Shown here piece by piece: positions 1-64,000 of a stretch of 64,000 nt of DNA (positions are counted from its first letter, which is position 1; every line of letters begins with the position of its first letter). The position numbers were made by a program, and so were the translations under genes. The DNA lies in assembly GCF_964194155.1 (NCBI RefSeq), contig NC_135901.1:24924001-24988000 (forward strand), written 5' to 3'. The stretch is from Cetorhinus maximus. Taxonomy: Eukaryota. The notes beneath the pieces were generated by a model that was not told the DNA's origin, did not search any database, and saw only the letters and a list, made by a program, of their open reading frames with translations.

Positions 1-570
1 CATTGAGCAGGTTATTGCTAAGCAAGTGCTGCTTGATAGCACTGTTGATGACCCCTTCCACCGCTTTCCTGATTATCAAGATTAGACTGATGAGTCTGCA
101 ATTGGCTGGGTTGGACTTTTCCTTTTTGTGTGCAGGACAAACCTGGGCAATCTTCCACATAGCCAGGTAGATGCCAGTGTTGTATCTGTACTGGAACAGC
201 TTGGCTAGGGGCATGGCAAGTTCTGGAGCACAAGTCTTCAGTGCTATTGCCGGAATGTTGTCAGGACCCATAGCCTTTGCAGTATCCACTGCCTTCAGCC
301 ATTTCTTGATATCACCTGGAGTGAATTGAATTGGTTGAAGACTGGCATCTGTGATTCTGGGGACCTCAGGAAGAGGCTGAGCTGGATCACCCACTCAGCA
401 CTTCTGGCTGAGAATTGTTGCAAATTCTTCAGCCTTATCTTTAGCACTGATGTGCTGGGTTCCCCCATCATTAAGGGTGGAGATATTTGTGGAGCCTCCT
501 CCTCCAGTGACTTGTTTAATTGCCCACCATTGTTCACGACTGGATATGGCAGGACTGCAGAGCTTAGATC
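1..570 (-). mobile_element. Decayed LINE ORF2 fragment (family 'A'); continues at 2254-2440 and about 3199-3610
   Basis: Minus-strand remnants such as TLNDGGTQHISAKDKAEEFATILSQKC and an NYRPISL-like segment. Sequence reads through (..cttagatc|tgaaccattgg..) once the 571-2253 insert is removed. Confidence 0.75.
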
Positions 571-2253
571 TGTCAGGAAGATACAATTATTATTATAATG
601 TTATTGTAAAATAGAGTAACAGTGGGATGTGTTTATGTGTCTATATGTGTCTGCGTGTGTGTGATACTTAATTGAATCAGAGGCAACTAGTCTGGATTCT
701 TTTATGTAAGAAGAGAAGTTCGGTTTGAAAGATTAATTTGATAAACATAGTGAAGTTTAGAAACATAGGTGTCAAGAGAATATTTGCATTTTTGAATAAA
801 CCAGACTAGATTGTTTTCAAAAGATGGAGTGAAATGTGACACCTAGCCAGGTGAAGTTTAGAAAGAGTGTGTTTATTTTTCCCAAAGACTACTGGTAAAA
901 CTTAGTGGTATGAGAGATTTTATCAGAAACATAAAGTCCAACGACATAGTGAAACAATAGGAATTTGCATTCAATGGGGAAGAAATGTCTAAAGGAACGA
1001 AGGTTGCGTGTAAGGGAAAGCAGTCTAAGGTTCAATGAGTGTGAAAAACCTTTAGCATCTATGCCTCAAACTGCTGCCTTCAGGGGCTGAAGTTAAGAGA
1101 ACTCATTTGGATTCTTAATTTTAAAAAAAAAATTCATTCACGGGATGCGGGCTTCACTGACTGGGCCAGCATTTATTACCCATCCCTAGTTGCCCTTGAG
1201 AAGGTGGTGGTGAGCTGCTTTCTTGAACCACTGCAGTTCATGTGGTGTAGGTACACCTACGGTGCTGTTAGGAAGGGAGTTCCAGGATTTTGACCCAGCG
1301 ACAGTGAAGGAACAGTGATATATTTCCAGGTCAGGTTGGTCAGTGACTTGGAGGGGAACTTCTAGGTGGTGGTGTTCCCATCTATCTGCTGCCCTTTTCC
1401 TTCTAGATGGTAGAAGTCATTGGTTTGGAAGGTGCTGTTGAAGTTGCCTTGGTGAATTCCTGCAGTGCATCTAATAGATGGTACACACTGCTATTACTGT
1501 GCGTCAGTGGTGGAGGGAGTGAATGTTTGTGGATGTGGTGCCAATCAAGCAGGCTGCTTTATCCTGGATCGTGTCCAGCTTCTTCAGTGTTGTATGAGCT
1601 GCACTCATCCAGGCAAGTGGAGAGTATTCCATCACACTCCTTACTTGTGCCTTGTAGATGATGGACAGGCTTTGGGGAGTCAGGAGGTGAGTTACTTGTC
1701 GCACAACCTGCTCTTGTAGCCACAGTATTTATATGGCTAGTCCAGTTCAGTTTCTGGTCAATGCTAACCCCCAGGATAGTGGGGAATTCAGTGATGGTAA
1801 TGCCATTGAATGTCAAGGGGCGATGGTTAGATTCTCTCTTGTTTGAGATAGTCATTGCCTGACACTTATGTGGCACGAATGTTACTTGCCACTTGTCAGC
1901 CCAAGCCTGGATGCTGTTCAGGGTATGGTTTATTTTGCCTGGGACTTAGGAAAGTATGTGTCTTACTGTTGCCTTAATGAAAGTGCAACTGGGAGTCAGA
2001 TTAAGCAGGGGATTTACAAGTTATCAAAGTAGTAATTTATAGATCTATGTATGTATTTAAAGTCATTTCTTTTATTAATAAATGTTTAATCTAGTTTTGT
2101 AAAAACCAGTAAGACTTGGTGGTCTTATTACTACTGAATTCAAGGCACGCATCTCAAAATGTAAACAAATTGCAAAAGAAGTTGTGGCAGTTGCTTCAAG
2201 TTCCCCTTTTGGATTTGAACAACTCAGCATTTACCATCGGCTGTGCCATAACA
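571..2253 (+). mobile_element. Solo LTR (about 0.9 kb net), interrupted by a LINE fragment
   Basis: Starts TGT (571), ends ACA (2253), flanked by 4-bp TSD GATC (567-570 and 2254-2257). AATAAA at 2077-2082. Non-coding; homologous to 18738-19942 (-). Confidence 0.8.
1120..1922 (-). mobile_element. 3' fragment of LINE family A inserted in the solo LTR
   Basis: C-terminal ORF2 remnants (YKAQVRSVMEYSPLAW..KLDTIQDKAACLI) followed by the family tail gggcaactagggatgggtaataaatgctggcc..catcccgtgaatgaat. Confidence 0.8.
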
Positions 2254-2440
2254 GATCTGAACCATTGGTTGTGGAATCGCTTAGCTCTGTCTATCACTTG
2301 CTGCTTATGCTGTTTGGAACTCAAATAATCCTGTGTTGTAGCTTCAGCAGGTTGACACCTCATTTTTACATATGCCTTGTGTTGCTCCTGGTATGCCACC
2401 TACACACTTGATTGAAGCAGGGTTGATCCCCTTGATGGTA

Positions 2441-3197
2441 ATAAGACCATAAGACATCGGAGCAGAAATTAGGCCATTCCGCCCATCGAGTCTGCTCCGC
2501 CATTCAATCATGGCTGATAAGTTTCTCAACCCCATTCTCCCGCCTTCTCCCCGTAACCTTTGATCCCCTTACCAATCAAGAACCTATCTATCTCGGTCTT
2601 AAATACACTCAATGACCTGGCCTCCATAGCCTTCTGTGGCAATGAATTCCATAGATTCACCACTCTCTGGCTAAAGAAGTTTCTCCTCATCTCTGTTCTA
2701 AAAGATCTTCCCTTTACTCTGAGGCTCTGCCCTCGGGTCCCAGTCTCTCCTACTAATAGAAACATCTTCCCCATGTCCACTCTGTCCAGGCCTTTCAGTA
2801 TTCTGTAAGTTTCAATCAGATCCCCCCTCATCCTTCTAAACTCCATTGAGTATAGACCCAGAGTCCTCAAACATTCCTCATATGTTAAGCCTTTCATTCC
2901 TGGGATCATTCTCGTGAACCTCCTCTGGACCCTCTCCAGGGCCAGCACATCCTTCCTGAGGTAAGGGGCCCAAAATTGCTCACAATATTCTAAATGTGGT
3001 CTGACCAGAGCCTTATAAAGCCTCAGCAGCACATCCCTGCTTTTATATTCTAGTCCTCTCGAAATAAGTGCCAACATTGCATTTGCCTTCCTAACTACCG
3101 ACTCAACCTGCAAGTTAACATTAAGAGAATCCTGGAATAGGACTCCCAAGTCCCTCTGCACTCCAGATTTCCGAATTCTCTCCCCATTTAGAAAATA
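2441..3197 (-). mobile_element. Young 5'-truncated CR1 LINE
   Basis: Uninterrupted ORF 2526-3161 with CR1 C-terminal motifs (QRDLGV, LYKALVRPHLEYC, LERVQRRFTRMIPG, RRMRGDLIE, VVNLWNSLP). 3' short-repeat tail tgtcttatggtcttat. Confidence 0.9.
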
Positions 3198-3611
3198 GTA
3201 ATGGTAGAGTGGGTGATATACCAGGGCATGAGGTTACAGATTATGGATGAGTACAATTCTGCTGCTGCTGATGGCCCACAGCGCCTCATGGTTGCCCAGT
3301 TTTGAGTTGTTCGATCTGTTCAAAACTTATCCCATTTCGCAAGCTGGTAGTTCCATACAACACGATGGAGGGTATCCTCAATGAGAAGACGGGACTTTTT
3401 CTCCACAAGGATTATATTCTGCGAATATGAGTGTGTCAGGCTGTTGCTTAACTTGTTTGTGAGCAGCTCTCCCAATTTTGGCACCAGATATTAGTAAGGA
3501 TGATGTTCCAGGGTCGACAGGGCTGAGTTTGCCATTGTCGCTTCCGGCCTAGGTTGATGCCAGGTGGTCTGTCTGGTTTCATTCCTTATCCAATTGCTGG
3601 TAATGGTTTGA

Positions 3612-3864
3612 CAGAGTCAACCACATTGCTGTAGGTCTGGAGTCACATGTAGGCCAGACCAGGTAAGGAAGGCAGATTTCCTTCCCTAAAGGGCATTAGT
3701 GACCCAGACCAGTTTTTAAGACAATCAAAAATGGTTTCATGGTTATCATTAGACTTTTAATTCCACCATCTGCCATGGTGGGATTACAATCCGGTTCCCA
3801 GAGCATTACCCTGGGTCTCTGGATTACTAGTCCAGTGAAAATGACACTATGCCACCACCTTCCC
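3612..3864 (-). mobile_element. tRNA-derived SINE, 5' portion
   Basis: Matches the head and body of the fuller copies at 18778-19114 and 52890-53247. Confidence 0.8.
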
Positions 3865-4019
3865 TATAACTGAAACCATTGTCTTCAGTCCCTTCTCCAT
3901 TCAATAGCCACTGACCCCATCCCTCCCCCTAGCAACTATCTGAGAATGAACCAGACTGTTCACAACATCGGTGTCATGTTTCACCCCAAACTGACCTTCC
4001 AACCACATATCTGCATCAT

Positions 4020-5185
4020 GTGAACATGCAAAATAGGAGCATAAGTAGGCGATTCGGCTCCTCAAGCCTGCTTCGCCATTCAATATAATTATGACTTTGA
4101 TTAGAGAACCTTTGATTCCCTTGCCTAACAAGAATCTATCTACCTCAAAAATATTTAATGACCCTGCCACCACTGACTTCTGAGGCAGAGTTCCAGAGTC
4201 GCAGAACCCTCAGAGAAAAAAATTCTCCTCATCTCTGTCCTGAAAGGGTGACTCCTAATTTTCAAACAACGCCCCTAGTTCTGGACTCACCCAAAAGAGG
4301 AAACATCCTTTGCAAGTCCATCTTGTCTAAATGATTCAGGATCTTATATACTTCAATCAAATGACCCCTCACTTTTCTAAACTCCAGTAGAAACAGGCCA
4401 GCCTGACCAACCTTTCCTCATAAGACAACCTGCTCAGTGCAGGTATCAATCGAGTAAACCTCCTCTGAACCGCATCAAACACATTTACATTCCTCCTTAA
4501 ATAAGGAGACCAAAAACTGCTCACAGTTTTTCAGATGTGGTCTCACCAATGCCCTGTATAACTGGCGTATAACATACTGACTTTTATGTTCAATCCATCT
4601 CGTAATAAAGAGAAGCTTCCATTCGCCTTCTAAATTACTTACTGTACCTGCATAATAATTTTTTGTGACTCATGCACTAGAACACCTAGATCCCTCTGCA
4701 CCTCAAAATTCTGTGTTATTCTCCATTTAAGTAACACTCTGCCTTTTTATTCTTCCTGCCAAAGTGAACAACTTCACATTTTCCCACATTATATTCCATT
4801 TGCCAGATCTTAGCCCACTTGCTCAACCTATTTATATGCATCTGCAATCTTCTCATGTCATCTTCACAACTTACTTTCCTACCTATCTTGGTGTCATCAG
4901 CAAATTTAGCTCCCATGACTTCGCTCCCCTCATCTAAGTAATTGATATAAATTGTTAAATGTTCAGGATCCAGCACAGACCCCTGCTGGACTCCACTCAT
5001 CACATCCTGACAATTAGAAAAATACCCATTTATGTATACTCTCTGTTTTCTGCCAGCCAGCCAATCTTCTATCCATGCTATGTTACCCATTACAACATGA
5101 GCTTTTATTTTCCACAATAATCTTTGGTGTGTCACCTTATCAAATGCCTTTTGGAAATCTTTTGTATTTCTACAGGTTCCCCTTT
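4020..5185 (-). mobile_element. Decayed CR1 LINE 3' part inserted in an L2 fragment
   Basis: RT motifs SGVQQGSVL, YINYL, KFADDTK, WQMEYNVGKC in ORF 4716-5135. Confidence 0.85.
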
Positions 5186-5690
5186 ATCATCACCAAGACC
5201 GCCCATTTCCACCTCATTGAAATTGTCCAACTCCATCCTCGTCTCAGTTCATCTACTGCTGAAACCCTCATCCATTCCTTTGTTACCTCAAGACTTAACT
5301 AACCTAACACACTCCCGGGTGGCCTTCCACATTAAACCTCCCTGTAATCTTGAGGTCATCCAAAACTCTGTTGCCCATGTGCTTACTTATACTAAGTCTT
5401 GTTCACCCATCATGCCTGTGCTTGCTGATCTTCAAAGGCTTCAGTTTAAGAAACACCTAAATTTTTAATTTCTCATCCCTGCTCTCAAATCCCTCCCTGT
5501 CTCTGTGATCTCCTCCAGTCTCGTACCCTCTAAGATAATTCTTAAAACCTACCTCTGTGACCAAACCTTTGCCCAAACATCTCTGTATGTGGGCTCATTG
5601 TCAAATGCTGCTTTACAAGACTTCAGTGAAACGCCTTGGAATGTTCTATTACATGAAAGGCACTATATAAATACATATCATTGTTGTTGA
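5186..5690 (+). mobile_element. L2-clade LINE 3' fragment (5' piece at about 3866-4019)
   Basis: ITKTAHFHL, AETLIHSFVTSRL, IQNSVAHVLT, SPIMPVLADL are typical L2 C-terminal motifs. Confidence 0.8.
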
Positions 5691-6082
5691 TTTGGACAGA
5701 TGTCACCGTTCCTTCATCATCACGGAGTGAAAATCTTGTAACTGCTTATCTCACGGCATTGTGGGGGCACCTTCACCACACGGGCTGCAACGGTTCAAGG
5801 TCAAACATCATCTTCTCCACAATTGTTGAACAAGTCTATGTCTCAATGATTCTTTACATAGATGGGAACATCACCACCTAGAAGTTCCCCTCCAAGTCAC
5901 TCACCAACCTGACCTGGAAATATAATCACTGTTCCTTCACTGTCGCTGGGTCAAAATCCTGGAACTCCCTTCCTAACAGCACAGTGGGTGCACCTACACC
6001 ACATAGACTGCAGCGGTTCAAGACGACAGCTCAGCACCACCTTGTCAAGGGCAACTAGGGATGGGCAATAAATGCCGGCCTC
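5691..6082 (+). mobile_element. Two LINE family A 3'-tail fragments
   Basis: gttccttcactgtcgctgggtcaaaatcctggaactccc..gggcaactagggatgggcaataaatgc, the same tail as in 1120-1922. Confidence 0.75.
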
Positions 6083-6084
6083 TC

Positions 6085-6545
6085 CCCAGAGTCGGACCCG
6101 AGCGAAACGGAAGAAACCGGGGACTCGGGGATAATATTCAGTTTTCTAGTCGCGTCTTACGTAGAAAATGTTGCCGGTTTTATTTTGGGCTCTGGATCCA
6201 CATTCGGTGTTTGTAAAACCTCCATTTTAAACCCGGTGCCTCAAACTCGCTCACCGTCTGTCGCCAAGGCACGCGCATGCTCAGATCACAATGCTCGGGG
6301 TGTGATTGACGGCAGCTCCGGACCAATAGGAAGAGGGGGCAGGACTGGAGGACCAAAAGCGAACGGCTGGTCCTCCAACCAATCGGAGTGAAAGAGGGGC
6401 GGGGCTGAACCTGGATGTCCCTCATTGGCTGAAAGTCTGCATCTTGAAAGCTGATCTGTCTCAAACTCCAGGCGAAAACTGGACCTTTCTGTTTGTGGCT
6501 TTAAACACCTGTGGGTGTGGAGCAAACATTTCAACATTTGTTAGT
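6085..6545 (-). promoter_or_regulatory. CpG-rich promoter-like region with the CCAAT/GC module
   Basis: CpG-enriched; cgcgcatgc (NRF1-like), two CCAAT boxes, ggggcgggg. Reverse-complement homologue of 21570-21790 and 39550-39840. Confidence 0.65.
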
Positions 6546-7779
6546 GAAATTGATTCATTCAGGACAAACAGCAGGGATTATTTCAGAAAATTACACAGTA
6601 GTGATTGTTTCTCTTTGAATTCACCCTTGGAGAACAGTGTGAATTAGTGGAAGAATTCACAGGCTGTTTAACGCTCCTTCCATGTCTGGAACTGTTTAGT
6701 TCCAGCGGATCTGCAGTTCCGGCTTCAACCTGGAGAGTTTCATGAGTTCCCACAACTCACGCAATGGGAGTGGACAGCTGGACCCGCCGGACACACCTAT
6801 CCTGTCTGATATCAACCCAGAATGAGCTGGAGAGCCGTCTCCACTCCCCAGGACTGTCTACAGTGGGGTTTCTGACACAGAGGCAGGAACGTCAATAGTT
6901 ATTTTTTTCAGTAATAGCCCTAAATGGTACAAGTTTCATTGAGCTGACATGATCTCTTCCTTTCTATATCCACTTCACTGTTTAAATAAAGTTTTGATTT
7001 TACTTCCGCAGCTTAATGGCAGCAGCGACATCATCAAACCACCTCCTTCCTTGTGAGAATGCAGAAATACAGTCGCTACAGAAACACATCCTTCTCTATC
7101 CTCTACCAAGTCTCTTCTCATCCTCTGAGAATCAAACTATTTCTAGCTCTGTCCAGTATTTTCATTATTCTTCAATGAAAGGTCTCTATTATTGCTTAGT
7201 TATTGTGAATCTAATCAAGCTGCTCCAATGTTCATTCTAATTCAGTTTGCGTTATGTTTAATCTTGGGCTATCACATCTGCTACTGCTTCTGCCTTATCT
7301 TCATGTTCAGCCTGGTTTCACTGGAGTGAGCTTCCTGTGGCCAGAATTCAGTTAAACGACCTGTTCAGCTGCATGTATTCTCTCAGTGCCCAAGTGCCTG
7401 TGTTAGTCATTTGGTCATTGTTTAATACTTCATCAGCAGTCTCTCGATTCAAGGATGACACCTACTCAGCCTGGTGAGTATCTGCCATGGATCTCCTTGT
7501 GACTGAACAGACTGATTCTCGACCTGCAGATCTTTGGCCTCATGGGGCTGGACATCCATGAAGTATTGGGATCTGGAGCGCAGCATTTGCTTCCACTTCT
7601 TTCCTTCTCTGCTGCTGCTCTGCCTCATCATGAAGATGTTGTGACTCAAAGTGTGATGCAGTTTGATGGAAAAATTGTCTCCATTCTGAACAATTGGGAG
7701 AAAGCTCCTCCAGGTCATTAAGGTCAATGCTGCTGCACTACAAGGTGAGCAGGCTGCAGAAAATTGCTTTGTATTTCAT

Positions 7780-8160
7780 TAAATATTGAAGTTTCAGGAT
7801 GATATGATGCTGGTTTTTAAAATGACCAATGTGCTTGTGAGGATAGATATAGGGAAACTATTTGCTTTGCTGGGGAATCCAGAACAAGAAGGCATAATCA
7901 AAACAATAGAACCTGGAGTGAAATCAGGAACAACGTGTTCAGACAAAGGTGGTGGAAATCAGGACCAAACTCCCCAGAACCTGTGGATGCTGGGGTTCAA
8001 TTGAATTTCTCAAGGCATGAACCGATCGAATTTTGTTCAGTAAATATATCAGAGTAATTTGATCCAAGATGGGAAAAGGGAGGTGTGGTGCAGATCAGCC
8101 ATGATCTAATAGAACGGTGGAGCAGGCTTGAGGGGCTGAATGGCTTGCTTCTGTTCCTGT
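7780..8160 (+). mobile_element. Old CR1 3' end remnant
   Basis: cagatcagccatgatctaatagaacggtggagcaggcttgaggggctgaatggc matches the CR1 3' UTR of other copies in the window. Confidence 0.6.
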
Positions 8161-8339
8161 GTGCTGGCTGCAATCGCTCCAGCAAGGAGTGCCCAAGAAA
8201 GGGGGCAGTTTGTAATGTCCCTATGGGGTGCAGTGTGTTCAGCATCTGACTCTGATTTGCCTTCTCTCATCAAGCTCCAGGGAGCAGTCACTCTCCTCTC
8301 AAATGGAGTTTAAAGGAAGGGCCGCTCCATTTGACACAG

Positions 8340-9500
8340 GTGATACTTGGGATTTTGGTGTCACTAACAAGACCAGCAGCAGATATTGCCCATGCCCAGT
8401 TACCTGTGGGGAAGATGATGTTTGACCTTCTTGAACCGCTGCAGTCTGTGTGATGGTGCTCCCACAATGCTACTAGATAAGGAGGTACAGAATTTTCAGC
8501 CAGTGAGGATAAAGGAACAGTGATATATGTCCAAACCAACAATAATTTATATTTATATAGCATCTTCAATGTAATATAATGTTCCAAGGCATTTTGCAGA
8601 AATATTACAAAGCAACATTTGACACCAAGCCACTGTAAGGAGAAATTAGGGAAGGTGACCAAAGCTTTGTGAAAGAGGTAGGTTAAGGAGAATCTTAAAG
8701 GAGAAAAGCGAGCAGAGATGTGGAGAGGTTTCGGGAGGAAATTCCAGAGCTTGGGGCTTCGGAAACTTAAAGAATGGACAAGAATGGCCAAGAGATCAGC
8801 GCAGACATCTCGGAGGGTTGTGGGACTGGAGGACATCACAGGGATAGGAATGATCACAGCCACAGATGGATTTGAAAACAAGGACGAGAATTTCAAAATG
8901 TTGGTGCTTCTTAAACAGGAGCCTTTGTAGGTCAGTGAGCACAGGGGTGATGGGTGAACAAGACTTACTGAAAGTAAACACATGGGCAGCAGAGTGTTGA
9001 ATCATCTCAAGATTACTGGTGGGTGAATGTGGGAGGCCGGCCTGGGGTGTGTTAGTATAGTTAAGTCTCGAGATAATAAAAAAATGGATGAGAGTTTCAG
9101 AAGCAGATGAGCTGAGACAAGGACAGGGTTGGGTGATGTTACTGAGGTGGAAATAGGCGGTCTTGGTGATAATGGAAATATGTGAATGGAAGTTAAGTTT
9201 GAAATATGACACCAAGTTTGTGAAGAGTCTGGTGCAGCCTTAGACAGTTGCCGAGGAGAGGGAAGGAGTCAGTGGCTAGGGAGTGGAGTTTGTAGCGGGG
9301 ACTGAAGACAATGGCTTTAATTTTTTCAATATTTAATTGGAGGACATTTCTGTTCATCCAGTACTGGATGTCAGACAAGTCAGGACTTGTGTGACTTGGA
9401 GGGGAACTTGGAAATGATGGTGTTCACATTCACCTGTTACCCTGTTCCTTCTAGGTGATGTAGATTAAGGGTTTGGAAGGTTCTGCTAATGTTCTAGTCG
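8340..9500 (-). mobile_element. L2 3' fragment with adjoining LINE-A tail pieces, upstream of ZF1
   Basis: ORFs 8796-9215 and 9193-9378 carry SDIQYWMNRN, ITKTAYFHL, ETLIHFFIISRL. The same composite block occurs at 5186-5820, 24370-25310 and 56880-57930. Confidence 0.8.
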
Positions 9501-9960
9501 AGTTGATATGAAATCCCTCTCCTTCACCCCTGCCACTCCCATCTCTCTCTCTCCCTTTTTACCCCTCTGCATCTCTCTCACCCACACACCTCTCTCTCTC
9601 TCTCGCTCTGTCCCTCCTCCCTTAGAGGCCAGGGTCTTGTTAAGGCCCAGACTGGATGATAGGTTCCCTTCCCTGACGAACATTAGTGAACCAGTTGAAT
9701 TGTTATGACAATCCAGCAGATTTCAATGTCATTTTTCCCCAGTGCTAGTCCCACAAATTCACAGATTTTAAGCCCAATTTCACAATCTGCTTTTTGTGTT
9801 TTTGTGGGTTCTCTCTCACTCCTTTTTTTCTGTTTTAAGTCAGTTTCACAGGGTATTAGAAGGGGAGGATTTGCAGTTGAAAAACTCAAACCAAACATCA
9901 CATCAGGATCTGACGTAGTCGCCCAATTTATCGTAACCTGAATATCATTGGACTTTAAAT

Positions 9961-10988
9961 ATGGAAGGGAAAAGCCCCTTTCACAGCGGGGAGAAACGTG
10001 TACACATGTTCTGAGCGTGGACAAGGATTCAGAGGATCATCTCGCCTGTTGAAATACAAGTGCAGTTACACTGGGGAGAATCTGGAAATGTGGGGAATGT
10101 GAGGAGGGATTTAGCTACCTGGAAGCTGGAAATTCACCAATGCAGTCACACTGGGGAGGGGCCATTAAGCAGCTCCACGTGTGGGAAGGGATTCACTCAT
10201 ACATCCACCCCGCTGAGATGCCAGTGAGTTCACACTGGGGAGAAACCTATTAAATGCCCAGTCTGTGGGAAGTGCTATAAAAGTTCCAGCGAACTGATGT
10301 CTCATCAACATGTTCACACTGACAAGAGACCCTTCAGGTGCTCTCACTGTGGAACTGAGTTCAGGCGATCATATCACTGTACACAAACAAATTCATACTT
10401 GGGAGAAGCCATTCACCTGCTCTAAGCATGGGAGGGGATTCACTCAATCATCTCACCTCATGGCACACCGGCAAGTTCACACTGAGAAAAGACCTTTTAA
10501 ATGCCCAGACTGTGGGAAGTCCTATAAAAGTTCTGGGGACCTGATGCTCTATCAACTTGTTCACACTGATGAGAGACCATTCAAGTGCTGTCACTTTGGG
10601 ACTGGTTTCAAGCGATCATCTTACCTCACTGCACACCAGCGAGTTCACACTGGGGAAAAATTGATCACCTGCTCTGAGTGTGGGAAGAGATTCACTCAGT
10701 TACCCTCCATGCTGTCACACCCGCGAGTTCACACTAACGAGAGACCTTTTAAATGCTCAGAATGTGGGAACTGCTGTAAAAGTTCTGGGCAACGGATGCT
10801 CCATCAATGTGTTCGCACTGATGAGGCCCTTCAGGTGTTCTCACTATGGGACTGTGTTCAGGCGATCATCTCATCTCACTGTACACCAGAGAATTCACAC
10901 TGGGGAGAGACCATTCACCTGCTCCGAGTGTGGGAAGAGATTCACTCAGGAATCGCACCTCATGGCACACCACCGAGTTCGCAAGTGA
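9961..10988 (+). pseudogene. ZF1: C2H2 zinc-finger pseudogene (about 12 ancestral fingers)
   Basis: Starts atggaagggaaaagc like its paralogues. Several frameshifts, a CAG TGA GTT stop near 10228 and lost Cys/His ligands. Ends cgcaagtga; AATAAA at 11113-11118. Confidence 0.9.
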
Positions 10989-11249
10989 CTGTTAGAGCTC
11001 GATTTTGCTGTTAATCACATCCAGGATGTCACCATGTTCATTAGGGTCTTTTTCTGCGGATGCTAATAAATTCCAGCCCTGTTATAGATGTTAATCATCT
11101 GAATAAAAGTCAAATAAATCAGCTTTTTGTTAAACACATAGCCTGTCGAATCTTTTTAATATCTTTAACACAAGTTACTTCCTTTTTAAGTGCTCTCCCT
11201 CTCCCCTGTCTCCTCCATTCTCATCTCCAACAACAAGTGTGAGGAGCTG

Positions 11250-11396
11250 AAATAAAAACAGAAAGTGCTGGAAATAAATAAACTCTGCAGGTCTGGCAGT
11301 ATCTGCCAGAAAGTAGCAGGTTAATGATTCGAGTCCAATATGACTCATCTTCGGGACCCTACTCTTCTGGAGAGTCATGTTGGACTCGAAACGTTC
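11250..11396. mobile_element. Short Penelope-like end fragment with an inverted hammerhead stem-II region
   Basis: Minus arm ttcgagtccaatatgactc followed by plus arm gagtcatgttggactcgaaacgtt. Confidence 0.65.
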
Positions 11397-11917
11397 ATTT
11401 TGTTGACATACATTGCCTCCTGATCAAACAAGGCTTCGATTTTTAAATTTGCATCCTTGTTTTCAAATCCTTTCATGACCTCATCCTTTCCTGTCTCTGT
11501 AATCTCCAGTCTCACAATCCTCTGAGATATATGAAATCCCCCTCCTTTGCCCCCTGCCTCTCCAATCACTCCTCCCACAGGGACTGGAATCACGTTTAGG
11601 CCCAGATCAGGTGGCTATTCCCTTCCCTGGTGGATATTATTGAACCCAGTTCAGTTTCTGATGACGATTTAACAATTTTCATTGTCACTTTTTCCTAGTG
11701 CCGGCCCCAAAAATTACCACGTTCATTCAGCTGAATTTCACAACCTGCATTTGTGTTTTTTTGGGTTCTCTCACTCCCTTTTTTCTGGTTCAAATAAATT
11801 TCAGAGGGGATTAAGGAGAAGTATTTTCAGTCCAGAAACTCAAAGTAAGCATCACATCAGGATTGGAGAGAGTCGCCCAATTTATCCTAAACTGAATATC
11901 ATCCTCAGATTTTGAAC

Positions 11918-12841
11918 ATGGAAGGAAAAAGTGCCGTTCACAGTGGGGAGAAACAGTACACGTGTTGTGTGTGTGGACGAGGCTTCCGCCGATCATCTGG
12001 CCTATTGAAACACAAGTGCAGTCACTCCAGGGAGAAACCATGGAAATGTGATGATTGTGGGAAGGAATTCAGCTACCCATCTGAACTGAAAATTCATCGG
12101 CACCGTCACACCCGGGAGAGACAGTTCACCTGCTCTGAGCGTGGGAAGGGATTCATTCAGTCATCCCAACTGCTGAGACACCAACGGGTTCACACTGGGG
12201 AGAGGCCGTTCAGCTGCTCCCTGTGTGAGAAGGGATTTACTCAGTCATTGCAGCTGCTAATACACCAGCATGTTCACACTGGGGAGATGTTATTCGCATG
12301 CTCCCTGTGTGGGAAAAGATTCACTCAGTCATTGCACCTGCTGATACACCAGCAAGTTCGCACTGGGAAGAGGCCATTCACCTGCTCTGTATGTGGGAAG
12401 GGATTCACTCAGCCATCCCACTTGCGAGTTCACACTGGGGAGCGGCCATTCACCTGTTATGAGTGTGGGAATGGATTCACTCGGTCATCCCATCTGCTCA
12501 CACACCAGCGAGTTCACACTGCAGAGAGGCCATTCACTTGCTCCGTGTGTGGGAAGGGATTCACTCAGTCATCCCACCTGCTGGAACACCAGCGAGTTCA
12601 CACTCTGGAGAGACCGTTCAACTGCTCCAAATGTGGGAAGGAATTCTCTCAGCCATCCTCCCTGCTGAGACACAAGCAAATTCACACTGAGAGGCCTTTT
12701 AAATGCCCAGAATGTGGGAAGTGCTATAAAAGTTCTGGGGAACTGATGTCCCATCAACTTATTCACACTCAGGAGAGACCATTCAGGTGCTCTCGCTGTG
12801 GGACTGGGTTCAGCCGGTCAGACAAACTCACTGTTCACTAG
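11918..12841 (+). pseudogene. ZF2: decaying C2H2 zinc-finger gene (12 ancestral fingers, premature TAG)
   Basis: [19 protein letters not shown]... Finger 3 has C>R, finger 5 H>R and finger 6 an internal deletion. TAG falls in finger 11; one more finger follows to cacaaataa at 12940. AATAAA at 13065-13070. Could still make a truncated protein. Confidence 0.8.
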
Positions 12842-13134
12842 CGCACTCGCACTAGGCAGAGACCATTCACCTGCTCTGTGTGCAGGAAGAGATTCACTCA
12901 GTCACTGGCACTGCTGAGACACCAGAGAATTCACAAATAACTACAGTGGCTGATTTGGCTGTTAATCACATCCATCACTGGAGTATGTTCATTGGTGCCT
13001 GTTTCTGCTGATGTCAATAAACTCCAGTCTACTTATAGGGCTTAATATTCAGGGTAAAAAGTCAAATAAATCAACTTTGTGTTAAACACACTGTGATGAG
13101 TTTTAAAAAATATATCTCTAGCATAAGTTAGTTC

Positions 13135-13700
13135 CTTTTGAAGGGCTTTCCCTCTCCCCAGTCTCCTCCATCTGCACCCCAACAACAAGTGTGAGGAGCT
13201 CATGGAGCTTCTTTTTCGCTAAGATTAAGACAATCTGATCAGTTGTTTCTGCTGCTGACCTCCCTTCCACTAGCCCACCGGGCCAAGCTGCCTCTAAAGA
13301 TCTGCCCAACTCTAGCCCTAAACTCATCTTTATTTAGTTTCTCTCCGATCTTCCTTCATCCTCTCAACAGCTTATCTTGTCCATGAGACCCACATTCTGC
13401 TCTATCCACCCTGTTCCCACTCAACTGCTGACCACCTAAAAAAGGTTTGGATGAGCAAAACATTCTGGAGGGTGGAAGATGGGAGACCAGCCAGGAGAGG
13501 ATTGGAATCATCAAATCCGGAAGTAACAAAGGCATGGATGAGAATTTCAGCAGGAAATGGGCTGAGATTGGATGGACACAACCAATATTACAGAGAAGGA
13601 AGGAGGTGATCTTAGTGGATATGTAGTGATAGCTCAGCTGTCAGTCAAATAGGAAATTAAGTTTGCAATTGGTCCACTTCAGCCTCAGAATGTGGTCAGG
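13135..13700. mobile_element. L2 fragments downstream of ZF2
   Basis: caacaacaagtgtgaggagctcatggagcttc.. matches the start of the L2 at 50000-51040; an oppositely oriented L2 piece follows from about 13450. Confidence 0.65.
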
Positions 13701-14069
13701 GAGGGGGATGGCATCGATGATGAAGGTAACAGTTTATGGTGGGGAGGGGGTTTTCATGGGCTCAAATATTAACCCACCTCGCCTCGCAGCCATTTAGACT
13801 CGAGCATTAATCCCTGTCTCTGGCATATGATTACATTAAAGAAAAAGAGTCATTCAGTCCAATCTTGGCATGTTGACGAAAATTTCTGTTCATCAATTGG
13901 GGCTTTCATTGTCAGTACTACAATCCATAATTAACCATGTATCAGAATGACTACAGGAGCCCAGTACGACTACTCAGCACCGAGTTGTACTCTGAGCATG
14001 AGCAGTACAAGTGGTGGATATGCAACATGCTGATCAGGAGACAGTAGGAGGTGACATTTAATTACAGAC

Positions 14070-14640
14070 AATATCGAGTCCAGAAACAGACCATTCAGTT
14101 CAATCAGTGTGCGCTGGTGTTTATATTGGACACAAGACACTTTCCATTCCATCTCCCTCATCTCAGTCTTTCAGATTTTCTTTCTAATCTCCTTTCTCAC
14201 ATGTAATCATCTAGTTTCCTTTTGAAACAATCTAAGCTATTTGCCCAACTGCTTCCTGTGGTTGTGAATTTCACATTCTAAACATTCCAAGAAAAGACAT
14301 TTTTCCTTATTTCTTAATAAATCCAACAGGGAAATATCTTGTACTTATGGCCCTAGATTTTGATTCTCCCACAAATGGAACTATGGATTCCACATCTACC
14401 TTATCGAACCCGTTCATAATTTAAAGGCCTCTATCCAGTCACCTCTAAGGCTTCCCTTTTCTAAAGGTAAAAGCCCCAAACTGTTCAATGTTTCCCAATG
14501 ACTGTAACCTCTCCATTCTGACATCATCCGTGCAAATCACTTTTGCACTTTCTCCAGTTCTTCTTTATCCTTATTATAGAACAGAGATCAGAACTGTGCA
14601 AGGATCCTACACAAATGGAACATAACTTCACTATTTTGGA
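14070..14640 (-). mobile_element. Old CR1 3' remnant hosting the PLE palindrome; resumes at about 17104-17535
   Basis: Degenerate CR1 3' sequence (ccacatctaccttatcgaacccgttcataattt.., gatccttgtggatcaccact) on both sides of the TSD. Confidence 0.6.
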
Positions 14641-14745
14641 TAAAAACACAAAGCTAAAAGCTACTGCGGATGCTGGAAATCCAAAACAAAAACAGAATTA
14701 CCTGGAAAAACTCAGCAGGTCTGGCAGCATCGGTGGAGAAGAAAT

Positions 14746-14786
14746 CAGTCAACGTTTCGAGTCCTCATGACCCTTCAGCAGAACTG
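14746..14786 (-). ncRNA. Minimal type I hammerhead-like motif, variant core CUGCUGA
   Basis: CAGUU-CUGCUGA-A-GGGUC-AUGAG-GACUC-GAA-ACGU-U-GACUG. Stems I and II pair; palindromic ACGU replaces stem III. Confidence 0.65.
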
Positions 14787-15206
14787 AAGCATAGTTAGGA
14801 GAAAGATGAAATATAAGCTGGTTTAAGGTGGGGGGGCGGGGGGAGAGAGAGAAGTTGAGGGTGTGGTGATTGTGGAGATAAGCAAGCAGTGATAGGAGCA
14901 GATAATCAAAAGATGTTACAGACAAAAGGATCAAAGAGGTGTTGAAGGTGGTGATATTGTCTAAGAAAGGTGCTAATTAAGAATGGAAGACAGGGCACTC
15001 AAGGTACAGCTCTAGTGGGGTTGGGGTGGAAAGATTAACAAAGTTTTAGTTTTAGATTTAAAAATAATGGAAATAGGTGGGAAAAGAAGAATCTATATAA
15101 ATTATTGGAAAAAAAAAGGGAGGGGGGAGAAACGGGGTGGGGATGGTGGGAGGGGGGGGGGGCTGGTGGCGGGGAGTTTAAGATCTAAAGTTGTTGAATT
15201 CAATAT

Positions 15207-15884
15207 TCAGCCCGGAAGGCTGTAAGTGCCTAGTCGGAAGATGAGGTGCTGTTCCTCCAGTTTGCGTTGGGCTTCACTGGAACAATGCAGCAAGCCAAGG
15301 ACAGACATGTGGGCAAGAGAACAGGGTGGAGTGTTAAAATGGCAAGCGACAGGGAGGTTTGGGTCATTCTTGCGGACAGACCGCAGGTGTTCTGCAAAGC
15401 GGTCGCCCAGTTTGCGTTTGGTCTCTCCAATGTAGAGGAGACCGCATTGGGAGCAACGAATGCAGTAGACTAAGTTAGGGGAAATGCAAGTGAAATGCTG
15501 CTTCACTTGAAAGGAGTGTTTGGGCCCTTGGACGGTGAGGAGAGAGGAAGTGAAGGGGCAGGTGTTGCATCTTCTGCGTGGGCATGGGGAGGTGCCATAG
15601 GTGGGGGTTGAGGAGTAGGGGGTGATGGAGGAGTGGACCAGGGTGTCCCGGAGGGAACGATCCCTACGGAATGGCGTCAGGGGGGGTGAAGGGAAGATGT
15701 GTTTGGTGGTGGCATCATGCTGGAGTTGGCAGAAATGGTGGAGGATGATCCTTTGAATGCGGAGGCTGGTGGGGTGATAAGTGAGGACAAGGGGGACCCT
15801 ATCATGTTTCTGGGAAGGAGGAGAAGATGTGAGGGAGGATGTGCGGGATATGGGCCAGACACGGTTGAGGGCCCTGTCAACGAC
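15207..15884 (-). pseudogene. PLE C-terminal region with GIY-YIG endonuclease, left arm
   Basis: RVPLVLTYHP, CPRRRCNTC, NLVYCIRCSQCGLLYIGETKRKLGDRFAEH. A 1-bp deletion near 15224 changes GTLQPSGLN to GTYSLPG*. Confidence 0.9.
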
Positions 15885-15889
15885 GTTCA

Positions 15890-16600
15890 ACGGTCGTTGA
15901 CAGGGCCCTCAACCGTGTCCGGCCCATATCCCGCGCATCCTCCCTCACGCCTTCTCCTCCTTCCCAGAAACATGATAGGGTCCCCCTTGTCCTCACTTAT
16001 CACCCCACCAGCCTCCGCATTCAAAGGATCATCCTCCGCCATTTCCGCCAACTCCAGCATGATGCCACCACCAAACACATCTTCCCTTCACCCCCCCTGA
16101 CGCCATTCCGTAGGGATCGTTCCCTCCGGGACACCCTGGTCCACTCCTCCATCACCCCCTACTCCTCAACCCCCACCTATGGCACCTCCCCATGCCCACG
16201 CAGAAGATGCAACACCTGCCCCTTCACTTCCTCTCTCCTCAACGTCCAAGGGCCCAAACACTCCTTTCAAGTGAAGCAGCATTTCACTTGCATTTCCCCT
16301 AACTTAGTCTACTGCATTCGTTGCTCCCAATGCGGTCTCCTCTACATTGGAGAGACCAAACGCAAACTGGGCGACCGCTTTGCGGAACACCTGCGGTCTG
16401 TCCGCAAGAATGACCCAAACCTCCCTGTCGCTTGCCATTTTAACACTCCACCCTGTTCTCTTGCCCACATGTCTGTCCTTGGCTTGCTGCATTGTTCCAG
16501 TGAAGCCCAACGCAAACTGGAGGAACAGCACCTCATCTTCCGACTAGGCACTTTACAGCCTTCCGGGCTGAATATTGAATTCAACAACTTTAGATCTTAA
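15890..16600 (+). pseudogene. PLE C-terminal region with GIY-YIG endonuclease, right arm (open frame, 5'-truncated, no RT)
   Basis: Frame is open from TVVDRALNRV (15890) to GTLQPSGLNIEFNNFRS* (16600). VY..YIG GIY-YIG signature with an upstream Cys cluster. Confidence 0.9.
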
Positions 16601-16999
16601 ACTCCCCGCCACCCCCACCCCCCCCACCCCCCCTCCCACCATCCCCACCCCGTTTCTCCCCCCTCCCTTTTTTTTTCCCAATAATTTATATAGATTCTTC
16701 TTTTCCCACCTATTTCCATTATTTTTAAATCTAAAACTAAAACTTTGTTAATCTTTCCACCCCACCCCCACTAGAGCTGTACCTTGAGTGCCCTGTCTTC
16801 CATTCTTAATTAGCACCTTTCTTAGACAATATCACCACCTTCAACACCTCTTTGATCCTTTTGTCTGTAACATCTTTTGATTATCTGCTCCTATCACTGC
16901 TTGCTTATCTCCACAATCACCACACCCTCAACTTCTCTCTCTCCCCCCGCCCCCCCACCTCAAACTAGCTTATATTTCATCTTTCTCCTAACTATGCTT

Positions 17000-17040
17000 C
17001 AGTTCTGCCGAAGGGTCATGAGGACTCGAAACGTTGACTG
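17000..17040 (+). ncRNA. Minimal type I hammerhead-like motif, variant core CUGCCGA
   Basis: CAGUU-CUGCCGA-A-GGGUC-AUGAG-GACUC-GAA-ACGU-U-GACUG in the PLE 3' region. Confidence 0.65.
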
Positions 17041-17630
17041 ATTTCTTCTCCACCGATGCTGCCAGACCTGCTGAGTTTTTCCAGGTAATTCTGTTTTTGT
17101 TTTTTCACTATTTTGGAATTCTGCACCCTAGAAATACATCTTTGTGAACATCTTTAATTGATTTACTGACTTGTGATGATTTTAACTATTTTTTCACCTG
17201 TATTTGAGATTGGTTTGCTCTTCTACCCCTTTAACTTTCTTATTCTCTAAGGTTTGGTGATGCTTGTACTTTTCTGACCAAAGTGCGTCATCGCATATTA
17301 TCTCTGTTAAAGTTAATTTGCCACTTCACTGTCTAGTCTGTAACTTTTGCAATATATTCTTTCATTTTGTTGCATTCTTCCTCAGTTTTAGATATATGCC
17401 CCTAGTTTGGAATCAGCTGCAAACTTTGACATTGAATTACTTGTTCTCAGGTCCAAATCATTAACGTAAAGTATGAATAATAGTGGTACCAGAGCTGATC
17501 CTTGTGGATCACCACTTTCGACCTTTTTGTAATCTGAAATTGTGGGAGGAGGGCGGGAATAAATTTCACAGACATTGCATCAGCAGGGGGAACTTGAAAT
17601 CACAGGTGAACACAGTGGGGAGAACTTGAT

Positions 17631-17730
17631 ATAAAAACAGAAAATGCTGGAAAAGCTCAGCAGGTCTGGCAGCATCTGTGGTGAGAACAACAGAGTCAAC
17701 GTTTCGAGTCCGTATGACTCTTCTTCAGAG
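17631..17730 (-). mobile_element. Short PLE 3'-end insertion with a canonical hammerhead core
   Basis: Minus strand reads CUGAAGA-A-GAGUC-AUACG-GACUC-GAAACGUU, followed by the PLE tail (cagatgctgccagacctgctgag..). Confidence 0.8.
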
Positions 17731-17999
17731 CCGGGGGTACTTGAAACCACAAGTGTACATGGGAATCGGGGAGGGAGACGTGTCTGAGTGGGCTGAGAAG
17801 CTTCAGAAACTTTCTAAGGCCCTGAAAAAGAGGCCACAGGCCCCCAGGGGAGTGGGCTCACTGGAGTCAGGATTTTGTTTTCTGAGTGTTTGGAATGGAC
17901 AATGAGCTGGAGCTCAGTTTTCAAGCTGGTCTGAGGAAGGTCTGAAATCAGATTTACATTCAGATATCTGTAAGGACAATAAAGTTTACATTATGTTTT

Positions 18000-18175
18000 T
18001 AAAATGAAATCAAAATGCTGGAAATACTCGGTTCTAAAGAAGAATCATATTGGATTGGAAATGTTAACTCTGTTTCTCTCTCTTCACTGAAGCTGCCAAA
18101 CCTGCTGAGGATTTCCATAAATTTCTGTTTTTATTTCAGATTTCCAGCACCTGTAGTATTTTGTTTTTATTATAG
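18000..18175. mobile_element. Older short PLE insertion with a short minus arm and longer plus arm
   Basis: caaaatgctggaaatactc, then a degenerate hammerhead and tail ..gatttccagcacctgtagtattttg. Confidence 0.65.
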
Positions 18176-18737
18176 TTTTTAAAAAAAATTTGTTGTGTAA
18201 CAAGTTAAGGTAAAATAATTGTTACCGTTTAAATGTACAAATCAATTACATGCATTTGCATAACTGAGAATTGGCTGTTCAGGAGCAATGTCAGACAGCA
18301 CTTCTTCGCAAAAATATATTGGAAATCTGGAACTCTGTTGAGGTTAGAAGAGTTTAAATTTAAAAACTGAGATTGCTCGATGTTTCTGAAGAGAATCAAA
18401 GCAGTTGGATGGATTTAACATACAAATCAGGCACTGCATACTGGAGCGCAATGCCTGAGGTTGGACTGATTCTGGTTTTGTTTTGAAGGTGGTGTAGCTT
18501 TCCTGTTTGCTCTGTAGATTATCTCCTTACCTGTAGGTAATTTGATGGAGATGAAGTGCAGTATTGTGGTGAGTGAAAGGGAGGAGGGATGGTGCGATAT
18601 GTTAAGACATGGCAGATGACGTGTGCCAGGTGGACCAAATTCACAATGGAAACTTGATAACATAAGAAATAGGAGCAGGAGTAGGCAATTCAACCCCTCG
18701 AGCCTGCCCCGCCATTCAATACAATCATGGCTGATCT

Positions 18738-19942
18738 ATCACAACAGTTTTGCAATTTGTATTTATTATGAGATGTGTTTTTTTAATTCATTCATGGGAT
18801 ATGGGTGTCGCTGGCTAGGCCAGCATTTATTGCCCATCCCTAATTGCCTTTTTTCAGAGAGTATTTAAGAGGCAACCACACCGCTGTGGGTCTGGAGTCA
18901 CATGTAGGCCAGACCAGGTAAGGATGGCAGACTTCCTTACCTAAAGGACATTAGTGAACCAGATGGGCTTTTACAACAATCAATAATAGTTTCATGGTCA
19001 TCATTAAACTTTTAATTCCAGATTTTTATTGAATTCAAATTCCACCATCTGCTGTGGCACGATTCAGACCCGGGTCCGCAGAGCATTAACCTGGGTCTCT
19101 GGATTACTAGTCCAGCTAGTCCAGTTCTGAATTTAGAAGTAATGAGTCCACTAAGACCTTTAGAGATTTAAAAAATTATATTAAAATATTTATTAAAATA
19201 AAGCATTTCAAGCACATACATAATAAGACTACAATTACTTAATACTATTACAACTCCTAAAATTCCTAATTAATCTGTCTCCCAGTTACACATCGCCTTT
19301 AAGACAACAGTCCCAAATAGATTTTAGCTTTAAAAAAAGCACATTAACACAGTACCCACTTGACAGTGGAATTCCAAATAGCTTTCTCCAACTTTAGTTA
19401 CACACAACAGGCTTATGCATAAATGGATGGAAACTTCTTAAAGGTTGTTCCACACACTCCTGTTATATCTTATATGACCCTCAACATAGCCTTTCATTCT
19501 CCTTATATACGTTTCTCTCTCTTTAGTATGAAAGTTCCAATGTTCCATTTGTCTTTGCAACTGTACCTTTCCCATAATATAAAAACTTTCATGTTGCCAA
19601 TATTGTCAGTAACCTTTGGGAAAAATAAACACACTCCTTAGCCTTGCTTATCTGGCTGGTAGCAAACAGACTGACATCCCTTTTAAATCCAAACAATCCC
19701 TTCACATTTCTAAAAATACAAATTCCCATCACATTTTACATGCTAAAATAGCATCCATGTTTACTCAAAAGCATTTCAAGTACATTTTGACACTTAGCTT
19801 ATTTTGACAATTTCAAGCTTGCAGTCTACCTGACTCCAAATGTAATTAAATCACACAGACAGGACCATCTACCCTCACACACATATACCTACTTTACAAC
19901 AAACTAGCAAAATATTGTGAAAATTATTATACTTTTGTAACA
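18738..19942 (-). mobile_element. Second LTR related to 571-2253, 3'-truncated, with a SINE inside
   Basis: Begins TGT on the minus strand at 19942. Shares collinear blocks with the first LTR (gagtgtgtttatttttcccaaag; aataaat; gtgg-ct-attact-ct-aattca; acaaattgcaaaa). Confidence 0.7.
18778..19114 (-). mobile_element. tRNA-derived SINE, near full length
   Basis: Same body and LINE-A-type tail as 52890-53247. Confidence 0.85.
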
Positions 19943-19999
19943 GATAACACAACCTTGTTCGACCACAGCCTTCACTGAAATAGGATAGTGGTTCTTTGA

Positions 20000-20330
20000 A
20001 CAAAGTCACCAAACATGGAAAAGTTGGATAGTCGGCAGTTGAGTAGGAAAAGGGCTGATGGAGCAGGAGCTGGGTCTCATAGACAAGGTGAGCACTGAGA
20101 GGGTATGAGGGGAGATTGGAGAGAAACTGAAGAAAGATGTGAGTTCAGGGCTTGGCAAGGGGCAGTTTTAGAGACAGTTTGGATCAGTGGGCTAGTAGAA
20201 GGGAGGAAAGCAGCAGAGTCAACTGATCAGATTGCCTTAATCTTAGTGACAAAGAAGCTCCATGAGCTCCTCACACTTGTTGGAGGTGAGGATGGAGGAG
20301 AGAGCAGAGAGAAAGAACACTTCAAAAGGA
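20000..20330 (-). mobile_element. L2 fragment abutting the ZF3 3' end
   Basis: Reverse complement of the L2 segment at 50000-50330. Confidence 0.75.
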
Positions 20331-20510
20331 ATTAACTTAGTTTAGAGATATTAAAAAGACTCAACAGGCTGTGTTTAAAACAAAGTGGGTTTCTTTGAAT
20401 TTTATGCAGAAAATGAGCTCCAATTACAGGACTGGAGTTTATTAACATCAGCAGAAACAGAACCCAATGAACATATTTCAGTCCTGAATATGCTTCACAG
20501 CAAAGTCCAA

Positions 20511-21106
20511 TCACTGTAGTAACTTGTGAACTTGCTGGTGTCTCAGCAGGGTGGAGGAGTGAGTGAATCCCTTCCCGTACATGGAACAGCTTAACGGCCT
20601 CTCCCCATTGTGAATTTGTTGATGTTTCTGTAGGTAGGATGAATGAGTGAATCCCTTCCCACACCTGGAGCAGGTCAATGGCCTGTCCCTATTGTGAAAG
20701 CGTTGGTGCCTCAGCAGGTCTGATGAATGAGTGAATGCTTTCCCACACTCAGAGCAGGTAAAGGCCACTCCCTGGTGCGAATTTATTGATGTTTCTGCAG
20801 GTCGGTTGAACAAGTGAATCCTTTCTCACACTCGGAGCAGGTAAACGGCCTCTCTCCAATGAACCCACTGAGGTCTCACCAGCTTAGTTGAATTAATGAA
20901 TCCCTTACCACACTCGGAGCAAGTGAACGGCCTCTCCCCAGTGTGAATGCACTGGTGTGTCAACAGGGTGGATAACTGAGTAAATCTTTTCCACACACTG
21001 AACAGGTGAATGCTCTCTCCCCACTGTGACAGCATCAATGAATTTCCAGCTCAGATGGAGATCTGAATTTCTTCCCACAGTACCCACATTTCCACGGTTT
21101 CTCCAT
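20511..21106 (-). pseudogene. ZF3: C2H2 zinc-finger pseudogene (TMEKP subfamily, about 7 fingers)
   Basis: accATGGAGAAACCGTGG gives [23 protein letters not shown]. Further frameshifts follow; remaining fingers lie in ORFs 20826-21038 and 20511-20813. Confidence 0.9.
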
Positions 21107-21539
21107 GGTGTCAGTGTCCTTGTGTTTCTTCAGATTGGACAATCAGTTGCAGCCTCATTCACACACACTTGTGTACAGCTTCTCCCCAACGTGAATGGTG
21201 TGATTTTTTTTTTCAGCTGTGTAACTGGTTAAAGTTCTTTCCAGTCAGTTCACACTCTCACTCAGGAGTGCGTGAATGTCTTGCTGTTTTTCCAGTCACA
21301 CTAATGTTTGAAATGTTCTCTCACAGACAGAACTAACACTTTTCCTTCCACATTCAAAGGCTGATAATATTCAGGTCCTGTTGAACCGAGTGACTCTGTC
21401 AGGTCTCAGTGTGATGTTTGTTATGATTTTCCCATCTGTAAATCCTCCCCTTCTAACTCCCTGTAAAAAGAGTTCAGAAAACTCTTCATTTTAAATACAG
21501 GATAGAAATTCTGAAGAAGCCTTCCAGCTCCAGCACCCG

Positions 21540-21960
21540 CACAACGCATCCTTCAGTCACAGCCCAGTCCCGCCCCTCATTTGTTCCGATTGGTTGGAAG
21601 GCCAGCTATTCCCGTTCGGTCCTCCAGGCCTACACCTCTTCCTATTGGTCCGGCTCTGCCGTCAATCAGCCGGGCTTTGTGAGGTATCAGGTGAGAGGTC
21701 ACTGTCGGGAGCGGGTTATTAAACCCCGGGCGGGGTTTACAAATCCCGAGTGGGGCCCCAGAGCCGAATATTAAACAATGAACATTCTCCACTCTCACTA
21801 TCCGCCGCTTCCAGCTTCTCTCCGGGAACAATCTCAAACAAAGAGACCAGGACCCTCCAAGCATGCGCGATCCACCCGGCCAACCCGCGGCAGATAGAGC
21901 GGTTTTGTCTCAGCACGGGATTGTGGGTAACCAGCCCGCCATTAGCGACAGGGTCTCCGT
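21540..21960. promoter_or_regulatory. CpG-rich promoter-like region upstream of ZF3
   Basis: GC box and two ATTGG boxes (21570-21670), gcatgcgc, and ZNF143/Staf-like TACCCACAATCCCGTGCT on the minus strand at 21912-21929. Confidence 0.7.
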
Positions 21961-22078
21961 TAATCTCAGTCTCAATCTGGGCAATTGAGGGTGAGGTTCT
22001 GCTGATGTAGGGATTGTAAAATAAAAAAAATCAATGTCTTTCTCGTAGCATCCGCATCCTGCAATATTGGCAATGAAC

Positions 22079-22232
22079 ATAAAACAAAAACAGAATTACC
22101 TGGAAAAACTCAGCAGGTCTGGCAGCATCGGTGGAGAAGAAATCAGTTAACGTTTCGAGTCCTCATGACCCTTCGGCAGAACGTTTTTTGTTTTGTTTTG
22201 GATTTCCAGCATCCGCAGTAGCTTTTAGCTTT
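22079..22232. mobile_element. 154-bp two-ended PLE mini-insertion of the young subfamily
   Basis: 12-bp TSD TTGGCAATGAAC (22067-22078 and 22233-22244). Minus arm nearly identical to 14683-14784; plus arm is the reverse complement of about 14651-14691. Hammerhead-like motif at 22146-22182 (-). Confidence 0.9.
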
Positions 22233-22479
22233 TTGGCAATGAACCTGTTTCATTAGGTCTGTAAAAGAGGTGAGGGTGCAGGAGACAGGGGAAAAGGAGA
22301 GCACTTCAAAAGGAATTAACTTGTGTTAGAGATATTAAAAAAGACTCAAAAGACAGTGTTTAACAAAAGCTGATTTATTTGAGTTTTATCCAGAATATTA
22401 CCTATAGTTGGGCTTGAGTTTATTAACATCAGCAGAAACAGGTCGGAGTTCAGTCTTGCATGTGACAATCACATTCACT

Positions 22480-23828
22480 GGTGACTCAGGACATGGGACA
22501 AAAAAACAAATCCATTCCCACATTCACACCAGGTACATGGCCTCTCCCCACTGTGAATTTTCTAGTGTAATGAGTTCAGGTGAATAGTGAACACACTCCC
22601 ACAGTGAAAACACCTGAGTGGTCTGTCATCAGTGAGAACAAGTTGATGGAACATCAGTTCCTGGGAGCCTGCATAACACTTCCTGCATTCTGGGAATTTA
22701 AAAGACCTTCCATCGGTATGAACATGCGGGTGTTCCAATAGGATGGCTGAGCGAATTTCTTCCCTCACTCGGGGAGGTGAATGGCCTCTCCCTCGTGTGA
22801 ACTCACTGGTGTTTCAGCATGTTGGATGACCGAATGAATTCCTTCCCACACTCAGTGCAGGTGAATTGCCTTTCCCCAGTGTGAACCTCCTGGTGTCTCA
22901 GCAGGTTGGTTGCATTAATAAATCCCTTCCCACACTTGGGGCAAGTGAACGGCCTCTCTCCAGTGTGAACTCGCTGATGTGTCAGTAGGTCGGATGACTG
23001 AGTGAATCCCTTTCCACACTCAGAACAGGTGAATGGTCGCTCCCCAGTGTGAATTCGCTGATGTACAATGAGGACAGATGATTGCCTGAACCCAGTCCCG
23101 CAGTGAGAGCACCTGAACGGTCTCTCGTCAGTGTGAACACATCGATGGTACATCAGTTCCCCGGAACTTTTATAGAACTTTCCGCAGTCTGGACATTTAA
23201 AAGGTCTCTCATCAGTATGAACTTGCTGGTGTGTGTGCAGGTGGGACAACTGAACGAATCCTTTCCCTCACCTAGAGCAGGTGAAAGGTCTCTCCCCAGT
23301 GTGAAGTCGCTGGTGTTTCAGCAGGTGGGATGACTGAGTGAATCCCTTTCCGCAATCAGTGCAGGTGTATGGCCTCTCACCTGTGTGACTGCGCTGGTGT
23401 TTCTGCAGTTGGGATGACTGAATGAATCCCTTCCCACAGTCGGAGCAGGTAAACGGTCTCTCCCCAGTGTGAACTCTCTGGTGTGTCAAGAAGTGCAATG
23501 ACTGAGTGAATCCCTTCCCACACTCAGAGCAGGTGAATGCCCTCTCCCCAGTGTGACTGCACTGGTGTGCCAGCATAGCGGATGACTGGGTGAATCCCTT
23601 CCCACATTTGGAGCAGATGAATGGCCTCTCTCCAGTGTGACTACGCCGATGAGTTTCTAGCCTAACTGGATAATCAAATCCCTTCCCACAGTCCCCACAT
23701 TTCCACAGCTTCTCCACATTCTGGCTGCATTTATGCTTTGACAGGCCAGAGGATCGGCTGAAGCCTCGTCCACACACAGAACACATGTACGGTTTCTCTC
23801 TGCTGTGAACAGTGCTTTTTCCATCCAT
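22480..23828 (-). pseudogene. ZF4: C2H2 zinc-finger gene truncated by in-frame stops (12 clear fingers plus decayed ones)
   Basis: ATG at 23828 ([16 protein letters not shown]). TGA replaces a Cys at 23268-23270; the same frame continues to a second TGA at 22803-22805. AATAAA (-) at 22374-22379. A 186-aa six-finger product is possible. Confidence 0.85.
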
Positions 23829-24249
23829 GTTCAAAATCTGAAGATATTCGAATTATGATAAAATTGGTGACTCCGTCAAATCCTGATGTGATGTTTGGGT
23901 TTATTTTTCCAACTCCAAATCCTCCCCTTCTAATACCCTGTGAAATTGATTTAAAACAGTAAAAAGGGAGTGAAAGAGAACCCACAAAAACACAAAGGCA
24001 AGGTTGTGAAATCGAGCTGAAGGAATCTGGTAATTTTGTGGGGCCAGCACTAGGGAAAAGTGACCATGAAAACTACTGGATTGTGAAAAGAACCCAACTG
24101 GTTCATTCACGTCCTTTGGGGAGGGGAACCTGCCACCAGGTCTGGGCTGACACAAAACTCTGGCCTCTATGGAAGGAGAGAGAAGACAGATGAGGTGGAA
24201 GAGGCAGGAGGCCGAGGAGAAGCATTTCATGTACCTGAAACTCAACCGG

Positions 24250-25310
24250 AACTTTGACAGAATCTCCCAAACCCTCAACCTTCACCACCTAGAAGGCCAA
24301 GGTAGCAGGTGTATGTGAACACCATCACCTGCAAGTTCCCCTCCAACTCATACACCATCCTAGCTTGTCTGACATCCAGTACTGGATGAGCAGAAATTTA
24401 CTCCACTTAAATATTGGGAAGACCAAAGCCATTCTCTTCAGTACCCATAACAAACTCCACTCCCTAGGCACTAACTTCATTCCTCCCCAGGCACTTGTCT
24501 GAGGCTGAAGTTCACAACTTTGGTGTAATATTCGATCCTGAGGTGAGCTTCCAACCACACATCTGCACCATCACCAAGACCGCCTCAGTAACATCGCCCA
24601 ACTCCGCCCTAGTCTCAGCTCATCTGCTGATAGAACACTCATACATTCCTTTATTACTTCTAGACTTAACTATCCTAATGCACTTCTGACAGCCTCCCAC
24701 ATTCAACCGCCCTGTAATTTTTAGGTGATCCAAAACACTGCTGCCCGTGTGCTTACTCGCACCAAGTCTTGTTCACCCATCAGTCCTGTGCTCGCTGACC
24801 TAATAAAGCTCTGGGTTAAGAAGCATCTAAATTTTAAAATTCTCATCCTTGTTTACCGGCATGGCTGTGATGATCCCTCCCTTTGTAATCTCCTCCAGCC
24901 AGACAACCTTCGAAATCTTACAACTCATCTAATTCCGGCCACTTGAACATTCATGATTTGAATTGCTCCATCAGTGTTGGCCGTTCTTTCAGTTGCTCAG
25001 GTCCCAAGCTCTGGAATTTCCTTTCTAACTCTCTGCTGCTCTCTCCCTCACTTTCCTCCTTTGCGACACTCCTTACAAGCGCAATATAAATATAAATTGT
25101 TGTTGATCTGGACATATATCATTGTTTCTTCGTTGTCACTAGTGAGTAACCTGTAACTCCTTATCTAACAGCATTGTGGGAGCACCTTCACCACACGGAC
25201 TGCTGAGGTTCAAGAAGGTCAAACATCATCTTATTCACAGGCAACTGGGAATTGGTAATATCTGCTGCTGGTCTTGTTAGTGACGCCCAAATCCCAAGAA
25301 TACATTTTTA
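24250..25310 (+). mobile_element. LINE-A / L2 / LINE-A composite upstream of ZF4
   Basis: IQNTAARVLTRTKSCSPISPVLADL; junctions match those of 8340-9500. Confidence 0.8.
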
Positions 25311-26482
25311 AAATATGCACTTGTAAAATAGGTTGAAAACATCTACAGAAATACCTGCTCCTAAAACAATATCCTTTTACATTGTGGGGACAGTGTCTGT
25401 TTGGCAAGCTGATCTCTCCTAGAATGTACTTCCCTTGACAATTTCATACTGGAAATTGCTGGGCTCGACTGGGTTCCAAAGTGCTCGGGGTTAAACCCAG
25501 CAGTTTCTCCTCCATCTCCACTCCAGCTAAACTGATGCAATAAAGGCTTTCAAAAGGGAATTGGATAAAATACCTGAAGAGAATAGAATTGCTGAGCTAC
25601 AAGGACAGGATAGGGGAATGGGACGAGCTGATTGCTCTTGCAAAGAACCAGCACAGCCACAGTGGGCTAAATGGCCTCCTTCTGTATTGTAATTATACTA
25701 TGAATGCATGAAGAAGGACCTACATTTGAACATACGAATTAGAAGCAGGAGAAGGCCAGTCGGCCCCTCAAACCTACTCCATCATTCAATAAGATCATGG
25801 TTGATCTGATCGTGGCCTCAATTCCACATTCCAACTCCCCCTGATAATCTACCATGGAGGCCAGGGACCAACCTCCCCAACCAACACCAACCCTGATACA
25901 ATTCTGTGCTTAATTGGTTCATCTCTGTTTCTAGATTCAGTTCTTTGAGCAACACCTGCAATCAAACAAAAGCAAAATGCTGTGGTTACTGGAAATCTGA
26001 ATTAAAAAGAGCAAATGCTGGAAATACTCAGCAGGTCAGACAGTAGCTGTGGAAAGAAAAAAGGAATTAATGTTAATGAATTACAGGAAATAAAAACGGA
26101 GCAGTATTTGATGGACAATATAAGCTCAGAAGCGGAAGAGAAATAATCTCTAATGGAGGAAAAACAATTCCTGACCACAGAAAGATAAAACTGGTAAATC
26201 AGTGGTGAATAACCAGGGGATACGCAGATGTGGAAACCTGATTTAGACACATTTGGCAGAGATAACAGTAAATTACCAAACATAACTAAAATACCACATT
26301 ATTAGAGGCAGAGGAAGCTAGACAATGGCAGACAGGTGATTGGGGAGAGCAGATATGAAGCAGAGCAATAAATGAGAATGGATTCAGATCCACAGTAAAG
26401 GAACCACACCAGCCCCAGTATCATGGAACCAGAGCACAGCACTAAAAGCTCTAAACTGTAGATGCATGTTCAATAATACTCA

Positions 26483-26710
26483 CCTCTGAAACAATTTCAA
26501 ATTTAGAATCTACTGGAGCCTGCAGCTGAAAAGATATCAGGAGCACTGGAGTCAGAGAAAAATCTGGCAGTCTTTGAATCTTCCAACTCCCTGCAAAATG
26601 AAATTACAAAAGTCATAATTGTAGATGTGGTTAGAAATTCAGGAGAGACAAACACTTCTCTTGGTTTGAGTCTGCTGTGTGTAAATCCTCTCCTGCTAAC
26701 TCCCTGTAAA
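26483..26710 (-). other. Putative non-coding 5' exons of ZF4
   Basis: Acceptor-like ttttacag|ggagttagcaggagaggattt and ttttgcag|ggagttgg; donor GAG|gtgagt near 26483. Homologous to 63750-64000 and 40200-40300. Confidence 0.5.
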
Positions 26711-26769
26711 AGGAGTTTCCAAAATCCATCCCTGTCCTCACAAGATAGAAATTTATATCATCTCCTGCT

Positions 26770-27330
26770 TGTAACTTAGGCAGCGACATACTTGCATTGG
26801 AGGCATTCAGAAAATTTTCATGAGGCTGATTCCTGGGATGAGGGGGTTTGTCTTATGAGGGAAGGTTGAACAAGTTGGGTCTGTAGTCATTGGAGTTTAG
26901 GAGAATGAGAGGTGAGCTTACTGAAATATGTAAGATTCTGAGGGGGCTTGACAGGATGGATCAAAAAGGTTGCTTCCACTCATGGGGGAATCTAGAATCA
27001 ATGGGCACGGTTAAAAAATAAGGGTTCTCCCATTTAATGCTAGGATGAGGAGAAATTTCTTCTGAGGATTGTCAGTCTCTGGAAATATTTTCCCCACAGT
27101 GGGTGAGCAGTGGAGGCTGTTCATTGAACATATTCAATCCTGATTTAAACAGATTTTTGATCTACAAGTGAGTCAAGGGTTATATGGGGCTAGGTGGGTT
27201 GGGAGGTGGGAGGCATACAAGAAAGTGGCGTTAAGGCCACAGTCTGATCGACCGTGATCTTATTGAATGGTGGAGCATGCAAGATGGGCCAAATGGCCGA
27301 CTGCGAATTCTGATGTTCTTATTCTTATGT
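26770..27330 (+). mobile_element. Decayed CR1 3' fragment
   Basis: gattcctgggatg.., gagtttaggagaatgagaggtgag.., tail gatgttcttattcttatg. Confidence 0.75.
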
Positions 27331-27334
27331 TGTT

Positions 27335-27910
27335 AGGCCGGCCGCGCATTACCCCCCTGAAGATGGCGACAGTTAACCTGGGCCAGTCACCACCCCTTGT
27401 GTGCAGAATGACAATAAAATAAACGAGTCAATAATTTTCTCTCCTGGTCACCGGGACCCTGAGGCCCCGCCTACTCTGTTTCGTCACCGAGATGGCCGCG
27501 CATGCGCTCCAGTCCCCGCTGAACCAAGCTCGCGGCTGGGCCTGTTCCCGGGGAAAAGAAACCGAGACCCACAAACGTGGGACTTGCAGGGCCTTACTCG
27601 GGCCCTGCGGCCTACACCAGGTGTTTACGAAGCCTCCCCGCTCCTCAGCTCCTGGCTCCATTCCTCCCTTCCCTTCCCTTCCCACGCCGACTCGCCGGCT
27701 CCATTCCTCCTCTCGCTTTCCCGACCTGATCCGCTCGCTCTCATCCATTTCCAATCGCGTCGGTCACCCTCGCACGGCTTCTGAGCAAAGTGACACTGCG
27801 CATGCTCCTGGAAGTCCAGCACTGCACCTGCGCACTGGACTCCTGTAGAGTGAATAGGGCATATTCGTAGCCGCAGGGAATGTTGGGTGACAGCAGCGCC
27901 ATTGGAACAT
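27335..27910 (-). promoter_or_regulatory. CpG-island promoter, probably of ZF4
   Basis: CpG-dense; gcgcatgcgc, tgcgcatgc, aagatggcg (YY1-like) and a ZNF143-like site near 27872-27890. Inverted paralogue of 62740-63250. Confidence 0.75.
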
Positions 27911-28399
27911 CGAAATGCACAACAGAAAATAATATTATTACGCAATAGAGATAAAATAATAAAAACAAATTCTTGTAAATCTGCGCGCTGCCCTGTTCCA
28001 TACCCAAAATGTCTTAAACGGCTGCTCTCCTGTGGGAAAATGCTGAGCTTTTAAAGCTTTTCCCACTGGTTCCCCTTTCACTCCTCCCCAGAAACTGCTG
28101 ATTCTGGCTGGGTTCAAACCCACTGGTTCCTCTCTCTTACTCGGCCTATCCCCAGATACTGAATATTCACTGTTTTATAGAATGATGCAGCACAGATGGT
28201 CCATCATACCTGTGCTGGTTGTTTGGAAGATCTAGTGAATTAATTCCACAGACCTGTTGGCATTGTCACATCCATGTATATCTGCTGTAATAATGCAGGA
28301 GGTGAATGGAAAAGGCTCTCCAGGTGGATGCTTCTCAGACACACTCACCCCTGTGGAAAGATCGATTGACCAGTGAACTGGGCAGCTATTAAGGGTTCA

Positions 28400-28950
28400 C
28401 TAAAATAAAAACAGAAATTGTGGGAAAACTCAGCAGGTCTGGCTGCACCTATGGAAAGAGAAACAGAGTTAATGTTTCGAGTCCAACATGATTCTTCTTC
28501 AGAACTGAACTGGACAGTCTTTTGTTCTTTATTCTGCCATTAAAACTGACTGGGTTTTGTTTCTTTATTACAACCGTTACCACTCCCTTTGCTCTTCGTT
28601 CCATTACACCTTTGTTATTTAATCTCTACCGCCCTCTAACCTATCCCTGACCTTCTCTTTTATTCTATCTGACACTGCCCTCTTCTTCAACAGCTTAAAA
28701 CCCATCCTATTTCTATAGATAAAAGCAAAATACTGTGGATGCTGGAAATCTGAAACAAAAAATAGAAAATGTTGGAAAAACTCAGCAGGTCTGACAGCAT
28801 GTGTGGAGAGAGACACAGGGTTGACTTATCGAGTCCATATGACTCTACTTCAGATCCACCCTATTTCTACCTCACGTCAGTCCTGAAGAAGAGTCATACT
28901 GGACTCTAAACATTAACTCTGTTTCTCTCTCCACAGATGCTGTCAGAGAA
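28400..28950. mobile_element. Inverted PLE remnant with a second PLE end nested inside
   Basis: Minus arm 28400-28508; plus arm about 28515-28950. Nested minus copy 28716-28859 is flanked by a 10-bp direct repeat CCTATTTCTA (28706-28715 and 28860-28869). Confidence 0.75.
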
Positions 28951-28969
28951 TCCTTCAAAAAACACCCAA

Positions 28970-29415
28970 GAAGCTTGACAACATCCAAGACAAAGCAGTC
29001 CGCTTGATTGGCACCCCTTCCACGAACATTCACTCCCTCCACCACCACATAGTGACAGCAATGTGTACCATCTATAAGGTACACTGCAGAAACTCACGAA
29101 GGCTCCTTAAACACCTCCTTTCAAGCCCACGACCACAACCATCTAGAAGGACAAGGGTATTAGACACATGGGTTCACCACAACCTGGAATATCCCCTCCA
29201 AGCCACCCACCATCCTGACTTGGAAATATATCACTGCTCCTTCACTGTTGCTAGGTCAAAATCCTTTCCTAACAGCACTGTGGGTGTATGTACATCACAT
29301 GGACTGCAGCGGTTCAAGAAAAAAATTCACCACCATCTTCTGCAAGGCAATTAGGGATGGGCAATAAATGCTGGCCCAGCCAGTGAAGCCCACAACCCAT
29401 GAATGAATAAAAAAA
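28970..29415 (+). mobile_element. LINE family A 3' end
   Basis: LDNIQDKAVRLIGTPSTNIHSLHH, then tail ..cccatgaatgaataaaaaaa. Confidence 0.85.
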
Positions 29416-29727
29416 ATCCCAAGTCATTCGGAGTTTGGAGTAGTTTCATTTCTGTATTTTGTTTTGCCAGAGGGGTAGCTTTTCTCTGAGTGAGTTACAA
29501 CCAAAGGAGCTTTGAGAATAGTTGCCGATTGTTTCAGTGATGGTTTGAAGGACTGTGATGATAATAACCTCAGATTTTTGGGCTAAGTATTGTGTTGGGT
29601 ATTTAATAAGGATGCTACAGCTGTCATGGGGAATCAAAGACACAGCAACAGTCTGATACAGTCCTTGTTCATAAAACCTAGACCAATCCACATAAACACC
29701 AGTGTAGTCTAACAGTGGTCCATTGGG

Positions 29728-30885
29728 GTGGAGTTCCAGGATTGTGACCCAGCGACAGTGAAGAAACAATGATATATTTACAAGTCAGGATGGTGAGTGG
29801 CTTGGTGGGGGGTGGGGGCGTGGGGGGGTGGGGGGGTGAATTTATAGGTGGTGGAGTTCCCATCCATCTGCTGCCCTTGTCCTTCTAAATGGTAGTGGTC
29901 ATGTGTTTTGAAGGTGCTGTCGAAGGAGCCTTGGTGAATTCCTGCATCTTGTAGATGGTGCACAGTGCTGCTAGTGTGTGTCAGTGGTGTAGGGAGTGAA
30001 TGTTTGTGGATGTGGTGCCAATTAAGAGGATTGCTTTGTCCTGGACGGTCAAGCTTCTTGAGTGCTGTGGGAGCTCACTCATTCAGGCAAGAGGGGAGTA
30101 TTCCATCACACTCCTGACTTGTGCCTTGTAGATGGTGGACAGGCTCTGTGGAGTCAGGGGGTGAGTTACTCATTGCATGATTCCTAGCGTCTGACCTGCT
30201 CTTGTAGCCATAGCATTTATATGGCTAGTCCAGTTCAGTTTCTGGTCAATGGTAACCCCCAGGATGCTCATAGTGGGAAATTCAGTGATCATAATGCCAT
30301 TGAACATTAAAGGGCGATGGTTGGATTCTCTCTTGTTGGAGATGATCCATTGCTTGACACTTGTGTGGTGCGAATATTACTTACCACTTGTCAGCCCAAG
30401 CCTGGATATTGTCCAGGTCTTGCTGCATTTGGACATGGACTGCGTCAGTATCTCAGGACTGGCAAATGGTGCTGAACATTGTGCAATCATCAGCGAACAT
30501 CTCCACTTCTGACCTTATGATGGAAGGGAGGTCATTGATGAAGCAGCTGAAGGTGGTTGGGCCGAGGACACTATCCTGAGGAATTCCTGCAGTGATGCCC
30601 TGGAGCTGAGATGACTGACCTCCAACAACCACAACCATCTTTCATTGTGCTCGGTATGGCTCCAACCAGCGGAGAGTTTTCCCCTGATTCCCATTGACTC
30701 CAGTTTTGCAAGGGCTCCTTAATGCCACACTCTGTCAAATGCAGCCTTGATGTCAAGGGCAGTCATTCTCATCTCACCTCGGGAGTTCAGCTCTTTTGTC
30801 CACGTTTGAACCAAGACTGTAATGAAGTCAGGAGCTAAGTGGCCCGGGCGGAACCCAAATTGGACGTCAGTGAGCAGATTATTGT
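29728..30885 (-). mobile_element. LINE family A RT and 3' fragment
   Basis: QFGFRPGH, ALDIKAAFDRVWH, GIPQDSVLGP, FINDL, MFADD. Confidence 0.85.
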
Positions 30886-31230
30886 TTCTATAAATGACGA
30901 ATACTAGGGGACCCAGCACTGATCCCTGTGGTATGACACTGGCTTCCAGTCACGAAAGCAACCTTCTGTCATCATCCTCTGTCTCCTACAACTAAGCCAA
31001 TTTTGAATCCACCTTATCAAATTACCCTGTATCCCATGTGCATTTCCCTTCTTTATAAGTCTCCCATTTGGGACCTTGTCAAAGGCTTTACTGAAATCTA
31101 TATAAACTACATAAACTGCACTACCCTCATCTACACACCTGGTCATCTCCTCAATAAGTTGAATCAAATTTGTTAGGCATGACTTCCCTCTGACAAAGCC
31201 ATGCTGACTGTCCCTGATCAAACCTTGCCT
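30886..31230 (-). mobile_element. CR1 RT fragment
   Basis: SQHGFVRGKSCLTNL, YIDFSKAFDKVP. Confidence 0.85.
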
Positions 31231-31559
31231 GATTGATTACTATTTGAAGCTTAAGTAGTGTGAGTCATCTCAGCTCACCTCAGCTCTATTTAAGAAAGGG
31301 ACTATTAGAAGCACACAAGCAGGAGAGAGACCTCATCGTGAGTGAGACACAGCCAGAGTGAGTGTGGGTCTTGACAATTTGCTGCACAGTGGGAATTGAA
31401 TTGGTAAGTCTTTCTCTTTAATTTCTCTGAGTTCAGTAGTTTAGTTAAAAGGTTGCTCAGGTAGCTGATTCACCTGACTGTGTGACAGTTAACTGTCAAT
31501 CACCTGAAGTATGATTAGGGCCTGAATAGGTGTTGATTACTTTTTGAAGCTATATTCAA

Positions 31560-32700
31560 GACATTACTGCAGTCGATCCTCTCTGATTATCACCAGACTT
31601 GACCATGTCTCTATTTATATTGTACATGACCCTGTTATTTGTGCCCTTGATGCTGTCTCAGTTACAAACAAGAACATGTTTCTGTTTATGTTTCATTAGA
31701 CCCTGTCTCAGTTATTTGACCATGTCTCTAATTATATCTACCTGTATTACATGAGGCCCTGTATTAGTAACATTACTAACAATTCGAAAGTACTTAATTA
31801 GATGTAAAGTGTTTTGACACATTTGGTGATCATGAAATGAGCTATATAAATGCAAATATTTCTTAATATTATTTTGAACTGTACTAGACCCTGTCCTGGT
31901 TTATAGTACACCAGACCCGGTGTACTGATTACTGCACTGGACCCTGTCCCTGTTTATAGTGCACTTGGCCCTGTTGTGCTTTTAACTTACCTTGGCAATG
32001 GCTCAGTTATTGCCACATAAGACGAGCCCACTATTTGCACTACACTAGGCCCTGTCAAAGCAGCTACTGCAGTCGACTGTGCCACTGTAATTTGGGCCCT
32101 CTGTCTGTTACATTACAGTGGGCCATATCACAATATATCTTAGTTATTATTGCACTAGTCAGACCATGTCTTACTTAATATTCCACTAGGCACCATCCTT
32201 TTCATTACTGCACTAGATCAGGTCTTGGTTTATTTTACTCCTCCTGCTGTATCAGTAATCACTGCACTGGACCCTGTCTCAGTTGAGATTAACCTGGGCC
32301 CTGTAAATGCGAGTAGGCTCTTTCCACTTGGATTAGGAGAGTTAAACATGAGAGGACATGGCTTTAGGGTGAAAGGGGAAAGGGGGAACATTAGGGGGAA
32401 CTTCTCCACTCAGAGAGTGGTGAGAGTGTGGAATGAGCTACCATCTGACGTGGTAAATGCCGGCTCACTCTTAAGTTTTAAGAATAAATTGGATAGATAC
32501 ATGGATGGGAGAGGCCTGGAGGGTTATGAACTAGGTGCAGGTCAATGGGACTAGCGGAATAATATTTCGGCACAGACTATAAGGGCCAAATGGCCTGTTT
32601 TCTGTGCTGTAGTGTTCTATGGTTCGATGGTTCTGTCTCAGTCAACCCTCCGCTAGACCCTGTCTCAGTTTATATTAACCTAGACCCTGTATCAATAATC
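31560..32700. repeat. Degenerate minisatellite, unit about 27-28 bp
   Basis: Recurring variants of tactgcactagaccctgtctcagttat throughout; interrupted by a CR1 end. Confidence 0.7.
32304..32634 (+). mobile_element. CR1 3' end
   Basis: RGHG..RGNFSTQRVVRVWNELP..FKNKLD; tail ttctatggttcgatggttct. Confidence 0.85.
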
Positions 32701-32809
32701 AATTGCAGGGTTATGGAGAAAAGGCGGTAGAGTGTGAACAACTAAGTGATGTTAGAAGATAAGACCGGCCAATTGTCCTCCTTCTCTGGTGGAACCATTG
32801 TTTGATTCT

Positions 32810-33250
32810 TATACTAATGGCAGTCGGAGTTCCCACAATCCATCGCGCTCCAGAAACCGCTCTATCCAACTCGCTCCTTTCCCCAGGCGCTGAGAGTGCG
32901 CATGCTCCCCAGGGGCCAGCCGCGGGGCGTTCTGGGCGGCTCCTTTGTTGCGAGTCGAACTCGGTAGAAACGGGAGAAGAAACTGGGAAGCGGCGGCGAG
33001 GATGGGGGAGGCGCTGCAGCATCGCTTTAATGGGCAGCCCCGACCCCCAGTCCCCCAGCCCGGGGAGATCACCGCACGGCCGCCGGGTCCGGCCGCTCTC
33101 ATTCGGCCTCTGAGAGCCGCACTCGCTGTTCCTGAGGCTGCGCTCGCCCCTCGCTCAGTTTCCCCATTGAATCCTGTTTCTCTCCTTGTTTTTCCCAACT
33201 CAGATTCACCGCCTCATTTTCTTTTCTCCCTCTGAGCCCCTGAACTTCAT
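32810..33250 (+). promoter_or_regulatory. CpG-island promoter of ZF5
   Basis: Very CpG-rich; TTCCCACAATCCATCGCG (32830-32847, ZNF143/Staf-like) and tgcgcatgc. Confidence 0.8.
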
Positions 33251-33915
33251 CTGACAGGGTCATGTTGGAGAGCGGGCATTGACTGTCCTGGGAAACAACA
33301 GCAAGAGGAGCTCAGAGGCCGGAGGAGCAAAGGGAGCAGCAACTTCAGTCACCAATCGGGGGGGATTGAGGACTGGACCCTGAGTCAGTCAGTCAGTCAG
33401 GGGAGTCAGAGTGAACCCCTGGGGAATCAGTCATCTCTGGAAAAATTAAATGAGTATCTCTTTTATCAACAACATTATTTAACATTTATCAGTTTATTTA
33501 TTTTTTATTCTTTGTTATCTCAAACCCAGGACATCGCTGCAGGAATTCCTCAGGACAGTATCCTGGGCTCAACCATCTTCAGCTGCTTTATCAATAACCT
33601 TTTTTCCATCATAAGTCAGACTTGGGAATATATTGCCGTTCCTTCATTGTCGCTGGGTCGAAATCCTGGAACTCCCTAACAGTGCCAACACCACATGGAC
33701 TACAGCAGTTCGAGGAAGTGAACAGGAAGATTTGCTGACAGGAAACTCAAACCAAAAATCACGTCAAAACCTGACAAATTCACTCAATACATCAGGTGCT
33801 GGATGTCATTGAACCTTTAATGAGAAATGTTTTAACCAATTGCACAGCCTGAAAAAACATCTAATCATTCACAGCGGGGATAAACTGTGTATGAGGTTTG
33901 GTCTGACCATCCAAC

Positions 33916-34785
33916 ATGGACAGCCAGGAAGACACCGGCACCATGGAGAAACCGTGGAAATGTGGGGACTGTGGGAAGGGATTTGGTTCCCCATCAAAGC
34001 TGGAAATTCATCAACGCAGCCACACTGGGGAGAGGCCGTTCACCTGCTCCATGTGTGGGAAGGGATTCACTAATTCATCCAACCTGATGAGACACCAGCA
34101 CATTCACACTGAGCAGAGTTCAGTCATCTGCTCCGTGTGTGGGAAGGCAATCGGTCATTCATCAAACTTTCAGAGGCACCAGCAAACTCACAGTGGAGAG
34201 AGACCGTTCACCTGCTCCGTGTGTGGGAAGGGATTCACTCAGTCATCCTACCTGCTGACACACCAGCGTATTCACACGAGGGAGAGTCCGTTCATCTGTT
34301 CCTTGTGTGGAGAGGGATTTAATCAATTATCCAGGCTTCTGAATCATCAGAGAATTCACACTGGGGAAAGTCCATACACCTGCTTTATCTGTGGCAAGGG
34401 ATTTAATCGACCATCCAAACTACTGACACACCAGCGAATTCACACTGGGGAGAGGCCATTCACCTGCTCCATGTGCGGGAAGGGATACACCAATTCATCT
34501 GACCTGTTGACACATCAGCGAGTTCACACTGGCGAGAGGCCATTCACATGTTCCATGTGTGGAAAGGGATTCATTCGGTCATCCCACCTTCTGACACATC
34601 AACTTGTTCATACTGATCAGAGACCTTTTAAATGTTCTGAGTGTGAGAAGACCTTTAAAAGTAAAAAGGATCTGCTGACACACCAGCGAGTTCACACTGG
34701 GGAGAGGCCATTCACTTGCTCCTTGTGTGGGAAGGGATTCACTCAGTCATCCACCCTGCTGACACATCAGCGAGTTCACAAATGA
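33916..34785 (+). CDS. ZF5: intact 10-finger C2H2 zinc-finger protein
   Basis: Ten complete CxxC..HxxxH units with TGERPF-type linkers. Second ATG at 33943 is in ACCATGG context (MEKPWKC). No effector domain visible. Confidence 0.9.
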
Positions 34786-34899
34786 CTATGGGGATTGAAA
34801 TCTGTGGTTACTGTTGCTGTTAATCCTGTTCAGGATTGAATTCTTTCATTCTGACAGCTGGAGTTTGTTTCTGCTGAAATATAATTGTGCAAAGATGGG

Positions 34900-36838
34900 T
34901 GGCAGCTCAGAAGACTGGATAGAATTTAAAAAAAGAAAAGAATGATTGAAAGATTAATAAAGAGAGAAAAAGTCGAGTACGAGAGAAAGTGAGGTAGAAA
35001 TATAAAGACAGATAGTAAAAGTAAATATTGATATTTAAAAATGAAAAGAGTTAACAAAGTGAGGGTTGCTCCTATAGAAAGTGAATCTGGGGAGTTAATA
35101 ATGGAAAATAAGGAGATGGCAGATGCATTGAACAGGTATTTTGCATCGTCTTCACTATAGAGGATACAAGTAACATGCCAGGAATGGCTATAAATCAGGA
35201 ATTGGAAGGGAGGGAGGAGCTCAAGAAAATTACAATCACCAGGGAAGTGGTACTGAGCAAATTGTTGGAGCTGCGGGCTGACAAGTTCCCCTGTCCTGAA
35301 GGATTTCATCCTCGGTTCTTAAAAGAAGTGGCTGGTGAGATAGTTGATGCATTGGTTTTAATTTTCCAAAATTCGCTAGATTCGGGGAAGGTTCCATCAG
35401 ATAGGAAAATAGGAAGTGTAACTCCTTTATTCAAGAAGGGAGGGAGACAGAGAGCAGGAAACTATAGGCCAGTTAGCTTAACATCTGTCATAGGGAAAAT
35501 ATTAGAAGCATTATTACAGGGCACTTAGATAAATTCAAGGTAATCAGGCAGAGTCAACGAGGTTTTGTGAGAGGGAAATCATGCTTAACCAATTTATTGG
35601 GGCTCTTTGAAGAAGTAATAGGTGCTGTGGATAAAGGGGAACTGGTGGATGTACTGTACCTATATTTCCAGAGGGCATTTGATAAGGTGCCTCATTAAAG
35701 GTTATTGCAGAAAATGAAATCTCATGGTGTACGGGATAACATATTGAACAGAAGATTAGCTAGCTAACCGGAAGCAGAGAGCAGACATAAATGGGTCTTT
35801 TTCTGATTAGCAGGATGTGATGATTAGTGTGCCACAAGGATCAGTGCTGGGACCTCAACTCTTTATAATTTATATAAATGATTTGGATGAAGGAACCAAT
35901 GGTATGGTTGCTAAATTTGCTGATGACACATAGGTAGGAAAATAAATTGTGAAGAGGACATAAGGAGGCTACAAAAGGATACAAATAGGTTAGGTGAATG
36001 GGCAAAATTCTGGCAAATGGAGTATAATGTGGGAAAATGTGATAGTGTCCATTTTGGCAGGAAGGATAAAAAAGAAGCATATTATTTAAATGGTGAGAGA
36101 TTGCAGAGCTCTGAGATTCAGAGGGATCTGTGTGTCCTAGTGCATGAATCGCAAAAGGTTAGTGTGCAGGTACAGCAAGTCATTAGCAAAGCTGAAAGAA
36201 TATTATCTTTCATTGCAAGGGAAATTGAATACAAGAGTAGAGAGGTTATGCTTCAGTTATACAGGGCACTGGTGAGCCCACATCTGGAGTACTGTGTGTA
36301 GTATTGGTCTCCTTATTTAAGGAATGATGTAAATGCATTGGAAGCAGTTCAGCGAAGGTTTAGTTGATCATTACCAGGAATGAGTGGGTTGTCTTATAAG
36401 GAAAGATTGAACAGACTAGGCTTGTATCTGCTGGAGTTTAGAAGGGTAAGAGGCAACTTTATTGAAACACATAAGATCATGAGGGGTCTTGTCAAGGTGG
36501 ATGTGGAAAGGATGTTTACTCTTCTGAGAGAATCTTTAACTAGGGACCACTCTTTAAGGGGTCGCCCATTTAAGTCAGAGATGAGGAATTATTTTTTCTC
36601 TCGTAGGGTTGTGAGACTTTGGAATTCTCTTCCTCAAAAGGCAGTTGAGACAGAATTTTTGAATATATTTAAGGCAGAGGTAGATAGATTCTTGATAAGC
36701 AAGGGGGTGAAAGGTTATCGGGGTCGGCAGGAATGTGTAGTTGAGATTACAATCAGATCAGCCATGATCTTATTGAATGGTGGAACAAGCCCGAGGGGCC
36801 GAGTGGCCTACTCCTGCTCCTAATTCGTATGTTCGTAT
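34900..36838 (+). mobile_element. CR1 LINE (RT and 3' end) inserted in the ZF5 3' UTR
   Basis: PLFKKGGRQRAGNYRPVSLTS, KFADD, LYRALVSPHLEYC, LWNSLPQ; tail tcgtatgttcgtat. ZF-type 3' UTR sequence resumes after 36840. Confidence 0.9.
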
Positions 36839-39659
36839 ATAAGTTAATAAACCATATCAATGGGCTGCTGTTTAATATTCTGGATAAATGTCACATAGCA
36901 TGTCAAACTTTGTTTTTCACACATTGTTGTACAATTTTGTCTTTCGTACCTGAATGTTTAACATCACCTGGCTGGAGCTCAGAAAGGACAATCTGGGGGA
37001 GGATCATATGGCAGGAACAAAACTTCAGCCTGGACACAGTCCTTCAGGGTGACACTGAGAGGGCCAAATGACACTTTGGTCTTTTTCATATTTCTTCAAC
37101 CACAGCAAAACGCACATGTGGATTAATGCTGAGGTGTGTGAGAAATGTGTCACAGCCACTTCTGTGCAGTACATACAGCCTAAAGATGACCAAGGTCAGG
37201 CTGTGGAGTCCAAGGTCACATAGAAAAATGGATGGAAAAATACAAACTCCCTGTAAATCTAACCTTCTGATTTCTGTTTGGAATCATTGGAATCAAAACT
37301 CCCAGGCACCGAGTAGCAGGCTCCTTTACAACTGTGGTTGTTAAATCAGAGATTGGTGTAAAACTGTGTTCCTGACTGAAACTGAAATGGCAGGAATAAG
37401 TCTCCAGTTTAAAAATGACTGTGGTGATTATTCTGTGAAGTTTTTAAGATTTATTGGTGACAGTCCTGAGTCCACTACTTTAAGCCAATGTCAACAACAA
37501 CTTGTATTGACATAGCACCTTTAACATAGTAAAACGTAGCTAAAAATAAATAGTGTAAAGTCTGTCTTAAAATAACACAAGGAGGAATTCACAGGATCCT
37601 TTTAACTCCTGGGACAATTATACAAGACATTTGATCTCCAGATAAAGAAGGACCTACACCATGTTTCCAAGAATTCCCTGCGAAATTGGTGTGTGTGTGT
37701 TCGATCCCAGGATTTTGTTGCAGTCTTCCTCAGTATTAACTATACTTCCCAATTTGGTAATCAATTAATTCATAAATAAATCAGTTCATCACTTCCTCAT
37801 GTCATTGTTCACTCTGCTACTGAATTAAAGATTTAATGAACTGTACAACAAAGTTTTGTTAACTGGGAATTCTTATCTGTGATTTACTGTAATTCTGCAC
37901 CCAAATGTTAAAATTGGGTTTCTGATTTCTGAGTCCAAATCATTTGTATAAATTTGAATAACAGTGGTTCCAGCATTGCTCCCTGTGGAACATCAATTCC
38001 CACCTTTTACCAGTCTGAGTCGCTACTCTTAACCTCTTCTCTCTGTTTTCTGTTTTGTAACCCGCTTGTTATCCATAACAGTGTGTACAAGGTGACCAAG
38101 ACCAGGCTGTGTGGAGTGAAAGGCCAGGCAGCAGATGGATGGAAAGTTGGCTACAAAACCGAAATCAGAGGGTTAGATTTACAGGGAGTTTGGAGCCATC
38201 TTTTCATCCATTCTGCTCTGTGGCCTGACCTTCACCGAGACCATCAATATAAGGGGAATTATCCGTAATACCAATAGGAAAGTAGAGGCTGCAAATATGC
38301 AAAGATGTTCTGCATTGTCTAAAATCTCCCACCAGGGCTGATCACCAGAGTGGCCATAGACCACCTAATATCTATTGGTGGCTTAGCTTTTTGTCATTGT
38401 GTCTGTTCAAGATGTTGTCCATTATAGATTAAGGTTCAGAGAAAGTGCTGGAATTAGATAGTCAAAACTGCTTTGAGTCCCTGGAGGGTGATGTTTACTT
38501 GATTTTCTATAACTTTTTGGTCCTTGCAGACACTGATAATTTATCGCCAGTCTAAGACATAACCTGGTCCACCTGATCGATAGGAAGTGTATCCATGTGG
38601 GTCTGTGTGTATGTGTGTGTGTTGTGTCAAACCAAGTGGAAGGTCCCATGTCCTTTGTAACAACAGGAAGAGTCTGTTTTTTTACAAGATCCCTCCTTTC
38701 CCCTCACTATTATCCTCAGTTCAGAAAACACTTGTGTACATCATCCTCCAGCATGCTACTGTCTCCACTAAATACTTCCATCGGTCTTACCAACAGATAG
38801 GAATGGGATCACTGATATGACAGGAATAATTTCTGAAATGCTGTCATTCTGATTTTAAAGCTTCCTGGAGTAAGACATTGATCCAGATCTTCCCACTTAA
38901 CACCAATCCATATTCCCATCTGAGTTCCAGATTTCAATGTGATTGTCCCATATGTTTAGCATCTGTCCATCTGTGAGAGATGATGGGAATGCAGCCTCAG
39001 AACTTTGGTGAGATCAGTTGAGATGATCTGCTGCACTTCATCAGATGGCTGAACAAGCCGATTCTGTAAAGGCAAAAGTGCCTCGTATGAAGGTTTTCCT
39101 TACTCGTGTTCTGGGAAGATCTCTGCTGACACCTTGTTTGTCTGTGTTGGAGTTTCTGAAACAACATGTCGCTGTGGTGGTGGACTCCTGCCCACAGCTG
39201 GTGTTTCCAATTGCATCAATCATCAGTTCACTTCCCACTTGTCATGATTAATATTGAGGGCTTTCATGTCTCATCTTTGAAGCTTTGTGATTGTGCGATA
39301 TGGAAAACATGTTTAACCTCTTTAAACCTGGTTCAGCACATCCCCTCCACACACGTTACAACAAATTGTCTTTGAGATCAGTTTTTCCTTTACATTCTGT
39401 GTTGTTCTGAATATTAACCTTATCCTGACCTGTCCTAACTCTCCTGCCGGTTCATTTATTGAAACCAAGGACTCCCCTTGTTCTAATGGTGAATTCCCTG
39501 TCTGCCCAGTTATTCCTTTAAGTTTGTGCCTTGTTTCACCATGTTCCCACATTTCAGAAACAAATGTTGAAATATTTGCTCCACACCCACAGGGTTTCAT
39601 CTGTTTAAAGCCACAACAGAAGGGTCCAGTTTTCTCTTGGAGTTTGAGGCAAATCAGCT

Positions 39660-40170
39660 TCCAAAATGATGCAGAGTTTCAGCCAATGAGGGAGATCCTG
39701 GTTAAGCCCGCCCCTCATTCACTCCAATTGGCTGGAGGGCCAGCCGCTTCCCTTTGGTCCTGCAGTCCTGCCACCTCTTCCTATTGATCCAGAGCTGCCG
39801 TCAATCACCCAGGCATTGTGATGGGGGCATGCGCAGTGTGTCTGCTGGAGCTGGACATCAGTGCGCAGGTGCAACCCCGCCTCGAGTTTGGAGCATGCGC
39901 AGTGTGAGTGAGGGCGAAGGAAAGCTGCTTGTTTGTCAGGTCCGGAGCCGGTAAGATAATGGGCGGAATTGAGGGAGAGATGCAGCCGGTGGGTGGACGG
40001 GCAGGTTTCGTAAACACCTTGAGCCGTTCTGAAGCCAGAATAACCAGCTACCGGTTCCTCGCTGGTATCTGTGGGCGGCAGTTGCCCCGATCCACGTTCC
40101 TCGGTGAGAGACCCGGATTAACGGCCGCCATCTTGTTCAGCAGGGCGCATGCGCGGTCATCCGTGTCCCT
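39660..40170 (+). promoter_or_regulatory. CpG-rich promoter / first-exon region
   Basis: CCAAT/GC module, gcatgcgca twice, GGATTAACGGCCGCCATCTT, gcgcatgcgc; followed by family acceptor motifs near 40245 and 40354. Confidence 0.75.
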
Positions 40171-40498
40171 GTCAGCAGGAGGAGAGAATATTGAGCATTT
40201 CTATCCTGGACTGACAGGGATGGGTTTTGGAAACTATCTTTACAGTGGGTTAGAAGGGGAGGATTTACACACAGCAAACTCAAATCAAGAGAAATGTTTG
40301 CCCCTTCTCAGTTTCCATCCTGGATTTATAGTGATGATTATTGTAAATTTACAGGACACTGGAAGTGGAGGATTGACAGACGGGAAACTCAAATCAAACA
40401 TCTGACAGAGTCATTCAATTCATCAGAACCTGAATATCACCAAAGTTTGAATGTAGAAGTGAAACAGCTTGTCTGTAGACAAAGATTTCAGGTAAGCA

Positions 40499-42703
40499 TG
40501 AGAATAATGAACTCCAGTGGGGTAAGAATGGATCTGACCCAGTTAAGTTGGAAACAAAGGTTGGCAGGTGAAACTGGAACTGAAAAATTGGCTGCTTTGA
40601 AATAAGAAATAGTTTGGACACACGAGGCAAAAGATCGGGGAAAGAAATCCAGAGGTCTCACAATGACAAAAACAACAGAGATTAAGATGAAGAAGAAAAA
40701 GGTGTACTTTATTGCAGATGTCAGGTGTAAAGTAGAACCAAGCTGAATAAAAAAAGGTTCAGAGCTGAATTGGAAAAGCAATTAAGAGAAGCAAAGAGAG
40801 AGTATGAAAAGAGATTGATGGCTAACATAGAAAGAAATTAAAATGTGTTCTATAGACATATAAAGGATGATGAAGGGATGGGTGGGGCTGATTTGGAACC
40901 ACAAAGGGGATTCACACATGGAGGCAGGGGGCAAGGCTGATGTATTAAATTAATACTTAGCACCTGTATTTACTAAAGAAAAAGCCATTGCACAGGTCAT
41001 GGTGAAAGAGGAGGTAGCTGAGACCCCTGAAGGGTTTAAAATTGATGAGGTATTGGACAGGCTGTCTATACTTAAAATGGACAATGTACCAGGATGATTT
41101 GCATCCTTGGATATTGAGGGAAGTGAGAGTGGGAATTGAAGAAGCACTGGCCAGAACTTTTCAATCTTCCTTATACTCGGGTGATGTCAGAGGACTGGGT
41201 AATTCCAAAGGTTCCACTCTTGTTCAGAAAGGGTCTAAAGATAAGCTCAGCAACTACAGGTCTATCAGTTTAACTTCTGTGGTGTGGAAGCTTCTAGAAA
41301 CGATAATTCAGGACAAAATTAATAATGGCAAATCATGTTTATCTAAAATAAAAATAGGAAGTTCTGTAAAAACTCTGCAAGTCAGGCAGCATCTGTAGAG
41401 AGAGAAAAACAGAGTTAATGTTTCGAGTCCGATATGACTCTTCCTCAGAACCGGCTTATCTAACTTGCTTGAGTTTTTTGATGAGGCATCAGAGAGGGAT
41501 GATGAGGGTAATTCTGTTTATGTGGTGTAGATGGACTTCCAAAAGGCATTTGATAAAGTGCTGCACAACAGACTTGTGAGAAAAGTTATAGCTCATGTGA
41601 TCAAAGGGACAGTAACAACATGGATACGGAACTGGCGGAGCGCCTGGAAACAAAGAGTAGTGGTGCAGTGGTTAATGGTTGTTTTTTGGACTGGACGAAG
41701 ATTTATAGTGGAGTTCCCAAGGGATCAGAATTAGGAGCTCTGCTACTCCTGAAAAAATATTAATGATCTACACCTTGGTATACAGGGCTCAGTTTCAAAA
41801 TTCACAAATATGACAAAACTTGGAAGCATTGTGAACTGTGAAGACGATAGTGTGGAACTTCAAAAGGACGTAAACAGGGTGGACAAGTGGCAGATGAAAT
41901 GTAATGCAGAGAAGTGTGACGTGATTCATTTTGGTCAGAAGAACGCTGGGAGACAATAGAAAAAGAATACAAGTCTAAAGTGGGTATAGGAGCAGAGAGA
42001 CCTGGATGTATATGTGTATATGTTGAAGGTGGCAAGGCAGGTTGAGAAGGCAGTTCATAAAGCACACAGTATCCTGGGGTTTATTAATGGGGACATTGAG
42101 TACAAGAGCAAAGTTGTTATGTTGAACTTGGATACAAGACTGGTTCGGCCTCAACTGGGGTATTGTGTCTATTTCTGGGCACCACACTTTGGGAAGGATG
42201 TGAAGGCATTAGAGAGAGTGCACAAAAGATTCATGAGAATGAAGTCCCTCATCCGTGAGACCAGTTACAAATATAAATTAGAGAAGTCCGGACTGTTCTC
42301 CTTGGAGAAGAGAAGTTTGAGAGGAGATTTGATAGAGGTGTTCAAAGTCATGAGGGGCCTGGACAGAGTGAACAGGGAAAAGCTGCTCAAATTGGTGGGA
42401 GGATGAAGATTCAGAGGACACAGATTGAAGGGAATTGGGGAAAGAAGCAATGGTCATATGAGAAAAACTTTATCACACAGCCAGTGTTTAGACTCTGGAA
42501 TGCACTGCCTGAGAGTGCGGCGGAGGCAGATTCCATTGAGGCATTCAAGAGGAAATGATGATATTGTTTAAAAAGGAAGAATGTGTGGGGCTACAGAGAG
42601 AAGGCAGGGGAGTGGCACCAGATGGATATCTCCTTTAGGGAGCCAGAATAGATGCAAGGGGCTGAATGGCCTCCTTCTGTGCTGCAACTATTCGGTGATC
42701 CTG
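40499..42703 (+). mobile_element. Decayed CR1 LINE
   Basis: NYRSISLTS, DFQKAFDKV, LVRPQLGYC, RGDLIEVFK. Candidate TSD AAGCA (40494-40498 and 42704-42708). Confidence 0.85.
41347..41455 (-). mobile_element. Short PLE end nested in CR1
   Basis: TSD TTATCTAA (41339-41346 and 41456-41463). Minus strand has CUGAGGA-A-GAGUC..GACUC-GAAACAUU. Confidence 0.8.
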
Positions 42704-43329
42704 AAGCAGTGTGACTGGAAAAGCACCGAGACACACAAACCCTGGTTAGAGCACACCTGGAGAACTGTGTTCAGTTCTGGGCAGCAAACCTTAGGAAGGA
42801 TAGAATGGCCTTGGAGGGAGTGTAGCACAGATTTACCTGAATAATATCCGAACCCGAAGGGTTAAATTACAAGGCAGGGTTGCACACAAGAGTCCCGCTT
42901 CCCTGCTCTATCCCTGTATTCTAGCAGATTTAGTTCCCTCAAGTGTTTATCCAATTTCCTTTTGAGATCATTCACCATGTCCATTGCCAACCCCACCCCC
43001 CACCCCCCACCCCCCCTCATAGGCAGCAAGTTCCAGCTCATTATCACTCATTCTCAGAGGGCCAATTGGCTGTGGAATTCTCTTCCCCTGAGACCAGGGG
43101 GGCTGGGTCATTGAATATATTCAAGGCTGAGTTATATAGATTCTTGATTGACAAAGGAGTCGCAGGTTATAGGGGGTAAATAGGAAAATAGAGTTGAGGC
43201 CACGATCAGATCAGCCGTGATCTTATCAAATGGTGGGGCAGGATTGAGGGGCCGAATGGCCTACTGTTGCTCCTAATTCCAATGTTTGTATGTATGGAAA
43301 CTCAGTACAGTCATGCCAGGGAGAGGGTG

Positions 43330-43640
43330 TTCAGCAATTGAAATCAGTGAGGACTCTGATCTCTGGGAAGGAAGGAAACCCTGGGAGGTGGGCGTGGAGG
43401 ATTCAGAAACACTCACTGGAGACCCCAAGCCCCCAATAAGAGCCTGCAGGTCCTGCTTTGCAGCTCTGGGGCTTCTTCCCAGGAGCAGGCCCAGGTTAAC
43501 AGCCGTCATCTTGGTTCATCTGGGAGCAGACGCATGTATGGCCACCTTGATGATGCAACAGAGAGTGGATGGGGTTTGAGGGTGTCTGTGACCAGGAGGG
43601 AAAATGATTAATTCATTGATTTTATTGTCAGTCTGCAGAC
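43330..43640 (+). promoter_or_regulatory. CpG-depleted copy of the family promoter / first exon
   Basis: Homologous to 27400-27600 (-) and 63020-63170, but the motifs read ggttaacagccgtcatctt and gacgcatgtatgg. Confidence 0.55.
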
Positions 43641-44243
43641 AGGAGCTGGAGAACTGAACCCACGCAGAGGAGAGGGAGGGAGAAAACTGGGAGTGGAGGA
43701 AAGAAATGGTGGAGATGGTGAGATGGGTTTGGATTTCAGCCCAGGGAGGAGGGAGTGTGTAGGACGGGGATTTACAGCTTTGGGGGAACAAGAGAGAAAA
43801 CAATATTCCATTAAAACTAGAATTGTCTGCTCTGAATTTCTATCCCAGACTGACATTGATGACTTTTATAAACTCGTTTTCCAGGGTATTAGAAGGGAAG
43901 GATTTGCAAATATGAAACTCAAACCAAACATCTTCTGACAGAGTCACTCGATTCACCAGGACCTGAATTCCCTCAGACTTTGAATGTGGAAGGAGAAATG
44001 TTTGTCTGTTCTGTCAGTGGGGAAAGATTTTGAACTTCAGTGTCACTGGAAAAACTCCGAGACACACACTCACACCCGAGTGAGAGTGTTCAGTGAACTG
44101 ACTGTGAAAAGAGCTTTAACCAGTTAAACAGCCTGAAAAAGCATCACATCGTTCACAGTGAGGAGAAACTGTACACATGTTCTGTGCCTGGACAAGGTTT
44201 CAACTGATCATTCAACCTGGAGAGACACAAGGACACCCACACT

Positions 44244-45146
44244 ATGGAGAAACCATGGAAATGTGAGGACTGTGGGAAAGGATTCAGTTACCCATCCCTG
44301 CTGGAAAACCATCGACGCAGTCACACAGGGGAAAGGCCATTCACCTGCTCTGTGTGTGGGGAGGGATTTACTCAGTCATCTGGCCTTTGGTCACACCAAC
44401 GAATTCACACTGAGGAGAAGCTATTCAGCTGCACTTCCTGTGGAAAGAGGTTCAGGCACTCTTCAGCACTCACTGTACATCAACGCACTCACACTGGGGA
44501 GAGGCCATTCACCTGCTCCGAGTGTGGGAAGGGATTCACTCAGTCATTCCATCTTCTGACACACCAGCGAGTTCACACTGGAGAGAGGCTGTTCACTTGC
44601 TCTGTGTGTGGAAAAGGATTCACTGGGTCATCCCACCTGCTGTCACACCAGCGAATTCACATTGAAGAGAAGCCATTCAGTTGCACTTCCTGTGGAAAGA
44701 GTTTCAGACAGGCATCCTCCCTCATTTTACACCAGCGAATTCACACTGGGGAGAGACCATTCATCTGCTCCGAGTGTGGGAAGGGATTCACAGTTTTACC
44801 CAACCTGCTGAGACACCAGCGAATTCACACTGGGGAGAAGCCATTCAGCTGCACTTCCTGTGGGAAGAGTTTCAGGCAGTCATCCAACCTCACTGCTCAC
44901 CAACGCACTCACACTGCAGAGAAACCGTTCACATGCTCCGTATGTGGGAAAGGATTCAGTCGGTCATCCAACCTCACCGCACACCAGCGAGTTCACACTG
45001 GGGAGAGGCCGTTCACTTGCTCGCTGTGTGGGAAGGGATTTGCAAAGTCTTTCAACCTGCTGACCCACCAACGCACTCACACTGAGAAGAGGTTATTCAA
45101 CTCTCGGTGTGTGGGAAGGGATTCACTCAGTCACAATGCCTCCTGA
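44244..45146 (+). CDS. ZF6: C2H2 zinc-finger protein, 10 intact fingers, 11th frameshifted
   Basis: actATGG start ([10 protein letters not shown]) and ten full fingers. The tail [10 protein letters not shown] is an out-of-frame finger. Confidence 0.85.
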
Positions 45147-45879
45147 GACATCAGCAAGTTCATAAGCGACTGCAGGGGTTGGATCCTGCCGTTCTTGCTG
45201 CTTGTAAGCTGGTTTAGTATTGATAGTCTGGCAATATTTTGTTTCTGCTGATGTTAACAACCCTATAACTGGCTGGAGTTTAATATTCTGGAGATGTCAA
45301 TGATTTTCAGGACTGCAGTGTCCCTTTTTAAAAGCACCATCTGTGATCCTTCCCTTTAATTTCAAAAACTTTCAGTAGGGACCCCTTGACAATAAAATTA
45401 TGAACTTTTACTACAATCGTAAATTGATATTTGGTGAAAAATCTCCAATTCAGTGTCTGAAAGATTTAACTGCAGGGATCTAAATTTTTTTTTTCAATGC
45501 CAATGGGAAGAGGATACCCAGGGAAAGAGTAGGGCCCATTAGGGACCAATGGGCCTTGACATCTTGACCAACATTCAAGGCTATGGGCCAAGTGCTGGTA
45601 AATAGGATTAGGTAGGTAGGTAGGTCAGGTGTTTCTCACGTGTTGGTGCAGATTCGATGGGCTGAAGGGCCTCTTCTGCACTGTGAGATTCTGAGAAGAT
45701 TTCAGGTGTGACTGGAAAAATGCTGAGACACACAAACCCTGGTTAGAGCACACCTGAAGAACAGTGTTCAGTTCTGGGCAACAAACATCAGGAAGGATAG
45801 AATGGCCTTGGAGGCAGTGTAGCATATATTTACCTGAGTGATCTGAGTCCAAGGGTTAAATTATAGAATGAGATTACAC

Positions 45880-46610
45880 AAAAGAGTCACAGAGTCATTA
45901 TGGCACAGAGGAATCCATTAGGCTCATTAAGTCCACGCCAGCTATGTAGAGCAATCCAATCAGTCCCATTCCCCTGCTCTATCCCTGTATCCTTGCAAGT
46001 TTATTTCCTTCATGCTTCTGTCCACTTTCCTTTTGAAATTACTCACCATGTCCATTTCCACCCCTCTCATAGGCAGTAACCTCCAGGTCCTTACCACTCA
46101 CTGTGTAAAAATATTCTTCCTCACATCTCCCGCACTTTTTACCCAAAATCTTAAACCTCTGTCCTTGAGTCCTTGTACGATCAGCTGATGGGAATAGCTT
46201 TTCTTTGTCCACCATATCTAAACCTGTCATAATCTCGTACACCTCTACCAATCTCCCCTCAACCTCCTTTGCAGGAAGCATTCTGGTAAATCTCCTCTGC
46301 ACCTTCTCAATGACCTTCACATCCTCCCTAAAGTGAGGTGACCAGAACTGGATGCAGTTCTCAAATTGTGGCCTAACCAGAGCTTCATAAAGAATTCAAC
46401 ATAACTTCCCTGTTTTTGTTCTCAATATCACTATTTATGAAGCTCAAGATCCAATCGGCTTTGCTAACCACTCTCTTAATACATCCTGTCACCTTCAGAG
46501 ATCAAAGCCATGAAGCCTCAGGTCCCTCTGTCCCTGCACACTCTTTAGAGCTGTGCCATGAATAATATTTTCCCTCTCCCTATTCCTCCTGATAAAATAC
46601 ATCACCTCAC
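45880..46610 (-). mobile_element. Decayed CR1 3' fragment
   Basis: IEKVQRRFTRMLP, LVEVYEIMTGLD in ORF 46039-46320. Confidence 0.75.
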
Positions 46611-47557
46611 TGTGAGGGTTGTAATCCCTGGAATTTATAAGATTAAGAGCTGATTTGATCAAAGATTTTGGGATATTAATTGAAACTGACAGGATAGAGA
46701 GGAACTATTTCCACTGGTTGGGGAATCTAGGATGAGTGGGTGGAGGCTAAACATAGAATCAGGTTCTAGCACCTTTTCAGGGAGAGAGTTCCCGATCAGA
46801 ACAACTCTGTTGGTGCACTTCCCTGTTTTTGTACTCAGTACCTCTATTTATGAAGCCCAAGACCCCATATACTTCACTGATACCCCCTCAATTAGTCCTG
46901 CCACATGAAATTGGTTCCATAAATGGTTTAATCATCACTTGTACTCACAAAGCCTACATAATGATACAAAATTTAAAATAGTTCCTGTACTATGTGCCCT
47001 GAATACCACACACCCGTCCCCACGGTTATGTCATCCCATTTACAAGGACCTTGATGTTTGGATGATAAGGGAATTATCCACGGATTTCAGAAGTCAGAAT
47101 GCATGGAGAGGGATGGGTGGACTATGACCACCCAGTAGCCATGACCCCGATGTTAAGGCAGTTTTCGGAAAACACTGAAATCGTCCCTGTGATAGTGACA
47201 CAGTAAAAAGGGTGGAGGGAAGAGAGGGATCGGTGACTGGGCTGGAATAGGGGCCACGGCTGGCACGGCCGCTGGGAAGCTCTTAGACATGGAGAATATG
47301 TGGGAACAGGAAGAGGCTGTGAGGCAGCAATGGACAGGAAGCTTCAGCAAAGGAAATAAAAGGCAGAGAGATGAAATCCTGGAACAACAAGAAGGAGTGA
47401 AATCCAGAAAAGAGATGGTGGACGGACTGATCGAGAGAAAGGGAACGGTCAATGAGATCATTCAGCAGAATAAGATTGAGGTGAAAAGTCAGAACATGTC
47501 TAAAGCTGTTTCCTGTGTGATGTAAGGAGGGTTTTTATTGGATCAGGTACCACAAGA

Positions 47558-47730
47558 CCAGGAGGACATTGAAAAACAATAGAGAGTCCAACAACAGAGA
47601 GCCCAAAGGGTCTGGAGCGGGGAGAGTTAATAAACCCAGGGAATCACAGGGCCAGTAGGACATTGAAAAATAATAGAGAGCTCAAAGGGTCTGGAGGGGG
47701 AGAGTTAATAAACTCAGGGAATCACAGGCT
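47558..47730. repeat. Two-copy direct tandem repeat (about 80-95 bp)
   Basis: aggacattgaaaaa..tagagag..caaagggtctggag..gggagagttaataaac.cagggaatcacagg occurs twice. Confidence 0.85.
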
Positions 47731-47839
47731 GCACAAACTTCAAGTGTGAGCCCAGACCCATTTTAAAACAGTGAACAAATAAATCCCTGATTTTACTGAG
47801 ACTCTTTTCCGTGTCCCAGCTCCTGTAAATACTGACTGG

Positions 47840-48135
47840 AAAGGGACCGGAATCTCAGGAGGCTCCGCTCCGCTGGCTGCTTGTGAGGAAGTGATCTCCG
47901 GCCAGATTAATGTGCTTCTGCTGTGAGTATTTAATAAAGTGTCCGGACCTCTCATTGTGCTTCCTGTCCAATATCCCCCTCATCCATGGATCTTCTGTTT
48001 TACTAATGCGGGAAAAAAAATGCCCGTTCACAGATTGGTCTTGAGGGCGGCTGGTTTACCCAGAATACCCATGGGTCAGAAAGTCCCCTGTCAATGAGAA
48101 CGGGAACCCATAGCGCCGGAATGAGGACCGGGCTG
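47840..48135 (+). promoter_or_regulatory. Promoter-like region upstream of ZF7
   Basis: Local CpGs, ggaagtg (ETS-like), and TACCCAGAATACCCATGG (48057-48074) in a block homologous to 21895-21945 (-) and 32815-32866. Confidence 0.55.
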
Positions 48136-48860
48136 TGCTCTGAGGCAGGGGCACAGCTGGGCGATGTTACTGAGGTGGAAATGGGTGGTTTTAGTGATCT
48201 GTAGTCAGAAGCTCAGTTTGGGCTGAAATATGACAACAAGATTGCGAGTATTCTGGTTCAGCCTCAGAGAGCTGGTTAGGGAGTGGAGACAATGGCTTTC
48301 ATCTTCCCAACGTTTAAATGGAGGGAATTTCTGCTCATCCAGTACTGGATGTCAGACAAGTCAGGAGGGTGCGTGGGTTGGAGGTGATGGTGTTCATTGA
48401 CACCTGTTACCTTCGTCCTTCTGGGTGGAGGAGGTTGAGGGTTTGGGAGATTCTGCCAAAGTTCTGGTCGAGCTGAAGATATATTAAACACATCTTCACC
48501 CACTGCATCTCCCAACTCTCTCTCTCCTCCCATGGAGGCCAGAATCTTGTATAGGCCCAGACTGGGTGGTAGGTTTCCTTCCCCGAAGGACATTAGTGAA
48601 CCAGTTGGGTTTTTATGACAATCCAGCAGTTTTCATGGTCACTTTTTCCTAGTGCCGGCCCCATAAATTACTAGATTCATTCAGCTCAGTTTCACAACCT
48701 GTTTTTGTGGGTTCTCCCTCACTCCCTTTTTTCTGTTTTAAATCAGTTTCACAGGGGATTAGAAGGGGAGGATTTCCAGTCAGGAAGCAGAAACAAAACA
48801 TCGCAGCAGAATCTGAAATCACCCAATTTATCGTAAACTGAATATCATTTGATTTTGAAC

Positions 48861-49814
48861 ATGGAAAGAGAAAGCACTGTTCACATCGCGGAGAAACCGT
48901 ACACGTGCTCTCTGTGTGGACGAGGCTTCAACAAATCATCTGACCTGTCAAGACACAAGCGCAGCCACACCAGGGAGAAACCGTGGAAATGTGGGGACTG
49001 TGGGAAGGGATTCAGATTCCCATCTGAGTTGGAAATGCATCGGCGCAGTCACACTGGGGAGAGGCCGTTCACCTGCTCCACGTGTGGGAAGGGATTTACT
49101 CTTTCATCCAACCTATTGAGCCACCAGCGAGTTCACACTGACGAGAGACCTTTTAAATGCCCAGACTGTGGGAAGTGCTTTAAAAGTTCCTGGGAGCTGA
49201 TGTACCATCAGTGTGTTCACACAGACAAGAGACCATTTAAATGCTCTCACTGCGGGACTGGGTTCAGGCGATCATCTCAACTCATTGTACACCAGCGAAT
49301 TCACACTGGGCAGAGGCCGTTCACCTGCTCCACTTGTGGGAAGGGATTCACTCATTCACCCCACCTGTTGAGACATCAGCGAGTTCACACGGGGGAGAGA
49401 CCGTTCATCTGCTCTGAGTGTGGGAAGGGATTCACTCGGTCATCCCACCTGCTGGCACACCAGCGAGTTCACACTGGGGAGAGGCCTTTCAACTGCCCCC
49501 AGTGTCGGAAGGGATTCACTCAGTTATCTAGCCTGCTGAGACACCAGCAAATTCACACTGGGAAGAGGCCATTTTCCTGCCCTCAGTGTGGGAAGAGATT
49601 CACTACCTCATCCAACCTGCTGACACACCAACGAATTCACACTGGAGAGAGGCCATTCACCCGCCCTCAGTGTGGCAAGAGATTCACTACCTCGTCCAAC
49701 CTGCTGACACACCAGCGAGTTCACACTGAGGAGAGACCATTCACCTGTGCCCAGTGTGGAAAGAGATTCACTCATTCACCCCACCTGCTGAGACACCAGC
49801 GAATTCACAAGTAA
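48861..49814 (+). CDS. ZF7: C2H2 zinc-finger protein, 11 fingers (10th has C>R)
   Basis: aacATGG start [16 protein letters not shown]; 317 aa uninterrupted. Acceptor ttcacag|gggattagaagg upstream; AATAAA at 49935-49940. Confidence 0.9.
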
Positions 49815-49999
49815 CAACAGTGATGGGATTTTGCTGTTCATCACATCTAGGACTGAATCATGTTCATTGGGGTCTGTTTCTGCTGATGTTATAAACTACA
49901 GCCCTCTTACAGCGTCTAATCTGGCAAAAAGTCAAATAAATTAGTTTTGTGTTAAAGACACAGTGTGTTGAATCTTTTTAATATCACTAACACAAGTTA

Positions 50000-51040
50000 G
50001 TTCCTTTTCAAGGGCTCTCCCTCTCCCCTGTGTCCTCCATCCTCACCTCCAACAACAAGTGTGAGGATCTCATGGAGCTTCTTTGTTGCTAAGATTGAGA
50101 CAATACGATCAGCTGCCTCTGCTGTTTCCCTCCCTTCCACTCGCCCTCCCTTCCACTCGCCCTCCCTAAAGTTCCCCATTACCCGAGCCCTGAACTCACA
50201 TCTTTCTGTCGTTTCCCTCCCATCTCCCCTCATGCCCTCTCAGAGCTCATCTTGTCCATGAAACCCACCTCCTGCTCCATCGACCCTACTCCCACTAACT
50301 GCTGATCACTCAACTTTCCAATGTTCACTGACTATGTTAATAGTTTTCTCTCTCAGATACTGTCCCTCTCTCCTTCAGATTTCCCATCATTATACCCTTC
50401 TCAAAAAACAAATGCTTGACCCCACTGTCTTTCCAAACTATTGCCCCATCTCCAGCCTCCCTTTCCTCTCCAAAGTCCTTGAACATGTTGTCACCTCCCA
50501 AATCTGTGCCCATTTTTCCCACAACTCCATGTTTGAATCCCTCCAATCAGGTTTTTGCCCCTGCCACAGTGCTGAAACAGCTCTTATCAAAGTCACAAAT
50601 GACATCCTATGTGACTGTGACAAAGATAAACTCGCCCTTCTCGCCCTCGACCTGTCTGCAGCCTTTGACAATGTTGACCACATCATTCTGCACCTTCGCC
50701 TCTCCCCTGTCGTCCAGCTGGGTGGGGCTGCTCTCTCCTGGTTCCATTCTTCTCTTTCTACTCATAGCCAGAGACTCACTTGCAATGTCTTCCCTCCCCA
50801 ATCCCACAGTTACCTCTGGTGTCCCCAAAGGATCCAGCCTTGGTCTCCTCTTATTTCTCATTAACCTGCTCCACACAATGACATCATCTGAAAACACTGT
50901 CAGTTCCCAGCTCTGCCTCACCACCACCTCTCACGACTTCTCCACTCTTGGTAAATTATCAGACTGTTTGTCTGATATCTGGTGGTGGATATGCAGAAAT
51001 TTCTTCAAATTAAACATTGGGAAGACTGAAGTCGTTGTCT
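50000..51040 (+). mobile_element. L2 LINE RT fragment
   Basis: NYCPISSLPFLSKVLE, QSGFCPCHSAETAL, LDLSAAFDNVDH, SGVPKGSSLG, KLNIGKTE. Confidence 0.9.
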
Positions 51041-51504
51041 GAATGACTGGTAGAAGCAGATTCAGTAGTAACTTTCAAAAGTGATTTAAATTTCAACTTA
51101 ATAAGTAAAGATTTGGAGGCCGATCGGAAAAGGGCAGGGGAGTGCGACAGATTGGTAACATTTTCAGAGACAGGACAGGCACAATGGGCTGAATGGCCAC
51201 CATCCGTGCTCTATGAGATTCTATCATATGTTTATTATGAATCGTTCCATTGTTATAGATGACAGAATGTCATCAAACCACAGCAGAGAAGGAGGCCATT
51301 TGGCCTATCGAATCTGTGCTGACAAATTCGGCAAGCAACCCAGTTAGTCCCACTCCCCCATTCTTTATCCCATCCCAGCACCATTTCTCCTTCAAGAATT
51401 TATCCGATTCCCTTTTGAAGGTCACTCTTGAATCTGTATCCATCCGATAGTGAATTCCAAATTCTTACCACTTGTTACTGAAAATATTTCCTCATGATGC
51501 TAGC

Positions 51505-51633
51505 GTAAAAGCAAAATACTGCAGATGCTGGGTGTCTGAAATAAAAACAGAAAATGCTGGAAAAACTCAGCAGATCTGATAGCGCCTGTGGAGAGAGAAA
51601 CAGAGTTAACATTTCGAGTCCGTGTATGACTCT
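51505..51633 (-). mobile_element. Short PLE 3'-end insertion
   Basis: aaaagcaaaatactgcagatgctgg..gttaacatttcgagtccgtgtatgactct. Confidence 0.8.
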
Positions 51634-51634
51634 C

Positions 51635-53562
51635 CATTGTACAATACCAAATTCCCTAGTCAGTTCCTCGATATTCGAGTCTAAAAAAAATCTTGTACAC
51701 TCCAGGAATTCATCCACCACAGTAATATTGCTAATTTGGTTTGCCCAATCCATATGCAGCTTAAAGTCACCCATAAATACCGTAGCACCCTTGTTACATG
51801 CATCTCTAATTTCCTGTTTAATACTGTCCCCCACCTAATCACTACTGTTTGGAAGCCTACAGACAACACCCAATAATGTTTTCTTCTCATTGTTGCTTCT
51901 TAGCTCCGCCCAGACTGATTCTACATCTAGATTTTCTGAGCCAATTTCCTCTCTCAATATCGCACTTTTGTCCTTAACTAACAATGCCACACCACCTCCT
52001 TTTCCATTTTTCCTGTCTGTCCTAAATATCAAGTCTGCTTGGACATTCAGTTCCCAGCCTTGGTCACCCTGCAGCCATGTCTCTGTAATCACAATCATAT
52101 TGTATCCAATTACATCTACTTGCACTGTTAATCCATCTACCTTATTGCGAATGTTCTGTGCTTTAGACTTTTTAACATTTTTACACATTTTTTTTGTACT
52201 ATGGCTCTGTTTACTGCTAGCCCTTGTTTCCTCTGCCTTCCACTTTTGCTTTCTACTTTTCTGTCTCTCATTCCAATCTTTGTTTCCCTCTTTTGTGTCT
52301 CCCCACTCAGTTTCCCATCCCCCTGCCAGTCTACTTTAAACCCTCCCCCACAGTACTGGCAAACACCCCAGCAAGGATATTGGTTGCAGTCCTACTGGGG
52401 TGCAACCCATCCACCTTGTCCAGGTCCCACCTTCCCCAGAATCAGTCCCAATGTCTCAGCAATCTAAATCCCTCCCTCCTGCACCATCTATCCAGCCATG
52501 AATTAATCTGGTATATTCTCCTATTCCTGATCTTTCCAGCACGTGGCACTTGGAGTAACCCTGATTCCAGGGGAATCCTGGAAACCTTGCTTTTTAATTT
52601 ATTTCCTAGCTCTCTATATTCTGCTTTCAGGACCTCATCCCTCTTTTTACCTACATCATCGGTACCTATATGGACAATGACCTCTGGCTGTTCACCCATC
52701 CCTTCAGAATGTCCTGCAGCCACTCAGTGGCATCCTTGATGCTGGCACCAGGGAGACAACATACCATGCTGGTGTCACGTCTGCGGCCGCAGAAACGTCT
52801 ATCTGTTCCCCTTATGATTGAATCCCCTGTCAATATTTCTCTTGCGCTCTCCCCGCCTTGTGCAGCTGAGCCACTCGTAATGCCACAGACTTTATTTAAT
52901 TTATTCATGGGATGTGGGCGTCGCTGGCTGGGTCAGCATTTATTGCCCATCTCTAATTGCCCTTTTCAGCGGGCATTTAAGAGTCAACCACATTGCTGTG
53001 GGTCTGGAGTCACATGTAGGCAAGACCAGGTAAGGATGACAGATTTTCTTCCCTAAAGGGATATTAGTGAACCAAATGTGTTTTCACAACAATCGACAAT
53101 GGTTTCATGGTCTTTAGACTTTTTAAATTCTAGATTGCTTATCAAATTCAAATTCCGTGGTGGGATTCAAACCCAGGTCCCCAGAGCATTACCCTGGGTG
53201 TCTGGATTATTCGTCCAGCGACAATACCACTACGCCATTGCATCCCCTTTGCTTGGACCCAGGGGCCCCTGCACTACCTGCCTAATGCTTTTACTCTGTC
53301 TGGCAGTCACCCAATCACTTTCTGCCTGTGTACTCTTTACCTGCGGTATGACCACCTTGCTGTATGTGCTATCCACGAAGATCTCTTCTTTGCTTTTGCT
53401 CCACAGTGACTCCAGCCACAGCTCCAGCTCTGAAACGTGGATTTTGAGTAGCTGCAACTGGAGACATTTCCTGCATACTTAGTCACCTGGAGACTGGAAG
53501 TGTCCCTGACTTCCCACATCGCACAGGAGGAGTATTCCACTTGGCCGAGCTGCCCTGCCATG
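51635..53562 (-). mobile_element. 5' half of a CR1 LINE: ORF1 (Cys-rich plus SGNH/GDSL esterase-like) and start of ORF2 endonuclease
   Basis: MAGQLGQVEYSSCAMWEV; GDSIIRG..CCLPGA; VIVHIGTDD..SGLL; then NIRNK, VITETWL, GGGVALLVK, MGDF. Confidence 0.85.
52890..53247 (-). mobile_element. Full-length tRNA-derived SINE inserted in CR1 ORF1
   Basis: Minus strand: A box TGGCGTAGTGG (53227-53237), B box GGTTTGAATCC (about 53163-53173). Tail gggcaattagagatgggcaataaatgctg..cccacatcccatgaataa is shared with LINE family A. Confidence 0.9.
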
Positions 53563-53577
53563 ACTTAACTGTATAAG

Positions 53578-54360
53578 CCAGTTAACTAATGGACTAGCTG
53601 CAGCTGCAAGCAGAGCCTGTATAATCTTGGTTTTAAAGCTGGGCTAAAACTCACTTTCTCCCAACCCAAAGAGTAACTTTTAGCAACACTTAGAAGGACA
53701 AGGGCAGCAAACAGAGGGGAACACCACCACCTGGAAATTCCCCTCCAAGCCACTCACCATCCTAACTTGGAAATACGTTGCCTTTCCTTCACTGTTGCTG
53801 GACAAAAATTCTGGAATTCCTAACAGCACTGTGTGTGTACCTACATCATGTGGACGACAGTGGCTCAAGAAAGCAGTTCACCATCACCTTCTCAAGGGCA
53901 ATTAGGGATGGGCAATAAATGCTGGCCTAGCTAGCGATTCCCACAGCCTATAAATGAATAAAAAATTTAACGAATGGTTTAGAGAGAAATTAATCCTTAA
54001 AAGTCCCTCTCTTACCAAACGCCAACTTAAGCACTCCAATGCAACCCAAAGCAACACTCCAGTGAAGATAAAAGCATAACTATCAATAGCTTGCTTTTCT
54101 GCTGCCTGAATCTCGCTTCTGAAAACCTGTTTAACCCAGTTAACTAATTAACTAGCTGCAGCTGCAAGCAGAACCTGTATAACCCCTGTTTTAAAGCTGG
54201 ACTAAAACTCAACTTCTCCCAACCCAAAGAACAACTTTTAGTTAGTTGCTAAATTAAAGAAAGATTATACTTTAGATAGAAATTAACCCTTAAAAGTCCC
54301 TCTCTCATCAAACTCCAGCTGAAGCACTCTGATGCACCCCAAAGCAGCCCTGCTGTGCAG
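53578..54360. repeat. Two-copy tandem repeat (about 270 bp) upstream of CR1 ORF1; first copy split by a LINE-A tail (about 53690-53965)
   Basis: ccagttaactaat..ctagctgcagctgcaagcaga..ttttaaagctgg..cccaacccaaaga at 53578 and 54137; agaaattaa.ccttaaaagtccctctct at about 53985 and 54278. Confidence 0.8.
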
Positions 54361-54519
54361 ACCAGTGAGGGTGATAATGGAACATTTTTATTTAAAAGTG
54401 CAGTGATACCTGATCACCTATTGAGTGAGTGAGTCTTTCACAGTGTTATTCAAATAATCACAGCTACTGCTGGTGATTCTCTGGCTACAATTTGATAAGA
54501 AAGGAACCAGGAGCATGAT

Positions 54520-55505
54520 GTCCCATCTAGCTGGGCACCAGTGGAGGGGCATTGGGGGAGGATGGTTTGGTTCATGGTGTCAATGACTGCAGAGAGGCCG
54601 AGAAGGACAAGGAGGGAGAGTTCATCTTGGTGACATGGAATGTAAGTTGTGATTCTAAGAGCTCATTCAACACTGTGACAGGGGCAACAGTCATATTGGG
54701 GGGATTCAAAAATGGAATTCCTGGAAAGATGGGCATGGATTTGGGAAGTGACAAGGACTTTGGATGCAAAAGGGAGGTTGGAGATGGGGTGGGAGTTTGT
54801 AAATATGTTGTGGTCAAGGGTTGGTTTTATTGAGGAGGGGCTGATGATGGCAGATTTGAAGGACAGAGGGACAGAACCTGAAGAGAGAGAACCATTAACA
54901 ATGTCAGTGAAAATGGGGAAGTTGGAAGATTAGCAGATTAGTGAGAATAGGGTCAATGGAGCAGGAGGTGGTTCTCATGGACAAGATGAGCTCTGAGAGG
55001 GCATGAGGAGAGATGGCAGATAAACATAAGAAATATGAGAGTTCAGGGCTAGGAGAAGGAGCAGCTTGAGAGGCAGTTCAGCCCGGTGTGTTAGTGGAAG
55101 GGAGGAAAGCAGCTGAGGCAGTTGATAGGATTGTCTTAATCATAGCGACAAAGAAACTCCATGAGCTCCTCACACTTGTTTTTTTCTAATTCAATCATTG
55201 GACATGGGCATCGCAGTTGAGGCCAGCATTTATTGCTCATCCCTAATTTCCCTTGAGAAGGTGAGGGTCAGCTGCCTTTTTAAGGCAGCCCTGTGGTGTA
55301 GGTACACCCACAGTGCTGTTAGGGAGGGAGTTCCAGGAATTTGACCCAGCGACAGTGAAGGAACGGCGATATATTTCCAAGTCAGGATGGTAAGTGGCTT
55401 GGAGGGGAACTTCCAGGTGATGATGTTCCCATCTATCTACTTGCCTTGTCCTTCTAGGTGGTAGCGGTCGTGGGTTCAGAAGGTGCTGTCTAAGGAGCCT
55501 GGTGA
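54520..55505 (-). mobile_element. L2 fragment downstream of ZF8, with a LINE-A tail (about 55185-55505)
   Basis: 54520-55180 is the reverse complement of about 50050-50730; the tail matches 1135-1440. Confidence 0.8.
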
Positions 55506-55736
55506 GTTGGAGTTTGAGAACAGAGGAGACAGGAAAGGGAGAGCACTTCAAAGGAATTAACTTGTGTTATAGATATTAAAAAGACTCGGCACACTGTGTG
55601 TTTAACACAAAGCTGATTTATTTTAATTATATCCAGAATATTAACACCTATAACTAGGCTGGAGTTTATTAACATCAGCAGAAAAAGAGCCCAATTTAGT
55701 CCTGATGTGATTAGCAGCAAAATCCAAACACTATAT

Positions 55737-56354
55737 TTACTTGTGAACTCGCTGGTGTGTCAGCAGGGTGGATGACTGAGTGAATCCCTTCCCACAATCA
55801 GAGCAGGTGAATGGTCTCTCCCCAGTGTGAACTCGCTGGTGCTCAGTGAGGTGAGATGACCTCCTGAACCCAGTCCCACAGTGAGAGCACCTGAACGGTC
55901 TCTCGTCAGTGTGAACACGTTGATGGGACATCAAGACCCCGGAACTTCTATAGCACTTCCCGCAGTCTGGGCATTTAAAAGGTCTCTCCCCAGTGTGACC
56001 TCGCTGGTGTATCAGCAACCTGGAGGACTGAGTAAATCCCTTCCCACACATGTGGCAAGAGAATGGCCACTCCCCAGTGTGAACTTGCTGGTGTCTTGTC
56101 AGGTGGCATGATCGAGTGAAACCTATCCCGCAGTCAGAGCAGGTGAATGGCCTCTCCCCAGTGTGAGTGCGCCTGTGACTTTCCAGCTGAACTGGATAAT
56201 TATATCCCTTCCCACAGTCTCCACATTTCCACAGTTTCTCCCTGCTGTGGCTGCATTTGTGTTTTGATAGGTTAGATGATTGGCTGAAGCCTCATCCGCA
56301 CACAGAACACGTGTACGGTTTCTCTCCACTGTGAACGGTGCTTTTCCCTTCCAT
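55737..56354 (-). pseudogene. ZF8: C2H2 zinc-finger pseudogene (about 7 fingers)
   Basis: ATG at 56354 gives MEGKSTVHSGEKPYTCSVCG* (TGA in finger 1). Further indels near 56050-56125; last fingers in ORF 55737-56051. Confidence 0.9.
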
Positions 56355-56879
56355 GTTCAAATTCCGATGATATTCTGGTTATGATAAATTGGGTGACTCT
56401 GTCAGATCCCAATGTGATGTTTGGTTTCAGCTTCCTGACTGCAAATCCTTCCCTTCCAATATCCTGTGAAATTGATATAAAACAGAAAAAGAGAGTGAGA
56501 CAGAACCCAGAAGACACAAAGGTAGGTTGTGAAATTGAGCTGAATGAATCCGGTAATTTGTGGGGCCGGCACCAGGAAAAATTGACCATGAAAACTGCTG
56601 GATTGTCGTAAAAACCCAACTGGTTCACTGATGTCCTTCAGGGTGGGAATCTGGTGTGGGCCTAAACAAGACTCTGGTTCTATGGGTGGAGAGAGGGTGT
56701 GTGTGAGAGAAAGAGAGGTGGGAGAGGCAGGTGGTGAAGGAGAAAAATTTGACATCTATAATTTGACAAGAACGTTGACAGAATCACCCAAACCCTCAGA
56801 TTCCACCACCTAGACAGACCAGGGTATGTGAACACCAGCACCTCCAAGTTCCCACCCAAGTCACGCACCATCCTGACTT

Positions 56880-57930
56880 GTCTGACGTCAAGTACGGGAT
56901 GCGCAGAAATTTCCTCTGAAGCTGAACCAGATTGTTCACAACCATGGTGTCATATCTGACTCCCAGATGAGCTTCCAACCACATATCCACATCATCACCA
57001 AGGCCGCCTATTTCTACCTCAGTAATATGGCCTGACTCCACCTTAGTCTCAGTTTATCTCCTGCAGAAACCATTATCCATTCCTTTGTTACTGCAAGGCT
57101 AAACTATCCTCACACACTCCCAGTCGGCCTTCAACATTAAACCATCCCCCTCCACCCCCGTAATCTTGAGGTCATTCAAAGCTCTGTTGCTTGTGTGTTT
57201 AGTCGCACTGTCTTGTTCACCCACTGCCAATGTACTCACTGACCTACAAAGGCTCCCAGTTAAGAAGCACCAACTTTTAAAATTCTCAAACAAAAACAAA
57301 AATAGCTGGAAAAACTCAGCAGGTCTGACAGCATCTGCGGAGAGGAATACAGTTAACGTTTCGAGTCCGTATGACTCTTCATCAGAACTAAAGAGAAATA
57401 GAAATAAGGTGAAATATAAGCTGGTTGAGGGGGGTGGGACAGGTAGAGCTGGATAGAGGGCCAGTGATAGGTGGAGGCAAAGAAGATATTGCCAAAGATG
57501 TCATAGACAAAAGGACAAAGGATAAAGTTCTCATCCATGTTTTTCTTCATGGTTGTGATCATTCCTATCTCCACAATCTCCACCACCAGCCACACAATCT
57601 CCAAGATCTCTGCACTCATCTAATTCCAGCCTCTTAAGAATTCCTGATTTTAATCGCCATCAGTGACTGTTCCTTCCATTGCCAAGGCCACAAGCTCTGG
57701 AGTTTCCTTCTTAAACCTCTTTGCCTCTCCGCGTCATTTTCCTCCTTTAAGATATTCCTTAAAACCTACTTCTTTGACAAAGCTTTTGGTCACCTGCCCT
57801 AATATCTCCTTATGTGGCTGTGTCAAATGTTACTTTGTAACATTTATGTTAAATGCATTGGAAAGTTTTATACTGTTTAGGGCACAATATAAATACAAAT
57901 TATTGTCACTGACTTGGATATATATCGTTG
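56880..57930 (+). mobile_element. L2 composite upstream of ZF8, with a PLE fragment (about 57290-57520, minus) inside
   Basis: Same L2 block as 24370-25130; PLE tail and 3' UTR on the minus strand. Confidence 0.8.
57351..57389 (-). ncRNA. Minimal type I hammerhead ribozyme motif, canonical core
   Basis: AGUU-CUGAUGA-A-GAGUC-AUACG-GACUC-GAA-ACGU-U-AACU: 4-bp stem I, 5-bp stem II, palindromic ACGU in place of stem III. Confidence 0.8.
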
Positions 57931-58049
57931 TTTTGCCTCATCAATAAGACATTGTAACTCAAAGTATGAAGCAGCTTGATGGACAATTGTTCACATTTTG
58001 TCATTGGAAAAATTTCAATAACATTGCCCCCTACAAAGATGTAGGCCAT

Positions 58050-58500
58050 GCATGCGCCCTGTTGCAAATTGCCCCCAATAAATATGGCGGCCGTTAATCT
58101 GGGTCTGGAACTGGGAGAAAGCGGCGGCCCTGCTCTGTGCAAAAGAGGGGCACGGTCCCGAGTACCGGTTGGTTGTTTTTCGTGGTTTACGGTTTACATA
58201 ACATTTACGAAGCCTATTCAACCACCGGCCGGATTGCACCGTCGCTTCACCCCACCATCCTACCCTCTCCGCCTTTACCGAATGCGAACCCGAGAAAGAA
58301 GCTTTTCCCCATCGACATTAATCACACTGCGCATGCTTCACTCAGCCGAGCCCAGCCCCTTATTCACTCCGATTGGTTGGACGACCAGCCGCCTCGACGC
58401 GCCTACAGCCCCGCCCTCTCCTTTCCTATTGGTCCGGTTCTGCCGTCAATCAGCCGGGCATTGTGAACTGTCAGGTGAGAGGTCACTGTCGTGAGCGGCT
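58050..58500. promoter_or_regulatory. CpG-rich promoter region of ZF8, possibly bidirectional
   Basis: Minus-strand GATTAACGGCCGCCATATT, tgcgcatgc, and a plus-oriented CCAAT module (58350-58500) closely matching 21570-21715. Confidence 0.75.
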
Positions 58501-58507
58501 TCCTTGA

Positions 58508-61500
58508 AACATAGGAAATGGAAGCAAGAATAGGCCATTCAGCTCTTCGAGCCTGCTCTGCCATTCATTATGATCATGGCTGATCTTCTATCTCAACGCC
58601 ATACTCCCGCTCTCTCCCCATACCCCTTGATGCCTTTAGAGTCTAGAAATCTGTTCGTTTCCTTCTTAAATATATTCAGCGACTTTGCCACCACAGCCCC
58701 CTGTGATAGAGAGTTCCACAGGTTGACCACCCTTTGAGTGAAAAAGTTTCTCCTCATCTCTATCCTAAATGGCCTACCCCGTATCCTGAGATTGTGACCT
58801 CTTGATCTAGACCCCGCCCCCAGGCAGAGGAAACGTCATCCCGGCATCCAGTCTGTCCAGCCCTGTCAGAATTTTATACGTTTCAATGAGACCCCCTCTC
58901 ATTCTTCTACACTCCAATAAATACAGGCTTTGTCGGCCCAACCTTTCCTCATACGACAATCCTGCCATCCCAGGAATCAGTCTGGTCAACGTTCGCTGCA
59001 CGCCCTCTTTGGCAAGTATATCCTTTCTTAGGTAAGGAGACAAAACTTCACACAATACTCCAGGTGTGATCTTACCAAGGCCCTGTATAACTGCAGTAAG
59101 ACATCCTTGTTCCTGTACTCAAGTCCTCTTGCAATGAAGGCCAGCATACCATTTGCCTTAACAGCTCGCTGCACCTGCATGCTTGCTTTCAGTGATTGGT
59201 GTACAAGGACACCCAGGTCCCTTTGTACCTCAACATTTCCCAATGTATCACCATTTAAATAATACTCTGCCATTCTGTTTTTCCTACCAAAGTGAATAAC
59301 TTCACACTTAACCATGTTATACTGCATCTGCTGTGTATTTGCCCACTCATTCGACATGTCTAAATCACCTTGAAGCCTCTTGACATCCTCCTCACCATTC
59401 ACATTTCCACCTAGTTTTGTGTGGTCAGCAAACTTGGAAATATTACATTTGTTTCCTTTCTCCAAATCATTGATATATACGGTGAATAGCTGGGGCCCAA
59501 GCACTGATCCCTGCGGTACCCCACCAGTCACCACATGCTATTCCAAAAAAGACCCATTTATTCCTAATCTCTGTTTTCTGTCCGCTAACCAGTTCTCAAT
59601 CCATACCAATATATTACCCCCAATCCCATGTGCTTTAATTTTGCACACTAACCTCTTACTTGGGACTTTAACCTTTCTGAAAATCCAAATACACCACATC
59701 CACTGGTTCTCCCTTATCTATTCTGCTAGTCATGTCCTCAAAAAACTCCAGGAGGTTTGTCAAACATGATTACTCTTTCATAAATCCATGTTGACTTTGT
59801 CTAATCCTGTTGATATTTTCTAAATATCCAGTTATCACATCTTTTATAATAGATTCTAGCATTTTCCCTACCACAGATGTTAGGCTAACCGGTCTGTAAT
59901 TCAGTTTCTTCCCTCCTTCCTTTTTTTTAAATCGTGGGGTTACATTTGCCACCTTCCAATCTGTCGGGACTATTCCAGAATCTACAGAATTTTGGAAGAT
60001 GACAACCAACGCATCCACTATTTCCATGGCCACCTCCATTAGTACCCTGGGATATAGATTATCAGGCCCTGGGGATTTATCAGCTTTCAGTCCCATTAAT
60101 TTCTCCAGCACTTTTTTTTAAGTAATACTAATTTCCTTCAATTCCTCCTTCTCATTAGACCTTTGGTTCCCTAGTATTTCTTGGAAGTTGTTTGTGTCTT
60201 CCTCCATGAAGACAGAAGTAATGTAGTTGTTTAATTGCACTGCCATATCCTTGTTTTCTATTATAAATTCTCCTATTTCGGACTGTAAGTGACCTACATT
60301 TGTCTTCACTAATCTTTTTCTTCTTACATGCTTGTAGAAGCTTTTACAGTCCTCTTTTATGTTCCTTGCAAGTTTACACTAGTACTCTAATTTCCCCTCT
60401 TAATCAATCTCTTGGTCCTCCTTTGCTGAATTCTAAACTGCTCCCAAACCTCAGGCTTGCTATTTTTTCAAGCAACTTTATATGACTCCTCCTTGGATCT
60501 AATACTACACTTCATTTGTTTTGTTAGCCATGGTTGGGCCACTTTTCCTGTTGTGTTTATGCACCAGAAAGGAATATAACAGTTGCAATGCATACATTCA
60601 TTCCTTATATATTAGCTACTGCCTATCCACCATCATCCCTTTTAATGACATTCCCCAATTTATCTTAGCCAGCTCACGCCTTATACCCTTGAGTTCCCTT
60701 TGTTTAGATTTAGGACTTGAGTTTCGAATTGGACTACTTTATTTTCCAACCTAAGGAAGAATTCTCTCATGTTATGGTCACTGTTTCCTAAAGGACCCCG
60801 CACCATAAGATTATTAATTAACCCCTTCTCATTGCACAAAACCAAATCCAAGATAGCCTGTTCCCTAGTTGGTTCTTCGACATACTGGTCTAAAAAACCA
60901 TCTCATACAGACTCCAGGAATTCATCCGCCACAATGTTATTGCTAATTTGGTTTGCCCAGTCTATATTAGATTAAAGTCATCCATGATTACTGTAGCACC
61001 CTTGTTATTTGCATCTCTAATTTCCTTTTTAATACTGTCCCCTGCCTTAGCACTACTGTTTGGAGGCCTGTACACAACTCCCACCAATATTTTCCACCCC
61101 TTGTTGCTTCTTAGTTCCACCCAGACTGATTCTACAACTAAATTTTCTCAGCTGATATCCTCTCTCACTATTGCACTGATTTCATCCTTAACTAACAATA
61201 CCACTCCACTTTCTTTTCCTTTGTGCCTGCCCTTCCGAAATATCGAATACCCTTGGATATTCGGTTCCCAGCCTTGGTCACCCTGCAGCTGTGCCTTTGT
61301 AATCGCAATCATATCATAGCTGTTTACTTCTATTTGCACTATTAATTCATCTACCTTATTGTGAATGCTCCATGCATTCAGAGTCAGTGCCTTTGGAGTT
61401 GTCTTTATTCACATCTTCTTTTGTACAATTGCCCTATATGCTGCCAGCCCCCGTTTCCTCTGCCTTCCACTTTTGCTTTTTACTTCCCTGTCTTTCATGT

Positions 61501-61548
61501 CTATCTTTGTTTTCCTCTTCTGTGTCTCCCACTCAGGTTCCCATCCCC
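58508..61548 (-). mobile_element. Decayed CR1 LINE spanning nearly all of ORF2 and the 3' end
   Basis: Endonuclease (MIAIT..GYSIFRK..GVVLLVK), [47 protein letters not shown]; many stops and frameshifts. Confidence 0.9.
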
Positions 61549-62739
61549 CTGGAGTCTGTGGGCTGTGGTGCAGGTGCCAATGATTGTGATTTGGGGGATC
61601 CCATGGAATCCCCTTTGGGGCAGCTTTCCTGGTGAGCCAGTCTGCCTGGTTATTACCATCACCCTCTTCACTAACTCCTGCTGCTGACGTACCTTCACCT
61701 TACAAACAGCAATTTGTCCTGGACACTTACCAGCAACATCCCGAATCATTCAGAGTTTGTAGTAGTGACTGAGTGGTTTCCTTTCTGTTGTTGAGAAGCC
61801 ATATGTTTTTTGCCAGGATGAAAGATTCTGCATGAGGGAATTACAACTAGAGGAGTTTTCAGAATAGTTGGTGCTTCTCTCAGTAACGGTTTGAAGGGCT
61901 GTGATGATGCTTTCTAGGCTGAATATTGTGGTGGTTATTTAATAAGGATATTACAGCTGTCATGAGGAATCAAAGACACAGAACAAGTCTGGCACAGACT
62001 TTGTTTATAAAACAAAGATCCATCCAGATGAACAGTGGAGTCTAACAATGATGTGGCTTTTACTGGTTCATTGTACATGGCCTCTTTCACCTAACATGTA
62101 TGTTAGGTTCTTTCATACTGAAACATCCCAGCCAATTCTTAATTGTGAGGGTGCAGGATATTAATTCATCTACTCTATTACATCAGCGACACTCCCTTAA
62201 TTGACCCTGTATTAAAAATGTCACTGTGGTATGTGGGGTATGTAGAACTATTGAATTAAACTCTACTAGGTAACTCTGTGTGCTTAATTAACCAGTGAAC
62301 TCTTCATATCTGCTTAGTACACTGGGCAATCGATCTTTGCACAAGGGTGAGTATGTCTAAGAGCTGTCCAACTGGAAAATCTTCTCCATTCACCTCTTGC
62401 ATTACGACAGCAGACTGACAGCAGACAGTTCTGTCTCCACCAACAGGGCAGTGAAATCAATTTTAAAATTTTGCAAAGAGCCAGCACAGGCATGATGGGC
62501 CAAATGGTTTCCACCTGTGCTGTATCATTCTATAAAGAAGTGAATATTCAGTATCTGGAGATAAATGAGAGAGGAACCATTAAGAAAAGCTTTATAAATT
62601 CTGCGTAGTTCCACAGCAGAGCAACGGTTTGAATCACTTTGAGAAATAGAACATAGCATTGCACCCGTTCACAAGCATGTATGTGATTTCTTAAGTTAAC
62701 GTATCCCAATTTTTAACAAAATTATTTTCCATTCTGTGT

Positions 62740-63250
62740 TTGGAGAATCAATGGCGCTACTGTTACCCAACATGCTCGGCGGCTGTGAATATGCCCTATT
62801 AACGGTACAGGAGCCCAGTGCGCAGGTGCAATGCTGGATTCCATCTCGGGCATGCGCAGTGTCACTTTGATCAGAGCCCTGTGAGTGCAATGGACGCTTT
62901 TTTCTGCGGGTAAGAGCTGGTGGGGCGGAGTGAGGAACAGAGCTGGGAGTCCTGGGTGGGGCGGGTGGAGAGAGGGGAGATTTTATAAACAACCGCTGGA
63001 GGTCACAAGCTCCGAATTAGACCCTGCAGGTCCGGCGTCTGTACTTCCGGGACTTTTTCTCTGGAACAGGCCCAGATTAACGACCACCATCTTTGTTCAG
63101 CGCTGAGCAGAGCGCGTGCGCGGCAATCTTGGTGATGCAACAGGGTGTGGGCGGGGCTCCAGGTTCCCGGTGAGCAGCAGATTGACAGGTCCGGGTTAAG
63201 GCCGCCATCTTTCCAGGAGCCAGGTGCTTTCGGACGCATGCGCGGCGATC
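62740..63250 (+). promoter_or_regulatory. CpG-island promoter of a further family member extending past the window
   Basis: TACCCAACATGCTCGGCG (62764-62781), gcatgcgca, GC boxes, acttccgg, two GTTAA..CCATCTT modules. Inverted paralogue of 27335-27910. Confidence 0.75.
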
Positions 63251-63749
63251 CTAAGACCGGAAGACATCAGAATTAGGAGCAGGAATAGGCCATTCGGTCC
63301 ATTTAGCCTGCTCCACTGATGAAATAAACTCATGGCTGATCTGATTGTTCCTCCTGCCTCCATAATCCTTGAGTCCCTTGTAGGCTGAGCCTCCATTGCT
63401 CATTGGGGAAGAGAATTCCACAGACGAATGACCTTCTGAGAGAAGAAATTTCTCCTCATCTCAGTGATAAATGGGAGACTTCTTAGTTTTAAACACTGCC
63501 CCTTGGTTCTAGATTCTCCCTATGAGGGGAAACACCTTTCAGCATCTATGTCTAGAGCCCTCAGAATCTTATATATTTCAATAAAATCCTCTCCCATTCT
63601 TATAAACTCCAAGAGTACAACCTCTAACCTTGCTTCAAACGACAAACTCCCTCATCCTCAGAATCAGACTAGTGAACCTTTACTGAACTGCCTCCTGTGC
63701 AAATAATAAGTCTTAAGTATTCCTGGGACTGGAAAAAGGGGGGAATGTT

Positions 63750-64000
63750 GTGAATTTCTATGCTGGACTAACAGTGATGGATTTTGGAAACTGTTTTTAC
63801 AGGGGGTTAGAAGGGGAGGATTTACACACAGCAAGCTCAATTCAAGAAAAATTGTTCTGTTCTGAATTTCTAACGACTACTGACACTTATGACTCTTGTA
63901 ATCTCCTTTCACAGGGAGCTAAAGATTTGAAAACTGTGATAATTTTCCCTGACTCTTTCCAACTGCAGGCTCCAGCAGGAGATTTTAAATTTGAAAACAG
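63750..64000 (+). other. Putative non-coding 5' exons of a downstream ZF gene
   Basis: tttttacag|ggggttagaaggggaggattt and tttcacag|ggagct..ctgcaggctccag match 26483-26760 (-). Confidence 0.5.

What the first reader, a model, noticed from the sequence alone, without database searches (positions are those of the whole stretch)
9961..56354. KRAB-less ZF cluster with a conserved N-terminal 'WKC..P' finger, a candidate lineage-specific effector
Seen: no locus shows an effector domain, yet all eight carry at finger 1 or 2 the pattern EK[P/L]WKCxxCGKxFxxP[S/V]xL[E/K]xH. The helix variants are [54 protein letters not shown] and NYPVQLESH, with a frameshifted copy in ZF1. Trp before the first Cys, Pro near the helix start and an acidic residue set it apart from the variable downstream fingers. 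Known: KRAB-ZFPs use a fixed N-terminal repressor plus fast-evolving fingers to silence transposons. Inferred: this finger may recruit a cofactor, making the cluster a KRAB-independent transposon-control system. It could instead just reflect common ancestry.
Basis: partly seen in the sequence, partly recalled or inferred. Interest (0 to 1): 0.72.

Follow-up and report, generated by a model that had tools for sequence, protein, structure and literature searches.

The report
Shark zinc-finger family's fixed front finger
These eight genes are a slice of a shark chromosome holding an estimated 3,000 zinc-finger gene copies that lack the usual silencing domain and nearly always keep one distinctive finger at the front, which may be a protein-contact handle but changes at its DNA-reading positions as fast as ordinary fingers, so its job is untested.

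Summary
Observation confirmed, interpretation half supported. All eight loci carry the Trp/Pro/Glu ('P') finger at rank 1-2, but only five translate it in a frame with five or more fingers. In a position-chosen 1.2 Mb sample of the 65 Mb contig, the strict signature sat at rank 1-3 in 54 fingers and in 0 of 472 later ones. It occurs in sharks, rays and skates; Trp+Pro was in 0 of 2,715 other animals' fingers. In-frame stops lie between the splice acceptor and the start codon, so no upstream domain is fused there; the genome gave one KRAB match. A conserved single-copy shark/ray gene has the same finger order and a coding N-terminus matching the cluster's now non-coding leader: the family was trimmed from the front, up to but not past this finger (0 of 97 starts lost it; 17 lost the finger before it). 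Against an effector: whole-finger dN/dS equals its neighbours' (0.60 vs 0.61), base-reading sites vary equally (1.24 vs 1.30), and only signature sites are tighter (0.23 vs 0.64). No partner, repression or transposon target is shown. This scan noted the family and finger before in other shark DNA.

The parts
9961..11014 (+). ZF1, type A gene, broken (stop at codon 18, frameshifts); frameshifted P finger about 10083-10150
11918..12841 (+). ZF2, type A gene, open frame of 307 aa; P finger at 12026-12109 (rank 2)
20500..21468 (-). ZF3, type B gene, broken (stop just after first His of P finger); P finger 21026-21109
22797..23828 (-). ZF4, type A gene, open for 186 codons then a mid-array stop; P finger 23637-23720
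33916..34785 (+). ZF5, type B gene, open frame with 10 fingers; P finger 33940-34023 (first finger)
40191..40476 (+). ninth, truncated locus: acceptor and leader of a finger exon with no array behind it
   Evidence: self-similarity to the ZF3, ZF6 and ZF8 acceptor regions
43878..44243 (+). ZF6 non-coding leader: acceptor, then decayed finger-like sequence with in-frame stops and upstream ATGs
44244..45146 (+). ZF6, type B gene, open frame of 300 aa starting four residues before the Trp; P finger 44241-44324
47820..47922 (+). likely upstream exon of ZF7 (3' end from a contig joint, 5' end read by eye)
   Evidence: joint 47922 to 48747, GT..AG, in 4 of 4 runs laid; sequence
48747..48860 (+). ZF7 leader between acceptor and start codon, with in-frame TAA at 48834-48836; homologous to the coding N-terminus of the single-copy relative
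48861..49814 (+). ZF7, type A gene, open frame of 317 aa; finger 0 then P finger 48969-49052
55737..56354 (-). ZF8, type A gene, stop at codon 21 inside finger 0; P finger 56163-56246
27301..28050 (-). CpG-rich likely promoter of ZF4 (similar islands at about 6001-6450, 21451-22050, 32701-33300, 39751-40350, 58051-58650, 62701-63450)
   Evidence: CpG counts and shared blocks

Best explanation
These are members of a shark-and-ray family of finger-only DNA-binding proteins that keep one marked finger at the front, and that finger likely carries a small protein-contact surface on the side away from the DNA while still being able to sit on DNA like its neighbours. Shown: fixed front position, about one copy per gene, restriction to sharks and rays among the proteins seen, no fused upstream domain, tighter constraint at the signature residues. 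Inferred history: an ancestral gene like the single-copy relative (linker, two atypical Cys fingers, finger 0, P finger, array) was duplicated thousands of times; its front end decayed into leader; new starts arose before finger 0 (type A) or four residues before the Trp (type B), and finger 0 was deleted in type C. Inferred mechanism: the variable downstream fingers pick DNA targets, plausibly repeats, and the constant face of the P finger (Lys before Cys1, Asp in the knuckle, Pro+1, Glu+5, Trp) binds a shared partner or another family member, replacing a separate effector domain.
For: Position: strict signature at rank 1-3 in 54 fingers, 0 of 472 later; in 14 shark proteins all 17 matches are at rank 1-2 or open a new array after a gap of 374 or more residues. 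Retention: of 97 type-A starts found by DNA upstream of the finger, 79 had finger 0 plus P, 17 had P without finger 0, 0 had finger 0 without P, 1 had neither. Type B: TGA in finger 0 in 29 of 31 genes and a start with A at -3 and G at +4 in 31 of 31. Constraint: W/P/E sites dN/dS 0.23 [0.08-0.44] vs 0.64 [0.42-0.91] at the same sites downstream, 28 disjoint pairs without window genes; 0 amino-acid changes at Pro+1; Pro+1 in 95 of 95 in-register slots. Helix is acidic (mean -0.78) where the other classes are basic (+0.27 to +1.22). No upstream fusion: frame open from acceptor to Met in 0 of 54 A and 0 of 31 B genes; 1 KRAB match in the genome, on another contig. Ancestry: leader of 38 of 38 tested genes translates at 8-11 of 20 identities to the single-copy gene's N-terminus, mismatches 165/233/485 by codon position. 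Precedent for one finger of an array recruiting a chromatin protein: Kipferl finger 4 and Rhino (PMC11245307, abstract and section 5 read).
Against: Whole-finger dN/dS is the same as downstream (0.60 vs 0.61) and the base-reading positions -1, 2, 3, 6 change as fast (1.24 vs 1.30), as for a DNA reader; an unfiltered comparison gave slower contacts (0.66 vs 1.04 and 1.07), so the two estimates differ. Trp is no tighter than the Phe it replaces (0.29 vs 0.25) and is Tyr in the single-copy gene. A clean-ended subfamily has Gly at +5 (5 of 36 clean genes); signature retention did not differ between clean and damaged genes (28/36 vs 46/59; low power). Finger 0 and an internal finger type are more uniform (18.4 and 16.5 bits) than P (28.1). 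Finger-0 loss may be a single event: 7 changes on the tree but one clade not rejected, p-AU 0.067. Pro at +1 occurs in fingers of the solved ZFP568 chains. In the single-copy gene all fingers are about equally conserved. 5 of 14 type C genes have an open frame back to the acceptor, so a coding upstream exon is not excluded for that clade. Which residues face away from DNA is recalled C2H2 knowledge, not modelled.
Confidence: 0.4

Rival explanations
1. The P finger is an ordinary DNA-reading finger with fold-stabilising substitutions (Pro at the helix start, Trp/Glu/Arg packing); it stays single and in front because units at the edge of a tandem array are anchored to unique flanking DNA and escape shuffling. 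The proteins act as bare DNA binders or use other surfaces.
For: Contact positions evolve like downstream fingers (1.24 vs 1.30) and whole-finger dN/dS is equal. Synonymous divergence rises from the P slot to later slots (0.14, 0.18, 0.23), as shuffling of inner fingers predicts. The first finger of mouse PRDM9's array is likewise conserved across alleles (10.1101/2023.09.06.556583, passage read). Pro+1 exists in ZFP568 fingers.
Against: In type A the true edge unit is finger 0, and it is the one lost (17 of 97) or silenced, not P (0 of 97). An edge position does not by itself give low dN/dS at Pro+1, Glu+5, Asp and Lys. The helix is acidic, unlike the other finger classes.
Confidence: 0.38
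2. Pure shared ancestry: the finger is inherited from one founder gene and most copies are young, so it looks conserved without special selection.
For: A single-copy shark/ray gene holds the same finger and the other finger types; damaged and clean genes keep the signature equally; many copies are recent duplicates at over 90% identity.
Against: Signature-site dN/dS is 0.17-0.23 with synonymous change present; the Trp form is shared by several shark genera and a skate while other positions of the same finger turn over quickly.
Confidence: 0.15
3. The real effector is encoded on an upstream exon or a separate short frame that was missed.
For: The leader is decayed coding sequence; 5 of 14 type C genes are open to the acceptor; some public gene models add N-terminal peptides (P0007, P0014).
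Against: In-frame stops before the Met in all 85 A and B genes with a located acceptor; 0 of 129 upstream frames reach a Pfam cut-off; the one observed joint adds only a short out-of-frame upstream frame to ZF7 (read by hand).
Confidence: 0.07

Closest known systems
KRAB zinc-finger proteins of lobe-finned fish and tetrapods
   Same: Clustered, birth-and-death tandem C2H2 genes with the array on one exon, faster change at base-reading positions (downstream -1, 3, 6 dN/dS 1.56 [1.10-2.05]), retroelement fragments between genes. Family described in PMC13709654 (abstract read).
   Different: No KRAB: one genome match, off this contig; proteins start at or one finger before the P finger; no known corepressor link.
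Cyprinid FiNZ zinc-finger genes (PMC10547256; passages, section 4 and supplement rows read)
   Same: KRAB-less, lineage-specific, hundreds to thousands of copies concentrated on one chromosome, one constant N-terminal element with acidic residues.
   Different: FiNZ is a 28-residue non-finger domain on its own upstream exon; here the constant element is itself a C2H2 finger on the array exon and upstream exons are cut off by stops. FiNZ knock-down derepressed transposons; nothing comparable is tested here.
Drosophila Kipferl finger 4 (PMC11245307) and single N-terminal dimerising C2H2 domains of Diptera (PMC12774644, abstract read)
   Same: Precedents for one C2H2 finger acting as a protein-contact module, in Kipferl within a DNA-binding array and in transposon control.
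   Different: No sequence relationship shown; no CGx-hydrophobic extra strand was looked for or seen; those are single genes or small sets, not a chromosome-scale family.
Conserved single-copy shark/ray zinc-finger gene (L211; P0002, P0152, P0155, annotated only as ZNF696/697-like)
   Same: Same acceptor-proximal linker, finger 0, P helix and downstream finger types, in the same order.
   Different: Keeps the N-terminal linker and two atypical Cys fingers as coding sequence, has Tyr for Trp, and is nearly invariant between sharks and a ray.

Membership tests
KRAB zinc-finger proteins | N-terminal KRAB domain spliced to the array | tested here: not met
   1 KRAB match in the genome, on C34 (150 of 152 candidates scored); 0 of 129 upstream frames; in-frame stops before the Met
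KRAB zinc-finger proteins | Tandem C2H2 array on a single exon, genes in clusters | tested here: met
KRAB zinc-finger proteins | Diversifying base-reading residues | tested here: inconclusive
   positions -1, 3, 6 downstream 1.56 [1.10-2.05], with +2 included 1.30 [0.93-1.66], against 0.58 for non-contact sites; pairwise counts only, finger shuffling can inflate them
KRAB zinc-finger proteins | Corepressor (TRIM28) recruitment and binding to transposons | not testable with these tools
   needs pull-down and ChIP
FiNZ zinc-finger proteins | 28-residue FiNZ domain on an upstream coding exon | tested here: not met
   no upstream frame can join the array through the known acceptor in 85 of 85 A and B genes; no FiNZ profile was available, so the domain itself was not searched
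FiNZ zinc-finger proteins | Concentration on one chromosome | tested here: met
   best 150 finger hits lie on C24 from 1.6 to 64.8 Mb or on small contigs, with one each on C6 and C11; 101 arrays in 1.2 Mb sampled
SCAN zinc-finger proteins | SCAN domain upstream of the array | tested here: not met
   none of the 150 best-scored of 4,987 candidates lies on C24; none in upstream frames
Protein-contact C2H2 fingers (Kipferl type, dimerising type) | A single finger necessary and sufficient for binding a protein | not tested
Protein-contact C2H2 fingers (Kipferl type, dimerising type) | Constraint pattern distinct from DNA-reading fingers | tested here: inconclusive
   signature sites tighter, contact sites and whole finger not

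The most novel reading that the evidence does not exclude
Sharks and rays run a chromosome-scale transposon-control system in which a zinc finger itself is the effector: thousands of finger-only proteins share one front finger that docks a common silencing partner, a third solution beside KRAB and FiNZ, reached by trimming an ancestral gene down to that finger.
Probability: 0.25. Interest if true: 0.82.

Novelty: new variant of a known kind. Interest (0 to 1): 0.5.

Why it matters
Cartilaginous fishes lack KRAB zinc-finger genes (PMC8455134 and PMC11603059, passages) yet have very many finger arrays (3,586 in catshark, 1,851 in white shark, 1,223 in a skate; supplement of PMC10547256), and how these act is open. 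A single, fixed, lineage-specific front finger gives one 28-residue object to tether, mutate and pull down, and the single-copy relative gives an outgroup and a control. If it recruits a partner it is a new effector type; if not, it shows that thousands of bare arrays are kept without any effector.

Tried and rejected
Sequencing runs: no RNA holder listed on record; the four runs laid are contigs, guessed RNA, from two other organisms, so the joint is a hint and may come from a paralogue; no second stretch was obtained. Complex prediction of the finger with itself was not available; nothing was folded, no verdict. Clean versus damaged genes: no difference even at zinc ligands (33/36 vs 54/59), so the test lacks power. 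Protein atlas gave only generic finger clusters. PDB search gave generic arrays, no specific relative. The profile search was dominated by long arrays and served only as a background set. Read-through or selenocysteine at the shared stops: rejected, because type B leaders carry several stops and frameshifts and type A stops are TAA. The Met-Ala-Ala frames at the CpG islands point away from the window's finger genes and match no family. Search for upstream coding exons of the open type C clade and of L211 found shared non-coding blocks and a minisatellite, no clear exon; these frames were not scanned with Pfam. Literature: 10 searches found no paper describing this finger; PMC10602909 had no shark passage; files 3-5 of the PMC10547256 supplement were not searched and may bear on novelty. 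Rows dropped: dN/dS used only genes with five or more fingers in frame and in-register slots (65 of 74), and downstream fingers under 80% DNA identity were left out.
Full report
Observation. Five loci (ZF2, 4, 5, 6, 7) translate the finger in a frame of five or more fingers; ZF1 is frameshifted, ZF3 stops inside the finger and ZF8 stops upstream of it. A ninth, truncated exon start lies near 40200-40480. The spacers hold LINE-like fragments.

Setting. The window lies on a 65.16 Mb contig (C24) of a 4 Gb genome; the 150 best hits to one P finger run from 1.6 to 64.8 Mb of it or lie on small contigs, with one each on C6 and C11. I took 1.2 Mb at positions chosen by coordinate: 101 arrays, 798 fingers, 70 P-type fingers. 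Density is low below 18 Mb (1 array in 110 kb) and high above (32 in 290 kb of the evenly spaced set); extrapolation gives roughly 3,000 P fingers, pseudogenes included (my estimate). Of 50 sampled genes with a recognisable start, 32 had five or more fingers in frame and 19 a clean end. Named relatives come from sharks, rays and a skate. High finger-array counts in these animals are already tabulated in the supplement of PMC10547256, so the expansion as such is known; I found no description of the finger in 10 searches.

Position and range. Strict W+P+E/D: rank 1 in 32, rank 2 in 21, rank 3 in 1, 0 of 472 later fingers. In 14 long shark gene models all 17 matches are at rank 1-2 or start a new array. 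Background: W+P in 0 and P+E in 2 of 2,715 fingers from 106 other animals' proteins; P+E in 0 of 893 from 110 more. A few internal or doubled copies exist.

Gene structure. Three front ends recur: A (short peptide, finger 0, P), B (Met four residues before the Trp, dead fingers in the leader), C (finger 0 deleted). From the acceptor motif to the Met the frame is open in 0 of 54 A, 0 of 31 B and 5 of 14 C genes; 4 more A genes had no located acceptor. The A stop is TAA nine codons upstream in 40 of 51; the B stop is TGA in finger 0 in 29 of 31; the start context is strong in 50 of 51 and 31 of 31. Contigs of four runs (guessed RNA, other organisms, three studies) join 47922 to 48747 with GT..AG ends, the predicted ZF7 acceptor; by hand this adds only a 35-codon out-of-frame upstream frame. 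No upstream frame of 129 reached a Pfam cut-off; the genome gave one KRAB match and no SCAN match on C24 among 150 scored.

Origin. A ray protein led to a gene nearly invariant between sharks and a ray, with one clear best match in this genome, L211 on C251. It has linker, two atypical Cys fingers, finger 0, the P helix with Tyr for Trp, then the family's other finger types. Its first 20 codons match the cluster's leader at 8-11 of 20 residues in 38 of 38 genes of that geometry, with mismatches skewed to third positions (the genes are not independent and L211 is GC-rich). I infer that the family descends from such a gene and lost its front end; whether L211 is founder or sister is not shown. 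Of 97 type-A starts, 17 lost finger 0 and none lost P, but those 17 may be one to seven events.

Constraint. Across 74 open genes the P finger's summed entropy (28.1 bits) is close to generic fingers (31.6) and above finger 0 (18.4) and one internal type (16.5). Pairwise dN/dS on disjoint pairs chosen by upstream distance: whole finger 0.58 vs 0.63 and 0.58 (31 pairs); without window genes and with collinear downstream fingers 0.60 vs 0.61; contacts 1.24 vs 1.30; W/P/E 0.23 vs 0.64 (28 pairs, 113 finger comparisons). Site by site the extra constraint is at Pro+1, Glu+5, the knuckle Asp and the Lys before Cys1, not at Trp. These sites were chosen after seeing the motif. A subfamily with Gly at +5 is open and amplified.

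Mechanism. The pattern is a finger whose base-reading positions drift or diversify like any other while a separate set of residues, which by recalled C2H2 geometry face away from DNA, is held. I put 0.40 on a protein-contact face, 0.38 on a stabilised DNA reader anchored at the array edge, 0.15 on ancestry alone, 0.07 on a missed upstream effector. Transposon control rests on analogy with KRAB and FiNZ families and on faster change at contact residues; no target was tested.

Comparison and verdict. It works like KRAB and FiNZ clusters in layout and turnover but fails membership of both. Papers seen: PMC10547256 (passages, section 4, supplement rows), PMC8455134, PMC11603059, PMC13047888 and 10.1101/2023.09.06.556583 (passages), PMC11245307 (abstract, section 5), PMC12774644 and PMC13709654 (abstracts), PMC10602909 (term search, no hits). 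Earlier notes of this scan on other shark windows reached similar readings; they are not independent evidence. New variant of a known kind; interest 0.5.

Noticed in passing
L211 (G000:C251:202424-206302), minus strand: Single-copy, GC-rich zinc-finger gene nearly invariant between sharks and a ray, holding the family's whole finger toolkit and two atypical Cys fingers; a second GC-rich nine-finger gene lies 11 kb away.
   Followed up: partly
window 14683-17103: A 2.4 kb near-perfect inverted repeat (98% arm identity) whose arms carry frames resembling the nuclease end of Penelope-like retroelements (resemblance recalled; no Pfam hit at 1e-5).
   Followed up: no
window 27360, 40134, 63211 and CpG islands at 27301-28050: Promoter-like islands share YY1-like and NRF1-like motifs (motif names recalled); the YY1-like motif points away from the adjacent finger gene in the window.
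   Followed up: partly
window 43878-44243; type B leaders in L007, L026, L029: Type B leaders carry upstream ATGs, including a short frame opening a dead finger, which could tune translation.
   Followed up: no
window 49137-49304; L093, L105: A stereotyped internal two-finger unit (Lys-Ser-Ser helix finger then His/Gly-Thr-Gly finger) recurs at variable positions and is as uniform as the P finger.
   Followed up: partly
window 26506-26752: A copy of the type B acceptor region lies 2-3 kb upstream of many type A finger exons, suggesting an extra leader exon made by partial duplication.
   Followed up: partly
L001, L018, L024, L025, L028, L036; L019:5754-6716: C24 samples also hold tRNA-like genes (9 calls in 40 loci, one read as selenocysteine tRNA) and an intronless rhodopsin-family receptor frame.
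   Followed up: no
L034, L057, L059, L063, L178: One type C clade keeps an open frame from the acceptor to the fingers, the only place an upstream coding exon could still join.
   Followed up: partly
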